From positions 37,647 to 101,646 of IMG/VR virus record IMGVR_UViG_3300032218_003007: a DNA stretch of 64,000 nt; one strand, written 5' to 3'. This stretch comes from a virus. Lineage: Duplodnaviria; Caudoviricetes. Positions 1-64,000 of the stretch are shown here, piece by piece; the first letter of the stretch is position 1; every line of letters begins with the position of its first letter. The notes under the pieces are model-generated. The model searched no databases, had not been told where the DNA came from, and was given only the letters and a program-made list of their open reading frames with translations. A program made the position numbers and the translations under genes.

Positions 1-2
1 CA

Positions 3-2093
3 GCACCGGCATGGGGAACAGTTGCTATTGCTGGCGGAGGCACAAACAGTACTGCTACACCTGCCGCTGGTGGTATCGCATATGGCAATGGTAGTGCCTA
101 TCAATTTACTGCAGTGGGATCAAGCGGACAAGCCTTACTCAGCGCAGGCACAGGAATACCTACCTGGGGAACTGTAGGAATAGCTGCTGGTGGCACAAAC
201 AGTACTGCTACACCTACCGCTGGTGGTATCGCATATGGCAATGGTGGTACTGCGTATGCGTTTAGTGCAGCAGGTAGCAGTGGACAAGTTTTAGTTAGTG
301 GAGGAACAAGTGCTCCCACATGGGCTAGTATAGGTTCAATTCCTGGCGCTGGCACAGTAACACAAGTAACAGTTTCTAGTGTTCCGGCATTCTTGACTGC
401 AAGCGTAGCTTCCGGCACTACTACACCTGCTATAACAATTGGTTACAGCGGCGCATCATTGCCGATTGCCAACGGTGGTACCGCATCTACCGCTACACCT
501 ACAGCAGGTGGTATATCGTATGGCACAGGCTCAGCGTATGCGTTTAGTGCAGCAGGTAGCAGTGGACAAGTTTTAGTTAGTGGAGGAACAAGTGCTCCCA
601 CATGGGCTTCTGCCAGTACATTAACTGTTAGCGCAGCAACTAGCGCAACAACCGCAACTAACCTTGCAGGCGGAACAGCAGGTAAAGTACCATATCAGAC
701 AGGATCAGGTACTACCGGATTTACAGCAGCTGGATCAAACGGACAAGTTTTGCTCAGCGCAGGCACAAGTTCTCCTATATGGGGCAGTGTAGCAGTAAGC
801 GTTGGCGGAACAGGCGCTATCGCAGTAGGATCGAACGGCTCAATTGCATACAGTGATGGTAGTGCATATGCATTCACTGCTTCAGTCGGAACAAGTGGCC
901 AAGTATTACGCAGTGCAGGTGGTGGATCGCCTACATGGGGCAGTGTAGCAGTAAGCGTTGGCGGAACAGGCGCTATCGCAGTAGGATCTGCTGGTTCAGT
1001 TGCATACAGTGACGGGAGTAAATATGCTTTTACTTCAGCAGGCTCAAGCGGTCAAGTGTTAACTAGTCAAGGAACAAGCGCGCCAACTTGGACTAGTGTT
1101 GGTACTGTAACATCATTCACTGCAAGTTCTAGTACTACATTCCTGACTACAAGTGTAGCTACCAACACTTCAACTCCAGCTTTAACCATAGGATTTGGTG
1201 CTACACCATTGCCTGTCAGTCAAGGCGGTACCGGTGCAACAACATTGGATACTGCAGGCATCGTGACTAAATCAGGTACACAAAGTGATATTAGCGGTGC
1301 TAAAACTTTCACTAATGGTGTTACTATCAATAGTGGTTTGACACTGGGCACTCCATTAAGTGTTACTAGCGGCGGCACTGGCAGTACAACATTAGATGGT
1401 GCAGATATAGTCACCAAAAGCCAAACACAAACAATATCGGGCGCAAAAACATTCAGTGGTGCAGTTACGCTAAATGGTGCAGTTACGCTAAATGGTGCAA
1501 CTACAGCAGTTACTCAAACTTCATCTGACAGCTCTACTAACGTGGCTACTACCGCATTTGTTCAAGCAGTAGCAGTATCTGCAGGATTCTCTGATATGGT
1601 AGTGAAAACTAGTAGCGGTTCCTGGACGGTGCCGACCAATGTTACAAAATTTAAAGCTATTGTAACCGGCGGCGGCGGCGGCGGTGTTTACGATGGAACA
1701 AGTTCTCGTAGCTCGTCAGGTGGCGCTGGTGGAACAGCAATAAAAATATTCACTGGTGTCACACCAGGGACAACATATTATTGTGAAGTTGGCGGAGGGG
1801 GTACCAGCTCTTCTTCTCCATTATCGACTACAAATGGTGTTGGTTCACGGTTGAGGTTAAACAGTAGTTCGGGTCCAATACAAATGTTTGGTAACCTTGG
1901 TTCCCGAACTACCTCGGATACCGTGGGTGGAAATGGTGGTACTGCTGATTTGGGTCAGCTGGAACTCGCTGGCGCTGACGGCGTAGGAGGATGCCAAGAC
2001 CCTGGCAATGCACCAAGTTTTTGGGGTGGTGGTTACGGCGCGGGCGGTGCACGAACTAATGGAAAAGGTGGCGTTATAGTTATCGAATATTGA
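3..2093 (+). CDS. Tail fibre / adhesin, Gly-Ser-Thr-Ala repeats with C-terminal glycine-rich domain (5' truncated)
   Basis: Frame is open from position 3, upstream of the track start at 114. ~45-aa repeats (GGTNSTATPTAGGIAYG...AGSSGQVL...APTW), a TNVATTAFV fibre motif and a C-terminal FKAIVTGGGGGG...GGVIVIEY domain. Confidence 0.8.
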   Translation, partial: APAWGTVAIAGGGTNSTATPAAGGIAYGNGSAYQFTAVGSSGQALLSAGTGIPTWGTVGIAAGGTNSTATPTAGGIAYGNGGTAYAFSAAGSSGQVLVSGGTSAPTWASIGSIPGAGTVTQVTVSSVPAFLTASVASGTTTPAITIGYSGASLPIANGGTASTATPTAGGISYGTGSAYAFSAAGSSGQVLVSGGTSAPTWASASTLTVSAATSATTATNLAGGTAGKVPYQTGSGTTGFTAAGSNGQVLLSAGTSSPIWGSVAVSVGGTGAIAVGSNGSIAYSDGSAYAFTASVGTSGQVLRSAGGGSPTWGSVAVSVGGTGAIAVGSAGSVAYSDGSKYAFTSAGSSGQVLTSQGTSAPTWTSVGTVTSFTASSSTTFLTTSVATNTSTPALTIGFGATPLPVSQGGTGATTLDTAGIVTKSGTQSDISGAKTFTNGVTINSGLTLGTPLSVTSGGTGSTTLDGADIVTKSQTQTISGAKTFSGAVTLNGAVTLNGATTAVTQTSSDSSTNVATTAFVQAVAVSAGFSDMVVKTSSGSWTVPTNVTKFKAIVTGGGGGGVYDGTSSRSSSGGAGGTAIKIFTGVTPGTTYYCEVGGGGTSSSSPLSTTNGVGSRLRLNSSSGPIQMFGNLGSRTTSDTVGGNGGTADLGQLELAGADGVGGCQDPGNAPSFWGGGYGAGGARTNGKGGVIVIEY
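252..988 (+). repeat. Exact intragenic duplications in the tail fibre gene
   Basis: 252-326 equals 534-608 (75 bp); 779-832 equals 935-988 (54 bp). Confidence 0.9.
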
Positions 2094-2220
2094 TTTAACA
2101 GGAGGCTTGAATAAATGAAAACACTTGTTGAACTTTATTTTTGCGACTAACGGTCACAAACTATAAAACCACTGTCTTATTGGTTGCAATAGATAGATTA
2201 TCATCACAAGCATTCTATAA

Positions 2221-2880
2221 TTAGAAGCTAGAAGTCATAGGAAACACTGTGGAGATCACCGCTGCGCAAGCAACAGCGATCTCCTGATGTTCTTTCTGAG
2301 TACCGTGAGCACTGCGTAATTCCATATAATGAATCCAACTACGTAGAGTACCATTCATATACAAGCGACTAACAGTGTTTCCCTCAGGCAGTATTGCACG
2401 AGCTTGTTCTTTGGCAATGCCACGTGAAATAGCCTGAGCATAGATATCTTTAACTAAGTTGATCACTGTTTTTTGCTGGTCCTGCCACCATGATTCCAGC
2501 TCATTATCATCCGTATCAATACTGTTTTGTCGATTTTTCAGGTCCCGGAGGCGTGCTTCTCGAACTACGAAGTCTAGATCTTGTGTAGGGTCTGCATATC
2601 TCTGGCTAAATTCCTGGAAACTGAAACTACGATGGCGCAGGATTTGTCGGGCAATATCTCGCGTGGTTTCTATTTCAAGACAAGCAGAAACCATTTCCAA
2701 CGGACTCCAATGCTGATTCTTGATCAGATATCGAATTAACTTTTCTGATGTTTCAGTGTTGAATTGATTTGCTGGATTACTGACTCGCGCACAGTATGCT
2801 ACAAGTTCTTGCATATCATCAATGCCTAGATCAGAAAATTCTGAGGTAGATTGACTGTAACTGATTAAACGAACGTTCAT
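2221..2880 (-). CDS. thyX: FAD-dependent thymidylate synthase
   Basis: RHRSFSFQEFSQRY signature, HWSPLE, EQARAILP, LRSWIHYMELR. Confidence 0.97.
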   Translation of the reverse strand: MNVRLISYSQSTSEFSDLGIDDMQELVAYCARVSNPANQFNTETSEKLIRYLIKNQHWSPLEMVSACLEIETTRDIARQILRHRSFSFQEFSQRYADPTQDLDFVVREARLRDLKNRQNSIDTDDNELESWWQDQQKTVINLVKDIYAQAISRGIAKEQARAILPEGNTVSRLYMNGTLRSWIHYMELRSAHGTQKEHQEIAVACAAVISTVFPMTSSF

Positions 2881-2894
2881 TAGATATTCTCCAT

Positions 2895-2921
2895 GTGTAT
2901 ACTGTGCAGCACAGTATACAC
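2895..2921. promoter_or_regulatory. Perfect 12-bp hairpin just upstream of the thyX RBS
   Basis: gtgtatactgtg-cag-cacagtatacac. Function unknown. Confidence 0.5.
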
Positions 2922-2925
2922 TGGT

Positions 2926-3267
2926 TTAGAGGTTTTTCAATAGTGAATCAGTGGCAGGCTGTATTGTTTTAGCCACATGCTCGATGCTGATTAAAAAATC
3001 AACATCTTCTACAATGCCGTCTAGTTCTTTTAGTTTGCGACTAATCTCTTGTTCGAGGAACTCTGCGTCAACGCCTTCAGTTAACAGATCTTGGACATTA
3101 ATGTCTACACTAGTGCCGTCGATCAAGTTGACCGTGATAGCATGCAAGATAGATACCGGAGCTTCTGCTTTTTCAACTTCTTTCAGTATCTGTCGCCACT
3201 TGTCCCTCTCGGTGAGAGCTAGCTTAAGCCGTTTGCTTTTTGCTGGTTTTTTTGGGCTTCTTGCCAT
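2926..3267 (-). CDS. Hypothetical phage protein
   Basis: 113-aa ORF overlapping the upstream gene in the same operon. Confidence 0.7.
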   Translation of the reverse strand: MARSPKKPAKSKRLKLALTERDKWRQILKEVEKAEAPVSILHAITVNLIDGTSVDINVQDLLTEGVDAEFLEQEISRKLKELDGIVEDVDFLISIEHVAKTIQPATDSLLKNL

Positions 3268-3898
3268 CTGAAGAAACTACCTTATCAAATGATGCAGCTT
3301 CCTTCTCCAGACGCTCGGCTTCAGCTAATAGCTGCTGTGCCTCTAGTTTCATCTTGGCTGCTTGGGCGATACGTTGACTAGCTAACTGGTCATCGGTTAG
3401 TACTTCTTCGATAGTAGCATAAGTCGATACATCAGCTACAGCTGTTCTGCTAGCAGGATTAGCTCCCACTTCTTTAGCTTCCTTCTTACGAGTAGTCAAT
3501 CCTTTGTTCTTATCCAGGTCAGCTAGTCGTCTGACTGCTTCTTCGCCTGTCTTCATCTCATTCAAGATAGTATTAAGTTCATCTAAACGCACGTTACTCT
3601 TTGCATTAGGAGTAATGATTACCTGATTAGTTGCAACTTTCTTGAGAAAACCACTGCGGTGCAAAGTATCTAAACAATTACGGCCGTCTTTCATTGTGAC
3701 GCGAAACAAAGCATCCGACAATTCTTCTGCTGCTTGCCCTACTGGGCTTTCCAAGCACTGCATGACTTCATCATGCAGAAGCTGTGGCAAAGTATCACTA
3801 TAGATAACGAGGCACATGTGTTCATCGCCTGGAACTTGCCTGAAGGCAAGCACAATCCTCTTATCGTTGTGCCTACCTACGTGTTTTAATATCTGCAT
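3224..3898 (-). CDS. Hypothetical phage protein with C-terminal coiled coil
   Basis: 224-aa ORF with an AGGA RBS. Confidence 0.75.
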   Translation of the reverse strand: MQILKHVGRHNDKRIVLAFRQVPGDEHMCLVIYSDTLPQLLHDEVMQCLESPVGQAAEELSDALFRVTMKDGRNCLDTLHRSGFLKKVATNQVIITPNAKSNVRLDELNTILNEMKTGEEAVRRLADLDKNKGLTTRKKEAKEVGANPASRTAVADVSTYATIEEVLTDDQLASQRIAQAAKMKLEAQQLLAEAERLEKEAASFDKVVSSDGKKPKKTSKKQTA

Positions 3899-3908
3899 GA
3901 TGATTTCC

Positions 3909-4163
3909 TTATTCAGCAGCTACAACAGCTTCATCTGCGGTAGTTTCAGCAGTATCAGCAACAGGTGCAGTAAGTGCGCCTTGAGCTTCTAGGAAGTTCT
4001 TGAGACGATCATGCAAGTTACCGACGGCAGACATTTCTTCAGCACGAACTGCGCCACGCTGTGCAACTACTTGGATCATGTTAAGAGCGACCATAAGGTC
4101 GTTAAGGGTTAAAGATGGTGCTGCTGTTTCAGCAGTTGTTGTTTGAGTGACTTCTTCAGACAT
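3909..4163 (-). CDS. Hypothetical phage protein
   Basis: 84 aa, GGAG RBS. Confidence 0.75.
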   Translation of the reverse strand: MSEEVTQTTTAETAAPSLTLNDLMVALNMIQVVAQRGAVRAEEMSAVGNLHDRLKNFLEAQGALTAPVADTAETTADEAVVAAE

Positions 4164-4241
4164 AGTGTTATATCTCCATTGTAAAATTATAACTACACAT
4201 ATTTAATGTGTGGCGCAGAGTAAGAAAAAAAATTTGTTGAT

Positions 4242-4541
4242 TTAAAAATCGTAAGGACTGGTATTTATAGTGTCGAGCATTAAGGCAAAGTAACTAGCTT
4301 CGCTTGGTATTTCAAATGATAACCTAGTCTTAAGAACGACACTATTGTGTTCTAACCTTTGTAACTCATCATAATAACTATCAAAGCAAAAACGACCTGA
4401 TAGATTGGTATATACCCAATCAATGATATCTTTTTCGCTAGTCCGTATATCAAATACAACTGATATAAAATGAGGAGGACAATGATTTATCCTCCTCAAT
4501 TCAAATACCGACAATGGGTTTACTTCGCCGTATTTAAGCAT
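4242..4541 (-). CDS. Hypothetical phage protein
   Basis: 99 aa, overlaps the stop of the upstream gene. Confidence 0.65.
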   Translation of the reverse strand: MLKYGEVNPLSVFELRRINHCPPHFISVVFDIRTSEKDIIDWVYTNLSGRFCFDSYYDELQRLEHNSVVLKTRLSFEIPSEASYFALMLDTINTSPYDF

Positions 4542-4899
4542 CCAGATCGTCAGTTACAATAGTGATTTTCATCGGACCATTATCAGGTTGCTTAATCTGA
4601 ATTTTTCCCTGTAGATATGTATCTGCGCTTTGTTTAAAGCTGTCTAGCATATCAATATTGCGCATGACCGAAGCAATTTCTATTGCACGACTGAGGTCTT
4701 CCAATAGCATCTCAACCTGAAGTAATCGCTGAACGGCATCAGTCAGTTCATCAGGTGCATTTACATAGGTAGGACTAAGGCTTTGCCCTAAGTCTTTTTC
4801 TGCAACGTCAGTGGTACCTTTCATATCAATAGGTTCGCTCAGACCAAGATAGTCAGCCATCTTTTTTACTGAATTTGGTGACAAAGTAGTAATTTTCAT
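4534..4899 (-). CDS. Hypothetical phage protein
   Basis: Start moved to MKITTL (4899), after an AAGGA RBS and downstream of the vWA gene. Confidence 0.65.
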   Translation of the reverse strand: MKITTLSPNSVKKMADYLGLSEPIDMKGTTDVAEKDLGQSLSPTYVNAPDELTDAVQRLLQVEMLLEDLSRAIEIASVMRNIDMLDSFKQSADTYLQGKIQIKQPDNGPMKITIVTDDLDA

Positions 4900-4909
4900 A
4901 GTTGATTCC

Positions 4910-6169
4910 TTACTTGACTTTCTTGGATGCAGTTTCATAAATTGCCCATACACCAAACGGCGGCTTGCACTCAGGGTTGCCCTTGATGATCCAAACTGTA
5001 TCTGTGTAATGTTCATCGCCCCATTCGCCACAAGGATAACCGTCAGTAAACATGATGAACTTCTTGGGTTCGATGCCGTTGTCTTTCATATAACGCCAGT
5101 TAGCCATGAAGTCAGTGCCACCACCACCTACAGGCACATAGTTGCCAATGTCTTCCATATTGTCACTGGTAAACTCTTGATCAGCATAAATTTCAGTATC
5201 AAAGCACCAGACTCGAATATTGTATTCGTCATAGGCTTCCATGATACCTTTGATTTCGCTCAGAAACACCTTGCTATCTGCTGTTCCAATTGAACCAGAC
5301 TGATCGATGCCGATGCAGATATCAATCATTTCACCGTTTTTCATGCCAGGCAGAATAGCATCCATATGCCAACCGCGACGACTAGGACGAGCAAATGTGA
5401 AGTCATTTTTAATTGTACTTTGAATCTGTTGCTCCAGCAATTCCTTCCAGCCAATCATAGGCTGGGTAAGGTCCTTGATAAGACGTTTGACACCATTCGG
5501 AACATTGCCAGCACCAGCTGCTTGTGCAGCATTAATAATGGCTTCTTTAATTTCATCGCGAATCTGGCGGCGATCTTCCGCAGTCAGTTTAACTGGACCA
5601 CTGCCATTGATGGATTTTTTTCCATCATTGCCTTCAGTGTTGTCCTCGTTATCTTCACCATCCATGTGCTCATCCAAAAGCATTTTGGTAAGCTGTTCAA
5701 TATTGATCTTGTCAGCATTTTTATACAGGTCATCATAGACCTCTTCCGCAGATTTACCAATATACTTTGTATCAAACAGCATGCCAACTACTGTAATCTT
5801 TTCACCTACACCGCTTTCAATAAGGTCAGCATTAACACAATAGTCGTCAGCAATGTTCCATAATTTTGGATCGCGGTTACCACGACGACCCATGTGATCG
5901 TATACGACATGAAGCACTTCATGACCGCATAGAAACTCACATTGTTTCAGTGGCATCTTATTAATGAATTCGCTGTTGTAATAGAAGTGACGACCATCAG
6001 TTGCAGCAGTCTGACACCAATCATCAGCATTGACCAGCTGAAGGCGAGTAGCAAGATTTCCATAAAAAGGTTGACGCAGTAATAGACCAATACGAGCTGT
6101 AACCAGCTTTTCACGGGCAGCAGCATCGACCTTCGGATTAGTTTTTGTGCGCTCAGCGATTGCTTCCAT
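4910..6169 (-). CDS. Metallopeptidase-like + vWA domain protein (DUF2201 type), MoxR partner
   Basis: TAATDG, HEVLH zincin motif, vWA MIDAS DQSGS, GGGGTDF, FTDG. Confidence 0.88.
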   Translation of the reverse strand: MEAIAERTKTNPKVDAAAREKLVTARIGLLLRQPFYGNLATRLQLVNADDWCQTAATDGRHFYYNSEFINKMPLKQCEFLCGHEVLHVVYDHMGRRGNRDPKLWNIADDYCVNADLIESGVGEKITVVGMLFDTKYIGKSAEEVYDDLYKNADKINIEQLTKMLLDEHMDGEDNEDNTEGNDGKKSINGSGPVKLTAEDRRQIRDEIKEAIINAAQAAGAGNVPNGVKRLIKDLTQPMIGWKELLEQQIQSTIKNDFTFARPSRRGWHMDAILPGMKNGEMIDICIGIDQSGSIGTADSKVFLSEIKGIMEAYDEYNIRVWCFDTEIYADQEFTSDNMEDIGNYVPVGGGGTDFMANWRYMKDNGIEPKKFIMFTDGYPCGEWGDEHYTDTVWIIKGNPECKPPFGVWAIYETASKKVK

Positions 6170-6196
6170 AGCATACTCCTTACATTATTTACAGAT

Positions 6197-6225
6197 ATTA
6201 TACTTCTCTGAGGACAACTTGTCAA
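6197..6225 (-). promoter_or_regulatory. Sigma70-type early promoter
   Basis: cggTTGACA-17 nt-TATAAT upstream of the vWA gene. Confidence 0.88.
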
Positions 6226-6240
6226 CCGCTTGATCCAATA

Positions 6241-6272
6241 AAAAAGAGGACTTACAGCTTTCGCCTGCCTCT
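6241..6272 (-). terminator. Probable rho-independent terminator after moxR
   Basis: AGAGG-CAGGC-GAAA-GCUG...CCUCU followed by a U run on the minus strand. Confidence 0.5.
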
Positions 6273-6293
6273 AGTCCGTGACTAAGGGACTCG

Positions 6294-7394
6294 TTACTTG
6301 CCGCTTGCAGCAATGATGTACTTGCCAAAACGCTGATGAAACTCATCGAAGTTTTTCATCTTGCCCGGCACCATCGGAAGGTTGTAGGTAGTCAGCGCCA
6401 CTCGCGCACCCATAACTACCAACTCGGTGGTAAAATTATCCATCATAAACTTGAGAAAACAGTCAGCCATAGAGTGCCAAGCAGGCATCTTGTCCTTGCC
6501 CAATTTCTTATGCTGTTCCTGCAGTTCATAGCACATAGAGATAGTCAGCGAATACATTGCCGAGATATCCTTGATCTTGAGTTCCTTGACCCTGCCACTG
6601 AGAACATCCTCGGGGTTAGGCATCTGGCCAGCCACCTTGCGATGAGCCATAAACTTCACTGCCAATCCTTCACCCACAGTGCCTGAGATAAGGTCGGTAA
6701 GCTCAGCGTCGGTAGCATCATCATCCTCGAGAAACTGTGACACAAAGGTCCAGCTCCGCGGAGTAGCGAATGCCCGACTAGCACTCTTAGCATCAAATTC
6801 CATGAGGTCTTGCTTAGCAAAGCTGATATACCCAACAACATCCTTGTGGATGTTGTTGCCCACAGCCCACTGGAACCAGCTATCAAAGTCAGGTCGGACC
6901 TCAAGATGAACAAAACGATTGGCTAACGGACTCGGCATGCGATAGGTCACACCCTTGTCAGATTCGCGATTGCCAGCAGCTACGATAACCACGTTATCAG
7001 GCAGCTTGTACTTGCCGCTGCGACGATTCAAAATCAGCTGATAAGCAGCAGCTTGCACGGCGGGTGCAGCCGAATTCATCTCGTCCAAGAACAGCACTAC
7101 AATCGGGTACTGCGAGGCGAGTTCCTCATCAGGCAGGTCAATCGGCGGCGCCCAATCCATGACTTCATTGTTCTTATTGAAGAACGGAATGCCACGAATA
7201 TCAGTAGGTTCCATCTGACCCATACGCAGGTCAATCATATAACCATTGAGGTCTTCAGTGAGGCCAGCCACCAATTCAGACTTGCCGATACCCGGAGGCC
7301 CCCACAAGAACACAGGACGTTTAGCCTTGAACGCCCGAAGAACACGCGAGCGAGCTTCAGACGGCGTAATAGTACGATTTTCAGTCACGGACAT
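6294..7394 (-). CDS. MoxR-like AAA+ ATPase
   Basis: Walker A GPPGIGKS, Walker B LFLDEMN, AAGNRESD, LANRF. Confidence 0.92.
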   Translation of the reverse strand: MSVTENRTITPSEARSRVLRAFKAKRPVFLWGPPGIGKSELVAGLTEDLNGYMIDLRMGQMEPTDIRGIPFFNKNNEVMDWAPPIDLPDEELASQYPIVVLFLDEMNSAAPAVQAAAYQLILNRRSGKYKLPDNVVIVAAGNRESDKGVTYRMPSPLANRFVHLEVRPDFDSWFQWAVGNNIHKDVVGYISFAKQDLMEFDAKSASRAFATPRSWTFVSQFLEDDDATDAELTDLISGTVGEGLAVKFMAHRKVAGQMPNPEDVLSGRVKELKIKDISAMYSLTISMCYELQEQHKKLGKDKMPAWHSMADCFLKFMMDNFTTELVVMGARVALTTYNLPMVPGKMKNFDEFHQRFGKYIIAASGK

Positions 7395-7425
7395 AAATTA
7401 CTCCTTAGTCACAATTTGTGCAAGT

Positions 7426-7454
7426 ATTATAGCTTGCGTGCGGTAGCTTGTCAA
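7426..7454 (-). promoter_or_regulatory. Sigma70-type early promoter
   Basis: cggTTGACA-17 nt-TATAAT upstream of moxR. Confidence 0.9.
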
Positions 7455-7457
7455 CCG

Positions 7458-7709
7458 TTAAACGCAGCCAAACTCCGAAAAATTCACAACGGCTAGCGCC
7501 GCCAACGAACGGCTGCTGCCTACACAAAGCTTGTTGCCGACCACATCGGCGCTGTACCATTCACCTTTGTAATAGTGAACGCTGCCCTGAGTTTTGAGTT
7601 CCAAGTCCAACACCGAAAACGCAGTATCGGTAATCGGCCATAACCAGCAAGCCTGCTCAGCCTCATCCTCATACTCGCATTCCCACGCAATGGCAATCAG
7701 GTCACTCAT
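7458..7709 (-). CDS. Small hypothetical early protein
   Basis: 83 aa with its own promoter and a GGAG RBS. Confidence 0.7.
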   Translation of the reverse strand: MSDLIAIAWECEYEDEAEQACWLWPITDTAFSVLDLELKTQGSVHYYKGEWYSADVVGNKLCVGSSRSLAALAVVNFSEFGCV

Positions 7710-7741
7710 GCTAGATGCTCCGTTTCGTTCAATATGTGCAT

Positions 7742-7770
7742 ATTCTATATAGCCAAACCAAGCTTGTCAA
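7742..7770 (-). promoter_or_regulatory. Sigma70-type early promoter
   Basis: cggTTGACA-17 nt-TAGAAT. Confidence 0.85.
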
Positions 7771-7847
7771 CCGTTTGGCAAAAATAATTTTAGGCGTATA
7801 GCAGCATCAATGTGCTGATTGGACAAGTTTCTTTCAAGCAATTTTAA

Positions 7848-7919
7848 CTAAGTGATTGATTTTCTTAGATTTTTACTCAGGACTGAACTGTAGCACAGCT
7901 TATCTAAGTAATTGATTTT
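7848..7919. repeat. 16-bp direct repeat, each copy matching the IHF consensus
   Basis: ctaagtgattgatttt (7848-7863) and ctaagtaattgatttt (7904-7919). The reverse strand reads AATCAA-N4-TTA, matching WATCAANNNNTTR. Confidence 0.55.
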
Positions 7920-8313
7920 ATTGACTTTCTAGATTGTCTAGATATGAAGCTAAGTCTCCGGCATGGAGGTTAAGCATGATAGCGTCCTTTTCTCCGAGTA
8001 CGTAAATATAGCGATTCAAGAGGTAATACGGTTCATCGAACAGGCGTTCTAGCTGTAGCATTATCTTTGGTGTGACAGTCTGGTTATTATGCAATTGAAT
8101 TTCATGGAAATGAAATCTTGCCTTGCTACTGAAAAATTTAAATCCTACACGAGTCAAGCGTAGACTGATAGGATTGATAGGATTTTGCCACCATGCTGCG
8201 CGAACATTATCAATAACTGAGAAGTCTATACCAATTTTGGTTAGAACTAGCTCTTCGTAGAGTCGTTTTTTATCAGGGAAATATCTGTTCGCCTGCACGC
8301 AAAAGAACCACAC
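7918..8313 (-). CDS. Hypothetical phage protein (start uncertain)
   Basis: ORF in a contiguous minus-strand operon. Confidence 0.6.
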   Translation of the reverse strand: MWFFCVQANRYFPDKKRLYEELVLTKIGIDFSVIDNVRAAWWQNPINPISLRLTRVGFKFFSSKARFHFHEIQLHNNQTVTPKIMLQLERLFDEPYYLLNRYIYVLGEKDAIMLNLHAGDLASYLDNLESQ

Positions 8314-8560
8314 TGAACTTATCAGTCTTATAAAGTGAGTTAAGTTTTTTAGCTAGGTTGATAGCGTGACCTTTGTTACTGAAGCTGACTTTTTTGTACT
8401 TAGGTCCTGGATAGTTAACCAGCATATTATATGTTTTGAGATTGATAGGCTGTTGATTATAAAATACAGCCCAAATCCCTTCACTTGCTAATACTTGATC
8501 ACTCTTGTATGTAGTTTTGTTTACGTATTCTAACAACACGGTTGGCTTTGGTCTACTCAT
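8273..8560 (-). CDS. Conserved-looking phage protein (MSRPKPTVLL..., YPGPKYKKVSFSN)
   Basis: 95 aa, preceded by an ATAAATA motif at 8582-8588. Confidence 0.75.
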   Translation of the reverse strand: MSRPKPTVLLEYVNKTTYKSDQVLASEGIWAVFYNQQPINLKTYNMLVNYPGPKYKKVSFSNKGHAINLAKKLNSLYKTDKFSVVLLRAGEQIFP

Positions 8561-8605
8561 CGAATCTTATCCTTGATGAAGTATTTATCCAGATAACATC
8601 GTATA

Positions 8606-8833
8606 TTACTTAAAGCCACCGCCATCCATGCCAATCTTAACAACAGCATCAGTTTCTACTGCTGCTGGACGACGAGTTAAGTCTGCGATCTGAGCCAATA
8701 ATGCAAACAATTCAGTGTGTAAATTGCGAGCCTCGATTGCAGATAGCACTACGTCTTTCTTTTGTGTTTGGTTCATTACTCGTACTTTGTCATTGAATAA
8801 CTTAAGAGGAAGAGCTATGTTTTGATCATTCAT
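8606..8833 (-). CDS. Hypothetical phage protein
   Basis: 75 aa, ATGA-type overlap with its neighbour. Confidence 0.7.
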   Translation of the reverse strand: MNDQNIALPLKLFNDKVRVMNQTQKKDVVLSAIEARNLHTELFALLAQIADLTRRPAAVETDAVVKIGMDGGGFK

Positions 8834-9291
8834 GGTTTGTTTTTCTGTAATTCTTGTTCTGTGTGAAAAGGTCCACGATGTTCATAGCGATTAACTGCAA
8901 TAAGTTTTGGGCAGAATATTTCTGACCACACATCGCCCATTTTTATCCAGTAATAACCAGCGCAGAAAAAACATTTACTCTTGCTAGATTTAGTATAAAC
9001 AGGAATACGCTTTTGTAGGTCGTATACTGCATTGAATATCTTGCTATCAGTAGGATATCCATAAATTTCTCTCAAACCTGTACTTAGATTCTTACGCTCC
9101 AGCCTACTGATCTCAATATTGTATTTTCTCTTCAACAGATTGAAGCTAGGAAACATCTCTCGTCTAGCACCGCTAACGAATGCTACTCCACCGCCTTCAT
9201 CTACCGCTTGAATAGTAGCTACTTTTCGTCCACTATTTTCAACAATCCAGAATTTATTTTTCACAATTGGCTTTGCGATTAAAATGCTCAT
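8830..9291 (-). CDS. Hypothetical phage protein
   Basis: 153 aa with 4-bp overlaps on both sides. Confidence 0.75.
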   Translation of the reverse strand: MSILIAKPIVKNKFWIVENSGRKVATIQAVDEGGGVAFVSGARREMFPSFNLLKRKYNIEISRLERKNLSTGLREIYGYPTDSKIFNAVYDLQKRIPVYTKSSKSKCFFCAGYYWIKMGDVWSEIFCPKLIAVNRYEHRGPFHTEQELQKNKP

Positions 9292-9563
9292 TGGCTAATG
9301 ATCTCCATACTTACGATCTGTGCAATACGTTCTGACAATGACTCTTCTTCACTGACTACATATGTAAATGAACGATTTCGATCAGTTTTTCTTTCGTATT
9401 TGTGAACCTGTATTACAGTGCCGCCACGGGCAGGCAAAACTTTAAGAGAAAACGAGTCGGTCATGTTTATTTCGTCAAGAATAGAAATACTACCGAGTTT
9501 TGTGTTTTCATTCCCCCACGATTCTCTAACTTTGTTTTCAAACCAATCATTAAACCATTTCAT
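9288..9563 (-). CDS. Hypothetical phage protein
   Basis: Start moved to MKWFNDWF, after a GAAGGA RBS. Confidence 0.65.
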   Translation of the reverse strand: MKWFNDWFENKVRESWGNENTKLGSISILDEINMTDSFSLKVLPARGGTVIQVHKYERKTDRNRSFTYVVSEEESLSERIAQIVSMEIISQ

Positions 9564-10560
9564 ATTTTTTTCCTTCAGGATAAGCAGCACATAGGAAATC
9601 TACATAGTTTTGTGCTTGATCGCTGATACGATTCAGCGCATATTTTCCACAAAATTTTAGAAACTTGGTGCCTACTTGAGATACATTCTTGGGCACTGAA
9701 TTAACTGTGATAGTTTCATTGATCCATTCACGCACTCGTGCAGGTTGCGCAGACAAATCTACTAAAATACGATTTCGCTCATAATCATCTAATACTCGAT
9801 GCTCTTCACCATTATGATCAACCCAACGTTGCAGCATCAGGTTATTCCACGCAAAACCTTTTCTGGACCTATCCTGATATGCTTCTTGCAATCCTACTTT
9901 GTTTTTCGTGCCTTTAGTCCTGACGCCGGGAAATGCACTGAATACGTTATCTGATGGGTCGCCACGCATGCATTTTTCAAAAAGGATCCACTGTGGATCT
10001 GGGATTTTTTTTGGTTCCTTAGTTTTCTTATCTTGCACTGGGGCACCTTTTTTGTCAAAAATGCCTTCAATCGTGTGTAATTCATCGGTTATGCCATTAT
10101 ATTGTTTTACGTTCGGTGCTAGCAATTGATGAAAGTCAGTGTCACTGCTGACAATAATGTGTTGATCATTAGTATGAGTCTGAATCCAGCCAGCAATAAG
10201 ATCATCTGCTTCTAGTTCAGCATGACGCAGACAAGTGCAGTTAGTCTTTTCTTCTAGAAAAGTTTTTAGGTCATCTAGTCCTTGCCAGAATAGTTTGTCT
10301 TCAATCTGTTCTGATTCATTCAAGGCAGCACGCGCCACTGCACGATTCTTTTTATAAGGTTCGTAAAAGTCTTTGCGCCAGCTACGACCTTCGAGACAGA
10401 TAACCACATGATCAGCATGCTGTTCTCGCCAGGCTTTAGCAATACTGTTCAGTGTTACATGAACTGCAAAAGCTACTTTTTCTTCCGAGTCCTGCGAACG
10501 ATGCGCAGAAAACCGAGCACGAAAATAAGTGTTTGTTAGGTCTACAAGTAAATATTTCAT
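9550..10560 (-). CDS. rnh: RNase H / 5'-3' flap exonuclease (T4 rnh family)
   Basis: YLLVD, SWRKDFYEPYKKNR, EADDLIA, VSSDTDF, GDPSDNV. Start set at MKYLLVD. Confidence 0.92.
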   Translation of the reverse strand: MKYLLVDLTNTYFRARFSAHRSQDSEEKVAFAVHVTLNSIAKAWREQHADHVVICLEGRSWRKDFYEPYKKNRAVARAALNESEQIEDKLFWQGLDDLKTFLEEKTNCTCLRHAELEADDLIAGWIQTHTNDQHIIVSSDTDFHQLLAPNVKQYNGITDELHTIEGIFDKKGAPVQDKKTKEPKKIPDPQWILFEKCMRGDPSDNVFSAFPGVRTKGTKNKVGLQEAYQDRSRKGFAWNNLMLQRWVDHNGEEHRVLDDYERNRILVDLSAQPARVREWINETITVNSVPKNVSQVGTKFLKFCGKYALNRISDQAQNYVDFLCAAYPEGKKYEMV

Positions 10561-10605
10561 ACTGAACATGATAACATCATGAAAAAAGAACGGCAAAGAT
10601 TTTGG

Positions 10606-10989
10606 CTAAGAAATACCAGATTTACCGTCGCCGTAGTCTTCATAGCCTGTTTTTCGCACGGTAGCATAGTTCGCTTCCCATTGTTCATAGTTTTCAGCTA
10701 ACACATTTCGGCAAACATCTCTGAACCATAAATCTACCATATCAGAGTCAGTCTTGCCTTTGTATCCAGCTCGTACTAAATTGGTGATGAATTTATCATT
10801 CCAATCTAATTCAAAGGCGCCGTTGCCGATGTTGTCTGGATCTAGTTCGACATTGAGAATCGCTACATAAGGTTCGCCTTTTTTGGTAGCAATTTCTTTG
10901 GCAGTCTTCTTAGGTTTTGGCGCAGGGTTTGGTGATTCAGTTTGATCAGAAACAGGTTTCTTATTTTTAAAAATATCAAATAATGCCAT
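10606..10989 (-). CDS. Hypothetical phage protein
   Basis: Start moved to MALFDIF, directly after the queE stop. Confidence 0.7.
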   Translation of the reverse strand: MALFDIFKNKKPVSDQTESPNPAPKPKKTAKEIATKKGEPYVAILNVELDPDNIGNGAFELDWNDKFITNLVRAGYKGKTDSDMVDLWFRDVCRNVLAENYEQWEANYATVRKTGYEDYGDGKSGIS

Positions 10990-10990
10990 G

Positions 10991-11821
10991 TTATGTACCC
11001 CAACTATTTTTGAAAAGTGGCACTTGTAAACGATCACTGTAACGAAGACCATGCTTCATTGCTAGATCTGCCACTCGACGATTATTTAGTGCATACACAG
11101 ATTCAGTGCCCCCCACTGGCATTAAATACACTGGACCTTGAAATCCTGTGTCACGATAAATGTCAATCACTTCCAATGCTTCAGCAGCGTCTTCTTCGGT
11201 AGCTATTACAAACTTCAAATATGTATAGCCTACATTTGCATATTCCTTTACAATTTCAGGATTGATCGAATCTTTACGAGATTCTCCGCTACAGCTCAAT
11301 TTAGGACTCACACTAAATGTGACTTCTTCCCAATCCCAAATATTTAATGCACTGATTAATTCTCGACTTAGCGTTTGAGTTCCATTTGTCTCAAAAGTAA
11401 TTTCTTGAACATTTCGCATTTTTTCGTGCATCAATAAATCAGGATAACACCGCTGCCACCCAAGTAGTGGTTCGCCGCCAGTGATGACTAGATGTTCATC
11501 TCGCCATTCACCATGTGGCAGCAGTGTCATGATCTGTTCTACGATCTGCTCTGAATCCATTATAGGACTCATATGCTTGAAGTTATGATGCCAACTGGCA
11601 TAACTATCGCAACCAGTGGATACCAACGGTAGATCTCGATAGTCTGCATACTTGTTGGCATCAATATCATCAGCTTCAGTGCTGAGTTGTCCTCGTGGCA
11701 TACCGAAGCCCTTACAAGAAAAATTGCAGCCAAAGGTGCGCAGAAAGATACTAGGAACTCCCATGTATCTGCCTTCTCCCTGGATACTATAGAAGAGTTC
11801 AGAGATCTTGATCTTGCTCAT
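10991..11821 (-). CDS. queE: 7-carboxy-7-deazaguanine synthase (radical SAM)
   Basis: ELFYSIQGEG, FLRTFGCNFSC...CDS, ITGGEP, ETNGT, VSPK; adjacent to queD. Confidence 0.92.
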   Translation of the reverse strand: MSKIKISELFYSIQGEGRYMGVPSIFLRTFGCNFSCKGFGMPRGQLSTEADDIDANKYADYRDLPLVSTGCDSYASWHHNFKHMSPIMDSEQIVEQIMTLLPHGEWRDEHLVITGGEPLLGWQRCYPDLLMHEKMRNVQEITFETNGTQTLSRELISALNIWDWEEVTFSVSPKLSCSGESRKDSINPEIVKEYANVGYTYLKFVIATEEDAAEALEVIDIYRDTGFQGPVYLMPVGGTESVYALNNRRVADLAMKHGLRYSDRLQVPLFKNSWGT

Positions 11822-11822
11822 T

Positions 11823-12248
11823 TTATACCTCTACCGTAACACTACATTTACGTGTTTCTTCAATGTCTACCCGAATCAATTTGGCATCTGTTCCAGACAA
11901 CTGAATAGGACCAATAACATCTACCAAATACTGCCCCATATTTTCTGCAGTAGGATTAAACGGAACGATAACTACACCATGTGGATCTAATGCTGAAATA
12001 GGTGATGCCCATGAATCCTGATCCCACAGAAGAAACTTATGATCCCAGTTGTCTTCTAGCCAGCTGCACAGCAATTCCTTGATCACACTAAAGTCTAGCA
12101 CTCGACCAATATTGTCTAGCTGTGGCGCTTCAATCGTGAAATGAACACGATAGTTATGCCCATGCATATGAGCACATTTGCTTTCATGTTGAAAAACTCG
12201 ATGCCCTGCACTAAAATCATGATACCGACTTGCTGTGATTTTAGTCAT
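11823..12248 (-). CDS. queD: 6-carboxytetrahydropterin synthase
   Basis: FSAGH, CAHMHGHNY, LDFSVIK, WDHKFL, NPTAEN, IEET. Confidence 0.93.
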   Translation of the reverse strand: MTKITASRYHDFSAGHRVFQHESKCAHMHGHNYRVHFTIEAPQLDNIGRVLDFSVIKELLCSWLEDNWDHKFLLWDQDSWASPISALDPHGVVIVPFNPTAENMGQYLVDVIGPIQLSGTDAKLIRVDIEETRKCSVTVEV

Positions 12249-12441
12249 TGTTGGAACCCTTCATTGCATCGCCGATCGCATGATTACGATTGACACGAAC
12301 TTTAGACTGTTCTTGCGTTGCTGTTACCCACATACGAATGAATAATTTAAACATAGAAGGATCCTTTAGTGACAGTGACAGACCGCGTGCCTGACTCTTG
12401 ATTGCCTTTGGTACATTTGTTGATTTGCTTGTATACGCCAT
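12241..12441 (-). CDS. Small hypothetical protein
   Basis: 66 aa, AAGGA RBS. Confidence 0.55.
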   Translation of the reverse strand: MAYTSKSTNVPKAIKSQARGLSLSLKDPSMFKLFIRMWVTATQEQSKVRVNRNHAIGDAMKGSNND

Positions 12442-12518
12442 TTATTTTTCCTTGTGCTTGATTTTAGTACGTTTGTGCTAGATTTTAGCACAATTTAGTG
12501 TTGTCAATCAGTTGACTT

Positions 12519-12839
12519 TCAACATAAAATATTTTCTTCATGTAAAAGTTCTTTCATATTATGTTTCCATATGTGCTTATCGAACTTTAAAATAAACATC
12601 AATGCTACACTAGCATCTTCTGCACAAAAATACAAACGTACTGGCACCATATCTGGTCCTATAAAACACCATTTGCTGTTGCCATATGCTAGATAATGTT
12701 TAGTAAAAATTTGTCCCCATGAACCTGACTCTATTCTAGAATTTACCTTGCCGCCGATATTGCGATACCATTCAACTATTTCTTCTGTGATTGTATCAAG
12801 ATCAATGGCAATAGGATTCAACCAGTTGCTTATGTTCAT
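12519..12839 (-). CDS. Hypothetical phage protein
   Basis: 106 aa, TAATG coupling to the upstream gene. Confidence 0.65.
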   Translation of the reverse strand: MNISNWLNPIAIDLDTITEEIVEWYRNIGGKVNSRIESGSWGQIFTKHYLAYGNSKWCFIGPDMVPVRLYFCAEDASVALMFILKFDKHIWKHNMKELLHEENILC

Positions 12840-13309
12840 TAACAGTCTTCACCTGAAGTTGCCGGTGGATTTAATGAATCCATATAAGGTTTGATATTTG
12901 GATCATCAGCAAGATTGCCCCCAAACAAACTAGGTTGATTTAACTTGGTATTCCAAGTGCCATAAGGATATGGTGGCATGGTATTTGGTGTGACGGTGAT
13001 CGGCATGCTATATTGGTCTAAATCCCAACTTGGCTTCTGATTCATCTGATTCAACATCTTTTCGTATATATCAGCGTGCTCGATTTTATTGAGTCTGCGA
13101 TTGATATTATTAACATCATCAAACAAACGACGCAGCGGACCTTTTGTTACTTGGTCATGATCACTTTTAGTTCTAATTAATGCACTGATCACCAACAAAT
13201 CTTGCAGCGCACGCTGCACACGAGGGTCATTACTGGATATAGCTTCATCAAACAACTCGATGAATGTGTCTAGATCTAGATCTGCTTGATCCCTTTCTCG
13301 ACTTGACAT
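12839..13309 (-). CDS. Hypothetical phage protein
   Basis: 156 aa, GGAG RBS. Confidence 0.7.
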   Translation of the reverse strand: MSSRERDQADLDLDTFIELFDEAISSNDPRVQRALQDLLVISALIRTKSDHDQVTKGPLRRLFDDVNNINRRLNKIEHADIYEKMLNQMNQKPSWDLDQYSMPITVTPNTMPPYPYGTWNTKLNQPSLFGGNLADDPNIKPYMDSLNPPATSGEDC

Positions 13310-13320
13310 TATGATTTCTC

Positions 13321-14013
13321 CTAGTAATTGCCGCTGTGACCTTTCATGGTCTGCAGCAGTTGATAAAATTCTTGACGGAGTTCTGCGGATGTTCTGAATC
13401 GGCCTAGCATGATTGCTGTGCTCATGTCAGAGTTGTGTTCTCGAACACCACGCTGACTCATGCAAAAATGTTCTGCTTTTACGACCACAGCAACATTATC
13501 AGTTTTGGCATATTCTTTTAGTGCATCTGCAATCTGTGTGGTCATTTCTTCTTGAATCTGTGGACGCTCGCAAATGTGATGAACAATGCGATTAAACTTG
13601 CTCAGACCAATAACCTCAGATTCAGGCACAATACCAACCCAACAATTGCCAACAATATTTTGGAAGTGATGAGCGCAGGTGCTGCGAATGCTGATAGGAC
13701 CAGTGGTATACAAACTCTGATAACCCATGTTTGGAAATGCAGTGACCTTGGGCATAGGACGATATCTTCCACTGAAAGTTTCTCGCACAAACATCTTGGC
13801 TACACGACGCGCAGTGTCTTGTGTGTTGTGATCTCTGTCGGTGTCAATCACCAAACTATCCAACACATCTTGGAACTTGCCAGCTACTTCATTCACTAGT
13901 TCATCCAACTCATCAGAACTCAAGATAAATTCTGAAATATTGTCATTGCTGTGATAACGAGAGCCAGCTGCTTCAATGCGATCTCGGATTCGTTGACTGA
14001 TAGGTTGTTTCAT
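13321..14013 (-). CDS. folE: GTP cyclohydrolase I
   Basis: TARRVAKM, STCAHH, IGLSKFNR, RPQIQE, HFCMSQRGV. Confidence 0.96.
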   Translation of the reverse strand: MKQPISQRIRDRIEAAGSRYHSNDNISEFILSSDELDELVNEVAGKFQDVLDSLVIDTDRDHNTQDTARRVAKMFVRETFSGRYRPMPKVTAFPNMGYQSLYTTGPISIRSTCAHHFQNIVGNCWVGIVPESEVIGLSKFNRIVHHICERPQIQEEMTTQIADALKEYAKTDNVAVVVKAEHFCMSQRGVREHNSDMSTAIMLGRFRTSAELRQEFYQLLQTMKGHSGNY

Positions 14014-14159
14014 GATAACTCCAAATTTGAATAATCGCTATAATAAAGTACTTAGGCACTGGTTGTCAATACACACCGGCAGAACTGCTGAATGATATAA
14101 ATTCAGATCTCACCAAATGCGATTTACGACAACCAGCCCGGTACTGTCTTTATTAGTGA

Positions 14160-14366
14160 TTAAACTCTATCCATGCTAGCAGCTTCTTTGAAAAGTTCAT
14201 AAAGCTCTTCTACAGTACTGACCATGATCTTTACAGTGGTATAATCATCTTTGCTATTACGACCAGTGAGTTCAAACATAAATCCATTGTCGTACATGTA
14301 AACATGAAACCCATCATCAACCTTGGTTAGTTTTTCATTGATCTTGTTGATAATTTTTCTAGCCAT
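14160..14366 (-). CDS. Small hypothetical protein
   Basis: 68 aa, AAGGAG RBS. Confidence 0.7.
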   Translation of the reverse strand: MARKIINKINEKLTKVDDGFHVYMYDNGFMFELTGRNSKDDYTTVKIMVSTVEELYELFKEAASMDRV

Positions 14367-14377
14367 TGCAATCTCCT

Positions 14378-14626
14378 TTAACGAATATTAGTTGGACGGA
14401 AGTCGCGCCGCTCGCTTTTTGGACGAGCAGTCCAGTTATCCTTGGGTGGCTTGCCGTTCTTAACACGCTGCATTTCGCCCCAAGGCGTTTTTTCATTGTA
14501 TAGATGGGATTCATCATAGATATAGCCTTGCCACTTGCAGAACTCCAAGTATTCTTCCAGGTCATCGAAGATTCGATTGACTTCAGGCTTGCGGTGTGTG
14601 TACTTTTTAAGCCATTCTTTTGCCAT
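14378..14626 (-). CDS. Small hypothetical protein
   Basis: Start at MAKEWL after a GAAGGA RBS. Confidence 0.7.
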   Translation of the reverse strand: MAKEWLKKYTHRKPEVNRIFDDLEEYLEFCKWQGYIYDESHLYNEKTPWGEMQRVKNGKPPKDNWTARPKSERRDFRPTNIR

Positions 14627-14637
14627 TTTAATTTCCT

Positions 14638-14979
14638 TCAATAGTCTATAGTTGCATAACTGGTTACGTGACCAGTGTTTCCGTCTTGTGTGATTTCTAT
14701 CACCATTTCTCTGTTAAAGAATTTATTGGTCAATAGGAGATAAAGCTCGTCAGACATATCATTGTGTACTTTTAAAGATCCATCATAATATAATGATTCG
14801 ATCCATGTTTTCAACTCTATTTCAGATGAGATTTGCCTATCTGTATTTTCGATGTAGATTTTGATCTGTCTGAGTATTTTTGGTTCATATGAATCTGCTA
14901 GACAGACTGCGGTCACGATCATTCTTTTAGATCTTGACTTGATTTGCTCTAGCAGTGCTCGTTCCTGCATGTTAATCAT
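14638..14979 (-). CDS. Degenerate QueD-like T-fold protein (DpdL-like)
   Basis: Coupled to the dpdA-like gene. DRQI..IELKTWIESLY, MSDELY and IEITQDGNTG resemble DRDIEFIQFKRWLE..Y / EMIADDLY / IEVSEDGENG of phage QueD paralogues as I recall them. The HRH motif is absent. Confidence 0.5.
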   Translation of the reverse strand: MINMQERALLEQIKSRSKRMIVTAVCLADSYEPKILRQIKIYIENTDRQISSEIELKTWIESLYYDGSLKVHNDMSDELYLLLTNKFFNREMVIEITQDGNTGHVTSYATIDY

Positions 14980-16634
14980 ACTTGACTAAACAAATCATTG
15001 AATGTTGAATGAATCTCAGGTTTATCAGAATCAATTTTTTCTAGATCGTTGGTCCAAGCATTGATATCTTGTTCAAAGTGTTGATTATACATTGTACTAG
15101 AGTTAATAGTTTTTTTACCAATGTTCCCACTTACACCAAGAATATTCATCCAAAAACTTCCATACCGATCAATGATCTCTAATGATTTAGCTTTGGTAGG
15201 AGCAGCGAAAACTTTTTCGATAACATCAGATACATATTCGTGATCTCCGCGAATATTTCTCAGCATTGCTGGATATCTACCATCGTCATATTCACGATTA
15301 GCCCGCTGTACAGATTCAATATGCATCCACACATTGTGCGCCTGCAGCAGCGGATACGTAAAACCGTCCCAACTATTGTTAGTGCGAGTACCTACACACA
15401 TATCGCTGATTTTAAGCCTAGAAGTGACCGGACTATCCTCAAAATGCCCGAAATGATCCAAATAATCCGTGATTGCTACATCTCTGACGCTACGTGTATC
15501 TTTTGCATATTTGTGATTATCAATATGACGAGTCATTCGATAAGTCCACTTGGCAGCATCTTTCAAATCAATATGATGATAAATCTGTCCAGTTGCTGCT
15601 GCGAGAAAAGGACTCGCACAGTCAAAACTGATGGTAAAATCAGGATTCCAATGACGTCGAATACTACGCTGCATCGCAGTGAGTAATACTGCCCACTCTA
15701 ACCTACTAATACCCAACAAATGCATCCAATCATGCAATCCTTGTTCTAACAAGCCGTCGTAGCGAAGTAATACCAAACGCTTAAGCAACAAATGTACATC
15801 ACATTTGTTTTGTCCGCCCATTGCCCATCCATCGAAATGGCGACCAGGATATTTCTTGGGATCACAATAATGTTTCATAGTATCATACCAGATTTCTGCA
15901 GATGCGTGGTTAATGCCATGCAACACATTCAGAAACTTGGTACCACCGTTGTCCTTGCCTTTGCGATTGGCAATGAAATATTCGTTATTGTATTTGGTGC
16001 CGTCTACTGCTTCTTTGAGAGTGGTAACGCAGGTTGCTTTCACCGCATTAGGATCACGAATGATCCAATTAGGAATATCTAGTGTCATACTATAATCGGC
16101 AACGGTGTCTAGCCAGGTAAGAATCTGAGTTCGTTTATCATCAGCAGCTTTTAGCTTGTTCAACTGTTGCTGATAAGGATCAACTTGCACAATCTTTTTG
16201 CCTTTTTTAATGCTTACGGGGCCTGCAGACATTAAATCATTCAGAGTTTTCTTGACTTCTGAACTATTGGGATCTCTCCAATCACCAGCCCACACACCTT
16301 TGCCAATCTGAAAGCCGCCGGAATCACCTACAATAAATGAACCTGGCTCTCGATTGCGAATCATGTCTTCACTTTCATCAAATTTAGATACATCTAGATT
16401 TACATGTCCACCAGAACTCAAGGTCCAACGATATGGAAACAGTGCTTTCTTACTGTTAAGCCAATTCAATTGTTCTAAATCTTGAATTTGCGCAGGAAAT
16501 CTGGCTGGATTTACAGCATTTTTAAATCTTTGTTCTGAAATAATTGATGAAAACGACGGACTCAATGCAGGCAGAAAGATTGCATAATCCTTCTGCTTGG
16601 CTGTCAAGTTATCTTGTGGATATAGATCGGACAT
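14976..16634 (-). CDS. dpdA: TGT-fold DNA-guanine transglycosylase (DpdA-like)
   Basis: GDSGGFQ catalytic motif, MTLDIP, LNVLHG, GWAMGG, MHLLG, SFDCASP; clustered with folE/queD/queE. Start set at MSDLYP (16634). Confidence 0.78.
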   Translation of the reverse strand: MSDLYPQDNLTAKQKDYAIFLPALSPSFSSIISEQRFKNAVNPARFPAQIQDLEQLNWLNSKKALFPYRWTLSSGGHVNLDVSKFDESEDMIRNREPGSFIVGDSGGFQIGKGVWAGDWRDPNSSEVKKTLNDLMSAGPVSIKKGKKIVQVDPYQQQLNKLKAADDKRTQILTWLDTVADYSMTLDIPNWIIRDPNAVKATCVTTLKEAVDGTKYNNEYFIANRKGKDNGGTKFLNVLHGINHASAEIWYDTMKHYCDPKKYPGRHFDGWAMGGQNKCDVHLLLKRLVLLRYDGLLEQGLHDWMHLLGISRLEWAVLLTAMQRSIRRHWNPDFTISFDCASPFLAAATGQIYHHIDLKDAAKWTYRMTRHIDNHKYAKDTRSVRDVAITDYLDHFGHFEDSPVTSRLKISDMCVGTRTNNSWDGFTYPLLQAHNVWMHIESVQRANREYDDGRYPAMLRNIRGDHEYVSDVIEKVFAAPTKAKSLEIIDRYGSFWMNILGVSGNIGKKTINSSTMYNQHFEQDINAWTNDLEKIDSDKPEIHSTFNDLFSQV

Positions 16635-16635
16635 G

Positions 16636-17373
16636 TTATTTGGTCTGTGCTGGGATGATGTACTCATAATCAGCGATTCCAGTATCGACTGTGATCTTGG
16701 CTGCACCCTCATCGCTGAACTTGAAGGTTTTATCGCCTGGCAAATTAAGAATGGTAATCACCGTGTTAACAGGCCATAACCAACCTTTGCTCAGATTTCC
16801 GCTAACATTAGGTTCAAATACAAAACTACCAGCATTGTTTGAAGGATCACCAAAATAGAACTTCAGTGAGCCATTTTCAGTCTTGGCCATAAAAGTAGTT
16901 TCGTCACTGTTGGCCGATGCTTGAGCCTTTAGACGCTGCAAACCTAGAACACTAGGAGCGATATCTACATTCCATTTCACGCCTTTGAACTTGACGCCTT
17001 TGAGCTTTTCGTTCACGACCTTGCTGTTCATCAAACGATAATCATTTTTGAAATCACCGTGCTTGTTTTCAAAATGAACACCGCTAAGCATATCTTCGCC
17101 TGTGTCTTCATCTTTCTTATAAGTCATGGTAATGTTTGCATCTTCACGATATTCGTCGATATTTAGAATAGTATTCAATCGAGATAGATTTGGTACACCA
17201 AATACGCCTTCAAATTCAGCGATTGGTGCTTTGAATTTGCCTTCGATGATTACTGTTCTATCTTCTGATACAGCGTTGATCAGTGTTTCTTCTGCAGAAC
17301 CAGTGATCTTGAGCAGGTCAACTTTATTAAGTCCATAAGTATACTGCACTATATTCTTGAGTATGTCTTTCAT
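16636..17373 (-). CDS. DNA polymerase sliding clamp (gp45-like)
   Basis: 245 aa, beta-rich, directly downstream of the polymerase, ends ...KITVDTGIADYEYIIP. Clamp loader present at 53840. Confidence 0.7.
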   Translation of the reverse strand: MKDILKNIVQYTYGLNKVDLLKITGSAEETLINAVSEDRTVIIEGKFKAPIAEFEGVFGVPNLSRLNTILNIDEYREDANITMTYKKDEDTGEDMLSGVHFENKHGDFKNDYRLMNSKVVNEKLKGVKFKGVKWNVDIAPSVLGLQRLKAQASANSDETTFMAKTENGSLKFYFGDPSNNAGSFVFEPNVSGNLSKGWLWPVNTVITILNLPGDKTFKFSDEGAAKITVDTGIADYEYIIPAQTK

Positions 17374-17438
17374 TAAATTCTCCGTGTAATGGATTTGATT
17401 ATATAATAATATTTAGGCAATGCAAGTGATATGGTAAT

Positions 17439-18463
17439 TTATTCAAATGTAAAAAGACTGCGGAAAGTACTTTTGATATCAGTGCGTGATGTCATGTCCC
17501 AATTCAGCACGCCTAATAAATTTTCTACTTTCTGATCAACAATAGTTGATTCCATCATATCATCATCGAACGGCAAATCTTTAAACCAAGAAGGAATATT
17601 TGATTCATCGATAGGATAACCTACACTTGTATATCCCAGTGGGTTATCCTTGATCTTGCAAACAATAGTTTTCATACCGTCCACGATTTTCATACTATAG
17701 TTATCGTTGAACATTTGTCTTAGACGATTCCAATTCATTGCAGCACGTACATGTCCAGGCATATTAGTTTTTCCATGAAGAGTTTCTGCTGTGCTGTATT
17801 TGGTAAGATTGTTTACACGTTTAGGAGTTCCTTTCTGCCAAGCAGGAAGATCTTTAAACATCAATTTGAACTCTCGCACTTTCGCGACAACGGTATCACG
17901 TTCAGCGCCGGTCAGCACATCCAACAGAATTTTGCTGAGAAAGTCCTGCACAATTTTAGGAGTATCCGAACGCTTTAAGTCTAATCCCATGGCTTTGACT
18001 TTTCCAGGTTTGCCATCGAAATCCAGTCGCTTGCCTTCAAGTTCATAGATCAACACAGCATAGCGCTTTTTCTTGATAAACAAACCTTTTTCTGCTACCA
18101 GTTCACGACCAGCCTGGATAATACTTCCCATATCTCGTGGGCAATGGCACGCACGTTCCATAAACGCCGGAAATGAATCGTTCACAGAATCTGCGATGGT
18201 ATCATACAGACCTACACAGATATCCTTGTTCCATTCCATGTTGCCTGCTTCTACTTCTGACTTCACGATAGGCCATGCTGAGAAATATACAGAGTCTGTG
18301 TCACCGTAGATAATGCTGTCACCGACATGATTGTACTCGCCGGCGATGGCTTCATTTACAAATGCATCCATGTGTTTGGCAATAATACGACCAGTGAGTG
18401 TTGTGCTTTGTCCAATACGATGGTCAAAGAATCTGCAGCCTGCATTTAGAATAGCGCCATATA
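17439..18463 (-). CDS. Family B DNA polymerase, C-terminal subunit, exon 2 (palm/thumb)
   Basis: Starts TA-TAT-GGC-GCT (L/YGAILNAGCRFFD...GQSTTLTGR), in frame with the 18371 ORF. Contains YGDTDS, KKRYA, KAMGLDLKRSD. Confidence 0.95.
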
Positions 18464-18726
18464 CATTTATGTTCAGCTAGTTTCACTATTGCTAGCCCGT
18501 TTATTAAAAAAACTGCCTCATATTTCTATAAGGATCAGACTATATCACCATCCACTAAGTATGGATGCTCCCCATTTCGACTCGCTTGAGTCTACGTCTT
18601 TCGACTAGTCGTTGAACCTTCGCATTATGCGCTTGGCTGCTGATTGTCTTCAACTTAATGGTAAGAGTTTCCAGCATTTAAAGGAGTTATTCAACCAATG
18701 TTGCCATTGGAGGTCGCAATAAGGTT
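18464..18726 (-). mobile_element. ORF-less group I intron (263 nt) in polymerase motif B
   Basis: P AAAUGCUGGAAA, Q AAUCAGCAGCC, R GUUCAACGACUAG, S UGAUAUAGUCUGA. The 5' exon ends in U paired to IGS GCGA; terminal G at 18464. Removal restores KKINLNS-L-YG. Confidence 0.95.
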
Positions 18727-18913
18727 ACGAATTTAAGTTGATCTTCTTGACCAACTGACGCTTATCCCAGAAAGCTACAGATTGTTTTACTGATTCAGTA
18801 TCTGAGTGAAAAATTTTGCCGTCTTTTATAACAAGATTATTATTATGGCAAAACTCTGTAAGTTCCTCTTTAGTTCCTGATTCCAGTATCGAATGTAACT
18901 TATTGAAGTCCAT
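18727..18913 (-). CDS. Family B DNA polymerase, C-terminal subunit, exon 1 (second fingers helix)
   Basis: AFWDKRQLVKKINLNS is the first half of motif B. AGAGG RBS lies inside the endonuclease gene end. Spliced product is 403 aa. Confidence 0.9.
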
Positions 18914-19883
18914 TTATACCTCTCTTAAATAATATTTGTTGTGTATGCGCATCTTGTATCGCTTTACTTTCAAAAATGATCTCCGGGCAAAAATTATCGG
19001 ATGATATTCTAATAAGTTGTATCTGATGTTCTACGCATATTTTGTGTTTGATTATATCATTTTTTATAGATTGTTCTAACTGATGCCAATATTCTCCATC
19101 TACCTCAACTAATAATAACATATCATCTAGAAAAAAATCAAATTTTTTACTACCCAATACGTATTGTTTTTGGTATCTTATATTTTTACTCACTAAAAAC
19201 TGTTCGAACTTCTTTTCAAGTTTGGTATCTTTTTTTGAAGGAAAAACAAATCCTGTTTCTGCTATATGTTCTTTTCTTCTAGAACTTAGTAAATTTAGAT
19301 ATTTTTTAAATTCTTCTTCGTTTTCTCTTCTACGTTTCCAAGAATCTTTTTGCTTCTGTGTTTTTTTTACTTTGACTTCCTCACTAAGATTGATCTTTTT
19401 ACCAATTTTCGAATTAGATATTTTTTTCTTAGATTTCTCTGTATGAGGCCCTCTAGATATTCCTATCTTAGAATCAAAATAACACTGTTGGCATTCCATG
19501 CCATCGATAAAGTTTCCAATATTAACTTTATAGACACCGTGCTCTTTACAGCATATTTCTATTTGATCAGTTCTTGTTAAAAGTTTCAACGGCACAGAAT
19601 GAATGGAGTATTTGTCAGTTTGTGCTTTATCCAGGGCATCTAATGTTATTACCAATTTGGTATTTATGTGATCGCGACATCTCTTTTTTGCATCAGGGAG
19701 TCTGAATTTTTTACAAATGCTCAACGGTATATTGCACATTTCACAAGTAGGCGGAGGTTCTTTACGAAGATAAAGTTGTATTGCAGCATTAACATCAAAA
19801 ATGTTTTTCTCTCCCCCGTAATACTCTTTTAAACGTTTAAATTGGCGAGGATATCTTTTTTTAAAATCAATTGTTGAAATCAT
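18900..19883 (-). mobile_element. Free-standing homing endonuclease (Zn ribbons + NUMOD3 + Vsr/DUF559-like nuclease)
   Basis: CEMC, CKEHG...CQQC, HTEKSKKKISNSKIGK, TKLEKKF...KFDFFL..LLVEVDGEYWH. Visibly more AT-rich than the flanks; lies between the two polymerase halves. Confidence 0.85.
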
Positions 19884-19916
19884 AATGAAGTATTTATGCT
19901 CAACAGTTGATTTTAA
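19861..19916 (-). promoter_or_regulatory. 17-bp hairpin enclosing a late promoter and the endonuclease start codon
   Basis: 19861-19877 and 19900-19916 are inverted repeats with one mismatch. The loop holds ATAAATA (19891-19897) and the ATG (19883). Confidence 0.75.
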
Positions 19917-19925
19917 TCTTTTTGA

Positions 19926-21581
19926 CTAACTTTTTAATCTATTTGGAATAGGAATTCCAGATTCTAAAGAAGTCCATTGTCTTTTAGTTTTCTGAAGTTC
20001 TTTGCGTTCTGAATACCAACGCTCTAAAAGACCAGGTATAATACCTTTTACATCGAATCGAAATATTGTTCCATTCGCGCTCAAAGTCCACGGTTGGTTG
20101 CCCTCAAATATCATTCGCCATACTTCATCAGCAGTATGGACTGTGCTATTGCCATCTTCCCAGTCAATGGTAATTTCTGTTCCTACTTCTGCATTCATCA
20201 CAGCCTGGTATTCTAAACTGCCAAATAAACCGTCCCATGCATCTGCAAACGTAGAACCGATTACTCGTTTGCCATTTATTGTCTTTTCTGCCATCTTTTC
20301 GTGAATATAATGATCTGTCATTATTGGGCGAAGTTGACCCACGATAGTTTCTGGCCCCATATTCAATGCACGCAGAGTTGACGGATAAAGACTGTTTAAG
20401 TCGATAGCTCCAATGTATTCATGCATGCCTTTTTTAGGGTGGGCAACATAAGCACCAGCAGCTTTGTCATCAGTACTGCCATCTAAATGTTTTTCACTTT
20501 TGCGACGATTTGGAACTACCATGCCACGAGCGTGGGCTTCATTGATGATAGCCTGTTCAGTAACAGCCACTGCCCCCATTGTTGTTTGCAATAACACAGT
20601 GTTGTCATGAGCGAGTTCATTGGCAAGTTCCAAAAATCTTAACTTTTTATCTAGTTTAGCCAACAACATGGTATCTTGACGGTTGTAATCGATGAACTTT
20701 TCAAATTCTCGATTGTACAACTGATCTAGAGTTCCTTCATACGCTACTTTGCTGCCTACATCTTCATATTCACCAATGCTGTCTAGACTATAACTATGGC
20801 GTTCTTCGTATGTATACTTGCGATACAGTTGCATGTAGTCTAGATGAACCCGACCTATCAGATCGAAGGTAACCATTTCTGCACCAAATCGTTCAAATAT
20901 TTTTTGTTTGGGATATTGCCCCCATAAACAAAGTCTACGAGTATCGTCTTTGCTGAGAATCTTGTTTATACGCATAACAGTATACGGAATATCAAAACCT
21001 TCTGAGTTCCATCCACTCAAGATATCAGCATCATCAATAAGATCAAGAAAAGTCTCTAACATGTCTTCTTCTCGATCAAACAAAAAACAGTTGTCAAACT
21101 TAGCGCAGATTTCTTCTGCTGTTTGCCAGCTATAAGTTTTAGGTGGCAACACCAATGTCACCATCTTTTCCATCCAGTTTAGATATACACTGATGCTGGT
21201 TATCTTGTTGAAAGGATCAGTGGTTGGTGCATATCCTCGTTCGCTGTCAAAATCTACCTCGATGTCGAAGAACGCTGTTTGCAGCTTAGGAGAACTTGCA
21301 CCTAGATAGTTATCAGCCAAACATCGAAATATTGGATTGATATCTGATTCCCAGATTCGTTTACCTGAATTTATCTTGAGTTCTTTTTGAAATTCTTTGT
21401 TATTACGAGTACTGAATCTACTCACTGGAGTACCGTAGATACTACGAAATTTTCCGCGAGGATCATCGTAATAGAACGTGTAATTGGCTGGATATTCTCT
21501 GTAAACTCGCTGGCCGTCTATTCGCTCAGCTACATGAATACGATCTTTGGCCCGATCATAAAGGGCGTCTACATATGACAT
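19926..21581 (-). CDS. Family B DNA polymerase, N-terminal subunit (exonuclease, motif A, first fingers helix)
   Basis: ExoI FFDIEV, ExoII GWNSEGFDIPY, ExoIII YNRQD, motif A DLNSLYPS; ends after GIIPGLLERWYSERK. Confidence 0.96.
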   Translation of the reverse strand: MSYVDALYDRAKDRIHVAERIDGQRVYREYPANYTFYYDDPRGKFRSIYGTPVSRFSTRNNKEFQKELKINSGKRIWESDINPIFRCLADNYLGASSPKLQTAFFDIEVDFDSERGYAPTTDPFNKITSISVYLNWMEKMVTLVLPPKTYSWQTAEEICAKFDNCFLFDREEDMLETFLDLIDDADILSGWNSEGFDIPYTVMRINKILSKDDTRRLCLWGQYPKQKIFERFGAEMVTFDLIGRVHLDYMQLYRKYTYEERHSYSLDSIGEYEDVGSKVAYEGTLDQLYNREFEKFIDYNRQDTMLLAKLDKKLRFLELANELAHDNTVLLQTTMGAVAVTEQAIINEAHARGMVVPNRRKSEKHLDGSTDDKAAGAYVAHPKKGMHEYIGAIDLNSLYPSTLRALNMGPETIVGQLRPIMTDHYIHEKMAEKTINGKRVIGSTFADAWDGLFGSLEYQAVMNAEVGTEITIDWEDGNSTVHTADEVWRMIFEGNQPWTLSANGTIFRFDVKGIIPGLLERWYSERKELQKTKRQWTSLESGIPIPNRLKS

Positions 21582-21587
21582 ACTGTT

Positions 21588-21638
21588 CTCCTTGTGCTAC
21601 TTCTAGCTAGCACTGCTGCTTCGTGCTCGTGAGTGAGC
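21588..21638 (-). promoter_or_regulatory. Hairpin abutting the polymerase Shine-Dalgarno (candidate translational operator)
   Basis: GUGCUA-8 nt loop-UAGCAC (21613-21594) directly followed by AAGGAG. A second small hairpin lies at 21625-21638. Confidence 0.5.
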
Positions 21639-21642
21639 GATA

Positions 21643-21939
21643 CTATACTTGATTACTTAGTAATCTAAACAAACCTACACTGTCAATTGTCACCAACAGC
21701 AAATAGTTGGCTAGCATACCAAAACTATGTCTGGTCCAAGCTGCCCATGCATAGATAGAGCAACCTAGCATCCAAAAAGGATACATATAGACCAGTGGTG
21801 GAGTGGGTACAGTCAAAGCCATGATCAAAGCACAGCCTATGCTCAGTGCCCATGCAAATACTTCTAAGGCAAAACGCATAGGCCAATCACGATAATCACC
21901 TTTGACAAAACGCCAGGTACTATCGAACCAATCTATCAT
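21643..21939 (-). CDS. Small membrane protein
   Basis: 98 aa with three hydrophobic segments. Confidence 0.75.
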   Translation of the reverse strand: MIDWFDSTWRFVKGDYRDWPMRFALEVFAWALSIGCALIMALTVPTPPLVYMYPFWMLGCSIYAWAAWTRHSFGMLANYLLLVTIDSVGLFRLLSNQV

Positions 21940-22199
21940 AGAGTACGACCTACAGTCTCCAGGATTGTGTTCAATTCTTCATGTTCAGCATTGGTATCAG
22001 TGAGCTTGCTCTTCTGTGCAATCTTGATAGCCTTTTTCAGCAGAGTTGGCTTGATTTCCATTTCTTCAGCTACCGCCTTGATAGTATCAGACAATCCTTC
22101 ATTGAGGTCTTCAATTTCCTGATACACACCGATTGCTTCATTGAAAATCTGTACCAATTTTGCTTTTTGCTCTTGGGTAAAAACTCGATCCGCAGACAT
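21936..22199 (-). CDS. T4 DsbA-like dsDNA-binding protein
   Basis: Helical 87-aa protein, pattern KLVQIFNEA...IKAVAEEMEIKPTLLKKAIKIA. GGAG RBS before MSADRV. Confidence 0.65.
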   Translation of the reverse strand: MSADRVFTQEQKAKLVQIFNEAIGVYQEIEDLNEGLSDTIKAVAEEMEIKPTLLKKAIKIAQKSKLTDTNAEHEELNTILETVGRTL

Positions 22200-22267
22200 A
22201 ATATTCTCCTCTTTGAAAGACAAATTATACATTCGATACTATGGAAAACGCAAGTTGAATGGATAAA

Positions 22268-23221
22268 TCAGCTTGCTGTTTCTTCTGATTGATATGACCG
22301 TGGAAACTTGTTTTTTATTTTTTCGATTTCAGAATCGACATCATAGTCAGAAAAACTTTGTATTTCTTGAGTTTTTTGATGCATGGCTTGTGTGATTTGT
22401 TTTAACAATCCTGGAAACAACTCAGCAAATTTTTGGTCTGACTGAGTTAAGCTTGAACTGGTTTGCAGAGCATTTTTCATTTGGTTACTGGGCGCATGCA
22501 GTTGCCATTTGCCGTTAACATCGTTTGAATTGTTTTTATCTATGATGCTGATCAACACCCCTTCTGGTGCATATCTGCTGAACCACGTTTCTCCAGAACT
22601 GCTGCCAGTGCAGAAACTGGCTTGAATTCCCATTGAATTATTAAAATAATAGCAAGATCCAAAATTCAGTGGCAACACAACCAAAAATCTGTCATTGTCT
22701 ATCAATACTATTTCTTTTTTGTTTTTCTTGGCAGCTTTTATTTTTTCTTGGTTTCTTATTTTTTTTAGTGCTTCGCTATAATTGCTGTCGCGAAGCTTAT
22801 CTCGTATAGACCTTATATCTTTAAATTTGTTCAGATCTTGGTGAGCAGGAATTAATAGATTTCTGACTTTCAAAACTTTCCACATGCCTAATACATCAGC
22901 TTCACCAGAAATATCTTCATAATCGATAGCAAATTGAATATAACGATTAAATAACCATTCTTCAAAATATCTGCCAGCACTCATGTCACCGTAATCAGTG
23001 TTGACAAGAGCTTTGTCAATCATTTCTCGCCAGGCTAACAATGAATTTTTTGCACTTGATTTTCCCTTGCTTACTAATAAAGCTCTTGAATTTAGTGGAA
23101 TCGATGTATCGTTACGAAATGCTATTTCAAAAGCTTTTAGTTTAGGATCTTTGTCATCTGTATTTTGGGATAATAGTTGATCAACTATTCTAGATTCAAA
23201 CAAAAATTCATATGCTTTCAT
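22268..23221 (-). CDS. Putative internal head protein with PcfJ-like C-terminal domain
   Basis: Leader MKAYEFLFE; VVLPLNFGSC...ASFCTG...FSRY..EGVL...KWQLH pattern. Confidence 0.55.
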   Translation of the reverse strand: MKAYEFLFESRIVDQLLSQNTDDKDPKLKAFEIAFRNDTSIPLNSRALLVSKGKSSAKNSLLAWREMIDKALVNTDYGDMSAGRYFEEWLFNRYIQFAIDYEDISGEADVLGMWKVLKVRNLLIPAHQDLNKFKDIRSIRDKLRDSNYSEALKKIRNQEKIKAAKKNKKEIVLIDNDRFLVVLPLNFGSCYYFNNSMGIQASFCTGSSSGETWFSRYAPEGVLISIIDKNNSNDVNGKWQLHAPSNQMKNALQTSSSLTQSDQKFAELFPGLLKQITQAMHQKTQEIQSFSDYDVDSEIEKIKNKFPRSYQSEETAS

Positions 23222-23233
23222 AAGCGCAGATTC

Positions 23234-24385
23234 CTAAGCTGTCATTAATGCTGACTGTTTGAAAAAATATAAAACAGTGGAAAGTTTTTGCATATCGCCT
23301 TTTCGTATGTCTGAAAAAAGTCGATCAACGTAGTCATGGTTAATTCCCTGAGTTAACTCACGCCAATTATGTTTGTCGTAAACAATTTGCGAAAATTCCA
23401 CGTCGGGATCTCGTGAGTCAGGATAATGATGGTAGGTAGCCAATAACACAGCGTATTTAATCATCTTATCTAAGCTATTGCCAACTTTTTCTGCATCAGT
23501 TTCGGAGTCTAAATATTCTATCAAATCATTTATATCACTTAGTTTGCGAATTTTGTTACTAACGTTGCGATATGCATCGTTTTTTACCATGATGTTGATG
23601 GAATTTTTAAGCTCACCTTTTGCAGATTCTAAAGTTCGCCGCCAAATTGGTTTAAATCGTTCCAACAACCAAGAAAAAGAAACGTTTTCAGATGTATTGT
23701 CTTTTTTGGCATTCTTTCTAGCTTTGAATTTATCAAAGGAAGCAGAATACTGCGCTGCAATATATACGTCTTTCTTTTTGATGTTGCCCAAGGTATGTTT
23801 TAAGCGATCTAGAAAATTCTTTTTACCTGTTGTTTTAAAAAAAACTATGTCATCTATATCGTCCGCAGGGAATAATAGTTCACCTTTGTTAGTTCTACGA
23901 TCAAAAGTAGCATAAATTTTACGTGTGGGATCATTTGGTAGCCAATAATTGACAAATTGCCCAGTATCACTCCAACTGTACTCCCATCTGGGGTTATTGG
24001 TTGTGTTTATCAAAATAAATAATTCTTTCAGCAAATTATCAAAATTAGAGGCTGATGTTGTTTTAATTATGGTTTCTGCATCACTGCGGGGATTGGTATA
24101 CCATACATGATAGACTGTATCTGCAGGGTGCGATCCAAACTGGGGAGTCTTTGCCGCTATACCAGCAACACCTTTTTCAAATTCAATTAAAAGCAATGAA
24201 TTGTTTGGAATACTTGATTTAATATCGTATTGTGTGAAATCTGCGTCATGCAGTATAACATTATTTTTATGCAGATGTTGTATAATCTCGATTGCCTTAG
24301 GTGATTTGGAAAAAAACTCCATAGGCTTGCTGTATTCAACAAGTGTGCTTTCAATTAATTGTATATGTCGTCTTATATCGCTCAT
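23234..24385 (-). CDS. Putative internal head protein, unknown function
   Basis: 383 aa, leader MSDIRRHIQLIESTLVE. Confidence 0.6.
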   Translation of the reverse strand: MSDIRRHIQLIESTLVEYSKPMEFFSKSPKAIEIIQHLHKNNVILHDADFTQYDIKSSIPNNSLLLIEFEKGVAGIAAKTPQFGSHPADTVYHVWYTNPRSDAETIIKTTSASNFDNLLKELFILINTTNNPRWEYSWSDTGQFVNYWLPNDPTRKIYATFDRRTNKGELLFPADDIDDIVFFKTTGKKNFLDRLKHTLGNIKKKDVYIAAQYSASFDKFKARKNAKKDNTSENVSFSWLLERFKPIWRRTLESAKGELKNSINIMVKNDAYRNVSNKIRKLSDINDLIEYLDSETDAEKVGNSLDKMIKYAVLLATYHHYPDSRDPDVEFSQIVYDKHNWRELTQGINHDYVDRLFSDIRKGDMQKLSTVLYFFKQSALMTA

Positions 24386-24391
24386 AATCTT

Positions 24392-25171
24392 TTATTTATC
24401 TTCCAAAAGATCTTTTATTGCCGACATACTGGTGAAACGTATCAGCAAACAAGGGTCGCCAACCCAACATTCATTGTCTGAATAATATTGGCGGGTTGCA
24501 GCAAATTCGCTCGTGCTTAGTAGTTCCCAATGGGCTCGCTGCGGAGACAAAGCGTGATATAAGTACTGGTAAAAGTATTTTGGATTTAAGCCAAATTTTT
24601 TACAGTAGTTTTCTGCTTCTGGTGTTAAAACTTCTTGTGCAACATCTCCAGCACTTAAATTCAAATAATCTTCGAGCCAATTATTGAATGCCTGCATGCT
24701 GGTATAACCATAAAAATGAAGATTGGGGTCAACAGTAATTGGCGTTCGCCATATATCATTTTGTGGACAAATTCCAATCTTGCTGCCATTAAATGGAATA
24801 ACGGCATAAGTATCACCAGAACTTTTTTTCCCGATAGGATCAGCAAATCCTTGGGCGTAATCAAAGCCGGCCGAGCAAATTAGGCTTTTACTGCGACGAG
24901 GATACTCTTTCATATATGGACTATTATCCAGCAGAACAGTATAATGGTTGGTAGTGTTTTGACTGATTCTTGATCCGGAACTTGGATATACAATTCTGTA
25001 ATCCCCAAAATCAGTCATGCCACGATACAATGTTTTTTCACCTTTTTGTTGAACCAGCGGTAAAAAATCACTGCACTTGGTTTTTAAAATTTCCACAGCC
25101 TGATCTTGTGATAAATCTTTGTGCTGATAGGCTTGTACGCCAGCCTCAATGATGAATTCTTGATATCTCAT
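24392..25171 (-). CDS. Putative internal head protein, ADP-ribosyltransferase-like (paralogue 1)
   Basis: Leader MRYQEFIIE; LYRGM / KSLICS / NECWV in R-S-E arrangement. Confidence 0.55.
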   Translation of the reverse strand: MRYQEFIIEAGVQAYQHKDLSQDQAVEILKTKCSDFLPLVQQKGEKTLYRGMTDFGDYRIVYPSSGSRISQNTTNHYTVLLDNSPYMKEYPRRSKSLICSAGFDYAQGFADPIGKKSSGDTYAVIPFNGSKIGICPQNDIWRTPITVDPNLHFYGYTSMQAFNNWLEDYLNLSAGDVAQEVLTPEAENYCKKFGLNPKYFYQYLYHALSPQRAHWELLSTSEFAATRQYYSDNECWVGDPCLLIRFTSMSAIKDLLEDK

Positions 25172-25172
25172 T

Positions 25173-26480
25173 TCAATAAACTAAATTAAGTTTTTCAAAT
25201 ATCAAAGGCAACACTTTATCACGATAAAAAGTGTAATCAACACGATAATAATATAAACTACTTTCGTTGTTTGGTGGATAAATCATGATTTCATTGTGTG
25301 ATAAAATTGCTTCAGATAAAAGACCGGAGTTTTTGCTAGAACCGTATTCATAATCTGCTTTGTTATATAAATCGTCGATAAATTCAAAAGCTGTATCCAG
25401 GTCATTGTTGTTTCTAGCCATAGTCTCTATATAAGCTGGTATTTTACCGTATAAATCTCTGATTTTTGGACTATAACAAAACTTAAATCCATTCATTGGA
25501 AAAATCACACTCAATTTTCCATATTCAGTAGCGTCCAGCGCGTCGCCGGTGCAAAACATGCCGTATCTAAAAGGTAACCCACTGTCTGCACTGTGATTAA
25601 GATTCATTCTTTGATTAAGTAGCTCTGGGGTATCTGTACTTCCCTGCTCAATTTTTTTCTGACGGTTACCGATATCATATCTTGTAAGTGAAAAATTTGG
25701 TGTGCTGCGTTTGCTACCTCGATACAAATTTAATCTGGTATCTTTCTTAAATATTGACATCATATCACTGCAATTTTTAAACAACTCACGTATAAAGATC
25801 GACAGATCATCTTCTTTTGTTAAATTTGATGCAGCTTCATCAATGTAAGGTAAGCGAACATTTTTATTCTTTTCAGGATCAAATGGCTTGACTTCTTTTT
25901 TCTTGGTCGCGCCTCGCCAACCACGTTCCCATGCTGCAGCACCTGCAGCAGCACTTTTACCCTGCTTAATAAAATGAGCGATTACTTCTTGCTTGCTGTT
26001 AAAGCCTTCTGAAATATCTTTGTTGGAAAAGCGAGGATTATAAAAATTGCCTTCTATGTACCAATCTAAATATTGATATCCTTGTTCATAGTTATCTCTG
26101 ACATCGCTGACAATTACGTTATATCCAAGATCGTCTAAAAACAGTTGAACTTCGCGTATCAACCACTCTTTAGATTGCTGATTCCAGTTCATTACTTGCC
26201 CTACATCAAAGTCATTCCAATCCTCGCCAATGATACCGGCTAGCTGAACGTCTGTATACCATCTACCATTTTTGTCATTGTTGCCATCGCCATCTACCGC
26301 AAATTCATATAAACTTTCTGGATATATTTCACGAGATTCTTTGTGCTTCTTTCGACCAGCACAATGAGCTTTTTGGCTGAAACCTTTTGGATGACTGCAA
26401 TCAATACTGCGTTTGTATTTTTTGCTCCATTTTTCACTCACTCGGCTAGTTTCTTCGTTGAGTATTTCGTTTATTTTCAT
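25173..26480 (-). CDS. Modular putative internal head protein with C-terminal ART-like domain
   Basis: Leader MKINEILNE; KWSKKYKRSIDCSHPKGFSQKAHCAGRKK micro-module; LYRGS / GMFCT / HNEIMI. Confidence 0.55.
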   Translation of the reverse strand: MKINEILNEETSRVSEKWSKKYKRSIDCSHPKGFSQKAHCAGRKKHKESREIYPESLYEFAVDGDGNNDKNGRWYTDVQLAGIIGEDWNDFDVGQVMNWNQQSKEWLIREVQLFLDDLGYNVIVSDVRDNYEQGYQYLDWYIEGNFYNPRFSNKDISEGFNSKQEVIAHFIKQGKSAAAGAAAWERGWRGATKKKEVKPFDPEKNKNVRLPYIDEAASNLTKEDDLSIFIRELFKNCSDMMSIFKKDTRLNLYRGSKRSTPNFSLTRYDIGNRQKKIEQGSTDTPELLNQRMNLNHSADSGLPFRYGMFCTGDALDATEYGKLSVIFPMNGFKFCYSPKIRDLYGKIPAYIETMARNNNDLDTAFEFIDDLYNKADYEYGSSKNSGLLSEAILSHNEIMIYPPNNESSLYYYRVDYTFYRDKVLPLIFEKLNLVY

Positions 26481-26537
26481 TTTATTTTATGCCTATTTAA
26501 CTTTTTTGTGTAAAACATATGAAACAGCTATGAATCA

Positions 26538-27278
26538 TCATATCTTTTTGATCACTTCATTCAGCATATCACGTCGGATTAATAACACTTTTCCGCCTAC
26601 CCAACATTCTCTACGATCTAATAACTCACGGTTAGCTGCAAATGCAGCAGTTGAAAACAAGTTGAATCCTGTGTGTTCTGGTGACATTCGTTGATCTATT
26701 ATGTCATAAAATTGATCCGGATTGACACCATTATCTACACATAGAGATCGCAATGTGTCTGGTATTTTTCTTTCTGATACGTCTTTTTCACTGAGTTTAA
26801 AATGTCGTCTAAAATACAGATCGATGTCTTCAAAAGAACAAACTTCTCCTCCCGCCAGGGGAAGATTTCTTATCACGGTGAACCAAATATCACTATACGG
26901 ACAGACTCCAATTTTTTGCCCATCGAACGGTACCAATGCATATATAGTTCCATAATCTCCAGCATAACTTTTATCAGTCGTACAAATTAAACTTTTACTA
27001 CGTGCTGGATATTCACGAAAATAAGGACTGTTATCCATCAATATGGTATAGTAATTTTTAGTATTAGTACTTTTTCTAACACCAGTGCTGGGATCTATAA
27101 CCAAAAACGCACCTCGGTTGGTCATGCCCCGAAACAATGTGTCTCTGCTCTTAACCAGTTTTAATGAATCTTTGCAGTTGTTTTTTAATATTTCTACAGC
27201 TTCGTCACTAGACCAGTCTCGAACTTGAATTTCGTATGGTTTGACTGCTGTTTCCGTGATGATCTCTTTTGCTTTCAT
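26538..27278 (-). CDS. Putative internal head protein, ADP-ribosyltransferase-like (paralogue 2)
   Basis: Leader MKAKEIITE; clear paralogue of 24392-25171 (DNSPY..EYP.RSKSLIC, KIG.CP..DIW, ECWVG). Confidence 0.55.
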   Translation of the reverse strand: MKAKEIITETAVKPYEIQVRDWSSDEAVEILKNNCKDSLKLVKSRDTLFRGMTNRGAFLVIDPSTGVRKSTNTKNYYTILMDNSPYFREYPARSKSLICTTDKSYAGDYGTIYALVPFDGQKIGVCPYSDIWFTVIRNLPLAGGEVCSFEDIDLYFRRHFKLSEKDVSERKIPDTLRSLCVDNGVNPDQFYDIIDQRMSPEHTGFNLFSTAAFAANRELLDRRECWVGGKVLLIRRDMLNEVIKKI

Positions 27279-27288
27279 TGATGTTAGC

Positions 27289-30200
27289 CTAGTTTCCCGC
27301 GTATGCTTGGTAATTTGCTTGTCTACTATCTACTCCCCGCATTGCTGGATTGATCTGTTTGGTAACCTGAGATGTGTCACTAAAATCACTTACATTTGGT
27401 CTAACTCTGCTTTTCCAATAATAAATTGCTGCATATCCGCCGATCATGGGATCAGCCATTAATGTAGGATAACGCAATAAAAAATCCGGGTGATCGCCGC
27501 CAGGCAATGATTCTAAAAATTCAGGATCTTCATTTTCAAATTTATTGAAAAGATACTGACTGGCGTTCTGATAATTTTCTCTGCCTGTTATTTGCAATGG
27601 CCCGCGCCCTATAAATTTAGCAGCATCTTTTCTATTTTTATTACCCAAACTTGTTTTTTTAGCATAAGAAGCAGCTAATTTCTTTATTGCACCTATTTCA
27701 TGCATCTTTTGAAAATTAGCTGTTTCATGCTTGCACTGGGCTAGAAACTGTGCTAATTCTTCTCCTCTTAAACCTTCGTTTACGGCAATAGAATACAATA
27801 TTTTTTCAGACTCGTGTTGAGTTTGAAGTTTTATTTGCGGCTTATGTTTTTTAATTGCTTTTTGTTGTGCAATGTTTTGTGCTGGTGCTGGTTGCACTTG
27901 CTGTGTAACAGCTGGTCTTTCGGTCGGTTCTTTGTGTATATCTGGTGCTGGTAGTTTAGTCATGCCGGCAGCAATAGCTGCACTAGCAGCAACACCCAGT
28001 GCTGTCTTTCTCCAGTCTTCTTCTAAACTTTCATAAACCCCAATATAATTTTCAAATTCATCAGGATCCCCAGATACCTGGTAAAATTCTACGTCATTTG
28101 GTTCAAACTTAATATCTGGTATTTTTTGCCAGCTAAATCCACCGCCGGTCTCGTATATATGATATGGTATATCGATACTGTAAACACCTTCTTCAAATTT
28201 TGCACCAACGTATACATGTTGTTCCATGGAGCAACTTACAGTAGCACATTCAATTCCCATTGAACCTAACACATCACAAATTTCATCTGCTAATAAGTGA
28301 CATATGCCACCGCCTGCATATGTATCGCGATCTGCCTCATCCCAATCATCATATACTCTTTGAACTTTTTCAAGAATTCTTGGCATTGCTGATTTAGCGG
28401 TATTCACAGAAGGCAATGATTCATTTTGTTCATCAAAATTTTCTGGAACATATTCAATATCATAGCCTTGATCATTATCACCATAAGTGCCGGGTGTATC
28501 TCTGAACCCATGTTTTAGATACCATTGTCTAAGTCTTTTGCTGCTAGCTATGTATTTCTTTTTTTCAGTATGATATGCTTTGGCTAAACCTTCAATGCCA
28601 ACACCATGCTTGTTGGCTAAGCCTATTATAAACTTTAGTCCGCGTGTGCCAGCACCTGATCGAGGATTTAACGAACGTATATCAGCTAAATGTATGTTGG
28701 ATCCATATGGACTTAGTTCAATAGAAACCTCGTCATTGTAAATTCTTTCTTTACTAGAAAAAGGATGAGAGTTGGTTTGCTCATAGTATTCATCCATAAA
28801 AGCATCAGTGTTTTTAGAACTTTTTCCTGACAGCTTGATTTCATCTAGTCGAGCTGATCTATTTTTGGCATCAATTGCCATCCATTTATCTTTCAAATAA
28901 TGATAAAGTTCTTTGACTGAAGAAATCTTGTGTTTCATCATGAACTTGTTGATCTTGACCACTTCTGGGTATTCTCTACTGGCTGGCTTACGAGAGTTAT
29001 GCATATCATTTTCTAAGCCTTTGTGCGCATCACTATACTGACTATGATAAATCAGGTTATAACGCAGTGTTTCGGCGCCAGCACTAAGCCTTGATTTTTG
29101 ATCTTGGTGCATGAGTTCTAACCATTGACCAAGATGATCGTACCTTGATTTTCGCCAAGTCTTGGTAGGTTCTATTGAACCTGACAGTGCTGATTTTATT
29201 TCTGACGGGTTAACAGCTCGGCGTTTATCTTGTAACAACCAGGCTTGGCTAGTAGTATATAAAAAAACTGGTATATTTTGTTGTTTGGCTAATATCAAAC
29301 AATGTCTTACTCTTACACGATGTCGTTCATCTGCACTTTTATCATCTGGCTTAATGAATAAATGCAGTTCGCGAACCATGGTTAACGGCAAAGTATTGGT
29401 TCGAGAAAAGATTCGATCTTCACTTTCACTGGTTCGTCCTGATGACGACTGTAGCCACATACGGTCCCAATAATCAACTGGTTTAGTTTTGACACCGTGT
29501 GTGTTAAGCCAATCTCCATCTAGCACAAACATAGCAGCAGAATACGGTGTATAACGATGATAATCGCCTACCTTGCTTCTGGTGGTGCTCAAAAAGAATG
29601 GGCGGCCTTTGGGTGCTAAACCAGCTTCGACTCCAGTGCCAGTCGATGAAGATAGTTCAAATTCTTGATCTTTGAGTATTTGTTCAGCAGCCCACACACT
29701 GGTATAGTGAAACAGCACTGATGTGGCTGCTTCTGTTATAAATTCGTTGCGTTCTGCTTGATCTTCTCGTACTAATGATGCTAAAAATTCACTTTGACCC
29801 TGTGGAAAACTTTCAAAGTTTTCATCTAAAGTTTTTTTATTTTTTAATGCGTCTTTAAGATATCTTTTGCCATCTTTGGTAACGTACCATTGACCTTCAT
29901 AATCTACAATATAACCATTGGAACTCAAACTATCAAGCACATTATCAGCTTCAGCAGTACGTGATTCATCTTCTACATAATCCATGCCTAACTTTGTTGC
30001 AGTTAGTATCCCGTGCAAGAACAAAATCTTTCCTAGTCCTTGGTTACGAAACTCTGGATAAATTTCAGCTATGCTGCGACCTGATTCTGAATCGTACTGG
30101 AATACTCCGGCTGCCACACCATTTACAAACATCTCTGTTCCAAAATAATCACGGGAAATATTTTTACGTACTTTGAACGATATTTCGGTGTTACCTAGTT

Positions 30201-32070
30201 TAGCAAGACTTTCATCAGTGCGTTGATATTCATGCGCTTCACCATCTAGACTCACATGCCAAGCATAGAATCTAGTATCAGGATACTCTTTTTTCAAGCT
30301 GATGAATGCATCTAGATTTGGCACAGCATCATCATACATGATTGCTTTTGAATAATCTTGTTGATTTAGCAATTTACGAATAATGATCTTTTTCTTTTCT
30401 TCTGTTTGAATTTTATCCTTGATATTGCCCGCGCGATACACATGCACCTTGCTCATATCAATGTCAAATCGACGGAAGGTATTCAGAAATATTTCGCGAT
30501 CATTGAAATCTTCACGCGCAGTGACCATCACTACTTTGTTGCCAGTGGCAATATCTTGCTTGAGTTGTTTTATCATAGGTAAATTTGGTCGAGACTTTTC
30601 AAAGAACTCTTGTGCGTCTCGGAATCTACCAAAATCAAAATGCTCACCTGATTTTAATTTATAATGCGTAAACTCGTGACTGTTCAAATGAGCGACAGTT
30701 TTGCCGTTATGTATCACATGAACCTTGGTGTCTGTGTGAACTAATGTGTCGTCAATGTCAAAGATAACTAATTTTCTTACAGGCAAATCTTGAAAATCTT
30801 CATGGATGCCTTCTGCTTGATCAGCATATTCTTTGATAGTTTGTATGCTAGCCGAATCATTTAACAATGATTTTAATCCTGGATGTAACGGCGCAGGCCA
30901 TTCACCAAACTGTACCCAATCAAATGTTTGAGTTTCCCAATTTAACTGCGGAGTAAACTCACGTTCTACCAATGCCATAAAGTTGAAATAGCGAAAACCT
31001 GAGCTATGCTGGAACAATAATAATGGCACCATTTTCACTGGACCATCATAACCAGCTTCTTCTTGCACTTCACGTTTGGCTGCTACAGCCGGATCTTCAT
31101 TGCCGTCAATTGCACCACCCCATGTTCCCCAAGTATTAGGTTCTTGAACATGTGCAGATCTGTACGGCAAACAAATCCTGCCAGTGTCTTTAGCCATAAT
31201 GATACAACCAGCGCCTTGCTTGCCCCAAAATCCTGTGCGACCAAGTTCTGCTGCATGTTCAGCGTCATTTTCTACTATATCTATTTGCTTATCTGGAACA
31301 ATGCGACACGGAATAGTTTTTATACCAAGTTTTTTATAAGCGTGTAGTCGATGATGCCCATCAACCACTTGATAGCCTGTGCCCTGTTTTCTTACTAAAA
31401 TTGGGGGTATTTTGCCGCCGCTTTGTATAAACTTTTTTAATCTACTTACGTTCATGCGACTGCTTAATGACTTCATTTTGTCTTCTGGTTCAAATACATT
31501 AATGAGGTCTACTGGCAGCATGCGTAAGGGAATATTCTTTTCTCGATGATTAGTTACAGTTGCACCAAAATATTCAGGATCAGTACTTAACTGAACCATT
31601 GGCTTTAACGCTTCCTGGATTTTTTCTATTTTAAACAATGGTCCTCTAACGTATTTTGTTGATTTTTCAGCGATAAGACCATTGTTGATATTTTTTACAA
31701 AATCTTGAGTCAGATCTCTTGCTCGATAACCACCGTTGGGAAATATGTGAACTTCAACAGGCACATCTCCTTCTAACTTCTGGATAAAAGTCATGCGATT
31801 ACGACCTTCATGATTTCTAACGGTAGCCGGACTAGAAAAATCGCCATCGTCCCATGCAGCAGGTATGCTGATACTTAAAAAAGGAGCACCGATAGCACCG
31901 CCGTCAGCGATATATTTCTCTAGTTCTTTGCTGGGTTCAGTTTCCAGTGGTGCAGCTAACTTAAGAAATACACTAGGCAGCATTTTGACTCTAAGCCCAA
32001 AATAATCAACATCTTGATTAAAAGGTACAGCACCTATGCCGTTACGGTTATCTATCTTGTGTTCGTTCAT
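27289..32070 (-). CDS. 1593-aa polyvalent polyprotein: ParB-like x2, NUDIX, HAD, GNAT, ART-like, GNAT-like, Cys-His-Asp, GH19
   Basis: HEGRNR; PPILV...VVDGHHR; GGAIDGNEDPAVAAKREVQEEAG; FDIDDT...VTAR...YDD; PEFRNQGLG; FHYTS/FLSTTRS/ESEDR; RSGAGT..WYLKHGF; GICH/QHVY/IDI; FLAQCKHET..GRGPLQITGRENY. Confidence 0.85.
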   Translation of the reverse strand: MNEHKIDNRNGIGAVPFNQDVDYFGLRVKMLPSVFLKLAAPLETEPSKELEKYIADGGAIGAPFLSISIPAAWDDGDFSSPATVRNHEGRNRMTFIQKLEGDVPVEVHIFPNGGYRARDLTQDFVKNINNGLIAEKSTKYVRGPLFKIEKIQEALKPMVQLSTDPEYFGATVTNHREKNIPLRMLPVDLINVFEPEDKMKSLSSRMNVSRLKKFIQSGGKIPPILVRKQGTGYQVVDGHHRLHAYKKLGIKTIPCRIVPDKQIDIVENDAEHAAELGRTGFWGKQGAGCIIMAKDTGRICLPYRSAHVQEPNTWGTWGGAIDGNEDPAVAAKREVQEEAGYDGPVKMVPLLLFQHSSGFRYFNFMALVEREFTPQLNWETQTFDWVQFGEWPAPLHPGLKSLLNDSASIQTIKEYADQAEGIHEDFQDLPVRKLVIFDIDDTLVHTDTKVHVIHNGKTVAHLNSHEFTHYKLKSGEHFDFGRFRDAQEFFEKSRPNLPMIKQLKQDIATGNKVVMVTAREDFNDREIFLNTFRRFDIDMSKVHVYRAGNIKDKIQTEEKKKIIIRKLLNQQDYSKAIMYDDAVPNLDAFISLKKEYPDTRFYAWHVSLDGEAHEYQRTDESLAKLGNTEISFKVRKNISRDYFGTEMFVNGVAAGVFQYDSESGRSIAEIYPEFRNQGLGKILFLHGILTATKLGMDYVEDESRTAEADNVLDSLSSNGYIVDYEGQWYVTKDGKRYLKDALKNKKTLDENFESFPQGQSEFLASLVREDQAERNEFITEAATSVLFHYTSVWAAEQILKDQEFELSSSTGTGVEAGLAPKGRPFFLSTTRSKVGDYHRYTPYSAAMFVLDGDWLNTHGVKTKPVDYWDRMWLQSSSGRTSESEDRIFSRTNTLPLTMVRELHLFIKPDDKSADERHRVRVRHCLILAKQQNIPVFLYTTSQAWLLQDKRRAVNPSEIKSALSGSIEPTKTWRKSRYDHLGQWLELMHQDQKSRLSAGAETLRYNLIYHSQYSDAHKGLENDMHNSRKPASREYPEVVKINKFMMKHKISSVKELYHYLKDKWMAIDAKNRSARLDEIKLSGKSSKNTDAFMDEYYEQTNSHPFSSKERIYNDEVSIELSPYGSNIHLADIRSLNPRSGAGTRGLKFIIGLANKHGVGIEGLAKAYHTEKKKYIASSKRLRQWYLKHGFRDTPGTYGDNDQGYDIEYVPENFDEQNESLPSVNTAKSAMPRILEKVQRVYDDWDEADRDTYAGGGICHLLADEICDVLGSMGIECATVSCSMEQHVYVGAKFEEGVYSIDIPYHIYETGGGFSWQKIPDIKFEPNDVEFYQVSGDPDEFENYIGVYESLEEDWRKTALGVAASAAIAAGMTKLPAPDIHKEPTERPAVTQQVQPAPAQNIAQQKAIKKHKPQIKLQTQHESEKILYSIAVNEGLRGEELAQFLAQCKHETANFQKMHEIGAIKKLAASYAKKTSLGNKNRKDAAKFIGRGPLQITGRENYQNASQYLFNKFENEDPEFLESLPGGDHPDFLLRYPTLMADPMIGGYAAIYYWKSRVRPNVSDFSDTSQVTKQINPAMRGVDSRQANYQAYAGN

Positions 32071-32082
32071 ATGCTGTATTTC

Positions 32083-32718
32083 TCAATTTGGTTCTCGAAA
32101 GTTTTTTGCACCAGCAATAATATTATCAATAATTGCTTTGTCTTTTGGAGTTAGTTTATTGCTATTGTCTAGAATCTTTTTGACTTCTTGTTCAGAGTTA
32201 GCCCATGTTATAATATCTTTAATACGTTCTATTGCGTTTTTAGTTTTGCTACTGATAATATCATGGATCGCTGCTGCTTGTTGGTCAGTGATATCTACCT
32301 GAGGTGCAATCATGTTGCGAAGAATACTGGTCGTGCTGACACTGATACTAGGTCCATGACGGTTAGAATATGGCGCTAATAAAAACTTGCCGACCTTAGC
32401 GTATGTTTTAACAGATTCTCTATTATATGGATCTTTGGTGTGAACTAGTTGTGCTCGTTGTTTAATGTCTTGCCATGCATCATCTCTATCTTCTAGATTG
32501 TCGAAGTGCACGTTCCACTCTGGATCATAGTATGCGCCGCCTCTGCTCATTGTCCACTTAGTACGATGAAAGCTGCGGTTCGTCCACGCATTTAATCCGT
32601 GAAAATACTGCGCTAGATTTTTTGCAAACACTCCCGTGGTGACTTTATTTCCAGACGGAAAAACGGCTAGTTTATCTGATGATTCACTTTCTTCAGATAT
32701 AATTTCAAAAATCTTCAT
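32083..32718 (-). CDS. Putative internal head protein, unknown function
   Basis: Leader MKIFEIISE; AGGAG RBS. Confidence 0.6.
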   Translation of the reverse strand: MKIFEIISEESESSDKLAVFPSGNKVTTGVFAKNLAQYFHGLNAWTNRSFHRTKWTMSRGGAYYDPEWNVHFDNLEDRDDAWQDIKQRAQLVHTKDPYNRESVKTYAKVGKFLLAPYSNRHGPSISVSTTSILRNMIAPQVDITDQQAAAIHDIISSKTKNAIERIKDIITWANSEQEVKKILDNSNKLTPKDKAIIDNIIAGAKNFREPN

Positions 32719-32751
32719 TGCACACAGCTCCTTTGTATTACTTATACTTGA

Positions 32752-33240
32752 TTATTTGAGAAAAGTATCAGCAATGCGCTTGCATAATTCGCGAAGTTTT
32801 TCATCAGCAGTTTCGTTTACTTCAAAATGTCGTTCAGCATAATCATCACTGTCATCTTGCGTTGGATCAGAATAGCCGCAATATACCTGAGCAATGCCTA
32901 CTTCGTGCATTAAATCTGTGCAACTAGCACCTAATCTGTCAGGCATGTGTTTGCTGCATGGACTGAGTGTGGTGATCATGACTGACCCTGGTGGTACACG
33001 ACCGTGTTTGGTTTGATATCTTTGTACAGCAGCACGCTCAGCGTGCACTCGACGCTTGCTGCGTACATGATTGATGGCATAAACCTCTTGCCCCTCGGGG
33101 TCGATTAAACAAGCAGCTACCATGCCGTAATGATCAGGATCTTTATCCTGACCGCGTTCAATCATTTTACAAAGTTTTTTCAGAACTCGATCATAGTATG
33201 TAAAGTCCTGTGATGTATAACTGAAATGACTGGCACGCAT
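32752..33240 (-). CDS. Zn-dependent deaminase (CDA/RibD-like)
   Basis: VHAERAA, TTLSPC-x11-C, GIAQVYCG..DP. Confidence 0.85.
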   Translation of the reverse strand: MRASHFSYTSQDFTYYDRVLKKLCKMIERGQDKDPDHYGMVAACLIDPEGQEVYAINHVRSKRRVHAERAAVQRYQTKHGRVPPGSVMITTLSPCSKHMPDRLGASCTDLMHEVGIAQVYCGYSDPTQDDSDDYAERHFEVNETADEKLRELCKRIADTFLK

Positions 33241-33241
33241 T

Positions 33242-33679
33242 TTAGTCTTTCAGAGTAGCACGCAACTGCCAAGCATGCTTTTTAAATGCGTCTAGCCTTT
33301 CTGCAAGAAAATTACTGAATCCGTGTTCACCCTCGCGTTCAGCAATATCATAGACCATCTTTAATACTTTAGACATTTTTTCTGCATCTGCCAGCAGAAT
33401 TTCAATCATTTCTTTTGCTGGCACTTCATATACTTGATCCTCAATGCGACTCAGCATATTGAAACGACTGTTTGATCCTGGAGCGTAGGCATCTAGTGAG
33501 CGAATCTTTTCTGCAAACTCGTCAACACTGTCCAGTACTTCTTGATAAATTGTGCCAAACAAACTGTGTAGTTCTTGAAAGTGTATGCCTTCTACGTTCC
33601 AATGAAATTCATGAGCTTTCAAGTAAAATGTAAACTGACTGGCGAATGCGATTTTTGCTGCTTTGATTAGTTCTTCCAT
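33242..33679 (-). CDS. dps: Dps / ferritin-like protein
   Basis: KAHEFHWNVEG..FQELHSLF...DEFAEKIR, KHAWQL. Start MEELIK after a GGAG RBS. Confidence 0.93.
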   Translation of the reverse strand: MEELIKAAKIAFASQFTFYLKAHEFHWNVEGIHFQELHSLFGTIYQEVLDSVDEFAEKIRSLDAYAPGSNSRFNMLSRIEDQVYEVPAKEMIEILLADAEKMSKVLKMVYDIAEREGEHGFSNFLAERLDAFKKHAWQLRATLKD

Positions 33680-33680
33680 G

Positions 33681-35210
33681 TTATACTCCGTATCCTGCAT
33701 CACGCATTTCGCGTAGATATGCTGCTATTTCTTGATCTGTTATTTGGCTTTCGTTGGCGTGTTTGAAATATTGTACTTCACGTTCATGTTTTTCAGCACC
33801 GGCTCTGCTGTCAAATGTGCCTAGATTCTTGCCTTTGCTGCTGTAAAGGCGATATTTGTTATCACCAATCTTGCGAATAGTTTCGCTGAGATCAAAATCA
33901 GGTGGTACATAACGACCGCCATGTTGTTCGATATGATCTTGCAAAACGTCAATATTTTCAAATCCACGTTCTTGTAGTTCTTGTTCTATGCTGGACATAT
34001 CGATTGATTCTCGGTCAGCCCAATCACGAATAAATTTGTCTGCATTTTCGCCAATTCTCACTGCTATTATCACAGCGCCAACTATTTGATCCCATTTTAT
34101 ATCCTGCATTTCAATGTCCATGTCGCTCATGACACTTTCGTTTTTCTTGGTAGCAACATTAATAGCTTTGCCACGACGCTCTGGATTAGGATCTTGTTTA
34201 CGCTTGCGACGAGCAGCACTGGCACGACCTTTCTTGCCTAGTGCGTGTGCCTTGCTTTGTGGCAAACATTTTGGTTTTCCTTCACTGTCTTTGCCTCGGG
34301 CACAATCACCTTTTATCTTGCCATCAGGCCCAAATCGAACCCATTTTTCTTTGAACCACTTTTTTAAATCTTCGTCAAGTTGTTCATCTTCGTCGATGCT
34401 TTCAGATTTGTTCCCCCAATTCTTGGCACCTTTTTTTCGACATTTTACTAGTGCGCCTGAAGCATAAGCACTTGGCCAAACCTTGTAACGACTCTTGACT
34501 TTATAATAGCAAGCATCTTTTTTTTCGTCTATGCGATCTTCACTAACCATCTCGCCACCACAATGCGGACATTTTGATTCATCTAGATTGCCTTCCAAGC
34601 GACGAACAACATCAGTGACATAAGTGTCCAATCTATTCATATCAATGCCGCCGCGATCCAAGATATAGTCCGTGACATCCATGATCGCATCCATTATATC
34701 GTCATTGCCATAACGACGAATCAATTCTGGATGTTCATCTTCTATGCGATCTATTAATGCAAGTGTAAGATATTCTTCTTTTGATGATTCTTGTACAGAG
34801 ACTTTTTTAGTTTCTGTCACACCTTTATTCATCGTAGACTGAACCCATGGAATAAATGTTTTTTGGATCCACTCCTGGTGCTGCTTGCTTTTATCCAATG
34901 TGCTAGTATCAGCTATTCTGCCATTGACCATAACAGGTTTAATATTGTTCACAGCATCTGTGATTTTCTTTTGAATATCAGGACTAGCTGACTTGATTAC
35001 TGTTCGTAGTTGTGCAGCTGCTTCATTTTGTCTTCCTTGCATTGCCAATACTGCTACTCGATGTAGATTACTAATAACAGGATCATACATACTGGCAAAC
35101 GCTTTAGTTATATCATCTGCTGCACTTTCAGTTATCTTCCTGCGACGGCGTTCCCACAAACGCTTGCCTGCGTCTGCCATGTCATCTGAAAAAAGTTCAT
35201 TTATATTCAT
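33681..35210 (-). CDS. Modular putative internal head protein (string of micro-domains)
   Basis: Leader MNINELF; modules KKDACYYKVKSRYKVWPSAYASGALVKCRK, DLKKWFKEKWV...PKCLP and TIRKIGDNKYRLYSSKGKNLGTF, each preceded by (I/L)-X-E. Confidence 0.65.
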   Translation of the reverse strand: MNINELFSDDMADAGKRLWERRRRKITESAADDITKAFASMYDPVISNLHRVAVLAMQGRQNEAAAQLRTVIKSASPDIQKKITDAVNNIKPVMVNGRIADTSTLDKSKQHQEWIQKTFIPWVQSTMNKGVTETKKVSVQESSKEEYLTLALIDRIEDEHPELIRRYGNDDIMDAIMDVTDYILDRGGIDMNRLDTYVTDVVRRLEGNLDESKCPHCGGEMVSEDRIDEKKDACYYKVKSRYKVWPSAYASGALVKCRKKGAKNWGNKSESIDEDEQLDEDLKKWFKEKWVRFGPDGKIKGDCARGKDSEGKPKCLPQSKAHALGKKGRASAARRKRKQDPNPERRGKAINVATKKNESVMSDMDIEMQDIKWDQIVGAVIIAVRIGENADKFIRDWADRESIDMSSIEQELQERGFENIDVLQDHIEQHGGRYVPPDFDLSETIRKIGDNKYRLYSSKGKNLGTFDSRAGAEKHEREVQYFKHANESQITDQEIAAYLREMRDAGYGV

Positions 35211-36547
35211 TATTTCTGTCCTGCAGTTCTTTGTGATTGCTGTTGCTGCACGCTTGGGTTTGTGCCAGGTTTTTGTGCCTGTGTTTGCTTGGCTAATTGT
35301 TGTTGTTGTGCTTGATTCATTGTGCCGGCTTTGTTCATAAGCTGTTTGAACTGACCAGCAGTGCCGGGATTTTTAAGTATATTAGCCAATGGGCCAGCAA
35401 ACTGTGCCATCTGACCAGCCTCTGCTGCACCTAGCTTGGTTGATGGATTTGCGTCTACTTTGGTCAATGCACCAACTGCTTTTTGTGCATTGAGATCTGT
35501 GCCGCCCTGGCTAGCAACAGCAGGCTTTACTGCTTGTAAAGTTTTAGTCATAGTCTTTAGATCTTTCTGTGCTTGTTGTTGCTTGGGATCATTTTGTGAT
35601 CCTGTGGTTCCTTGAGGACTTTGTGGAGCTGAGCCATAGCCACTTACGCCACCATATTCATTTAAAAAATCACGATATTCTTGCATCAGACTGCGAGCAG
35701 ATTTTGATTTTGGGTGTTGTAGTGTTTGTTCAAGCTCTTTTAATATACTCTCACCAGCGCCAACTAAACGACCTTGAAATGGATGTTTTCCGCTTTTATT
35801 AGGCTTGGCTTTTTCAGTGCCGCGAACTTGATCGCCAGGTTTTTGTTTTGGATTAGCAAATGAAAATTTAGATTCATCCATATCACTCAGATCTATCTGA
35901 AGATCAAATTCTACATCGTGTGACAGTTTCTTGCTAACTAAACCGTAGAATGAATATGCTTTAGATGCAGAGTTTTTGTCAGCGAATAGTTTTGTCATGT
36001 TCCAAGTCTGTGCTAGATGAAAGACATCATGATTGTCTGAATCTGGATATTTGCTGCCATCTGCAAACTCTAATTGTTGAACTGAATCTTTATTTGATAT
36101 TTTCACTATTTCTTTTGGTGCTAAAAAACCATTCAATCTTGCAATTACTTTATGACCAGGGACATTTAATGTTGATAATTGTAATAATGCAACCTTATCG
36201 CCTATAGCAGCAGAACTAACAGTATTATCAGATCGATCTGAAAATTCATCAAACAACTGTTGTTCTAGATATGATGGATTTTTGACATGAGTTTTTTGTT
36301 CAGTAATGCTGCGACGATAAACACCAAATAGATCAAGTGTATTGGCCCATTGCGGTAAATTTAAATTTTTTGTAAGATTTTTATGAAACTTGCTGTAATC
36401 AGAGCCAGCAGACTCTGACAATACATCCAAATCTGAATACGATAATCCTTGTAACCTAGGCTGTTGGTCACTATACATTAAACTGCTGGTTTCAGCAGAC
36501 AATTGATATTTTGTTACTGCTTCCAGCAGCCTACGCATGTCAGTCAT
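35210..36547 (-). CDS. Modular putative internal head protein, Gln-rich C-terminus
   Basis: Leader MTDMRRLLE; internal LSE, MDE and LNE junctions. Confidence 0.6.
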   Translation of the reverse strand: MTDMRRLLEAVTKYQLSAETSSLMYSDQQPRLQGLSYSDLDVLSESAGSDYSKFHKNLTKNLNLPQWANTLDLFGVYRRSITEQKTHVKNPSYLEQQLFDEFSDRSDNTVSSAAIGDKVALLQLSTLNVPGHKVIARLNGFLAPKEIVKISNKDSVQQLEFADGSKYPDSDNHDVFHLAQTWNMTKLFADKNSASKAYSFYGLVSKKLSHDVEFDLQIDLSDMDESKFSFANPKQKPGDQVRGTEKAKPNKSGKHPFQGRLVGAGESILKELEQTLQHPKSKSARSLMQEYRDFLNEYGGVSGYGSAPQSPQGTTGSQNDPKQQQAQKDLKTMTKTLQAVKPAVASQGGTDLNAQKAVGALTKVDANPSTKLGAAEAGQMAQFAGPLANILKNPGTAGQFKQLMNKAGTMNQAQQQQLAKQTQAQKPGTNPSVQQQQSQRTAGQK

Positions 36548-37272
36548 TTGCGTCGAATAACCTTGTTTTTAGGCTTTTTGCCTAGTGCATCTTTAAAAGG
36601 ATTATCATTTTGTCCAAAAGATCCGCCAAATAATGTACCAACCTTGTTCTTTGGACGATTCATTTGACCCATGCTGCTGGCGATTGCACCACTCATGGTT
36701 TCGTTGAACACGGATTCATCAGCAATCTTATACTTTTTAGAAGTTTTTGGATCTTTTACAAAGCGATTAAATGCACTTTTCTTAAGAAAAGGGTCAACAG
36801 GAAAATCTGATCTTGGGTCATATTGCTTGTAGCCACGAGGCTTCTTCGGCAGCACATCATCTAGCGATACGTATAGATCTTTTGGATCTACAGGTTTATT
36901 GCTTGCTGGTATTTTTTTCGACCTCGATCCTTCTGTCACATCATCTTTGCCTATTAGTTCATTGAATCTTTGTTCAGCTTCAGCCAGTTCAAATATTTCG
37001 TGCTCCGGTTCTTCGTGGGCATGATTCATATTATGTTCCATGTATTCGTGAACTGTGCGCAGATAATCACAGGCTAGTGTGAGCTTTTCTTGTACCCAGC
37101 CATCCAATCCTTCAAATTCGCTGACTTGTTCCAGCATCTTGTGAAGTTCGACGGCATATTTTGCTGCACTATAGCAGTCACCACGCGCCATTTGAACTTC
37201 GTGATCGCGATGCATGCGTTCTGCATCTTCTCCGATGCCTCTGTATTCTACGATAGTTTTTTTCTTGCTCAT
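36544..37272 (-). CDS. Putative internal head protein
   Basis: MSKKKTIVE leader; helical EVQMAR...LDGWVQEKLTLACDYL domain; ATAAATA at 37299-37305. Confidence 0.6.
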   Translation of the reverse strand: MSKKKTIVEYRGIGEDAERMHRDHEVQMARGDCYSAAKYAVELHKMLEQVSEFEGLDGWVQEKLTLACDYLRTVHEYMEHNMNHAHEEPEHEIFELAEAEQRFNELIGKDDVTEGSRSKKIPASNKPVDPKDLYVSLDDVLPKKPRGYKQYDPRSDFPVDPFLKKSAFNRFVKDPKTSKKYKIADESVFNETMSGAIASSMGQMNRPKNKVGTLFGGSFGQNDNPFKDALGKKPKNKVIRRK

Positions 37273-37308
37273 ATAATGATTCCTGATAACTGTTTATATA
37301 TTTATTGA

Positions 37309-38916
37309 TTACATCACTAACACTTTGCCAACCATGTCAACCAACACCTCATTGAAATAATAATCCATATCTCGTGCTAATGTTTCTGTGAGTCTTGAAC
37401 TATACTCAGCTGATTCTGGATTAAATCTCATGCCTTTGGTTGGCTTTCCCCATGCTTTTTTGCCATAGTAAATTACATCTGGCAATGGATTCAGCGTTAC
37501 ATGGCCTGTTTTGATGTACTGGGCAAACATTTCATACATAAACTCATATGGTCTGCGAATCTGATTCATACGACTGCTGCGTTGTGTGCCAATCGCATTG
37601 AACAATGCAGCATATTCAGTGTATTTTTCTAATCTAAAATGTTTTCCATCTGAACCTGGTGTAATTTGCTGTTTATAATCTGTTGACAATATTTGGTTTA
37701 TGTTCTTAAAAAAATGATTTTCAGCTTCTCGCCATGATTGTCCTGCTGCTTGTAAACTAGAATAAACTGAAGTTGTTGCCCTGCAAGCATGTCCTATGCG
37801 GTGTGCCATAATCCAGGGTGTCATGGCCACAGGATCTGCGCCCGTATTGCCTACAAAGACCACGGTTATTGCATCTTCGTGATCTGCTAGTATTTGATCT
37901 GCTTGTTTTGGAAATATTTTACGCAGCTTTTGTTCAGAAACTGCACCTATTTCACTATGCTTGCCTGTGCCTGATACATTGGCAAAGAACAATCTAAAGT
38001 CATGAGGTGTCTTTTCAAAGAACTTTATAGTTTTAAGTTTGCTGACTGGATGAGCAACTAGTTTTTTGTTTGCACCACGGAATGGGCCTGGCTTGTCAAA
38101 ATCACCGATCAGGTCATAACTCTTGACTGCCATTTCATCTAGATCATCAGCACTTTCTAGATGGAACTTGTCGAGTTGTTTTCTCAGAGTTCCTGGGCGA
38201 ACATCTCGCGTCAAACTCATGCTGTAACGTGGATCATTTTTCTGTCTGCTTGTGGCGATTTGTCCTACGCCAGCTGCTTCTTCAGTGAGTCCTCCTAGGA
38301 TACTATCTAAACGAGCAGATAACTTGCTTATCAATGCAGGTTTTTTGTTTAATACTGGATAAAGATCAGTCAAAAGTCCTGCTTTGTCATCAGGACTCAT
38401 ATTGGGCCACATTTCGCGAATTTGACTAGCGCTGGTTATGCCTGATTTGCCTGCTTTAAATTGTACGGTCGGTAGATAGTCGATATAAGCATGTTTAGCA
38501 GAAGGCTGAAGTTTATCATTGTATGGCTGCAGATACGAAGCACTGCCATCTTTTTTAACTCCACCTGGTTTTGGTTGTTCATCTCGATCTTTTTCACTGC
38601 GAACAAACACAACAGCAGTACTATAAGGATCATAATTGTCAACGATTTCTTTAGCTTGAAATGGGCTCTTTACCTGCACAAAGCGATCTGCTGGAATTCC
38701 TGCTAATTGGGCCAGTTGTCTCTTCATTTCAAATGGAAATGGACGCTCTTTGCGATCATCTGTTGATGCTAGATAGATATCAGCATTGGGAAACTTTTGT
38801 TTGGCAGCATTATAAAGACTTAAATGACCAGGATGAAAAGGATGATAACCACCAGGTAGTATTACTACTAGCTTTTGTGCTACATCAGATGATTCAAAAA
38901 GTTCGGCAATAAACAT
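37309..38916 (-). CDS. HxGH nucleotidyltransferase (cytidylyltransferase/NMNAT-like) fused to a zincin-like domain
   Basis: Leader MFIAELFE; PGGYHPFHPGH, SASQIR; C-terminal WIMAHRIGH...EMFAQY. Confidence 0.75.
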   Translation of the reverse strand: MFIAELFESSDVAQKLVVILPGGYHPFHPGHLSLYNAAKQKFPNADIYLASTDDRKERPFPFEMKRQLAQLAGIPADRFVQVKSPFQAKEIVDNYDPYSTAVVFVRSEKDRDEQPKPGGVKKDGSASYLQPYNDKLQPSAKHAYIDYLPTVQFKAGKSGITSASQIREMWPNMSPDDKAGLLTDLYPVLNKKPALISKLSARLDSILGGLTEEAAGVGQIATSRQKNDPRYSMSLTRDVRPGTLRKQLDKFHLESADDLDEMAVKSYDLIGDFDKPGPFRGANKKLVAHPVSKLKTIKFFEKTPHDFRLFFANVSGTGKHSEIGAVSEQKLRKIFPKQADQILADHEDAITVVFVGNTGADPVAMTPWIMAHRIGHACRATTSVYSSLQAAGQSWREAENHFFKNINQILSTDYKQQITPGSDGKHFRLEKYTEYAALFNAIGTQRSSRMNQIRRPYEFMYEMFAQYIKTGHVTLNPLPDVIYYGKKAWGKPTKGMRFNPESAEYSSRLTETLARDMDYYFNEVLVDMVGKVLVM

Positions 38917-38938
38917 ACGATTTATCCATAATATAGTG

Positions 38939-38945
38939 TATTTAT
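38939..38945 (-). promoter_or_regulatory. T4 gp55-type late promoter heading the cargo island
   Basis: ATAAATA. The same motif precedes the endolysin (48926-48932), baseplate gene (62220-62226), clpA (43190-43196), 55627 (55652-55658), 8560 and the homing endonuclease. Confidence 0.7.
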
Positions 38946-38983
38946 CTAATTATCACTTATATATGGTTCAAGTATTGAACATA

Positions 38984-39010
38984 AAGAAAGGCTGTCTAGC
39001 AGCCTTTCTT
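38984..39010 (-). terminator. Rho-independent terminator separating the island from upstream genes
   Basis: aagaaaggctg-tctag-cagcctttctt, a perfect 11-bp stem with U-rich end. Confidence 0.75.
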
Positions 39011-39032
39011 ATGTACATGCGCTACTTTGCGA

Positions 39033-39968
39033 CTAAACAGCAGGAACAGGACGAGTTTGACCTGGTGGATTCTGTGCCATATTTACTGCGTCACGTAATG
39101 CATCTGGTACACTATCAGGAAGATTACCTGACGCACCATCCTGTCGATTGCGAGCCTGTCCGGCAATATCGATCTTGCTTAGATCCCCTGCAAACTCATA
39201 ATGACCTACATGATTCAATAGAACCTTGCTGTGCGCCCAAATCTCACCACCAAGACTCTGCCAACGACGGCAGAATAGCCAGTCTTCTGACAGATAATGA
39301 CCACGTTCATCGATTTCTACGTCAAAAATTGCATACATGGTTGGTTCATATTGCTTGCCGAGACCTACATCGTCAACATACTTAGTATGTGAAAAAGCAC
39401 CAATCATGCGTTCATATACAGCACGCTTGAACATCAAAAATCCTGTACCCATTGTATCTACGGTGAAAATATCACCCTGAATCTTGGTTTCAGGCTTGAG
39501 ATTAATTACATAACTTACAGGCAATGCTTTCTTAGGGTACAAACCGCCGATTACATCCTTATCACATGCAATCATCTGAAGAATTGATTCAGGTTGGAAA
39601 CGAATATCAGCGTCAATGAACATAAAATGCGTTGCTGCCTTATTAGTCATCATCTTAGCCATAAGATTATTGCGTGCTCGGGTAACTAAACTCTCGTTAA
39701 CCATTGTGTCGAGGCTCCAATTTAATCCTGCTTGCTGTGCTAGCAATATAAAACGCAGAAAACTTGTCATTGTAGGCTCACTGACCATGCCGCCATAGCA
39801 AGGAATACCAATATGTAGATGTATCTTGCTGAAATCAAACGGCGTTCCTGTCTGTTGTGGTTGAGGATTGGCAGCTTGTTCTGCTTGTTTCGCAGCTGCT
39901 GCCTTGATCATGGCAACAGCATCTTGTTGACTAACTTTATTTACGGATGTAGGTTTTTTGATACTCAT
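39033..39968 (-). CDS. GT-A fold glycosyltransferase-like protein
   Basis: IGIPCYGG, NESLVTRARN, FMFIDADI (DxD), GTGFLM, YLSEDWLFC. Confidence 0.8.
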   Translation of the reverse strand: MSIKKPTSVNKVSQQDAVAMIKAAAAKQAEQAANPQPQQTGTPFDFSKIHLHIGIPCYGGMVSEPTMTSFLRFILLAQQAGLNWSLDTMVNESLVTRARNNLMAKMMTNKAATHFMFIDADIRFQPESILQMIACDKDVIGGLYPKKALPVSYVINLKPETKIQGDIFTVDTMGTGFLMFKRAVYERMIGAFSHTKYVDDVGLGKQYEPTMYAIFDVEIDERGHYLSEDWLFCRRWQSLGGEIWAHSKVLLNHVGHYEFAGDLSKIDIAGQARNRQDGASGNLPDSVPDALRDAVNMAQNPPGQTRPVPAV

Positions 39969-39988
39969 TGATTGCTCTCTTTAATTGA

Positions 39989-40156
39989 TTAAGATAACTC
40001 TACTTCGACGATGATATTATCGCCAACTAGTTCTTGTGCTACTTGTTCTAAGGCTGTAATTAGGTCAGTATTAATTGCGCTCGGCGCATCTTTGTCTGAA
40101 TCTCGGACTAATCTGTTAAATTTTATTGTAACTGCTTCTGTTTGAATTTTAGCCAT
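39989..40156 (-). CDS. 55-aa protein missed by the ORF track (MAKIQTEAVTIKFNRLVRD...VEVELS)
   Basis: AAGGAG RBS, fills the gap exactly, CTAAATA upstream. Confidence 0.75.
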   Translation of the reverse strand: MAKIQTEAVTIKFNRLVRDSDKDAPSAINTDLITALEQVAQELVGDNIIVEVELS

Positions 40157-40184
40157 GCGCTACTCCTTGAAAATACTCAGATAT

Positions 40185-40916
40185 TTAGTTATTGTAAACT
40201 AACTCATGAATATTTGTTACTACCCCGGGAGAGATCAAGTTTATAAACACAGCAAGACTAAGGTCATTTACAAGCAAGAACGGTGCAGTATATACAGATT
40301 TGTGATTAGACGCCAATGCATTTCTGCCAGCAGCATTACAGTATACTTGATTGTCTAAATTGTCTATATAATTCAATAATTGATGCTTGGTGTTAATATC
40401 AAACTGCCCTGTGCGCAAAGTCAATTTATATTTGAAGCCGGGATCAGTTTTTACAATTATTGAGTTATTAAGCAAGATATTTTCTGTACCAGATTCTGGA
40501 CCTGTTATTTTGCTGATGAAATCTAAATCTACAGTATTGAATTCTTTAACTATCTCCTTTAACATTTCTTCATTTTCTGAGTATATTTGTACATTTGGTT
40601 CTTCAACACGTACTTTAACAATGTTAGCGTACTTAGTTTTTATTCTACGAAGATTTTCTAATAAAAAAACATCAGCATTTTCTAAATTCTGATACCGATA
40701 TCGTTGCTGCAACCAAAAATTTTGCACTCTATATAAATTTGAATTAGAAATCCTCATCATTATAGCATAAGAAATATTTTCATCAGACAATATACTTCTT
40801 GCTCCGATAGCATTTATATTCATTCGCCATAGGTATTTCTTATGAAAACTTTTAATAGTTTTGCTTAATTTAATGTTGGAATTAAGACTAAGCCAGTACG
40901 ACGTATCCATTTTCAT
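40185..40916 (-). CDS. Hypothetical phage protein
   Basis: 243 aa overlapping the clpA end. Confidence 0.7.
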   Translation of the reverse strand: MKMDTSYWLSLNSNIKLSKTIKSFHKKYLWRMNINAIGARSILSDENISYAIMMRISNSNLYRVQNFWLQQRYRYQNLENADVFLLENLRRIKTKYANIVKVRVEEPNVQIYSENEEMLKEIVKEFNTVDLDFISKITGPESGTENILLNNSIIVKTDPGFKYKLTLRTGQFDINTKHQLLNYIDNLDNQVYCNAAGRNALASNHKSVYTAPFLLVNDLSLAVFINLISPGVVTNIHELVYNN

Positions 40917-43173
40917 CTATCTTAGGTGCATTTGACAATGCAGTTTGTGGAGTAAAAATAAACTGTTCTTCGACATAATCAATAACTACAATACTATTAG
41001 TAGGTATATTTTCAAACAAAATCTTTTTGCTTAAAGGTACCTTAATAAGGTCATTGATTTTTCGAGCAACGGGTCGAGCGCCCATTCTAGGATCATATCC
41101 AACTTCTGCTAGATGATCTACTGCAGCTTCAGTAAGTCGTACACGAATCAATTTTTCTGCTAACAGGTCATTGATTTCATTAATAAACTTAGCCACAATC
41201 TTCTTCATACTGAACTGATCTAATTTGTTGAATTTGCAGACTGCATCCAAACGATTTCTAAATTCAGGTTTAAAAAACTCTGTCATAGCCTTATCGTCTT
41301 CTCCAGTTTTTTGTAATGCAGTACTAAAACCAATTGTGTTCTTTTCATTGTCAGCAGCGCCTAAATTGCTGGTCATGATTACAATAGTATTGCGACAATC
41401 AGCTTTCTTTCCACTGCTAGATGTAACTACACCTTCATCCATCAAGCTCAGCAGTACATTAACTACATCAGGATGTGCTTTTTCTATTTCGTCGAAGAGC
41501 AAAACACTGTTAGGTTGCTTTTCAATATCGCTGATTAGTAATCCACCACCGAGGTTGCCATCATCATAGCCTACATAGCCTGGCGGTGCACCGATTAACT
41601 TACTGGCTGCGTGTTTCTCTTGATACTCGCCCATATCATAACGAATAAGTTTCATACCTAGATATTCTGCTATTAACTTAGCCATTTCAGTCTTGCCTGT
41701 GCCGGTAGGACCTAGGAATAAGAAGTTACCGATAGGTTTGTTGATAGTTTTCAGACCAGCTTTACTTACATAAATCTTTTCTAATAACTGATCCACGATG
41801 CTATCTTGGCTGTATAAGCGACTCTTGATATTACTTTCTAAATTCTCAAGACTCTTGGCAGATTCAGAACCAATTTGATCTGCTGGAATCTTTGTAAATT
41901 TAGCAACAGTATCTACAATTTGTGTGCGAGTTAAAATCCAATCATCTTGCTTAAGTTTGATCTTTGCTGCTGCTGTATCAATTAGATCGATAGCTTTGTC
42001 GGGCAAACGCTTGTCTGTCTGATAACGCACACTTAGGTCCACTGCTGCCTCAATAGCACTGTCATCAATAATTCCATTGTGAAATTCTTCAAAATATTTT
42101 CGTAAACCATAAAGAATATCTTTTGCAACAGATGGTGTAGGTTCTTCCACGGTCATGCGATAGAATCTTCGCATCAGAGCACGATCTTTCTCAAAACTTT
42201 GAGTGTACTCTTCCCATGTAGTGCTGGCAATGACTTTGATATTACTTTTACTCAGTGCAGGCTTGATCATATTAGCAAAGTCTACTGAACTGTTACTGCC
42301 TGCGCCCGCGCCTTTCATCTGATGCGCTTCGTCGATGAACAGAATAGTTTTACCTTTGGCGGTTAATGCTGAGATAACATCCTTGAGCTTTTCTTCGAAT
42401 TCACCGCGATATTTGCTACCAGCTAACAGACTGCCAATATCTAGATTGTATACTGTGAATTCACGTAGATAATTGGGCACTTCATTATCAGTGATTCGGA
42501 GAGCTAAACCTTCAGCAATCGCTGTCTTTCCTACACCAGGATCACCAACCATTAAGATATTACTCTTATTGCGTTTAGCTAGAACTTGTGTAATTTCTTC
42601 CAGTTCGTGGTCTCGTCCAATAACTGGATCAATTTTACCTTCACGAGCTGATTGGTTAAGATTGGTACAATATTCATCTAAAATTTGATCTGCTCGTTGA
42701 GAACTTGCAGTGCTTCTACCATGGCTTTGTTTATAGTTTTTATTGTAAAACTCAACAACTTGATTACGATCTAAACCATACTTCAATAAAAAGTACGATG
42801 CATGAGAGTTAGATTCAACATAGACACTAACAAACAGATCAATTACCTGCATATGGCTTCGACCACTGAACAGTACCTGTGTAAATGCACGATTGAAAAC
42901 ACGTTCTAGAGCATGAGTTTTTTTAGGAACTACATTACTAGTCTTACTGACTAAGAATGTTTGATTCGCTAAATGCGCTTCTAGATCTTCTACGAGACTA
43001 TTAACATCACCGCCAAAGTCATTCAACAAATTACCAAACGGCTCATATTTCACAAGAGCTGCGAGTAAATGCTCAAGCGTAACATATTCATGGTTGAACT
43101 GTTTTGCTAATTTTGCTGCATTTTCAATGATGACTTCAATTTCGGGATTCGGTTGTATCATATCTTTGTCCAA
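40888..43173 (-). CDS. clpA: ClpA-like Hsp100 ATPase
   Basis: HEYVTLEHLL N-domain, GDPGVGKT, GPTGTGKT, KLIGAPPGYVG, ClpP-docking IGF loop, no ClpB middle domain. Confidence 0.92.
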   Translation of the reverse strand: MDKDMIQPNPEIEVIIENAAKLAKQFNHEYVTLEHLLAALVKYEPFGNLLNDFGGDVNSLVEDLEAHLANQTFLVSKTSNVVPKKTHALERVFNRAFTQVLFSGRSHMQVIDLFVSVYVESNSHASYFLLKYGLDRNQVVEFYNKNYKQSHGRSTASSQRADQILDEYCTNLNQSAREGKIDPVIGRDHELEEITQVLAKRNKSNILMVGDPGVGKTAIAEGLALRITDNEVPNYLREFTVYNLDIGSLLAGSKYRGEFEEKLKDVISALTAKGKTILFIDEAHQMKGAGAGSNSSVDFANMIKPALSKSNIKVIASTTWEEYTQSFEKDRALMRRFYRMTVEEPTPSVAKDILYGLRKYFEEFHNGIIDDSAIEAAVDLSVRYQTDKRLPDKAIDLIDTAAAKIKLKQDDWILTRTQIVDTVAKFTKIPADQIGSESAKSLENLESNIKSRLYSQDSIVDQLLEKIYVSKAGLKTINKPIGNFLFLGPTGTGKTEMAKLIAEYLGMKLIRYDMGEYQEKHAASKLIGAPPGYVGYDDGNLGGGLLISDIEKQPNSVLLFDEIEKAHPDVVNVLLSLMDEGVVTSSSGKKADCRNTIVIMTSNLGAADNEKNTIGFSTALQKTGEDDKAMTEFFKPEFRNRLDAVCKFNKLDQFSMKKIVAKFINEINDLLAEKLIRVRLTEAAVDHLAEVGYDPRMGARPVARKINDLIKVPLSKKILFENIPTNSIVVIDYVEEQFIFTPQTALSNAPKIDENGYVVLA

Positions 43174-43182
43174 GGTTACCCC

Positions 43183-44064
43183 TCATGAGTATTTATGTGT
43201 TGTTCTGCTATCTCTAATCTGTTTTATTAATTCTAAATGGTCCGCGTTTAGATCAGTTGGAACTATAACATTTATTCTAACAATCAAACTTCCTCTTGTC
43301 GAACTATTAAGAGCATATAATCCCTGATCATTTAGCCTAAATCCTGCGCCTGTTTGTGTGCCAGCAGGAATAGATAAACTAAATTGTTTTCCATCTAAGC
43401 CAGTGATTACTTCAGTGCTACCTGTGATAGCGGTTAAACAATCAATATTCAGTTCAGTGAATAAATCAATATCTTGAACTTGAAAGTTTGGATTAGGTTC
43501 AACAACGACCTGCACATACAGATCACCACGTCCCAAAGTATCAAAAAAGTTATCACCGAGTCCGGGATATTTAATCGTAGAATTATTCGATATACCAACA
43601 GGAATTTTTACTTCAATTGTTTCTCGATGACCATTGGTAGTTTGTACACTGATAGTTTTAGTCTGCTCAGATAATGTACTGAGCAACGAAACACTTAATT
43701 GTATGCGTAGATCTTTATTTCTTCTTGGCTGTCTAAAGTCACCAAAAGGGTCTCCGCCAAAGTGAACATTAAAATTTCTGAAAATATCATCGATATTTCC
43801 AAAGCCAGCAAATCCAGGTGGCATATCTTGGCCATTGATGTTGAATCTGAAATTTTGACCACTGCCTGATTGCATAGCATCGTATTGAGATTTTTTTTGT
43901 GGATCACCCAATATACTATATGCAGTTTGTATTTCTTTAAACATAGTATCATCGCCGCCTGTACGATCAGGATGATGCTTCATTGCTAGACTGCGGTAAG
44001 CCTTCTTTATATCTTCTTGCGAAGAGTTTTTGTCTATGCCTAGAATTGAATAGTAATCACTCAT
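43183..44064 (-). CDS. dnaJ: DnaJ/CbpA-type co-chaperone lacking the Zn finger
   Basis: J-domain with HPD, G/F region, C-terminal GDLYV domain. Confidence 0.92.
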   Translation of the reverse strand: MSDYYSILGIDKNSSQEDIKKAYRSLAMKHHPDRTGGDDTMFKEIQTAYSILGDPQKKSQYDAMQSGSGQNFRFNINGQDMPPGFAGFGNIDDIFRNFNVHFGGDPFGDFRQPRRNKDLRIQLSVSLLSTLSEQTKTISVQTTNGHRETIEVKIPVGISNNSTIKYPGLGDNFFDTLGRGDLYVQVVVEPNPNFQVQDIDLFTELNIDCLTAITGSTEVITGLDGKQFSLSIPAGTQTGAGFRLNDQGLYALNSSTRGSLIVRINVIVPTDLNADHLELIKQIRDSRTTHKYS

Positions 44065-44122
44065 TGTTCACACGCTATAATAGATGCAAAATCATATCGC
44101 ATCTATTATATGTTGTCAATGA

Positions 44123-44356
44123 TTATTTACCGGCTTTTTTATCCGGAACTACTGTTCCTTCAAATTTCTTATGAATCTTAACTTTCTTGCAGTTTTGTTT
44201 CACTTTGCCATTTTTATCAGTGACAGGTTTACCATTTTTTCCAAGCGTATCATGACAAACTGTCTTGGTTTCGTGAACAGTTTGATCGTTTTCAGCTTGT
44301 GATGATGAGGCAATAGTCAGTAATCCTAAAAATATCATTACATTTACATTATTCAT
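44123..44356 (-). CDS. Small secreted protein
   Basis: Signal peptide (SSQA-E) and two Cys. Confidence 0.65.
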   Translation of the reverse strand: MNNVNVMIFLGLLTIASSSQAENDQTVHETKTVCHDTLGKNGKPVTDKNGKVKQNCKKVKIHKKFEGTVVPDKKAGK

Positions 44357-44366
44357 TTTTTTTCCT

Positions 44367-44969
44367 TTATATTACAGGGTCAGATGTTATTGGAACTATC
44401 TTTTTACCACCGGCGTTCACTGTTACCGAAGCCACTGGAGTATCTATTGTAGCTGAAAACCCAGTGCTTGGTGGTGCCGTGGTTGAAGGTTCTGGTGTTG
44501 CAGCTGGTGCAGAAAAACTGCTAGTGGCAGGTGCACTGAAACCTGAACTTGCTGGTGCTGCAGGTGCACTGAAACCTGAACTTGTTGCTGCAGGTGAACC
44601 GAAGCCTCCCGAAGCCGGCACACCAAATCCACCGCTGGTTGTTGGTGATGGTGTAGTAGGCATTCCTGGCATACTAGGTATACTGAGGCCTCCATTGTTT
44701 GCGCCGCTAAGTTTTTCCTGAGTTCTGCCATAAGCAGCAATACCTAGCACAGCGCCCATGGAAATATGAAATAAACCTGCGCCTTGCAAGGTCAATGGAG
44801 CCCATTGCGCTGTCGATCCTTTGGTGAACATGTTTAATACACTCCAAAGAACGGGCGCCACAATGAAATCAAATCCACAGACTGCAAGATATAGCCAGCC
44901 TAAGCAAGGTCTCCATTTAGAGTTTACCCAATCTTCTTTTTTACTATCAACTTCGTCATTGTTTGCCAT
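44367..44969 (-). CDS. Holin-like protein (GTA 3TM-holin type) with disordered Ser/Gly/Pro tail
   Basis: KWRPCLGW motif, hydrophobic helices, LGIAAYGRTQEK; lies in the lysis cluster. Confidence 0.7.
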   Translation of the reverse strand: MANNDEVDSKKEDWVNSKWRPCLGWLYLAVCGFDFIVAPVLWSVLNMFTKGSTAQWAPLTLQGAGLFHISMGAVLGIAAYGRTQEKLSGANNGGLSIPSMPGMPTTPSPTTSGGFGVPASGGFGSPAATSSGFSAPAAPASSGFSAPATSSFSAPAATPEPSTTAPPSTGFSATIDTPVASVTVNAGGKKIVPITSDPVI

Positions 44970-44982
44970 TTTAATCTCCTTT

Positions 44983-45564
44983 TTAGAACCAGAGCCACAA
45001 GCCTTGGCTCATTAATAGTATACCTAATCCTGCTACTCCAAAGCTCATCCAAAATAGTCCCATGTTAACTGCTAGAATACTAGCACTAAGAATTACAATA
45101 CTAAGTTGATAAGCTGTACCCGCATAACTAATCCAAGGACTGCGTTTTTTAGCATGATCGCGGTCAGCTTCTAGTTTTTTCGCAGCTGCCATTAATTCTA
45201 CTTTGCCTTCATTTGTTGCTGGATCACTTTCGTATCGTTCGGCTTTATTTAAAAATTTAGATTTTAGTTCTGCATCCTTAGTTTCAACTGCAGCTAGTTC
45301 ATACATAGTCTGCTTCATGCTCTTAGCTTGATAAAAATTCCACAAATCATTGGCTTTGATTGTGTTGTTCATCACTGTGCTGCTCAGACTACCGCTGATA
45401 TAAGTATTGAATGCCAACAGTGCTGCAAATACGTTGATCACCATACCAGCTTTGTCTTTTATTCGAGATTCTTTTTCTGATCTAGTAAGTGCTTTTCCTG
45501 AGCTATCAGTAGTATTTTTTTCTTGGCGAGATACCATTCTTAATACATTGTCTATCATACTCAT
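44983..45564 (-). CDS. DUF4337-like membrane protein
   Basis: ANDLWNFYQAKSMKQ plus TM helices. Start MSMID after an AAGGA RBS. Confidence 0.7.
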   Translation of the reverse strand: MSMIDNVLRMVSRQEKNTTDSSGKALTRSEKESRIKDKAGMVINVFAALLAFNTYISGSLSSTVMNNTIKANDLWNFYQAKSMKQTMYELAAVETKDAELKSKFLNKAERYESDPATNEGKVELMAAAKKLEADRDHAKKRSPWISYAGTAYQLSIVILSASILAVNMGLFWMSFGVAGLGILLMSQGLWLWF

Positions 45565-45577
45565 ATTATTATTTTCC

Positions 45578-45772
45578 TTATGCGTAGGTCTCATTTTCTA
45601 TCGAACTAGAATCATAAATTAATATTCCGTGTTCGTTATATACTTTTATATATGGTTCTTGTAAATTTCGTGCGAAGATTAATGCTTGATCAAGGCTATT
45701 GAAATAATGATCTTCTGCTGTATGTCCATTTTCTCCCCAACGATGAATTCGCACATGCGAGTGTCTCTTCAT
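45578..45772 (-). CDS. Small hypothetical protein
   Basis: Start MKRHSH directly after the stop of the upstream gene. Confidence 0.55.
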   Translation of the reverse strand: MKRHSHVRIHRWGENGHTAEDHYFNSLDQALIFARNLQEPYIKVYNEHGILIYDSSSIENETYA

Positions 45773-45773
45773 A

Positions 45774-46853
45774 TTACCTATTATCCTTGAAATATTTGAT
45801 CCATGTATTTCTAGTTTGTTTAGTATATTTAGTGAGATTCGTTTGATTACGCCATACGTTGATTTTACTAAATTCAATAGCGCGAGAAATCGCGTGAAAA
45901 ATCTCATCACTGTCTCCTGGTTTAGCGTTGAAAAATTTAGATCCCCAAGGAACCTCTGGTGAACAAACAATTGGAACTCCTTGACTTACCAGATCTGCAC
46001 ATACTATGTTAAAAGTCTCAGAAAAACTACATTGCAGACCAATATCCATCTGCGAACATATTTCTAAAAACTGCTCACGCGGTGTCCATTCATGGATTAC
46101 TAGCTTATGGCCATAATCAGTCATATGCTCAAACATTTGGCGTAGATTATTCATAACTGGCTCGCCTTTGCCTTCGATTCTACCAGAGTTTATATGAAAT
46201 CTCAGTTGCTTACCATGGTGATTGCAATATTTGATTGCTGCTATTGCTTGAACTACGTGATTCTTTAACGGTCTGACTGCGCCAAAACAAGCAACATCTA
46301 TCCAATATTTTTCACTTAGGTAACGATTTTTTTCTTTAACAAGTTTCTTTTTGTAATCTTTCGGATAATAATTAGGGAGATATATTATTCGCTCTTCGAC
46401 TTCCTTTTCACTTAAACCACAGGCTGTTACCAAATAAGTTCTAGCTTCATCTAGCATTCGAGGTGCATTCACTCCTATGCTAATTTGCGGAAATTTAATG
46501 TATTCAGCAAGCCAGTCCATTGCCATACCTTCGCCGGCTATAAAAGGCAGTTCACTGTGGAGACGTATTACCCAATTCACAGTCGGATGTAGTGCAGTTA
46601 AAATATTAAACTTGGTAGGAACAACCCATAATGCTTCGATTATAACGTAGTTTGGTTTAAACTCAGTGACTAATCTGTCGATGCAGTTATTGTCAATAGC
46701 TACTTGAAGATCTACTTCATATCCCGATTCTTGCATCATATCTCGCATAAAGCTGGCCGAGTTAAAAAGACCTGTACTCATGCCTAACGGGCTATGTTCG
46801 ACAGGATTATAGTCGTCTCGACGTTTTAGAATGAATTGAATTTTTGGTTTCAT
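45774..46853 (-). CDS. GT-B (family 4-like) glycosyltransferase
   Basis: FGAVRPLKN, DIGLQCSFSETFNIVCAD, GVPIV. Confidence 0.75.
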   Translation of the reverse strand: MKPKIQFILKRRDDYNPVEHSPLGMSTGLFNSASFMRDMMQESGYEVDLQVAIDNNCIDRLVTEFKPNYVIIEALWVVPTKFNILTALHPTVNWVIRLHSELPFIAGEGMAMDWLAEYIKFPQISIGVNAPRMLDEARTYLVTACGLSEKEVEERIIYLPNYYPKDYKKKLVKEKNRYLSEKYWIDVACFGAVRPLKNHVVQAIAAIKYCNHHGKQLRFHINSGRIEGKGEPVMNNLRQMFEHMTDYGHKLVIHEWTPREQFLEICSQMDIGLQCSFSETFNIVCADLVSQGVPIVCSPEVPWGSKFFNAKPGDSDEIFHAISRAIEFSKINVWRNQTNLTKYTKQTRNTWIKYFKDNR

Positions 46854-46883
46854 TGAAAATCCTCAGAATAAAAAGTATATTCA

Positions 46884-47147
46884 TCAAGCAGCCATTTTTG
46901 CTATTGCAATCAGCGCATTTATTGCCATGTTTAATGTTTCTTTCAAGCTCATCTGGCTCATGTCCTGCATGATATCAACTTGATGTTGAATATCTGCGAG
47001 TACATCAGCTACTTCATCATTGCTCATTTGTCCTGATTGAACTTGCTGAACTACCTGAAGCACATACTGTGCTGCAGCAGCAAAGTTTTCATCGCCTGAT
47101 TCAGCGATTTGATTTAGATAATGTGTAATTTCTTCAATGCTATTCAT
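46884..47147 (-). CDS. Hypothetical helical protein
   Basis: 87 aa, coupled to the lipoprotein gene. Confidence 0.7.
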   Translation of the reverse strand: MNSIEEITHYLNQIAESGDENFAAAAQYVLQVVQQVQSGQMSNDEVADVLADIQHQVDIMQDMSQMSLKETLNMAINALIAIAKMAA

Positions 47148-47554
47148 CTTGGTCTCCCTGCTAATACGTGTTGTATTAAATTACTACTGTTTTCGATAGC
47201 GCCAAATTTAAGTTCGCAATACATCTTGCTGACTTTATTGCTTTTTTGATACCTAGAGTTAAGTTCCTGCGCCATGGTATTCAAAGTCTTACTGGAATTA
47301 TATCCTTCTTTATTACGCGGAACATGTTCTTCAAAATACTGAAAATATTGAGTACGTTCAACAATATCTTGGGCATTAATTTTTGACATTACTGGATCTG
47401 TGCACTGTGTTTTGTATACATTGGCACGAGCACGAATGTCTGCTATAGCTGCAAACTCATTACTGTCATAGTGTGTCATTAAAAAAGCATCTAGCACCAT
47501 ACAGCCACCTAGAGATGATGCGATTATGATTATTCCCAGTATTCTTTTGATCAT
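47144..47554 (-). CDS. Lipoprotein
   Basis: MIKRILGIIIIASSLGGC lipobox; ATGA overlap with the o-spanin stop. Confidence 0.7.
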   Translation of the reverse strand: MIKRILGIIIIASSLGGCMVLDAFLMTHYDSNEFAAIADIRARANVYKTQCTDPVMSKINAQDIVERTQYFQYFEEHVPRNKEGYNSSKTLNTMAQELNSRYQKSNKVSKMYCELKFGAIENSSNLIQHVLAGRPR

Positions 47555-47823
47555 TTCACGCTTTCCTTGATTTGTTTTTGACCGTCGTACCATTCTATCC
47601 AAGCATCAACTCGATTTTTACACAGTCTATATTCAGTGTAGTTATCACCAACAGTGTTTATTAGACTGCTGAGTTTGTCATCTTTGTTATCTAATAGCTT
47701 TAGATCGGGGCATGTTGTTTTCAAATCAGCAGGAACATCAGGCCATTTAGTATCTAGCACTACTGCAGTGGGTGCAAAGCAGCCAGCTAATAATAACATT
47801 GGCATACATAACAATAATCTCAT
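47551..47823 (-). CDS. o-spanin (Rz1-like lipoprotein)
   Basis: LLAGC lipobox, WPDVP..L...CPDL, follows the i-spanin. Confidence 0.8.
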   Translation of the reverse strand: MRLLLCMPMLLLAGCFAPTAVVLDTKWPDVPADLKTTCPDLKLLDNKDDKLSSLINTVGDNYTEYRLCKNRVDAWIEWYDGQKQIKESVK

Positions 47824-48269
47824 TTTTTGCCTCCAACTGCTAGGTTATTCAAAACATCTATAGCATCTCGATTTACTTTGCATTCTACGTCAATCTTGGT
47901 GGCTATCTCTTTTACCTTTGTCTTGAATATAGTATGAACTTCGTGAATAACTTTAGCTTTCTCAGCAGTTTTAGTTTCGAGTGCTTGATTCAGTTCGTCG
48001 CTTTCAGCCTCAGCAGCCGCAATTTTCTGCTTCATTTCTTGAATCTGTGCCATATATATGGCATTCACACCTGCACCACCCCATAGAAACAGTGCGACCA
48101 CAAACGACACAATCGCCACTGGTTTCATCAGATAAGCAAACATCTTGAACTGTGGTAGTTTCCCTAGGACTTTGAAGAATACAACTACCACTGAGGCAGC
48201 GACAGCAATCAAAGGCCATATGATCATTGGTATCTCTCCCAAGATGTTCTGGATCATGTATAGCCACAT
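47820..48269 (-). CDS. i-spanin (Rz-like)
   Basis: N-terminal TM helices, coiled coil, C-terminal Cys; follows the endolysin. Confidence 0.75.
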   Translation of the reverse strand: MWLYMIQNILGEIPMIIWPLIAVAASVVVVFFKVLGKLPQFKMFAYLMKPVAIVSFVVALFLWGGAGVNAIYMAQIQEMKQKIAAAEAESDELNQALETKTAEKAKVIHEVHTIFKTKVKEIATKIDVECKVNRDAIDVLNNLAVGGKK

Positions 48270-48272
48270 AAT

Positions 48273-48899
48273 TTATCCTTGTAAAATCTGAAGTGCATGA
48301 TGATAGTGTTTCATACGATCTTCAAGACCTAAAGTTCCACCATTAATTTTTTTAGTAAGTGTAACCATGTCACCGTTATCTGCAAGAGCGTTAAGATTGT
48401 TACTTTCCCAAAACCAGCAAGCACTCTGTATTGCACCTTCAAATGTTCCGAGATATTCTGGCACTTCGTCGATGCTTATTTCAAGACTATCTGCAAATGC
48501 TTGATAATTGTCGTGTCCTGTGAGTTGAATTAATCCTCTTCCACAAAATTTGTATCCATCACCCGAGGCTTCATCGCCGTTACCCATGCGATTTGCATAA
48601 GCACGATTAGCAATAGCTTGTTGATTATGTGCATAACGATTTGCTGTTTCTAAATCTGGAAACAACCGTGGCCAAACTTTAACTAAACTTTGTGCTTTAT
48701 AATTAAGATTTTCTTTTAATGCAGTAAAACCAGCACTTTCATGAATAGTTTGTGCTAGAAACGCTGATACACGCGGAATAGTATTAATATCATAGTCAGG
48801 CAATACAAGTGATAAGGCCTCATGCCAGTGATCAATATATGGATTGCGTGGAAGAATTTTCTGTAGCTTAGCTACAGTGAAATCGAAATCAAACGACAT
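48273..48899 (-). CDS. GH19 endolysin
   Basis: FLAQTIHESAGF..ENLNY, GRGLIQLTGHDNY, TKKINGG; late promoter upstream. Confidence 0.93.
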   Translation of the reverse strand: MSFDFDFTVAKLQKILPRNPYIDHWHEALSLVLPDYDINTIPRVSAFLAQTIHESAGFTALKENLNYKAQSLVKVWPRLFPDLETANRYAHNQQAIANRAYANRMGNGDEASGDGYKFCGRGLIQLTGHDNYQAFADSLEISIDEVPEYLGTFEGAIQSACWFWESNNLNALADNGDMVTLTKKINGGTLGLEDRMKHYHHALQILQG

Positions 48900-48961
48900 T
48901 GAAATCTCCTACTACTGTCTGTGTGTATTTATCAAACAGACAATTAAAATATTGTGACAAG

Positions 48962-49501
48962 TTATCGTATGCCAGCAGCTATTCTTAGGGATTCAGTTAG
49001 TTCATTTTTAGGTGCTTTAGTTTTGACAGCAATGCCACTAACTGCACGTAATTTATCTAGATCTTCGTGCCCGTATTGTTTTTCGTATTCTTTGGAGTTC
49101 AGCGGTATTAGATCTGATAGTGAATCTATATCTAATTTATGATCTTTGGTGCTAGTATGATAACGAACACGCCAATCAGTTAATTTTTGATCTGTTAAAT
49201 TCATCAAATCATCCATCAGTTCCGTGACATGATCTGGTAGCTCACGATCTCGTTCGCATTCTACGAATACGATATAATCTCCGTCGTCCATTTCACCCGA
49301 GCTTACATCAGCATCGATTACCCAGCTATATCCTTTTTCAATAAAATTGACTAAATCAATGCCTGCTTCCTTGCTAGCTAACTTGAAGCTGAGTACGCAA
49401 ACATCTTCGTCGCGTCCTAGTTTGCTCTTGAATTCGTCAACGTGAAGCTCGGGATGGATGAGACGATATAGATCTTTTTTTTCTAGTCCTTCTTTTAACA
49501 T
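48962..49501 (-). CDS. Hypothetical phage protein
   Basis: Start MLKEGL after an AGGA RBS. Confidence 0.7.
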   Translation of the reverse strand: MLKEGLEKKDLYRLIHPELHVDEFKSKLGRDEDVCVLSFKLASKEAGIDLVNFIEKGYSWVIDADVSSGEMDDGDYIVFVECERDRELPDHVTELMDDLMNLTDQKLTDWRVRYHTSTKDHKLDIDSLSDLIPLNSKEYEKQYGHEDLDKLRAVSGIAVKTKAPKNELTESLRIAAGIR

Positions 49502-49502
49502 A

Positions 49503-50045
49503 TTAAATTCCTGGTAAAGCAGTCGGTGATATTTCGCTTGGGTTACTAGTCTTATACATTTTATCATCCAAGCCAGTTTCATAAGCCTGTTCGATATCTT
49601 CTGCATCTATGTTTTCACTGGCTAATTCAAGACTGCCTTTACGAATGTCAGTCATAAGTTTTTTAGGTATGATTACTTCTACTAACCAAATAGCAGTTTC
49701 AGCCATTTTAGGCATTTTTGTGCCGGGTGTAAAATCTGTGTAGGATTTTATCTTAACTGGATATTTTAATAGATCTTTCTTATAACGTATTTCGCAGCCA
49801 TATTCTAACAAACGTTCTCCGCCTCGAGGATCTGGCATCTTTTTATAAGGCCACATAAATGTACAAGTGACAAAATATTTCTCATATAACGGACCTGCGA
49901 CTACTTCACCATACTTCCAATTTTCAAAAGCATAAACGTCTAGTTCGTCAAGTACACGCTCAAAATCCAACAGCGTAGCAATACTGCTATCTGTCATATA
50001 AACAGTTTTTGTGTTTTCAATAATGTCTTTTATGTTGGTTGCCAT
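49503..50045 (-). CDS. Hypothetical phage protein
   Basis: 180 aa, CTAAATA upstream. Confidence 0.75.
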   Translation of the reverse strand: MATNIKDIIENTKTVYMTDSSIATLLDFERVLDELDVYAFENWKYGEVVAGPLYEKYFVTCTFMWPYKKMPDPRGGERLLEYGCEIRYKKDLLKYPVKIKSYTDFTPGTKMPKMAETAIWLVEVIIPKKLMTDIRKGSLELASENIDAEDIEQAYETGLDDKMYKTSNPSEISPTALPGI

Positions 50046-50097
50046 AATCTCAGGGTCTTTTTCTTATTTAGTCTAGATAGCCTTTAAATAGATAGCA

Positions 50098-50565
50098 ATG
50101 CAAGAATTATACGATCAAAGCGGTACTAATCTAATAGGAAAATTATTTCCTGGCGAACGTGTACTACACATAGGCTACGATAACAATCTGTTTTTAAATC
50201 AAATACCTAATTTTGTGAGTGTTGAAGATCTAGAACATTTTGTCGCAGCTAACAAAGCATTTAAGTTTAATGTAGCTTTCTGCTTAGAGTACATAAACTT
50301 TGGATCACGAGAAGTTATTGAGAATCAGATTACAGTGTTAGTAAGTGTTCTCAGACAACATGATTCACGAATCTATTGGCGTTGCAATCCCGGAGTGCAA
50401 GATTATATTGGCAAACAAGATATCTATCCATGGTCATTTGATGAACACATGAGATTGTCAGAGTTATTTGGATATGAAGTTGTTCATATGGACTGGGATA
50501 ATAGACAGCGTATATATGCTGAGTGGACTAGTAAAAGTCGAACAAGACATTATCACAGTTCGTAG
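50098..50565 (+). CDS. Degenerate class I SAM-methyltransferase-like protein
   Basis: ERVLHIGYD in the motif I position; FNVAFCL..INFG. Confidence 0.5.
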   Translation: MQELYDQSGTNLIGKLFPGERVLHIGYDNNLFLNQIPNFVSVEDLEHFVAANKAFKFNVAFCLEYINFGSREVIENQITVLVSVLRQHDSRIYWRCNPGVQDYIGKQDIYPWSFDEHMRLSELFGYEVVHMDWDNRQRIYAEWTSKSRTRHYHSS

Positions 50566-50716
50566 AGAACTTACTTATTCCTCGGCGTCTAACTCAAATA
50601 CGGTATTAGAAAAGAACCTGTTCCTTACTTAAATATTTCTGTGAGCATAGTCAACTGGACATTCAAATAACGTGGTTGATGACGAACTCACCGAATCAGA
50701 CCTTAAGGAGGCTAAC

Positions 50717-51490
50717 TTGTCAAAAAGGCGTAATCATCGAGAAATCGAAAACACCAATACTTTTCATACTAACAAGCGCAATAAACAACAGAGGGTAGAA
50801 CTGACACTAGTAACAGAACAATCACCATCACAATACAGATCTAAACCTATAGAGCTGATACCAAAAAGCCTCAACCAGGAGACATACATAGATTTACTCA
50901 CAGATCCCAAGAAATTAATAATATTCGCCACTGGACCAGCTGGCACAGGCAAAACAATGTTGGCAGTGTTGGCTGCAATCAAAGCATATCGTGATGGCGA
51001 ATGCAAGAAGATTGTAATTACCAGACCTGCAGTAGGTGTTGAAAATGAGTCGCATGGATTTTTGCCAGGCGATATAAATCAAAAAATGGAGCCTTGGGCT
51101 AGACCAGTGCTTGATATCTTTTCAGCATATTACAAGCAACCAGAAATCACTAGAATGATAGACGAAAAAATAATTGAGCTAGCTCCACTAGCATTCCAAA
51201 GAGGACGTACATTTCGTAATTCATGGGTCATCGTTGATGAGTCCCAGAATATGACTATAAATCAAATGAAAATGATATTAACACGCCTCGGTGATAATTC
51301 TAAAGCTGTTATAACAGGAGACTTGAATCAAACAGACAAGCAGTTTTTTAACAACAACGGTCTGCATGATTTTATAGAAAGAATGTCTGCTAGCGACTCA
51401 GCAATCTTTGGACACATTGACTTTATACGTAAAGATATACAAAGAAGCAAAGCAGTAGCAGAAGTTCTCAAATTATATGGAGAAGATTAA
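50717..51490 (+). CDS. phoH: PhoH-family ATPase
   Basis: GPAGTGKT, ITRPAV, GFLPG, RGRTF, DESQN, TGDLNQTD. TTG start after AAGGAGG. Confidence 0.95.
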   Translation: MSKRRNHREIENTNTFHTNKRNKQQRVELTLVTEQSPSQYRSKPIELIPKSLNQETYIDLLTDPKKLIIFATGPAGTGKTMLAVLAAIKAYRDGECKKIVITRPAVGVENESHGFLPGDINQKMEPWARPVLDIFSAYYKQPEITRMIDEKIIELAPLAFQRGRTFRNSWVIVDESQNMTINQMKMILTRLGDNSKAVITGDLNQTDKQFFNNNGLHDFIERMSASDSAIFGHIDFIRKDIQRSKAVAEVLKLYGED

Positions 51491-52077
51491 TCACCAATAA
51501 CTATTTTATAGATATCACACCAGTTTTCGACCATTCTAATATCAGGATGGTCGAAAACTTCATTATGAGGATGACGAATCAACAAGGACTGCAGACCTGC
51601 ATCCACTCCCGCTAAGGCATTTTGATATTTGTCTTCGACCCAGTAAAAACCGGTGTTCCTGTATTCATCTAGCACATGGTTTTTATCAGCTCCAGTGGAT
51701 AAGCATACTAGCCGTGTAAAAATGCCTTCTCCAAATACCCGATCTAGGTTCTGCTGACGATATTTTTGCGAAGTAGGATTCGTGCTCAGGCTAGTGATAC
51801 AATGAAATTTATAACCGTACTCGTCGTGCAGTTTACGCACATACTCAACTGCGTCTCGCAATGGAGGCAGTGTTCCAATAGCTTCACTTTCATTGAATTC
51901 TTTAACAAGATCCCAGCTGCGAGATTTTTTGCCAATGTTAAATCTCTTGTGAATTTTGTAGTTAAACTTTGCATCTGGTAGTTCTTGAAATCCTATTTCC
52001 AGCATCCAGCGGGTGAATGCAGGTTCCCATTCGAGAATCACACCATCACAGTCCACTAATATAATCTTATCTTTCAT
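51487..52077 (-). CDS. HAD-family 5'-nucleotidase (T4 gp30.2-like)
   Basis: ILVDCDGV, CITS, WVEDK. Confidence 0.85.
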   Translation of the reverse strand: MKDKIILVDCDGVILEWEPAFTRWMLEIGFQELPDAKFNYKIHKRFNIGKKSRSWDLVKEFNESEAIGTLPPLRDAVEYVRKLHDEYGYKFHCITSLSTNPTSQKYRQQNLDRVFGEGIFTRLVCLSTGADKNHVLDEYRNTGFYWVEDKYQNALAGVDAGLQSLLIRHPHNEVFDHPDIRMVENWCDIYKIVIGD

Positions 52078-52505
52078 ATATTTTCTTTTTCTTCAATCTC
52101 TTCAAATACAACTACTGCAGGTAAAAGCAATATAGCTGCTGGATTTTGTGTTAGTTCGCTCCAAACCCTAAGTTTTTCACTGCTTATGCCTAACATCCAT
52201 TCGCAATCATCATAGGCTACCAGTGCAGTCAATACGAACCAAGCTGAAACTCGTGCATGACTCAACAGAAAGTTTGATTGTTCTCTTGTAGCGTCAAGTA
52301 CTGTATTCTGTACAGCATTCCATGCAGCACTCCATTCTTTGGCCCGAATCGCATGCCAAGCTTTATCACGCACTGAGTCGAAAATTGTGCTTAGTTCATG
52401 TGATACAACACGAAATGCTCCCCAAACTTCAGGATGTGTCTTCACTGATGCCAATACTCGGTCTATATGTTTAGCATTGGGGAGGTCTTTCCATTCACTC
52501 ATCAA
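52074..52505 (-). CDS. Hypothetical protein with AW-repeat helices
   Basis: 143 aa, coupled to its neighbours. Confidence 0.65.
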   Translation of the reverse strand: MMSEWKDLPNAKHIDRVLASVKTHPEVWGAFRVVSHELSTIFDSVRDKAWHAIRAKEWSAAWNAVQNTVLDATREQSNFLLSHARVSAWFVLTALVAYDDCEWMLGISSEKLRVWSELTQNPAAILLLPAVVVFEEIEEKENI

Positions 52506-53170
52506 AGTACTTTTACATAGTTAAGCTGAGTTGTAGCCAGATTAGAGCAATGTGAATTATAGCTATGACGCTTGACTCGACCTTTTACTTGTAAAGATTC
52601 GCCTACCTCAGTAGACAAGTAGAACTGTACCAAGTTACCATCGGTATCAGTAGCAGTATAACGCCATTTATTGTAGTCACGCAAATAATGTCGATCCATT
52701 ATCTTAATCTGAACCTGGATAGATTTACCAAGTTGACCAATGAATTTGCTAGAACCGCATGATGTACGAATATCATCAGTACGTTCATCACGAGCAGTCA
52801 GGTCTTTATATAACTTAGGCGCCCACACTAACAAACCAATCTTGTTAAGCGCCACAGATTCTTGCCTCAGAATCTGACAGACATCAGTGAAGAAGCCACT
52901 TAGCTGAGAACCTTTGAGGAGATCCATTGTCATCTTTTGAACTAGCCAAGTCTGAATCTCTTCAGCTTTTGCACGATGCTCAGCAGTGATCGTCATCATG
53001 GTACCTCCTTGCAGGAGGTCCTGTACGGCTTCTTTATTACCCCATGAATTGCTCCATACAGAGCCTTCACCATAGCGAATAATACGCTCGCCAGCAGTCT
53101 CAAAAGCACAGACAGCAGCAGAAAGGGCTTCAAGGGTGGGGAAAGTCTTGAGATTACGCATGCTCAGCAC
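52502..53170 (-). CDS. Hypothetical early protein with OB-fold-like C-terminus
   Basis: Own strong promoter; beta-rich end KGRVKRH...TTQLNYVKV. Confidence 0.65.
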   Translation of the reverse strand: MLSMRNLKTFPTLEALSAAVCAFETAGERIIRYGEGSVWSNSWGNKEAVQDLLQGGTMMTITAEHRAKAEEIQTWLVQKMTMDLLKGSQLSGFFTDVCQILRQESVALNKIGLLVWAPKLYKDLTARDERTDDIRTSCGSSKFIGQLGKSIQVQIKIMDRHYLRDYNKWRYTATDTDGNLVQFYLSTEVGESLQVKGRVKRHSYNSHCSNLATTQLNYVKVL

Positions 53171-53191
53171 CTGCTTGTTCAGTATGAAGAT

Positions 53192-53220
53192 ATTATAGCA
53201 ACTTAGACAGCGCTTGTCAA
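53192..53220 (-). promoter_or_regulatory. Sigma70-type early promoter
   Basis: ggTTGACA-17 nt-TATAAT, same GGTTGACAAG context as the three promoters at 6.2-7.8 kb. Confidence 0.88.
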
Positions 53221-53459
53221 CCTTTTCTGAAAATATTTTGGTTCTGAATGACTGCGTTAAGTTGTTGATTTTGCACGATTAATTTTCGCTCCAATTCTTC
53301 AACTTTAGCAGTAAGTCTAGCCACTGTTTCGGTTAACGATTCGATAGTGACTTTAGCTTCTTTGATGCTTTTTTCATGTGTGAACAAATTGGGGCGTGGA
53401 ATATCAGGATTCACTGCTCGTTTCTTTTTTTCACGCATGCTTTTGAAAATACCGCTCAT
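53217..53459 (-). CDS. Small coiled-coil protein
   Basis: 80 aa. Confidence 0.65.
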   Translation of the reverse strand: MSGIFKSMREKKKRAVNPDIPRPNLFTHEKSIKEAKVTIESLTETVARLTAKVEELERKLIVQNQQLNAVIQNQNIFRKG

Positions 53460-53466
53460 GAATTAT

Positions 53467-53829
53467 TTATGATTCGACAGTGCTAGCTGTTTCAGCAGGT
53501 TCTGCTTTATCTAGTGCAGTCTTAAAGCTATCTGGATCTAATTCAGCTAATGTTCTAGTTACGTAATCACTGTAATTCTTGTAGAAATATGAAAAAATTT
53601 CTTCAAAACTGGCCCCGCTGTTCCAGCTGTTTTTAACTACCTTAGTCTGACTAAGATTAAGAATAACCTTGGCGTTCGTAATCGCACTGTTCCTTAGTCC
53701 CCGAAAGATTTCCATTTTTTCGTCATATTTAAAATTATCTGGATCATTAGCCCAACCCTTGATCTGAGTATGAACGTGTTCCTTTGGCTTCATAAAATAA
53801 TAAGCCACTAGATGAATATCTTGCTTCAT
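53467..53829 (-). CDS. Hypothetical phage protein
   Basis: Start MKQDIH after an AAGGA RBS. Confidence 0.7.
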   Translation of the reverse strand: MKQDIHLVAYYFMKPKEHVHTQIKGWANDPDNFKYDEKMEIFRGLRNSAITNAKVILNLSQTKVVKNSWNSGASFEEIFSYFYKNYSDYVTRTLAELDPDSFKTALDKAEPAETASTVES

Positions 53830-53839
53830 TTGATTTTCC

Positions 53840-54763
53840 TTATTTTTCAATGTTAGTTAATTCTACTAAACAGGCGCTCAAGTTGATTTCAGGATCAGCG
53901 CACTGAGTATGCCACACCATACCCTTGCGAATCGCAAGGATAGCCTCATCTTGGCCTTCAGGCGTAGAACTCCAGAGTGTTAGATTATTATAACACCATC
54001 GGAAAATTTCATTAATATCTTCCACAGATGCTTGATTGCAAATTGCTGTCCTTGCTTCGCGAATCTTGCCTTTCTTGAATAACTCTACCACATCCAATCG
54101 CCATTCACGTACACTCTTGTCATTTTCGCTGGGTTTATCTAGAACACCACTAGTTGAATTTGCCTGCAATAGATTCAAGCATTTACGTAGATCTGGATAG
54201 GTAGACTTGACATAAGAATCCAATGTATCTAAATCAAATTCTACGTTTTCTGTGACTAGAATGGTAGCAACACGAGCAGTAAACTCAGTGATATCGGTCT
54301 TGTCAATATGAAAGCCTTGGCACCGACTGTGTAAGGCGTCCATGATTTTGTGCGGCATATTACAAGTAAAAATAAATCGAGCCTGATCTGCATAAGTCTC
54401 TAATAGACCACGCATGATCGCTTGTGCGTTGGGACTGAGATAATCGGCTTCGTCAAGCAAAACGACTTTAAATCGTCCAAACGGCATAGTGCTCACAAAT
54501 CCTTCGACTTTGGTCTTGATGAAATCAACACCATTGTCGCGACTAGCATTGATTTGTAGAACGTCGTAGTCTTCGATTTCTAGCTCATTAATCAATACTT
54601 TGGCTAATGTGGTCTTACCTGTGCCTGGGCTTCCGCTAAGCAAGATATGAGGAATGAATCCTTCCTTGATCCAATGCTCTACCTGCTTTCTCTGACTGTC
54701 ATCAGTGAATACATAGTCGCTGACAGTCTTGGGCCGATAACGCTCAGTCCATAAATCTTTCAT
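53840..54763 (-). CDS. Clamp loader ATPase subunit (gp44/RFC-like)
   Basis: LWTERYRP, GSPGTGKT, INAS, LLDEAD, ALHSRC. Confidence 0.95.
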   Translation of the reverse strand: MKDLWTERYRPKTVSDYVFTDDSQRKQVEHWIKEGFIPHILLSGSPGTGKTTLAKVLINELEIEDYDVLQINASRDNGVDFIKTKVEGFVSTMPFGRFKVVLLDEADYLSPNAQAIMRGLLETYADQARFIFTCNMPHKIMDALHSRCQGFHIDKTDITEFTARVATILVTENVEFDLDTLDSYVKSTYPDLRKCLNLLQANSTSGVLDKPSENDKSVREWRLDVVELFKKGKIREARTAICNQASVEDINEIFRWCYNNLTLWSSTPEGQDEAILAIRKGMVWHTQCADPEINLSACLVELTNIEK

Positions 54764-54805
54764 GTAATATACCGCCTAACTTATTTTATAAAGTGAATAG
54801 TACAG

Positions 54806-54841
54806 AAAAATCTACCCGTATGCAACACATAAGGGTAGATT
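54806..54841 (-). terminator. Probable terminator after groES
   Basis: aatctaccc...gggtagatt stem followed by a U run on the minus strand. Confidence 0.55.
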
Positions 54842-54844
54842 GGG

Positions 54845-55216
54845 TTAATAAAGACTCTTATTGCCAGCCTGCACTGCAGTACTGATTGAATCATCTACTG
54901 GCTCGTCATCGCTGATTGCTAGGACGCAATCAGGATCTACTCTACGAATGGTAATTTTTCCTTCATCACCATCTATTTCTACGCCACGAGTCCATCGACC
55001 ATGTTCTACTAAAATCCATTGCCCGACACGGATTTCAGATTGTTCTGGCCCGGTGAGACATACACGAGCCCATCGCGGACGAATACCTGCAGTTGATCGA
55101 TCATCCTTGAGCAGCACAATTCCACTGCTCAAAGTACGCATATCAAAATTCATTTCCTGTACTACGATATAATCATGAATTGTCTTGAGATCTTGGATCT
55201 TGAATATCTCTGTCAT
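54845..55216 (-). CDS. groES: GroES-like co-chaperonin
   Basis: IHDYIVV, RTLSSGIVL mobile loop, V..GP, VGQWILV. Confidence 0.8.
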   Translation of the reverse strand: MTEIFKIQDLKTIHDYIVVQEMNFDMRTLSSGIVLLKDDRSTAGIRPRWARVCLTGPEQSEIRVGQWILVEHGRWTRGVEIDGDEGKITIRRVDPDCVLAISDDEPVDDSISTAVQAGNKSLY

Positions 55217-55231
55217 AGCTTTTTTCTCTAA

Positions 55232-55627
55232 TTATTGGTTTCGATTAGCAATACTACCAGCGAGACTTCCACGCAGTGGAGCAACTGAATCTTCCGGTTC
55301 TGGATCAAATGGAACTCCTGAAGGATCTACATCATGCAGCGGAGGAATCGGGCTAGCAGCCCTAGCAACACCTTGTGCTGGTGTAGCGCCTGCTTGTGCA
55401 TGTTGTTGCATTATATTCTGTGAATTATTTGAAGCCATTGGCGTATGCATCTTATAATGCTGATCCATCGCTTGATTTCGGTTCATAATCACACTACCAC
55501 CTTCACCAAGTTGATCTCCCCGTGCATTGACTTTCATATTGCCAACAGCTATGGTATTTTCGTTAGATAGACGAATACTATCCATGTCAATAGGTTTTCC
55601 CTGCGCTGTACGGTACATTCTGCTCAT
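55232..55627 (-). CDS. Hypothetical late protein
   Basis: YRTAQGK.IDM, AVGNMKVNARGD; ATAAATA upstream. Confidence 0.7.
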   Translation of the reverse strand: MSRMYRTAQGKPIDMDSIRLSNENTIAVGNMKVNARGDQLGEGGSVIMNRNQAMDQHYKMHTPMASNNSQNIMQQHAQAGATPAQGVARAASPIPPLHDVDPSGVPFDPEPEDSVAPLRGSLAGSIANRNQ

Positions 55628-55670
55628 AAATTTACTCCAGTTATATAGGAATATTTATCAGTAAAGAATG

Positions 55671-56183
55671 TCATTTCAAGAATTCTTTGATGTCTAAATC
55701 ATAATATAAACTATCTATCTTATGAACACCGATCAGATACAATACATAACTAGAAACACTTGAACCTCTGCCTAATCCCCACAGGACGTTATTTGACCGC
55801 ATAATATCTACAAAGTATTTTAGATACCGCAAAAGATCAAACAAGTTTCGTTCTTGAAACAATAATAGTTCCTGGCCTACACGTTGAAGTTGTTCTTGAT
55901 TCTCACATTCATTGATAACCCACTGGGCAATATCTAGGCTTTTATAAGAGTCTGGCATATGCCAAATAGATTGTTGTTCCGAGTCAAAAGTCTCGATGTC
56001 TGTGTCATTGGCTATATAGCTATGTAGCTTAGAAATATCAGCATATAGATTAGTAACTGAATCATTAAATTGATCTGGATCTGAAACTAAGAATCTCGAT
56101 ATATCAGACTCTGGATTCTTGTATAATAACCAGAACAATTCTTCTTGGTTGACATAAGGTACGCCATGCGAATCGTATTTCAT
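55671..56183 (-). CDS. Stand-alone fragment of DNA polymerase III alpha (DnaE)
   Basis: RVGQELLL...YLKYFVDIMRSNNVLWGLGRGSSVSSYVLYLIGVHKID, the DnaE GRGS region. Confidence 0.8.
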   Translation of the reverse strand: MKYDSHGVPYVNQEELFWLLYKNPESDISRFLVSDPDQFNDSVTNLYADISKLHSYIANDTDIETFDSEQQSIWHMPDSYKSLDIAQWVINECENQEQLQRVGQELLLFQERNLFDLLRYLKYFVDIMRSNNVLWGLGRGSSVSSYVLYLIGVHKIDSLYYDLDIKEFLK

Positions 56184-56422
56184 TGGATATCAATGATATT
56201 CTTAAAACCTTTTCCTTCAGCTTTTTTCAGAAAGTCTTCCATTTGTTTACGATTTCTGCGCTGGACTTCTGCCTGATAGTGTTCAATCATCATCTGTATC
56301 TGAGGAACCAACGTCTGAGGGCCAAACCGATACGCTTGTTGAAAGCGTTTTTGTAAATCTGATAATTTCTTTTGAACTTCATCATCACTCAGTGATGATA
56401 ATTCAGGCGCCAGTGGATGCAT
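56180..56422 (-). CDS. Small helical hypothetical protein
   Basis: 80 aa, coupled on both sides. Confidence 0.7.
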   Translation of the reverse strand: MHPLAPELSSLSDDEVQKKLSDLQKRFQQAYRFGPQTLVPQIQMMIEHYQAEVQRRNRKQMEDFLKKAEGKGFKNIIDIQ

Positions 56423-56868
56423 TATAAGTCTCCTTCTTGCCTATTTTCGCTATAATATGGGTCAAAAGTTCCACCTGGATAGCGAGATTCTAACTTACGA
56501 ACATTTTCTGCGATAACATCATTGGGATCTAGATTTAATGCACGACAAGCGTTGATCCAATACCAAAAAATATCTCCAAGTTCTCGTTTCATGTGGAAAT
56601 GTGCATCCTCACTAAGATTCTTTCCTTGGAAATAGATCTTTTTAGGAATTTCACAAAACTCTCCAGTTTCAGCAGATAAGCCTAGTGCAGCAGTTAGCAA
56701 CAACGGAACATTAACATCAGGTCCGTGTTCCATTGTGCCATTTTCACCGTATGGTTCGTAATTTGCATCAATTTTATCTAAGCGATTCATAAACTCGGTT
56801 AGGTCATTTGATGCTAGACTGGTGACTGCCTTGACAAAATCAGAATATTTATTTAAATCGATTTTCAT
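56422..56868 (-). CDS. MazG-like NTP pyrophosphohydrolase
   Basis: ALGLSAETGEFCEIPKK, RELGDIFWY, NVRKLESRY. Start MKIDLN after AGGAG. Confidence 0.9.
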   Translation of the reverse strand: MKIDLNKYSDFVKAVTSLASNDLTEFMNRLDKIDANYEPYGENGTMEHGPDVNVPLLLTAALGLSAETGEFCEIPKKIYFQGKNLSEDAHFHMKRELGDIFWYWINACRALNLDPNDVIAENVRKLESRYPGGTFDPYYSENRQEGDL

Positions 56869-56869
56869 A

Positions 56870-56917
56870 TTGACTCCTAGTAGAGACAAATATATATTGA
56901 TTTCTACTAGGAGTCAA
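56870..56917 (-). promoter_or_regulatory. 15-bp inverted repeat combining a sigma70 promoter and an RBS-sequestering hairpin
   Basis: TTGACTCCTAGTAGA...TCTACTAGGAGTCAA; TTGACT-17 nt-TATATT; AGGAG lies in the 3' arm. Confidence 0.7.
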
Positions 56918-56930
56918 CAAAGATGGTATA

Positions 56931-58205
56931 TTACCAGCCTGTGGACAAAGTTGCCTTGCCCCACGAATTGGTACCATTGGTGTTTAATTTAACATAGATA
57001 CCAGTTGCGTTCCAAGCAAGCTGACCTACAGAACCAGCAGTATCATTTGGGCCTGATGGAACAAATGATGATGATGTTCCACCGATGGCTGCCAATATTA
57101 AATTACCAAATATGCGAGTGCTTCGGTCATTTTCTACTCCTACTGCTTGAAATACAGTACTTGGCCTGTTGCCGTTGTTTGCGCCATCATCTGCAGTAAA
57201 AAACGAGATATTACCACCTAGACCATATAGAACGTTGGAACCAGTAGCATAAAAGTTTATACTTGCTGTTTGTTGAAACGTGTTGCCAACGTTATCTATG
57301 CCACTATATGCTGTTGCATTGTATACACCGAGAAGATCATTGCTCTTTACGCCTGTAATAGTACTGGCTGCAAGGTTGCCTCGAGCAGAAGTAACAGTAT
57401 ATCCAGCTAATTTACCAGTATCTAATTGTTTATAAGTCAGATTTGCTAACTGTAAATTTCCTACGGATACTGAATTAATTGCACCATAAGAACTAACCAT
57501 AGAGTTGCCAAGAGCTTCCACTGTGGTTGTTGCATAGGCTAAATTAGTACCATATCCAATCAAAAACGTAGAGTTTAATGAATCATTGTAATAAAAAGTT
57601 GGATCTTGAAAATACTGATAGTTGCGAGTCATATCTTCAATGTGAACGCTATTGCCGCCATCAAGAGTACTGAAGGCAAAAATATAAGTACCGGTGTTAT
57701 CAAAAGTAATCACGCCATTAGCACCTGATACTACTAGACCACTGATATTGTTGTAACCCAAGGTTACTGATGATGGCAGTGTTAATGTATGACTAGTTGA
57801 TGCTAAAGTTAACCATAAAATCATTCTGCCAAAAGAACCAGTGGCTGGCCATGTGCTGGCAAAAGAAAGAGTTATTGAACCAGTTGAGGTAATTTTATGT
57901 ACATTTGCGCTGGAAAAATCTAAAGATACCGTACCCGACAAACTTGCATGGTCTACAATAGTTTCTGAGAAACCTTGTAATGCTGGTGCAGTAAGAACAC
58001 CGCCTGCAAGATTATTGTTCAAATTAGTACCAGTAAGCGCAGACTTTAATAGTGCTTTGCTCTGCAGATCTTCTAATTCTGATTTAGCAGAAGCTAGATT
58101 ATTGCGTATATTAGTGAAATTGTCTCTAAATCCTTGAGAATCATTATCCTGACCAGCTACCGGAAAAGCGCCGTCGATATTAAATGGGTTGATATTTGAT
58201 GCCAT
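56931..58205 (-). CDS. Tail/baseplate-associated fibre protein
   Basis: PVAGQDNDSQGFRDNF N-terminus plus coiled coil, beta-rich body, GQLAWN..GIYV...W C-terminal fibre motif. Confidence 0.7.
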   Translation of the reverse strand: MASNINPFNIDGAFPVAGQDNDSQGFRDNFTNIRNNLASAKSELEDLQSKALLKSALTGTNLNNNLAGGVLTAPALQGFSETIVDHASLSGTVSLDFSSANVHKITSTGSITLSFASTWPATGSFGRMILWLTLASTSHTLTLPSSVTLGYNNISGLVVSGANGVITFDNTGTYIFAFSTLDGGNSVHIEDMTRNYQYFQDPTFYYNDSLNSTFLIGYGTNLAYATTTVEALGNSMVSSYGAINSVSVGNLQLANLTYKQLDTGKLAGYTVTSARGNLAASTITGVKSNDLLGVYNATAYSGIDNVGNTFQQTASINFYATGSNVLYGLGGNISFFTADDGANNGNRPSTVFQAVGVENDRSTRIFGNLILAAIGGTSSSFVPSGPNDTAGSVGQLAWNATGIYVKLNTNGTNSWGKATLSTGW

Positions 58206-61200
58206 TACTTAAACACTCCAATTTTTGGGAATTTTATATATTTATCCTGTTCTTCTGGCTCTAGATATCTATCTCGGTTATTGATGAATTTAGTCTTATA
58301 TGCATCAAATCTTGTAGTGCCAAGTGCAGTGTTAAGAGTACTGCCGAGACTAGAATATTCTGGCACACTTAAACCTGTTTTTATTATAGGATCATAATAA
58401 ATGATAGTTTGGCCTAATGAAGCACCGTGATTTACCTGTATTTTTTCTTCTGTCCTCACTGGACAATACAGGTCTAGTTGTACTATTTGGGTAGGCTGAG
58501 GAGGTGCGTTACCCCATCCAAGTAGAGGATCAAATTTCTTACTATCAAATCCTACTGAATCGCTGCCAAAATCACTGATGTATATAGGAGTAAATGCAGC
58601 AGTATTTGGAAGATCTACGATTTTAACCTGCCATATTGATGATCTAGCATCTATTGGCGCGAAAGATACAGTAGTGCCACTGAATATATCAGATACTATA
58701 TATCTTAGAATCTTTTTGTTATATCTGCTTTCAAGATAAATGGTATTGCCTACTATCTTCTTAACTGTTACTGCTGGTGAAATACTAATACCAACTTCTA
58801 CAGTATAACCAAGTTGAATTCCTGTTGGATCATCCACAACGATATAATTATCACCTGCATGGGCGTCAATCAATAGACTACTATAAACCGTATTGGCAAT
58901 TCTGTCTAGATGACCTGGAACTGGTGAGCTACCTAAATCAGTTATAATATTCCAGCCATCATTATCACCGGTATATCCTGCATATTGTTCTTGCTGAGCG
59001 AAAACGATTAAATCATTGTTAAAGAAAGAGGTTGTACTATCAAAGCCCCCTATACTCCTTACGTATTCCACAGTTCGATTATGTACAGAATCAAAGGTCA
59101 AGTTCCTTACAGCAAAGCTTATACTATAGTCAGGTTGACTAACTCTGACTATGCGATCAAACGTAGTTTCTCTGCCACCATTGAATTTGTTTATTGCTGT
59201 ATCAAAATTTTTGCTTAGTGCATTATCCAGATCATATCTGTCGATTACAAAATCTATCTGATTAAATTCTAAGCCAGCAGTTTGCAATCGATAAGCCATC
59301 AGTTTACTTGCGCCTGGAATTGTATAGGCTAGAACGACTGCAGGTTTGAATCCTATTACTCTGCCATCTTCCTGTGGGCTTGTCATCCATTCAGGCAAAC
59401 TACCCTGATGATTAAATCCTATATTATTTGATACTATCGATCTCATATTTGTAAAACTGTTTGGGTAATAGACGTTTCCGCCTGCAGTGCCATCCTGTGC
59501 ATACCATTGATTAGTTATATTTGTCAATGTCATTGAATTGGCTGGACTACGACCTTCATCAATCGTGGGATCCAACAGATCTAAATACACTACCTCATAT
59601 TTTACATTAAAATTAACATCTAATGCCCTGGCTGTTTTTACATCTCCAAATGTAATTCGTTTAGTGAAATGATTGGTAGCTATTGATTCAGCATATTGAC
59701 TTACCTCACTTGCAGCTAGTCCAGATAAAAACAAACTACGTATATCTCTTGCCCTACCAAAATAACGATCTTTGGCTCTGTATATCAAATTTTCTGGAAA
59801 TATTTCTGAGTTATTAACGATAGACAAAAATAACTTTCTCTGTTCAAGGGAAGGCAGAGCTTTGATATATAAATTTTCATAAGGTAATCTATTGTAGTTG
59901 TTTATCGTTAGTGTAAATTTCTTTGTATCTGAAACTTTACCATCAATAGATGTCACTTTCACTGTGAATGAATATGTGTCATCAAATGTAGTACGGTTAC
60001 GATCTATTGTAGTGGTGCCGGTATCAATAGAAAAATATTCAAAGCTAGTTCTACCAACTATTAACCCATTGTTTAACAGTTTCAACCCATTGGGTAAAGA
60101 AGAACCAGATGTTGAAAATGAATATGTGACTGGTGTTGCAACGCCAGCAACTAACGCAGTAGCTTGTATAGATAATTGACTGGCGACACCATTGTCTATC
60201 TTTCCGAGGTCTGCTGGCGTGATCCAAGTGACGCTATTGTTAATATCACCTAAAACTGTGAGATTATATTCAACAGGTTTACTAATTATATTAACATCAT
60301 TTTCGCGGTACGCAGAAACTTGGAAGGTATAGGTTTTGCTTATTTCTACCTGAGGTAGTATATGTCCTGATAACCAACCTGTGTACTGATCCATTGCGAG
60401 ATCAGCTGGAAATACAGAACCAGTCTGATCAAACTTAACCATATCAAAGGGTGTACCGGTGATAGTTGGATTTGCTGGCTGTACTACCGATATATTGGCA
60501 CTAATACGTCCACTCATAATAATCGTGTTGGCCCACACCGAGATGTTACTAGTTGGTGTGTACGTGGTAACAGTTGGATAAGTTATATATGTATTATTAG
60601 CCTGCGAAGTACCTGCGGCTAGATTAGCTCCGTTATTAAAAACATATGTGTTTCCAACAGTCGCGACGAATGAATTTCCACTGCTATTCGCTGCAAAGCT
60701 ACCATAAGAATCTACTAGTGTTAGTACAGTACCTGTACCTCCGAGGTAAACAACTCCATTGGCGCCAGTGTTAGGCTGAGTGATTATGTCTCCTTTAACC
60801 ACAGTCACGCTGTTATTTAATGTCAGAAAAGTTAACAGTTTGTTATTGACATAATACACTGAACTTATTGTAACAACACCTGGATAATATGTCGTAGTGT
60901 TTATTATTATATTTGCTTTGTCATTGCTTGCCGTGCTATAAGTCTTGCCTTGCACAGTGACTTGCGTCAACGCATTGTTCATCGTCGATGGAAAACTTAG
61001 AATGTCATAGGCGACAGTTTCACTGTATTCTTCTGTGCCGTCTTGATCATAGCCAGATGTTACAAAACTACTAATTTCATAATTTAGCACTTGATCTTCT
61101 GGATCATATGCATCGAATTTGAATGCATAATCACTGCCGCTGCGTATAGTAGGCAAAGATTGCGGTGGCGTAGTAACAATAGGTATGTAGACATTGCTTG

Positions 61201-62197
61201 CATCTGATGATAATTCAGTTCCTTCAAGATCATATATATTGATTATGCTATTATTCACCAAGTCTAGGTTGGTATCTGCTGACCATTTTCCTTTAGCAGT
61301 AATTCGCATGCTATACTGTTGGGTAGCTGAAGATATGCCGTCATTAACTCGCACAGTGAAAGTATATTGACCGTTGCGATACTGACCTATAGTATCGTAT
61401 CCAATATTGTCATAAGGAGCCACGCTGTAATTTATGTTGTTGGAAAGTCCCTCATCAATTAACGGCATAATATAGCCAGATATAATTCCATCATTACTCA
61501 GAGTTAATCCAGTAGGCAATTCGCCATCTGATATAGACCATTCTAATTTAGCCTCAGGATTTACTTCCAATGAATGTAGTTGAAAATGAAAATACGTGCC
61601 ATCAAAATAGTTACCTAGATACGATTGATTTTGCACGATAGTAGGTGGAACAATAGTACCAACCGACATAGTAAATGTTCTATCTGCTACTTTTTTTGTG
61701 ATGGGATTCTTGGCTCGAATAGCAAATTCAAAAGTTTTTTGATCAGGATTTGTTATAATTGGCGTTCCACGCAGAGTACCTAACTTAGTTACATATAAGC
61801 CAGGGGGTAATGTTCCGCTAAGGTGCGAAAATTCTAGTCCACGATCAAATATTAAAGTTGATTGAAATGTCGAATGACCATAGCCACCGTTAATTATGTT
61901 TACTTGTGTAATTACTCCTCCGTTTACTACGCCTTGTCCAGCAAATTCTGAACCTCCGTCAGCATATACATTTACAAAATCTGAAGAATAACCTGATCCA
62001 TTCTTAACAAGTCTGACATTAGTTATGACACCGACAGTTTCTTTATTATACGGCAGATAGTCGGCAGTTGATTCTACGACTGCAACTGCGCCATATCCAT
62101 CATTTTCATTATATGCTTCCAGCACTAGCTCATAGAATTCTGCTTCTCGCACAGTGCCCAAGTCGCCAGCAGATGTAATCCAGATAGGATAGCTCAC
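58205..62197 (-). CDS. Large baseplate/structural protein with Ig-like repeats
   Basis: Repeated WIT.AGDLG, G.LP.GL.L...G.I.G and F.F.VRA Ig-like strands; late promoter upstream. Confidence 0.75.
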   Translation of the reverse strand: MSYPIWITSAGDLGTVREAEFYELVLEAYNENDGYGAVAVVESTADYLPYNKETVGVITNVRLVKNGSGYSSDFVNVYADGGSEFAGQGVVNGGVITQVNIINGGYGHSTFQSTLIFDRGLEFSHLSGTLPPGLYVTKLGTLRGTPIITNPDQKTFEFAIRAKNPITKKVADRTFTMSVGTIVPPTIVQNQSYLGNYFDGTYFHFQLHSLEVNPEAKLEWSISDGELPTGLTLSNDGIISGYIMPLIDEGLSNNINYSVAPYDNIGYDTIGQYRNGQYTFTVRVNDGISSATQQYSMRITAKGKWSADTNLDLVNNSIINIYDLEGTELSSDASNVYIPIVTTPPQSLPTIRSGSDYAFKFDAYDPEDQVLNYEISSFVTSGYDQDGTEEYSETVAYDILSFPSTMNNALTQVTVQGKTYSTASNDKANIIINTTTYYPGVVTISSVYYVNNKLLTFLTLNNSVTVVKGDIITQPNTGANGVVYLGGTGTVLTLVDSYGSFAANSSGNSFVATVGNTYVFNNGANLAAGTSQANNTYITYPTVTTYTPTSNISVWANTIIMSGRISANISVVQPANPTITGTPFDMVKFDQTGSVFPADLAMDQYTGWLSGHILPQVEISKTYTFQVSAYRENDVNIISKPVEYNLTVLGDINNSVTWITPADLGKIDNGVASQLSIQATALVAGVATPVTYSFSTSGSSLPNGLKLLNNGLIVGRTSFEYFSIDTGTTTIDRNRTTFDDTYSFTVKVTSIDGKVSDTKKFTLTINNYNRLPYENLYIKALPSLEQRKLFLSIVNNSEIFPENLIYRAKDRYFGRARDIRSLFLSGLAASEVSQYAESIATNHFTKRITFGDVKTARALDVNFNVKYEVVYLDLLDPTIDEGRSPANSMTLTNITNQWYAQDGTAGGNVYYPNSFTNMRSIVSNNIGFNHQGSLPEWMTSPQEDGRVIGFKPAVVLAYTIPGASKLMAYRLQTAGLEFNQIDFVIDRYDLDNALSKNFDTAINKFNGGRETTFDRIVRVSQPDYSISFAVRNLTFDSVHNRTVEYVRSIGGFDSTTSFFNNDLIVFAQQEQYAGYTGDNDGWNIITDLGSSPVPGHLDRIANTVYSSLLIDAHAGDNYIVVDDPTGIQLGYTVEVGISISPAVTVKKIVGNTIYLESRYNKKILRYIVSDIFSGTTVSFAPIDARSSIWQVKIVDLPNTAAFTPIYISDFGSDSVGFDSKKFDPLLGWGNAPPQPTQIVQLDLYCPVRTEEKIQVNHGASLGQTIIYYDPIIKTGLSVPEYSSLGSTLNTALGTTRFDAYKTKFINNRDRYLEPEEQDKYIKFPKIGVFK

Positions 62198-62444
62198 ATA
62201 AAATCCTCATGTATATCAGTATTTATGTGTTTTTTTGAAAGACCATCGTCCATCTAAACTGATTTTCAGTTAGATATGTCATCTATTGCGTTACTATTAA
62301 TCCAGCAGAGTGATACCAATTTCTCCAAATAGGCTTTACTCTTCTATAATGTGTTTCAAGCCATTCTAAAAAAGTTTTTCATTCTGCATTTCTCAATAAA
62401 GCTAGATCTACTGTTTGTAACTGCAATTGATTTTCCGTCGAATT

Positions 62445-64000
62445 TTATATCCCTATTGCTGACCAATACACTGTGCTATTTGCAACGTTACCTGTTCTAA
62501 CTGTAATAGCGCTAGTGTTAATCGCTGTAATCTGCGCAGTATGTGTTGAACTGTATGTGCTATTTACAGCAGATGCTTGCGCACTATACAGCGCCGTAAA
62601 GGTTGTTGGAAAATTTACGGAAGCTGTGGTTGAATTTGCGAGGAAATTACCCCACTGCATTAAAAGACCATTCGGCAATCTAGAATATCCGTTTGCTGAT
62701 ATACTTGAAGCGCCTAACGTTAATGTGCCGGCAATAGTCGCACCACCAGCAGATAAATTGTTTACTAAAAATGAATATAAGCTTGAGATAGTGGAGGCGT
62801 AAACAAATCTACCTGTAGGATCTGTTGCAACGCTTGACACATACGATGCAACTGTAACTGTTCCTAAGCTAGTTAATACACCGGTGCTTTGATTAATACT
62901 ATATTGCTGTATGTTAGAATCATTATTATTAGTAACATAGGCATATAGACCGTTGGGGCTGATTGCAATTCTTTGCGGCGAATTTCCAGTCGCTACTGTG
63001 CCAATAAGAGTAACAGCTCCCGTATTTTGATCAATGCTATATTCATTTACTACGTTTCCAGTCTGACTAATAACATAAACAAATCTACCACTGGGGTCTA
63101 TTGCTACACCACTCGGACCATTAGCAATAGATGTAGCAGATCCTACAATTGTTAATGCGCCGGTAGACTGATTAATACTGTATACTTCTATTGCTCCTGT
63201 GCCTGCACTTCGTACAACATAAACAAATCTACCAGTAGGATCAGCTGCTATTGAAAAAGCCAAACTTGATGAAACTGATCCGATGAGAGTTAATTCACCA
63301 GTTGATTGATTAATGCTATATTGGTAAACACCGGCGCCAGCGCATACATAAACAAATCTACCAGTAGGATCAGTTGCTAAACTCTGCGGAGAAGTTCCTG
63401 TTGCAATAGCTGTAGTAATACTGGTTAATTCACCAGTAGATTGATTAATACTGAATTGACTTACCGTACCATCAGTGTAATTGCCGACATATGCAAATCT
63501 ACCAGTAGGATCTACTGTTACACCACGAGGGCTATTCCCGGCTGCTACAGCAGCAGCAATACTGGTTAATGCGCCAGTGGATTGATCGATGCTATATTGA
63601 CCGACAGTAGTGCCTCCTGCAATAGGTGCATAAAGAAATCTACCAGTAGGGTCAACTGCGATATGATAAAGAGTAATTCCTAAAGAAATACTTGCTCCTA
63701 TTGAAGTAAGAAGCCCTGTTCCTTTATTGATAATTGGAGTGGGTGCTACTATTGGGTATGGCGATTTAATAAATCGGCGTGACACCATTAAGTTACCAAA
63801 TGAATTTTCTGCCCATAAATTTCCAGCTATACCTACACCACCTGTGACTACCAGTGCACCAGTTGTTGTGCTGGTACTGGCTGCGCCTGAGCTTACATTT
63901 GCAGTAGTAGCTGCTAATGCTCCCCAATGAGTTGTGCTTACTAGACCTGCAGGCGAAGTTAAGTTACCACTAGTGGCATTGAATGTCAAACCTGAGTTTA
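62445..64000 (-). CDS. Tail fibre / receptor-binding protein with ~7-bladed beta-propeller (5' truncated)
   Basis: Frame open to the window end. STTTGALVVTGGVGIAGNL fibre motif, repeated DPTGRF(V)Y...YSINQSTG blades, C-terminal NGYSRLPNGLLMQWG domain. Confidence 0.82.
   Translation of the reverse strand, partial: NSGLTFNATSGNLTSPAGLVSTTHWGALAATTANVSSGAASTSTTTGALVVTGGVGIAGNLWAENSFGNLMVSRRFIKSPYPIVAPTPIINKGTGLLTSIGASISLGITLYHIAVDPTGRFLYAPIAGGTTVGQYSIDQSTGALTSIAAAVAAGNSPRGVTVDPTGRFAYVGNYTDGTVSQFSINQSTGELTSITTAIATGTSPQSLATDPTGRFVYVCAGAGVYQYSINQSTGELTLIGSVSSSLAFSIAADPTGRFVYVVRSAGTGAIEVYSINQSTGALTIVGSATSIANGPSGVAIDPSGRFVYVISQTGNVVNEYSIDQNTGAVTLIGTVATGNSPQRIAISPNGLYAYVTNNNDSNIQQYSINQSTGVLTSLGTVTVASYVSSVATDPTGRFVYASTISSLYSFLVNNLSAGGATIAGTLTLGASSISANGYSRLPNGLLMQWGNFLANSTTASVNFPTTFTALYSAQASAVNSTYSSTHTAQITAINTSAITVRTGNVANSTVYWSAIGI

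Follow-up and report, generated by a model that had tools for sequence, protein, structure and literature searches.

The window analysed here, 64,000 nucleotides long, comes from an uncultured jumbo phage whose replication core is of the T4 type. It belongs to a 101.6-kb contig, which represents only about 29% of the genome. Positions 22268–38916 contain 13 minus-strand ORFs, spaced by 1–57 nt or slightly overlapping, in agreement with the tightly packed, co-directional block of the original prediction. In the following list, h is a hydrophobic residue and ART is ADP-ribosyltransferase.

38984–39010, minus strand: terminator-like hairpin (fold energy), following the upstream glycosyltransferase-like gene
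38939–38946, minus strand: GATAAATA box, predicted to be late-promoter-like, 29 nt upstream of the first island ATG
37309–38916, minus strand: 535-aa protein, cytidylyltransferase-like N-terminal part (PF01467 at cut-off); shortened leader
36544–37272, minus strand: 242-aa protein; weak leader, h-x-E at residues 7–9; ATAAATA 33 nt upstream
35210–36547, minus strand: 445-aa protein, Gln/Pro-rich tail; weak leader, L-L-E at residues 7–9
33681–35210, minus strand: 509-aa basic protein, DUF5872; leader-like start with terminal Asp
33242–33703, minus strand: 153-aa Dps/ferritin-like protein (PF00210 at 7e-23; phrog_3636); no leader
32752–33240, minus strand: 162-aa cytidine/deoxycytidylate deaminase-fold protein (PF00383 at 3e-11); no leader
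32083–32718, minus strand: 211-aa protein; strict leader
27289–32070, minus strand: 1593-aa polyvalent protein (profile and fold searches); no N-terminal leader
26538–27278, minus strand: 246-aa ART-like protein (AF2 model, pLDDT 85); strict leader
25173–26480, minus strand: 435-aa protein, C-terminal half in the wider ART-like superfamily; strict leader
24392–25171, minus strand: 259-aa ART-like protein, paralogue of the 246-aa protein; strict leader
23234–24385, minus strand: 383-aa protein; weak 12-residue leader
22268–23221, minus strand: 317-aa protein with 759 homologues; strict leader

The terminator proposed upstream of the block corresponds to a strong hairpin (39010–38984; −19.7 kcal/mol, z = −6.3, equalled by 0 of 200 shuffles in the folding computation), but its T run is imperfect and it is absent from the list produced by the terminator consensus scan. 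The proposed late promoter was likewise borne out in part. ATAAATA is a genuine signal on the contig: 14 of its 24 copies sit on the coding strand no more than 60 nt ahead of a gene start (binomial p = 2e-16), in most cases 28–33 nt from the ATG. Downstream of them are, among others, genes for proteins of the baseplate wedge, for virion structural and tail-fibre-like proteins and for endolysin. The box at the island start, GATAAATA, however, differs from the consensus known in T4, and the window has a single copy of TATAAATA. The box preceding the block is a putative late-type promoter.

Every N-terminal leader quoted in the original prediction is present in the sequence. A strict leader pattern (Met, 1–4 residues, E/Q, F/I/L, F/I/L/V, x, E) is found in 5 of the 13 island genes and in 0 of the 81 other contig genes (Fisher p = 2e-5), each time in the form M-K/R-x-x-E-h-h-x-E. 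As a DNA pattern, the leader matches only those five starts on the contig, with 0 matches for the reversed control. The 535-aa protein possesses a shortened form. The 383-, 445- and 242-aa proteins satisfy only a loose rule, hydrophobic-x-E finishing at residues 6–13; these are weak calls, since the rule also fits 15 of the 81 genes elsewhere. The leader of the 509-aa protein terminates in Asp instead of Glu. The 1593-aa protein, the deaminase and the Dps/ferritin-like protein lack an N-terminal leader, which counts against a capsid-targeting reading. At least six island proteins, and probably nine or ten, bear the leader. The nine-residue consensus is M-K/R-x-x-E/Q-hydrophobic-hydrophobic-x-E, with Ala, Ser or Thr as the usual next residue; in the AF2 model of the 246-aa protein, residues 1–12 are disordered and the leader lies outside the fold. 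The predicted likeness to the T4 tag is confirmed by the T4 record, where IPII/IPIII, gp24, gp22 and Alt have N-termini of the same string type; the island leader nearest to the IPII/IPIII tag is that of the 259-aa protein. In T4, the first 10 residues target the protein and gp21 cuts (PMC9026906; PMC3012670), and Asp at the end position of the leader prevents cutting while leaving targeting unaffected (PMC9026906).

The protein bodies, described originally as unrelated, are so only in part: the 246- and 259-aa paralogues share 41% identity, and the C-terminal half of the 435-aa protein, which matches Atu_ph07 gp054, gp057 and gp060–063, belongs to the same wider family. The top fold matches of the 246-aa protein are mostly ART folds, every one with Z ≤ 6, which counts against a firm ART assignment of this family; its invariant residues are E9, R50-G51, S94, S96 and E224. 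At least three ART-like proteins of the R-S-E type are part of the island cargo. As for the rest of the anticipated payload, NUDIX, ParB_N and a GH19-type lysozyme were recovered by profiles, the ART-like label is supported by fold, HAD is weak, the nucleotidyltransferase (cytidylyltransferase-like) match is at cut-off, and profile searches detected no GNAT among the island proteins. The 535-aa protein has 28% identity to nucleotidyltransferase regions in two phages. Cytidine deaminase and ferritin/Dps are confirmed by profiles in addition to that list, and profile searches gave no family for the 211- and 383-aa proteins. Residues 220–268 of the 509-aa protein are 65–92% identical to T4-like cyanophage proteins, one of them annotated as structural. 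The deaminase gene call in a relative begins 25 codons further downstream; the stop TGA of the 211-aa gene is in frame with the following gene, 4 codons ahead of its start. In L004, the orthologue of the 242-aa protein is longer and contains inserted segments, and that of the 445-aa protein has about 220 residues fewer.

The largest payload carrier (NUDIX, HAD, ParB, lysozyme) is the 1593-aa protein, which is untagged at its N-terminus. Its domain order is an N-terminal domain, ParB_N, NUDIX, HAD-like, a variable module, a DarT/Tpt1-like ART, unknown modules and GH19 lysozyme. Residues 1–149 are 41% identical to the stand-alone RsoM2USA ORF385, on which a leader is present. Three internal features are relevant here.

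29749–30186, minus strand: 146-aa module, residues 629–774, missing from a 97% identical orthologue
29731–29745, minus strand: internal leader remnant E-F-I-T-E, residues 776–780, immediately N-terminal to the ART domain and without Met
29221–29739, minus strand: DarT/Tpt1-like ADP-ribosyltransferase-fold domain, residues 778 to ~950 (AF2 model, pLDDT 86.5)

The ART domain resembles Tpt1 (VIA Z 10.9, 2.3 Å over 112 residues) and DarT (VIA Z 8.6–9.5), and nearly all of its Foldseek matches have the ART fold. Among stand-alone homologues of this DarT-like domain, 90 of 96 start with a leader, typically Met-Arg-Ala plus E-F-I-T-E, after which the domain opens with the same residues as here. In the 97% identical orthologue, the flanks of the 146-aa module are fused directly, and another module of about 146 aa is found further downstream, bordered by a repeated F-D-E-Q-N-E-S linker; module swaps between such ~97% identical phages fall at leader-like or h-x-E linker joints. 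One joint of the protein is a former leader, and it is at such joints that modules are exchanged. Leader-like and h-x-E sites are not enriched within the protein (1.3 vs 1.1 and 21 vs 17 per 1000 residues), which counts against a capsid-targeting reading. Scans of the protein against Pfam and PHROG revealed neither a peptidase nor a MuF/portal-type domain.

Others have shown in a relative, Atu_ph07, that homologues bearing the leader are associated with virions; the virion proteome of this phage comprises 131 of 714 gene products (PMC6102473 Table S5). A scan of that genome with its own leader variant gave 25 matches, compared with 2 in the control; 21 are annotated gene starts. Nineteen of these 21 genes are in the published proteome (Fisher p = 5e-13 against 131/714 overall), as are 7 of 9 genes outside the pattern design (p = 9e-5), although the virions were PEG-purified and the 131-protein list includes likely contaminants, so that detection does not prove a position inside the head. 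Two leader genes, gp664 and the gene of the NUDIX protein gp397, are absent from the proteome, which counts against a capsid-targeting reading. Peptidase_S77 scores above cut-off in Atu_ph07, RsoM2USA, SCTP-2 and Slicko01, all of which encode leader-bearing proteins. Head context in relatives also favours the capsid-targeting reading: the ART-like homologues of RsoM2USA directly follow head and neck genes, ahead of the tail-sheath stabiliser gene, and in PA5oct a near-identical leader is present on gp333, a structural protein confirmed by mass spectrometry and encoded between portal and head protease. The block itself adjoins replication genes (dsbA-like, DNA polymerase) and not head genes, and neither head genes nor an S77 protease were found on the 101.6-kb contig; both observations count against a capsid-targeting reading, and the protease of the window's own phage is consequently unseen.

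The leader could also target the prohead on proteins that form the core or scaffold of a very large head and are later degraded or left behind, rather than being delivered to the host. T4 gp22, gp67, gp68 and gp24 have the same kind of leader. PA5oct gp333, with its near-identical leader, occupies the place of the T4 core genes. That scaffold and core proteins of T4 and PA5oct carry this leader type, yet are degraded and not delivered, counts against delivery of the island proteins; the low-complexity or basic 445- and 509-aa proteins also resemble core or DNA-associated proteins. This explanation is nevertheless unlikely: the enzyme folds of several cargo proteins (ART-like, together with the NUDIX and lysozyme domains of the polyprotein beside them) are typical of host-directed effectors, a packaged ART has a precedent in T4 Alt, and the Atu_ph07 homologues are present in finished virions with 30–46% coverage.

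The leader is conserved far beyond the protein bodies and is common to unrelated families. The ART-like family has 3868 cluster representatives; among the best 152, h-x-E ends within the first 14 residues in 137 and Glu is at position 9 in 75. In the 317-aa family, 92 of the best 120 of 759 homologues have Glu at residue 9 after the leader. In three unrelated island families, most of the metagenomic relatives preserve a Glu at or close to position 9; identical leader variants are found on differing families, and fused homologues retain the leader at domain joints. It is very unlikely that this N-terminus merely reflects the birth of genes by duplication and recombination, as a conserved 5′ cassette at which segments are joined and which has no part in sorting. 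Such an origin would fit the tandem leader of P0001, the 30-nt indel, equal to one additional leader unit, in an orthologue at 93% identity, the modules swapped at repeated linkers and the mutual relatedness of three island proteins. However, thousands of relatives with less than 50% identity, from the three unrelated families, retain the hydrophobic pair and the Glu at position 9, and the leader predicts virion presence in Atu_ph07. Each phage, moreover, has its own leader variant common to its families, which suggests a common partner within that phage. The extra leader unit and the module swaps are direct signs of the plug-and-play character originally proposed for the locus. That the leader serves to be recognised by another machine, such as a modifying enzyme or an export route, is highly improbable, as no maturase gene is conserved beside leader genes (window, L002, Atu_ph07, Slicko01) and the tag is too weakly hydrophobic for Sec export. 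It also fits the rule by which T4 gp21 cuts, and S77 proteases occur alongside it.

The core of the original idea, a T4-type capsid-targeting island, is supported by the leader logic, the Atu_ph07 proteomics and the S77 proteases of four relatives, but with only six strong leaders the island is not a set of 13 tagged genes. Taken as a whole, it is probable that 22268–38916 is a variable cargo locus of a jumbo phage, with the leader as a T4-type capsid-targeting tag on exchangeable cargo, an explanation that is well supported, but only indirectly. Given a T4-style head-loading tag on otherwise unrelated proteins, the block most likely encodes enzymes, several of them ADP-ribosyltransferase-like, that travel inside the virus particle. 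The block would be transcribed late; the leader would attach each protein to the scaffolding core during prohead formation, and a gp21-type (S77) head protease would then remove it after Glu. The mature protein would remain in the head alongside the DNA and may be ejected into the host for takeover or anti-defence.

The underlying principle is already known from the T4 capsid-targeting sequence (CTS) and from polyvalent proteins. The P1 Dar system (DarA, DarB, DdrA, DdrB, Hdf) likewise has head-packaged proteins, one of them ParB-like. Its loading follows an ordered protein–protein hierarchy, and we know of no common short N-terminal tag among its proteins. They are anti-restriction proteins, and the ParB-like DdrB is described as processed prior to packaging (PMC5512222).

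The phiKZ-like phages and SPN3US are also giant phages with many head-loaded proteins, whose propeptides are removed by gp175/gp245. These propeptides are long, and in their motif x-Glu is preceded by a small residue, whereas the island leader is short and of T4 type. A gp21-related protease cleaves their ejection or inner-body proteins after Glu (PMC9026906 Fig. 3 legend).

The 1593-aa chain, which joins ParB-like, NUDIX, ART and lysozyme domains, resembles the polyvalent proteins (Iyer et al. 2017, PMC5512222) and the packaged ART/Nudix/Macro myovirus proteins (Iyer et al. 2022, PMC9503650), for which delivery with the DNA has been proposed. In the sections of these two papers drawn on here, the deduction of packaging relies on fusions and gene neighbourhood rather than on an N-terminal tag, and a Zn-metallopeptidase (MPTase) is proposed for self-processing; the likely processing sites in the 1593-aa protein would instead be head-protease motifs inherited from leaders.

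T4 IPI, IPII, IPIII and Alt share with the island proteins a leader of about 10 residues whose residue pattern is the same and closes with hydrophobic-x-Glu. In both phages it heads unrelated proteins, the locus varies and the cargo includes an ART. The S77 protease encoded by relatives of the window phage corresponds to T4 gp21. In contrast to T4, the window system has a leader remnant within a polyprotein. The lineage is that of jumbo phages, the DNA polymerase being 45–51% identical to those of Phosso, PA5oct and Atu_ph07, and the cargo is more numerous and larger, with several ART-like paralogues in place of small basic internal proteins.

The window covers the right-hand 64 kb of an IMG/VR contig, which is 101.6 kb long and about 29% complete according to CheckV. 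The contig carries baseplate, tail-fibre and replication genes and an endolysin, and its split family-B DNA polymerase is 45–51% identical to those of the jumbo phages Phosso, PA5oct, Atu_ph07 and Vibrio phage 2.275.O; no head genes were found on the 101.6-kb contig. A megablast search of the island against GenBank phages gave zero matches, and the island is therefore without a close cultured relative; contigs of 93–97% identity come from freshwater metagenomes, and the metagenomes 3300027747 and 3300009154 contain relatives of this phage. As originally predicted, the island is filled by 13 tightly packed ORFs on the minus strand, which are separated by 1–57 nt or overlap slightly and are named here by protein length. 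The main features are:

22268–38916, minus strand: island of 13 ORFs
27289–32070, minus strand: 1593-aa multidomain protein of the island (polyprotein)
33681–35210, minus strand: 509-aa protein of the island
48273–48899, minus strand: stand-alone GH19-type endolysin (phrog_181, 3e-76), with an ATAAATA box upstream

The terminator-like hairpin predicted upstream of the island is present (−19.7 kcal/mol, z −6.3); a scan for sigma-70 and terminator consensus sequences was uninformative. The box before the island, GATAAATA, is not the T4 late consensus. The late promoter claimed there is plausible as an ATAAATA signal before structural-gene starts, but not in the exact T4 form, TATAAATA, which occurs once in the window, fewer times than in shuffled sequences, and was replaced by ATAAATA. 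Of 24 copies of ATAAATA, 14 lie at most 60 nt upstream of gene starts, mostly 28–33 nt from the ATG; the genes behind it include baseplate wedge, virion structural, tail-fibre-like, endolysin and three island genes. ATAAATA looks like the late promoter core of this phage, and a late reading of the island box is reasonable because the same motif precedes the structural and endolysin genes. The base before ATAAATA is usually C, G or A, for example at 38939–38946 of the window, in the region of 58234–58241 and in loci L008 and L009.

The leader, a nine-residue N-terminal tag ending in hydrophobic-x-Glu (h-x-E), is real and non-random. A strict pattern (Met, one to four residues, E/Q, F/I/L, F/I/L/V, any residue, E) is found in five island genes and in 0 of the 81 remaining contig genes (p = 2e-5), so the strict leader is not equally common outside the island. 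When searched as a DNA pattern, it matches exactly those five starts, with no match in the reversed control; the 535-aa protein has a form shorter by one residue. A short leader with hydrophobic targeting positions and an (L/I/F)-x-Glu end, as in the capsid-targeting sequence (CTS) of T4, is thus carried by six island proteins. The 317-, 211- and 535-aa proteins and the group of ADP-ribosyltransferase (ART)-like proteins have no detectable mutual similarity outside the leader. The tag had been assigned more widely, but the leaders of the 383-, 445- and 242-aa proteins are weak, since the one rule that they match is loose and fits 19% of the non-island genes too; the leader of the 509-aa protein terminates in Asp, and the 1593-aa protein, the deaminase and the Dps-like protein are without a leader at the N-terminus.

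The 509-aa protein also contains a 45-residue Cys/Lys-rich motif (residues 220–268), which is 65–92% identical in many T4-like cyanophages, including Syn9 gp114 and an S-B68 protein annotated as structural. The conservation of this motif is unusually high given that the proteins otherwise differ.

The same tag is conserved in large protein families. A profile search with the 246/259-aa family yielded 3868 cluster representatives at 50% identity; among the best 152, h-x-E lies within the first 14 residues in 137. Its Glu is residue 9 in 75 proteins, residue 10 in 27 and residue 8 in 15; the residue that follows is most often Ala. In an eight-member alignment of this family, with identity down to 31%, Met1 and Glu9 are invariant, and in the AF2 model of the 246-aa protein residues 1–12 are disordered and lie outside the fold. 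The 317-aa protein has 759 homologues, and 92 of the best 120 have a leader with Glu as residue 9; a protein atlas query with it returned only unnamed viral clusters. Residues 778–1066 of the 1593-aa protein have 216 homologues; 96 of these are stand-alone, and 90 of the 96 begin with a leader immediately before the first residues of the domain. Mutually unrelated proteins share a leader in Atu_ph07, Slicko01, SCTP-2 and L002 as well.

Proteins of different families carry identical leader variants, and the variant used depends on the phage: M-R/K-W-x-Q-L-x-E in Atu_ph07, x-T-F-K-E/Q-F/Y-L-x-E in RsoM2USA, a 13-residue form in Slicko01 and a variant common to the window and PA5oct. Since the variant tracks the phage and not the protein family, these sequences point to a single common partner of the leader in each phage. 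Counts of the general pattern in PA5oct, Phosso and Vibrio phage 2.275.O are close to the control; the leader is therefore not abundant in every relative, or the variants differ there. In Alishewanella phage Slicko01 (141 kb), at least eight consecutive genes (L013, record 85.9–91.6 kb) carry the leader M-K-I-D/E-x-L-Y-E-S-x-L-x-E, and several of them encode DarT-like domains homologous to residues 778–1066 of the polyprotein. Perfect leaders start at internal in-frame Met residues in Atu_ph07 gp407 (L014, 14256–15284; residue 12) and PA5oct gp213 (L028, 4882–5268; residue 6); in both genes the true start probably lies downstream of the annotated one.

The virions of jumbo phages include dozens of proteins with no known role. 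To our knowledge, T4 is the only phage for which the selection of these proteins for packaging is understood, apart from a partial understanding in phiKZ-like phages. A genome-wide scan of Atu_ph07 for its leader as DNA gave 25 matches, compared with two in the control, and 21 of the 25 are annotated gene starts. The published ESI-MS/MS list of virion proteins (PMC6102473 Table S5) includes the products of 19 of these 21 genes, against a background of 131/714 (p = 5e-13), and many of the 19 were detected with 7–31 unique peptides. Leader genes outside the set used for writing the pattern behave similarly (7/9 in the list, p = 9e-5). Because the virions had been purified with PEG and the list is a long one, some of its entries are probably contaminants; it reports no N-terminal peptides (PMC6102473). 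Every one of eleven genes in a row, gp053–063, has the Atu_ph07 leader; the published description of this cluster goes no further than unique structural proteins (PMC6102473), and the tag would account for such arrays. The tag predicts virion presence correctly for nearly all leader genes in the sole relative with virion proteomics. Being readable from sequence, it would single out ‘hypothetical’ genes as candidates, open to testing, for enzymes that are injected to take over the host or counter its defences. In Atu_ph07 gp197, an 87-kDa virion protein whose gene adjoins the portal gene, a leader-pattern match begins at an in-frame internal Met, residue 205 (L017, record 158143), which may mark an internal start or a site of processing.

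The predicted ART-like payload is borne out by one domain of the polyprotein and is less clear for the 246-aa family. Residues 778–950 of the 1593-aa protein, modelled with a pLDDT of 86.5, have an ART fold in the predicted structure, the nearest being Tpt1 (Z 10.9; RMSD 2.3 Å over 112 residues) and DarT (Z 8.6–9.5), with a Foldseek probability of 1.0 for both; His11, Tyr12, Glu105 and Glu107 (domain numbering), candidates for His-type NAD-site residues, are invariant in 26 homologues compared by sequence. About half of the top 50 VIA hits of the 246-aa family model are ART folds, all at Z ≤ 6, including Arr (5.8), diphtheria toxin (5.0), cholix (4.3), PARPs and DarT, and Foldseek found nothing significant for this model in the PDB. 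R50, S94/S96 and E224, candidates for an R-S-E triad, are invariant in the 246/259-aa family, with Ser-x-Ser between the Arg and the Glu. The family is best called ART-like, a putative assignment; the C-terminal half of the 435-aa protein belongs to the same wider family. Tandem copies of the ART-like family are found in Atu_ph07, SCTP-2, RsoM2USA and two uncultured giant phages; the RsoM2USA genes directly follow the head and neck genes, ahead of the tail-sheath stabiliser gene.

The other payload domains claimed for the island were recovered in part. The 1593-aa protein comprises ParB_N, NUDIX and GH19 lysozyme domains besides the ART fold, in line with the claimed NUDIX, ParB-like and muramidase modules, whereas its HAD-like match is weak; the claimed GNAT modules were not detected, as profile searches of residues 618–780 and 1060–1260 gave no GNAT family at E ≤ 1. 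The 1593-aa protein ends in a fused lysozyme of the same type as the endolysin at 48273–48899, and because that separate endolysin exists, the fused copy is a candidate entry lysin.

The polyprotein appears to retain traces of tagged genes. Residues 1–149 match a stand-alone, leader-bearing RsoM2USA protein at 41% identity, and the ART domain is preceded by E-R-N-E-F-I-T-E, the stand-alone leader with its Met-Arg-Ala start replaced. In other fused members of the 246/259-aa and DarT-like families, too, all or part of a leader persists at the joint. Protease motifs at all domain joints of the 1593-aa protein were considered and rejected: leader-like and plain h-x-E sites are not enriched relative to the rest of the contig, and comparative support is confined to residues 776–780 and the swap points. 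Exchange at leaders and linkers is directly visible, since near-identical phages differ there. A 146-aa module of the 1593-aa protein in the window is missing from a relative of about 97% identity, which carries in another place an unlike module of about 146 aa, between repeated F-D-E-Q-N-E-S linkers; the 246-aa gene differs by one extra leader unit (a 30-nt indel), the 445-aa gene by a 220-residue deletion and the 242-aa gene by insertions. This comparison of island content upholds the proposed plug-and-play locus as far as exchange is concerned; protease motifs are not generally enriched within the polyprotein.

The TGA of the leader-bearing 211-aa ORF (32068–32085 of the window, minus strand) is in frame with the 1593-aa ORF, four codons before its ATG; a shared frame has a chance probability of 1 in 3. 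Read-through of this TGA, if it occurs, would put an N-terminal leader on the polyprotein. A tRNA search of the contig for a UGA suppressor joining the two frames found zero tRNAs; Atu_ph07 encodes a UGA-reading suppressor tRNA (PMC6102473 Table S4).

The leader is probably a T4-type head-targeting and processing signal, and its invariant Glu and modelled disorder are indirect signs of the predicted cleavage after that residue. The main rival explanation is that some of the tagged proteins are core or scaffold parts and not effectors. PA5oct gp333 (73 aa, confirmed by mass spectrometry), with a leader near-identical to that of the window, is encoded between the portal and the head protease, the place of core genes 67 and 68 in T4; this placement also gives supporting head context for the leader. 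On the other side, the ART fold and the ART-like proteins suggest enzymes among the cargo. For a targeting and processing leader, delivery of the cargo to the host and its role in takeover or anti-defence would follow by analogy, and ejection into the host with the DNA is conceivable on the model of T4. More tentatively, the leader could be a portable address code of T4-core phages well beyond the T-evens. Copies of it inside polyproteins would then mark the joints where the head protease separates effector modules and where, in DNA, the modules are swapped between phages. On that reading, sequence alone could reveal which proteins thousands of uncultured phages deliver with their virions, among them the very large unannotated ART-like family, with its thousands of cluster representatives. 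The tag would also lend itself to the packaging of foreign proteins in the heads of large phages.

Peptidase_S77, the gp21-type prohead protease family, scores above the Pfam cut-off in T4 and in the leader-using Atu_ph07, RsoM2USA, SCTP-2 and Slicko01. It was not found on the 101.6-kb contig, which is uninformative because this fragment, about 29% of the genome, is without head genes. In the T4 record, IPII and IPIII begin with MKTYQEFIAE, and IPI, Alt, gp24, gp22 and gp67 have related N-terminal strings ending in h-x-Glu. The IPII/IPIII tag has the Y-Q-E-F-I core and the last Glu in common with one island leader, and the gp24 propeptide is close to another. The first 10 residues of IPIII are sufficient for packaging; residues 4 and 7 of the T4 CTS play a part in targeting and residues 8 and 10 in cutting, and T4 relatives bear CTS-like tags on variable proteins (review, PMC9026906). 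Asp at position 10 blocks cutting and keeps targeting (PMC9026906), which bears on the 509-aa protein because its leader ends in Asp.

Polyvalent proteins, as described by Iyer et al. 2017 (PMC5512222), combine disparate activities in one phage chain, as the 1593-aa protein does, and its architecture fits this phage type. That description gives them a Zn-metallopeptidase (MPTase) hub for self-processing; general Pfam and PHROG scans found no peptidase family in the 1593-aa protein. The joints suggest how polyvalent proteins arise from stand-alone cargo genes, and such proteins may be re-cut there. Packaged ART and Nudix proteins in myoviruses were previously proposed on other grounds (PMC9503650). 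The T4 CTS, polyvalent proteins and packaged ARTs were already known; new are the leader's use in this lineage of jumbo phages, how large the tagged ART-like family is, the match between leader and an existing virion proteome, and the leader-derived joints.

Follow-up and report, generated by a model that had tools for sequence, protein, structure and literature searches.

The window considered here is a 64,000-nt stretch of viral DNA whose sequence places its source as an uncultured giant T4-like phage of a T4-superfamily jumbo clade. The available sequence of this phage is a 101.6-kb fragment, 29% complete. An intact ORF at 27289-32070 on the minus strand encodes a protein of 1593 aa (181.1 kDa), designated P0001. 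Its architecture is of the polyvalent type, with ParB_N, NUDIX, HAD, GNAT, ART-fold and GH19 lysin domains in one ORF, and relatives carry PF18760 (ART-PolyVal) and PF18857. The family gave 6518 matches at E ≤ 1e-3 among 1.84 billion representatives. Against cultured phages, Megablast of the gene gave no match and tblastn of the protein matched single modules only. An earlier note had described this ORF as a nine-module polyprotein with glutamates of a protease consensus at the module junctions. The ten Glu sites that it listed are all present (IQE153, IVE267, IHE424, TDE620, LDE750, ITE780, LDE1077, FDE1214, QNE1217, and LEE1351). Its (I/L)-X-E rule holds at seven of these sites but not at TDE620 or FDE1214/QNE1217, which depart from I/L at P3.

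All module coordinates that follow are on the minus strand. Module 1 (aa 1-153; 31612..32070) is ParB_N-like with an HEGRNR motif and ends KIQE153, with HSPs ending at 140-149. Its ParB_N assignment is a weak call, made from an ESM atlas score of 0.92 only. RsoM2USA_385, a homologue that stands alone, begins with MQTFKQFLSE and stops near the position corresponding to aa 150; where module 1 occurs in other proteins, a hydrophobic-x-Glu motif (h-x-E) always precedes it. Module 2 (aa 154-267; 31270..31611) is of the ParB/Srx type with a DGHHR motif and ends IVE267. It matches Pfam PF02195 (ParB_N) at 204-257 with 27.6 bits, above the cut-off, and a PHROG ParB-like family at 7e-12. Module 3 (aa 268-424; 30799..31269), ending IHE424, is a NUDIX hydrolase that matches PF00293 at 286-401, scoring 43.5 bits where the cut-off is 21.1. 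The NUDIX box, G-x5-E-x7-R-E-U-x-E-E-x-G-U, is intact at 319-341, and standalone homologues carry leaders such as MRAYEFITE/NDQEH. Module 4 (aa 425-620; 30211..30798) is a HAD-type, PNK-phosphatase-like phosphatase with a DIDDT motif and a PHROG_415 match of 1.2e-9 at 430-617, and it ends in the non-canonical TDE620. HSPs from about 35 homologues start at 430-439, and most of the standalone homologues begin MRAxEF/I.

Module 5 (aa 621-750; 29821..30210) ends LDE750 and was assigned as a GNAT acetyltransferase. The call is weak in P0001 itself (Pfam E=0.08); homologous modules in relatives do have GNAT Pfam matches. In P0006 and P0011-13 these homologues have QGVAE on their flanks, and the module is precisely missing from the 97%-identical P0002 and P0003. 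The spacer that follows (aa 751-780; 29731..29820) ends ITE780, and its sequence looks like an ENF... C-terminal tail remnant joined to an embedded leader, RNEFITE/A, resembling the T4 capsid-targeting (CTS) type. Module 6 (aa 781-1077; 28840..29730), ending LDE1077, combines a DarT/KptA-like ADP-ribosyltransferase fold with a helical C-terminal part. Its AF2 model (pLDDT 89.7, pTM 0.86) retrieved DarT (3.8e-4) and Tpt1/KptA (6.7e-4) in Foldseek, followed by pierisin and pertussis S1, at probabilities of up to 1.0. An alignment of 31 sequences shows no variation at His788, Ser828, Arg831, Tyr837 and Glu882-x-Glu-Asp-Arg, which are candidate catalytic positions.

Module 7 (aa 1078-1214; 28429..28839) ends at FDE1214/QNE1217. 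The earlier note had called it GNAT-like, and a search for a family match found none; its homologues lie at 915-1043 of P0014 and in P0075, which starts MRAREFVAE/ITISG. Module 8 (aa 1215-1351; 28018..28428) ends LEE1351. Its aligned homologues have invariant Cys-His, Cys, Glu-Gln-His, Asp, Tyr and Glu residues, and it gave no match in Pfam, a PDB profile search or the ESM atlas. In relatives it forms the C-terminal end of P0007 and directly follows the HAD module in P0005. In module 9 (aa 1352-1593 and stop codon; 27289..28017), a hydrophobic segment that reads as Ala/Gly-rich in the sequence is joined through a Pro/Gln linker to a GH19-type muramidase. The muramidase, at 1437-1588, matches PHROG endolysin families at 1.5e-22 and 8e-18; its Pfam GH19 score of 19.6 bits is below the 25.5 cut-off. 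The domain identities proposed earlier hold for ParB_N, NUDIX, HAD, the GH19-type lysin and the ART fold, but are weak for the GNAT at 621-750 and the ParB-like domain at 1-153.

Module limits were also set without reference to any motif, from the BLAST breakpoints of approximately 160 family representatives (50% identity). The breakpoints cluster at 140-159, 260-269, 400-439, 610-629, 740-785, 1057-1084, 1202-1220 and 1337-1352, and every Glu site that had been placed by eye lies within one of these windows. Eight of the 13 [IL]xE motifs in P0001 fall in the junction windows, which make up 14.4% of the chain (1.9 expected; binomial p=1.2e-4), and five lie inside domains. The enrichment of [ILV]-x-E that the earlier note had proposed to test is significant, with half of the motifs inside the windows (11/22, p=8.5e-5). 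Of the 27 Glu residues inside the windows, 8 have I or L at P3; the other 88 in the chain include 5 such residues (Fisher p=0.002). In phages phiKZ, 201phi2-1 and SPN3US, numerous head and ejection proteins are substrates of a gp21 homologue (gp175/gp245) that cleaves after Glu, and their propeptides are CTS-like. A specificity of the phiKZ type, S/A/G-x-E, was rejected for P0001, since only 2 of 25 [SAG]xE motifs lie in the junction windows (p=0.89). The phiKZ-type substrates also differ in being single proteins with long propeptides, as opposed to a multi-enzyme chain. An AF2 model of residues 1-800, built from a 4-sequence alignment, had a mean pLDDT of 34 and was of no use for domain limits. 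Joint 780 is the sole joint with linker exposure shown structurally, as judged from a predicted model.

P0001 lies in an island of cargo-type genes, a 13-gene block of 16.6 kb (22268..38916, minus strand). Seven genes near P0001, together with its internal segment 773-780, have the T4 CTS-like leader feature. The seven leaders are MKAYEFLFE (22268), MRYQEFIIE (24392), MKINEILNE (25173), MKAKEIITE (26538), MKIFEIISE (32083), MNINELFSD (33681) and MFIAELFE (37309). A strict leader pattern was found in 6 of the 92 contig genes, and all 6 are inside the 13-gene block (hypergeometric p=2.4e-6). CTS-type leaders are likewise present in 113 of 164 P0001 family members, as compared to 14 of 155 genes of a control phage contig. 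Their T4 counterparts are the starts of IPII and IPIII (MKTYQEFIAE/A) and of Alt (MELITELFDE), and the T4 CTS is known from experiment to be a head-targeting peptide cleaved by gp21 (PMC9026906, PMC5694885). Several island genes correspond to modules that are fused in the polyproteins of relatives, with modules in common with P0005-P0010. The gene order ClpA...Dps...polyvalent...DNA polymerase is identical in L008.

P0001 modules are also found alone, in other phages, behind T4-like leaders. The ART module was followed across the 50%-identity representatives. Where it is internal, [ILVMF]xE precedes it in 22 of 24 occurrences (approximately 1.2 expected), whatever module lies upstream; P1 is E in 23/24 and P3 is L/I/V in 23/24. 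Where it is N-terminal, 35 occurrences carry MRxxEFIxE directly before the module. Standalone leaders such as MRAHEFITE/AAT align exactly at joint 780 of P0001, and E780 is invariant in 31/31 sequences. In P0004 (76% identical) h-x-E is present at every joint with altered residues (IVE to VVE, IHE to IDE, ITE to LQE, LDE to IKE). In related lineages the joints have been homogenised to GVAE, with 4-6 copies per protein.

These patterns could in principle reflect fusion fossils, in which the joints are relic leaders of once-separate CTS genes and P0001 is an untargeted, uncut protein that works as an intact multi-enzyme in the infected cell. P0001 indeed has no leader of its own, joint 773-780 is an entire leader minus its Met, and the spacer at 751-780 resembles a degenerate tail plus leader. 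However, the P1 Glu and hydrophobic P3 have outlasted decay of the rest of the leader in those 22 internal cases and at every P0004 joint, and in entire lineages the joints have become uniform again, as GVAE. This persistence and re-homogenisation argue for continuing selection on the joint peptide, and the fossil explanation is unlikely.

The joints are also sites of module exchange. The earlier note had proposed checking for this, and the corresponding modules of other phages are indeed shuffled at these Glu positions. L001 (97% identical) has an extra 145-aa module at the 1214 joint, inserted between direct repeats that have 25 consecutive identical bases in common and encode [ND]FDEQNES. 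Among relatives, gain or loss of the GNAT module is precise, its limits being joints 620 and 780. Both events are what would be expected if joint DNA were kept solely as homology for cassette swaps and the peptide were never cut. Distant relatives, however, differ in DNA and at P2 while retaining the h-x-E class, and the same motif class ends N-terminal leaders, where a role in recombination is inapplicable. Recombination as the only explanation is therefore quite improbable; as an additional role of the joints it is compatible with cleavage.

Searches of the phage's own 101.6-kb, 29%-complete fragment for Peptidase_S77, Gp23 and Portal_T4 found none. The T4-type prohead protease that the earlier note had invoked is thus absent from this fragment, but phages of the clade do have an S77 enzyme of the gp21 type, and the neighbours of P0001 have CTS-like leaders. 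The clade relative G002, whose ClpA is 63% identical, encodes an S77 protease of the gp21 type, which scores 84.8 bits and is 36% identical to T4 gp21, together with a portal, a scaffold protein and a capsid protein of the gp23 type. Its capsid protein carries ILE34/LAE42 at the place of T4 gp23 LTE65. G002 also encodes a polyvalent protein of 1236 aa that starts MYVLDMFSDDD and contains four GVAE sites. Two cultured phages, SCTP-2 and RsoM2USA, likewise have S77; its gene in the latter is 3.5 kb away from the homologue of module 1 that bears MQTFKQFLSE.

Polyvalent proteins of phages and conjugative elements were described by Iyer, Burroughs, Anand, de Souza and Aravind (2017; PMC5512222), who predicted their delivery by the virion and drew an analogy to RNA-virus polyproteins. 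These proteins combine two to fifteen unrelated effector-type domains, and an embedded peptidase is frequent but not obligatory. P0001 is alike in joining many unrelated effector domains (ParB, ART, GNAT, deaminase and lysozyme being examples in the class) in one phage polypeptide. The release proposed in that paper is by embedded peptidases (MPTase, assemblin-like), as in the MPTase-bearing polyvalent proteins, with no linker motif described. By analogy, the modules of P0001 might be freed by one of its own domains, for instance the Cys/His-bearing module 1215-1351, or by a host protease, and module 8 does have an invariant Cys-His, Cys and His. No module, however, has a peptidase family, PDB or atlas match, and a search for an embedded processing peptidase in Pfam and PHROGs gave no family match. 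P0006, P0012 and the G002 polyvalent protein lack module 8 but have the same joint grammar, and the joint motif fits T4-type protease sites and leaders. Processing by P0001 itself or by another peptidase is therefore highly improbable. Unlike the published scheme, the joints of P0001 fit the site of a separate prohead protease and the CTS grammar.

The module limits, motif enrichment, leader grammar and joint shuffling are established here, as are the T4-type protease and capsid site of a clade relative. From these sequence features, P0001 is best read, with a probability of roughly 65%, as a head-cargo polyprotein of a T4-superfamily jumbo phage that is cut in trans by the prohead protease. 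Approximately nine host-directed modules, which elsewhere are separate CTS-bearing internal head proteins, would have been fused in frame: two ParB-type domains, NUDIX, a HAD phosphatase, GNAT, a DarT/KptA-like ART, two other domains and a GH19 lysin. The chain would be taken into the prohead core, and a gp21-type (S77) protease would cut the joints in trans at hydrophobic-x-Glu during head maturation. Pieces of 13-35 kDa would remain in the head and enter the host together with the DNA, so that P0001 is probably cut into separate injected enzymes. The joints would double as recombination points for module gain and loss.

The polyprotein interpretation of the earlier note is partly supported by this analysis. 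Its statement that the protein is packaged as one chain is uncertain because P0001 starts MNE/HKIDN, without a capsid-targeting leader. Read-through of a TGA from the in-frame upstream gene was considered as a source of a leader and found no support: TGA is an ordinary stop (29/92 genes), the window has no tRNA gene, and the MNEHKIDN start is conserved in a 76%-identical homologue. The further suggestion that cleavage makes the enzymes small enough to eject has no basis, as N4 packages its very large virion RNAP without processing it (PMC5512222).

Among the systems closest to P0001, as putative head cargo, are T4 IPI/IPII/IPIII and Alt, head-packaged and injected anti-host effectors that include an ART and form a hypervariable gene set. 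The T4 proteins and those of the P0001 island and family share a short N-terminal leader of the MKTYQEFIAE/MELITELFDE type ending hydrophobic-x-Glu, and T4 and the P0001 clade share a T4-type S77 protease. In T4, however, each cargo is a separate gene with one or two cuts near its ends, whereas P0001 has about nine modules in one ORF with internal sites and, unlike the T4 internal proteins, no N-terminal leader. The new element is the combination of T4 CTS/gp21 processing with polyvalent proteins, two subjects that are apart in the literature searched and that this reading, if true, would join. It would also account for the release of polyvalent proteins that have no embedded peptidase. If the joints are cut, one gene would place approximately nine separate enzymes in the capsid and then in the host, among them ParB-type nuclease-like domains, a NUDIX hydrolase, a phosphatase, an acetyltransferase, a DarT/KptA-like ADP-ribosyltransferase and a cell-wall lysin.

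There is about an even chance that jumbo phages of the T4 superfamily follow a general, modular grammar for their cargo. A leader of about 9 residues would load any protein into the prohead, and any number of enzymes could be concatenated via hydrophobic-x-Glu joints that serve as sites of both trans-cleavage and recombination. The injected arsenal would change through swapping of cassettes, and joint motif and protease would co-evolve within each lineage (I/L-x-E here, G-V-A-E in relatives). If the joints are cut, the leader and joint motif would provide a sequence rule for predicting injected phage effectors in metagenomes, and they suggest a natural multi-cargo form of the T4 CTS packaging tool. 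Phage P1 offers a further comparison, with another head lineage and protease and no CTS-type leader or repeated joint motif described. Its Dar proteins (DarA, DarB, DdrB) are head-packaged anti-restriction proteins, some of them processed before or at packaging, and ParB-like domains feature in that system, as in P0001.

The ORF at 27289-32070 (minus strand) is intact and encodes a multi-module protein of 1593 aa and 181.1 kDa, referred to here as P0001. Its source is an IMG/VR viral contig of 101.6 kb, whose final 64 kb form the window; the CheckV completeness of 29% indicates that this contig is a fragment of a jumbo phage genome of approximately 350 kb. The ParB/Srx, NUDIX, HAD and GH19 modules proposed in the earlier note were recovered in profile searches, with matches to ParB_N (aa 204-257), NUDIX (aa 286-401, NUDIX box intact), a HAD/PNK-phosphatase-like module (aa 430-617) and a GH19-type lysin (aa 1437-1588). 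The module at aa 781-1077 had been called ADP-ribosyltransferase (ART)-like. An AlphaFold model of aa 775-1077, based on a 31-sequence alignment, was confident (pLDDT 89.7, pTM 0.86) and its best structural matches (DarT, Tpt1/KptA, pierisin and pertussis toxin S1) all have the ADP-ribosyltransferase fold, so that the call holds for the predicted structure. The GNAT call for aa 621-750 is weak in P0001 itself, but homologous modules in relatives bear GNAT matches. For aa 1-153, called ParB-like, resemblance to ParB_N was seen by language-model features only. For aa 1078-1214 and aa 1215-1351, the searches gave no family assignment.

The glutamates proposed as cleavage sites (153, 267, 424, 620, 750, 780, 1077, 1214/1217 and 1351) were all present in the translation, and seven match [IL]-x-E. 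Because the module boundaries had been placed by eye, limits independent of the motif were needed. AlphaFold gave no usable limits for the N-terminal half of P0001 (pLDDT 34), and the limits were therefore taken from natural domain shuffling. Searching by word index gave 14 relatives whose architectures are rearranged, and an exhaustive HMMER search with aa 154-1351 found 6518 family proteins at E<=1e-3, of which 724 were at E<=1e-30. When full-length P0001 was compared by BLAST with the best 160 representatives, one per 50%-identity cluster, alignment start and end points clustered at 140-159, 260-269, 400-439, 610-629, 740-785, 1057-1084, 1202-1220 and 1337-1352. These zones, defined without the motif, contain every one of the proposed boundaries and make up 14.4% of the chain. 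They hold 8 of the 13 [IL]xE motifs (1.9 expected; p=1.2e-4) and 11 of 22 [ILV]xE motifs (p=8.5e-5), which is the linker enrichment raised in the earlier note. The phiKZ-type motif [SAG]xE fell in the zones of P0001 in only 2 of 25 instances, [IL]xD and [IL]xK were not enriched there, and Ile or Leu at P3, two residues upstream of the presumed P1 Glu, accompanies 8/27 Glu within the zones versus 5/88 outside (p=0.002). The bias is thus not merely a product of acid-rich linkers.

The sequence preceding each module was extracted from the 160 family representatives. The ART module is N-terminal in 35 proteins, behind leaders such as MRAHEFITE, MRANEFLIE and MKINEILTE, and internal in 24 proteins with unrelated upstream modules. 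In 22 of these 24 it directly follows [ILVMF]-x-E (approximately 1.2 expected; p about 1e-26); P1 is Glu in 23/24 and P3 is Leu, Ile or Val in 23/24. The equivalent of E780 is invariant in the 31-sequence alignment; it lies in the N-terminal tail, where the model is less confident, about 5 residues ahead of the first strand of the ART fold. The NUDIX module follows MRAYEFITE or MKSYEFLIE when N-terminal and, for example, PLRE, VVKE, AMVE or SVIE when internal. Elsewhere in the family, module 1 (aa 1-153) always follows hydrophobic-x-Glu (h-x-E), and a standalone homologue of module 7 (aa 1078-1214) begins MRAREFVAE. Leader-type starts were found in 113/164 family members versus 14/155 genes of a related control phage contig.

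A less likely reading is that the joints serve recombination only. Two 97%-identical relatives, P0002 and P0003, have no GNAT module, the gap running precisely from joint 620 to joint 780, and P0003 carries an extra 145-aa module at joint 1214 (L001:13160-13660, its DNA locus). This insert, whose C-terminal end is the basic motif ...LAHWMANMKSGKRKAN, lies between direct repeats with 25 consecutive identical bases encoding [N/D]FDEQNES. Module gain and loss thus occur at the joints, probably through homologous recombination between joint-coding sequences, and the breakpoints, the loss and the insert agree with shuffling at the same Glu sites. However, P0004 (76% identity) retains h-x-E at every joint despite changed residues. 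In P0005, P0006, P0008, P0009, P0011-P0013 and the protein at 11284-14994 of the clade contig G002, the varied I/L-x-E is replaced by a homogenised joint peptide, (Q)GVAE(G), in 4-6 copies per protein. Retention in P0004 and conversion in distant lineages point to selection on the joint peptide itself, and the GVAE joints suggest lineage-specific co-evolution with a protease.

P0001 has, to either side, genes that open with a short leader: Met and 2-3 residues, then Glu, a hydrophobic pair, any one residue and a final Glu. Leaders are MKAYEFLFE (gene start 22268), MRYQEFIIE (24392), MKINEILNE (25173), MKAKEIITE (26538), MKIFEIISE (32083), MNINELFSD (33681) and MFIAELFE (37309). The strict pattern occurs in 6/92 contig genes, all within a 13-gene block around P0001 (p=2.4e-6). 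These leaders resemble the T4 starts translated from the reference genome, MKTYQEFIAE followed by Ala in IPII and IPIII and MELITELFDE in Alt. The ten-residue T4 leader is a capsid-targeting sequence (CTS) that directs loading into the prohead core and is then removed by gp21 after Glu; residues 4 and 7 are important for targeting and residues 8 and 10 for cutting (PMC9026906, PMC5694885). Several island genes (for example the deaminase at 32752 and those at 32083, 33681 and 35210) correspond to modules fused inside polyvalent proteins of relatives. In L008, a 258-kb relative, ClpA, the Dps-like gene, the polyvalent gene and the DNA polymerase follow one another as they do here.

No head genes were found on the 29%-complete contig. 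By its ClpA-like gene, the phage groups with jumbo phages such as Atu_ph07, PA5oct and SCTP-2, and the closest large relative among those readable is G002 (199 kb; ClpA 63% identical). G002 has a head module in T4 order: portal, a small protein starting MFITEFF, a Peptidase_S77 protease with 36% identity to T4 gp21, a scaffold-like protein and a gp23-like capsid protein. In the propeptide of this capsid protein, ILE34 and LAE42 stand at the place of LTE65, the known maturation site of T4 gp23. The G002 polyvalent protein (1236 aa) starts MYVLDMFSDDD and has four GVAE joints. An S77 protease is also present in the cultured phages SCTP-2 and RsoM2USA, in the latter 3.5 kb from a standalone module-1 homologue starting MQTFKQFLSE.

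From these comparisons, we put at roughly two in three the probability that P0001 is a polyprotein of head cargo which a gp21-type prohead protease cuts in trans. Cuts would fall mainly after E153, E267, E424, E750, E780, E1077 and E1351, possibly also near 620 and 1214-1217, and would yield pieces of 13-35 kDa plus a 3.5-kDa spacer. Counting against this reading, P0001 opens with MNE|HKIDN rather than a targeting leader, and its contig carries no prohead protease gene. To be loaded, P0001 would have to rely on the leader embedded at 773-780, on some other determinant or on a partner protein. Less probably, the joint motifs are fossil leaders in a P0001 left uncleaved, against which the signs of selection on the joints count. 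A further unlikely option is that a peptidase, either embedded in the chain or from the host, frees the modules. The 2017 description of polyvalent proteins drew a polyprotein analogy, credited their release to embedded peptidases and gave no linker motif (PMC5512222), whereas a joint motif and a separate prohead protease are proposed here. For head-cargo processing by such a protease, CTS/gp21 processing in T4 and cutting after Glu in giant phages are both established (PMC9026906, PMC5694885); a link of polyvalent proteins or polyproteins to prohead protease or CTS was not found in the literature searched for that combination. The earlier suggestion that cutting makes the enzymes small enough to eject is unsupported, since other phages package far larger proteins without cutting them (PMC5512222).

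Several further features were observed. Many family proteins (P0005, P0006, P0010, P0088, P0091, P0093) end in a basic tail of about 55 aa that runs from right after a joint (ENFADG / ENFHDG) to ...WMANMKSGK... and may bind DNA or the head core; aa 750-757 of P0001 (LDE|NFESF) are a degenerate start of this tail, nothing more. In P0001 aa 1352-1420 (window 27800-28017), LEE1351 is followed by a basic stretch, an Ala/Gly-rich hydrophobic segment (ALGVAASAAIAAGM) and a Pro/Gln-rich linker before the GH19 domain. A cut after LEE1351 would leave a new N-terminus resembling a membrane anchor, as has been reported for SPN3US gp47. A free-standing GH19-like gene (48273-48899, minus strand; 208 aa, 29% identity to the P0001 lysin module) is probably the lysis endolysin, and the P0001 copy would act at entry. 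In T4, the immediate neighbours of ipII and ipIII (65.4-67.5 kb) are e (lysozyme) and nudE (NUDIX), whose enzyme classes are also among those fused in P0001.

A Dps/ferritin-like DNA-binding gene without a CTS-like leader adjoins the polyvalent gene as a conserved island neighbour (33242-33703, minus strand; L008:9564-10001). The 551-aa DNA polymerase ORF matches only the first 487/856 positions of PHROG_262, and the polymerase seems to be divided between genes (19926-21581 and 17439-18371, minus strand). The leader gene at 32083-32718 (MKIFEIISE) is upstream of and in frame with P0001, separated by one TGA and four codons (EIQH; 32068-32085, minus strand), and the arrangement is identical in L001. 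As TGA is an ordinary stop (29/92 genes) and the window has no tRNA genes, the arrangement probably reflects coincidence or a recent split.
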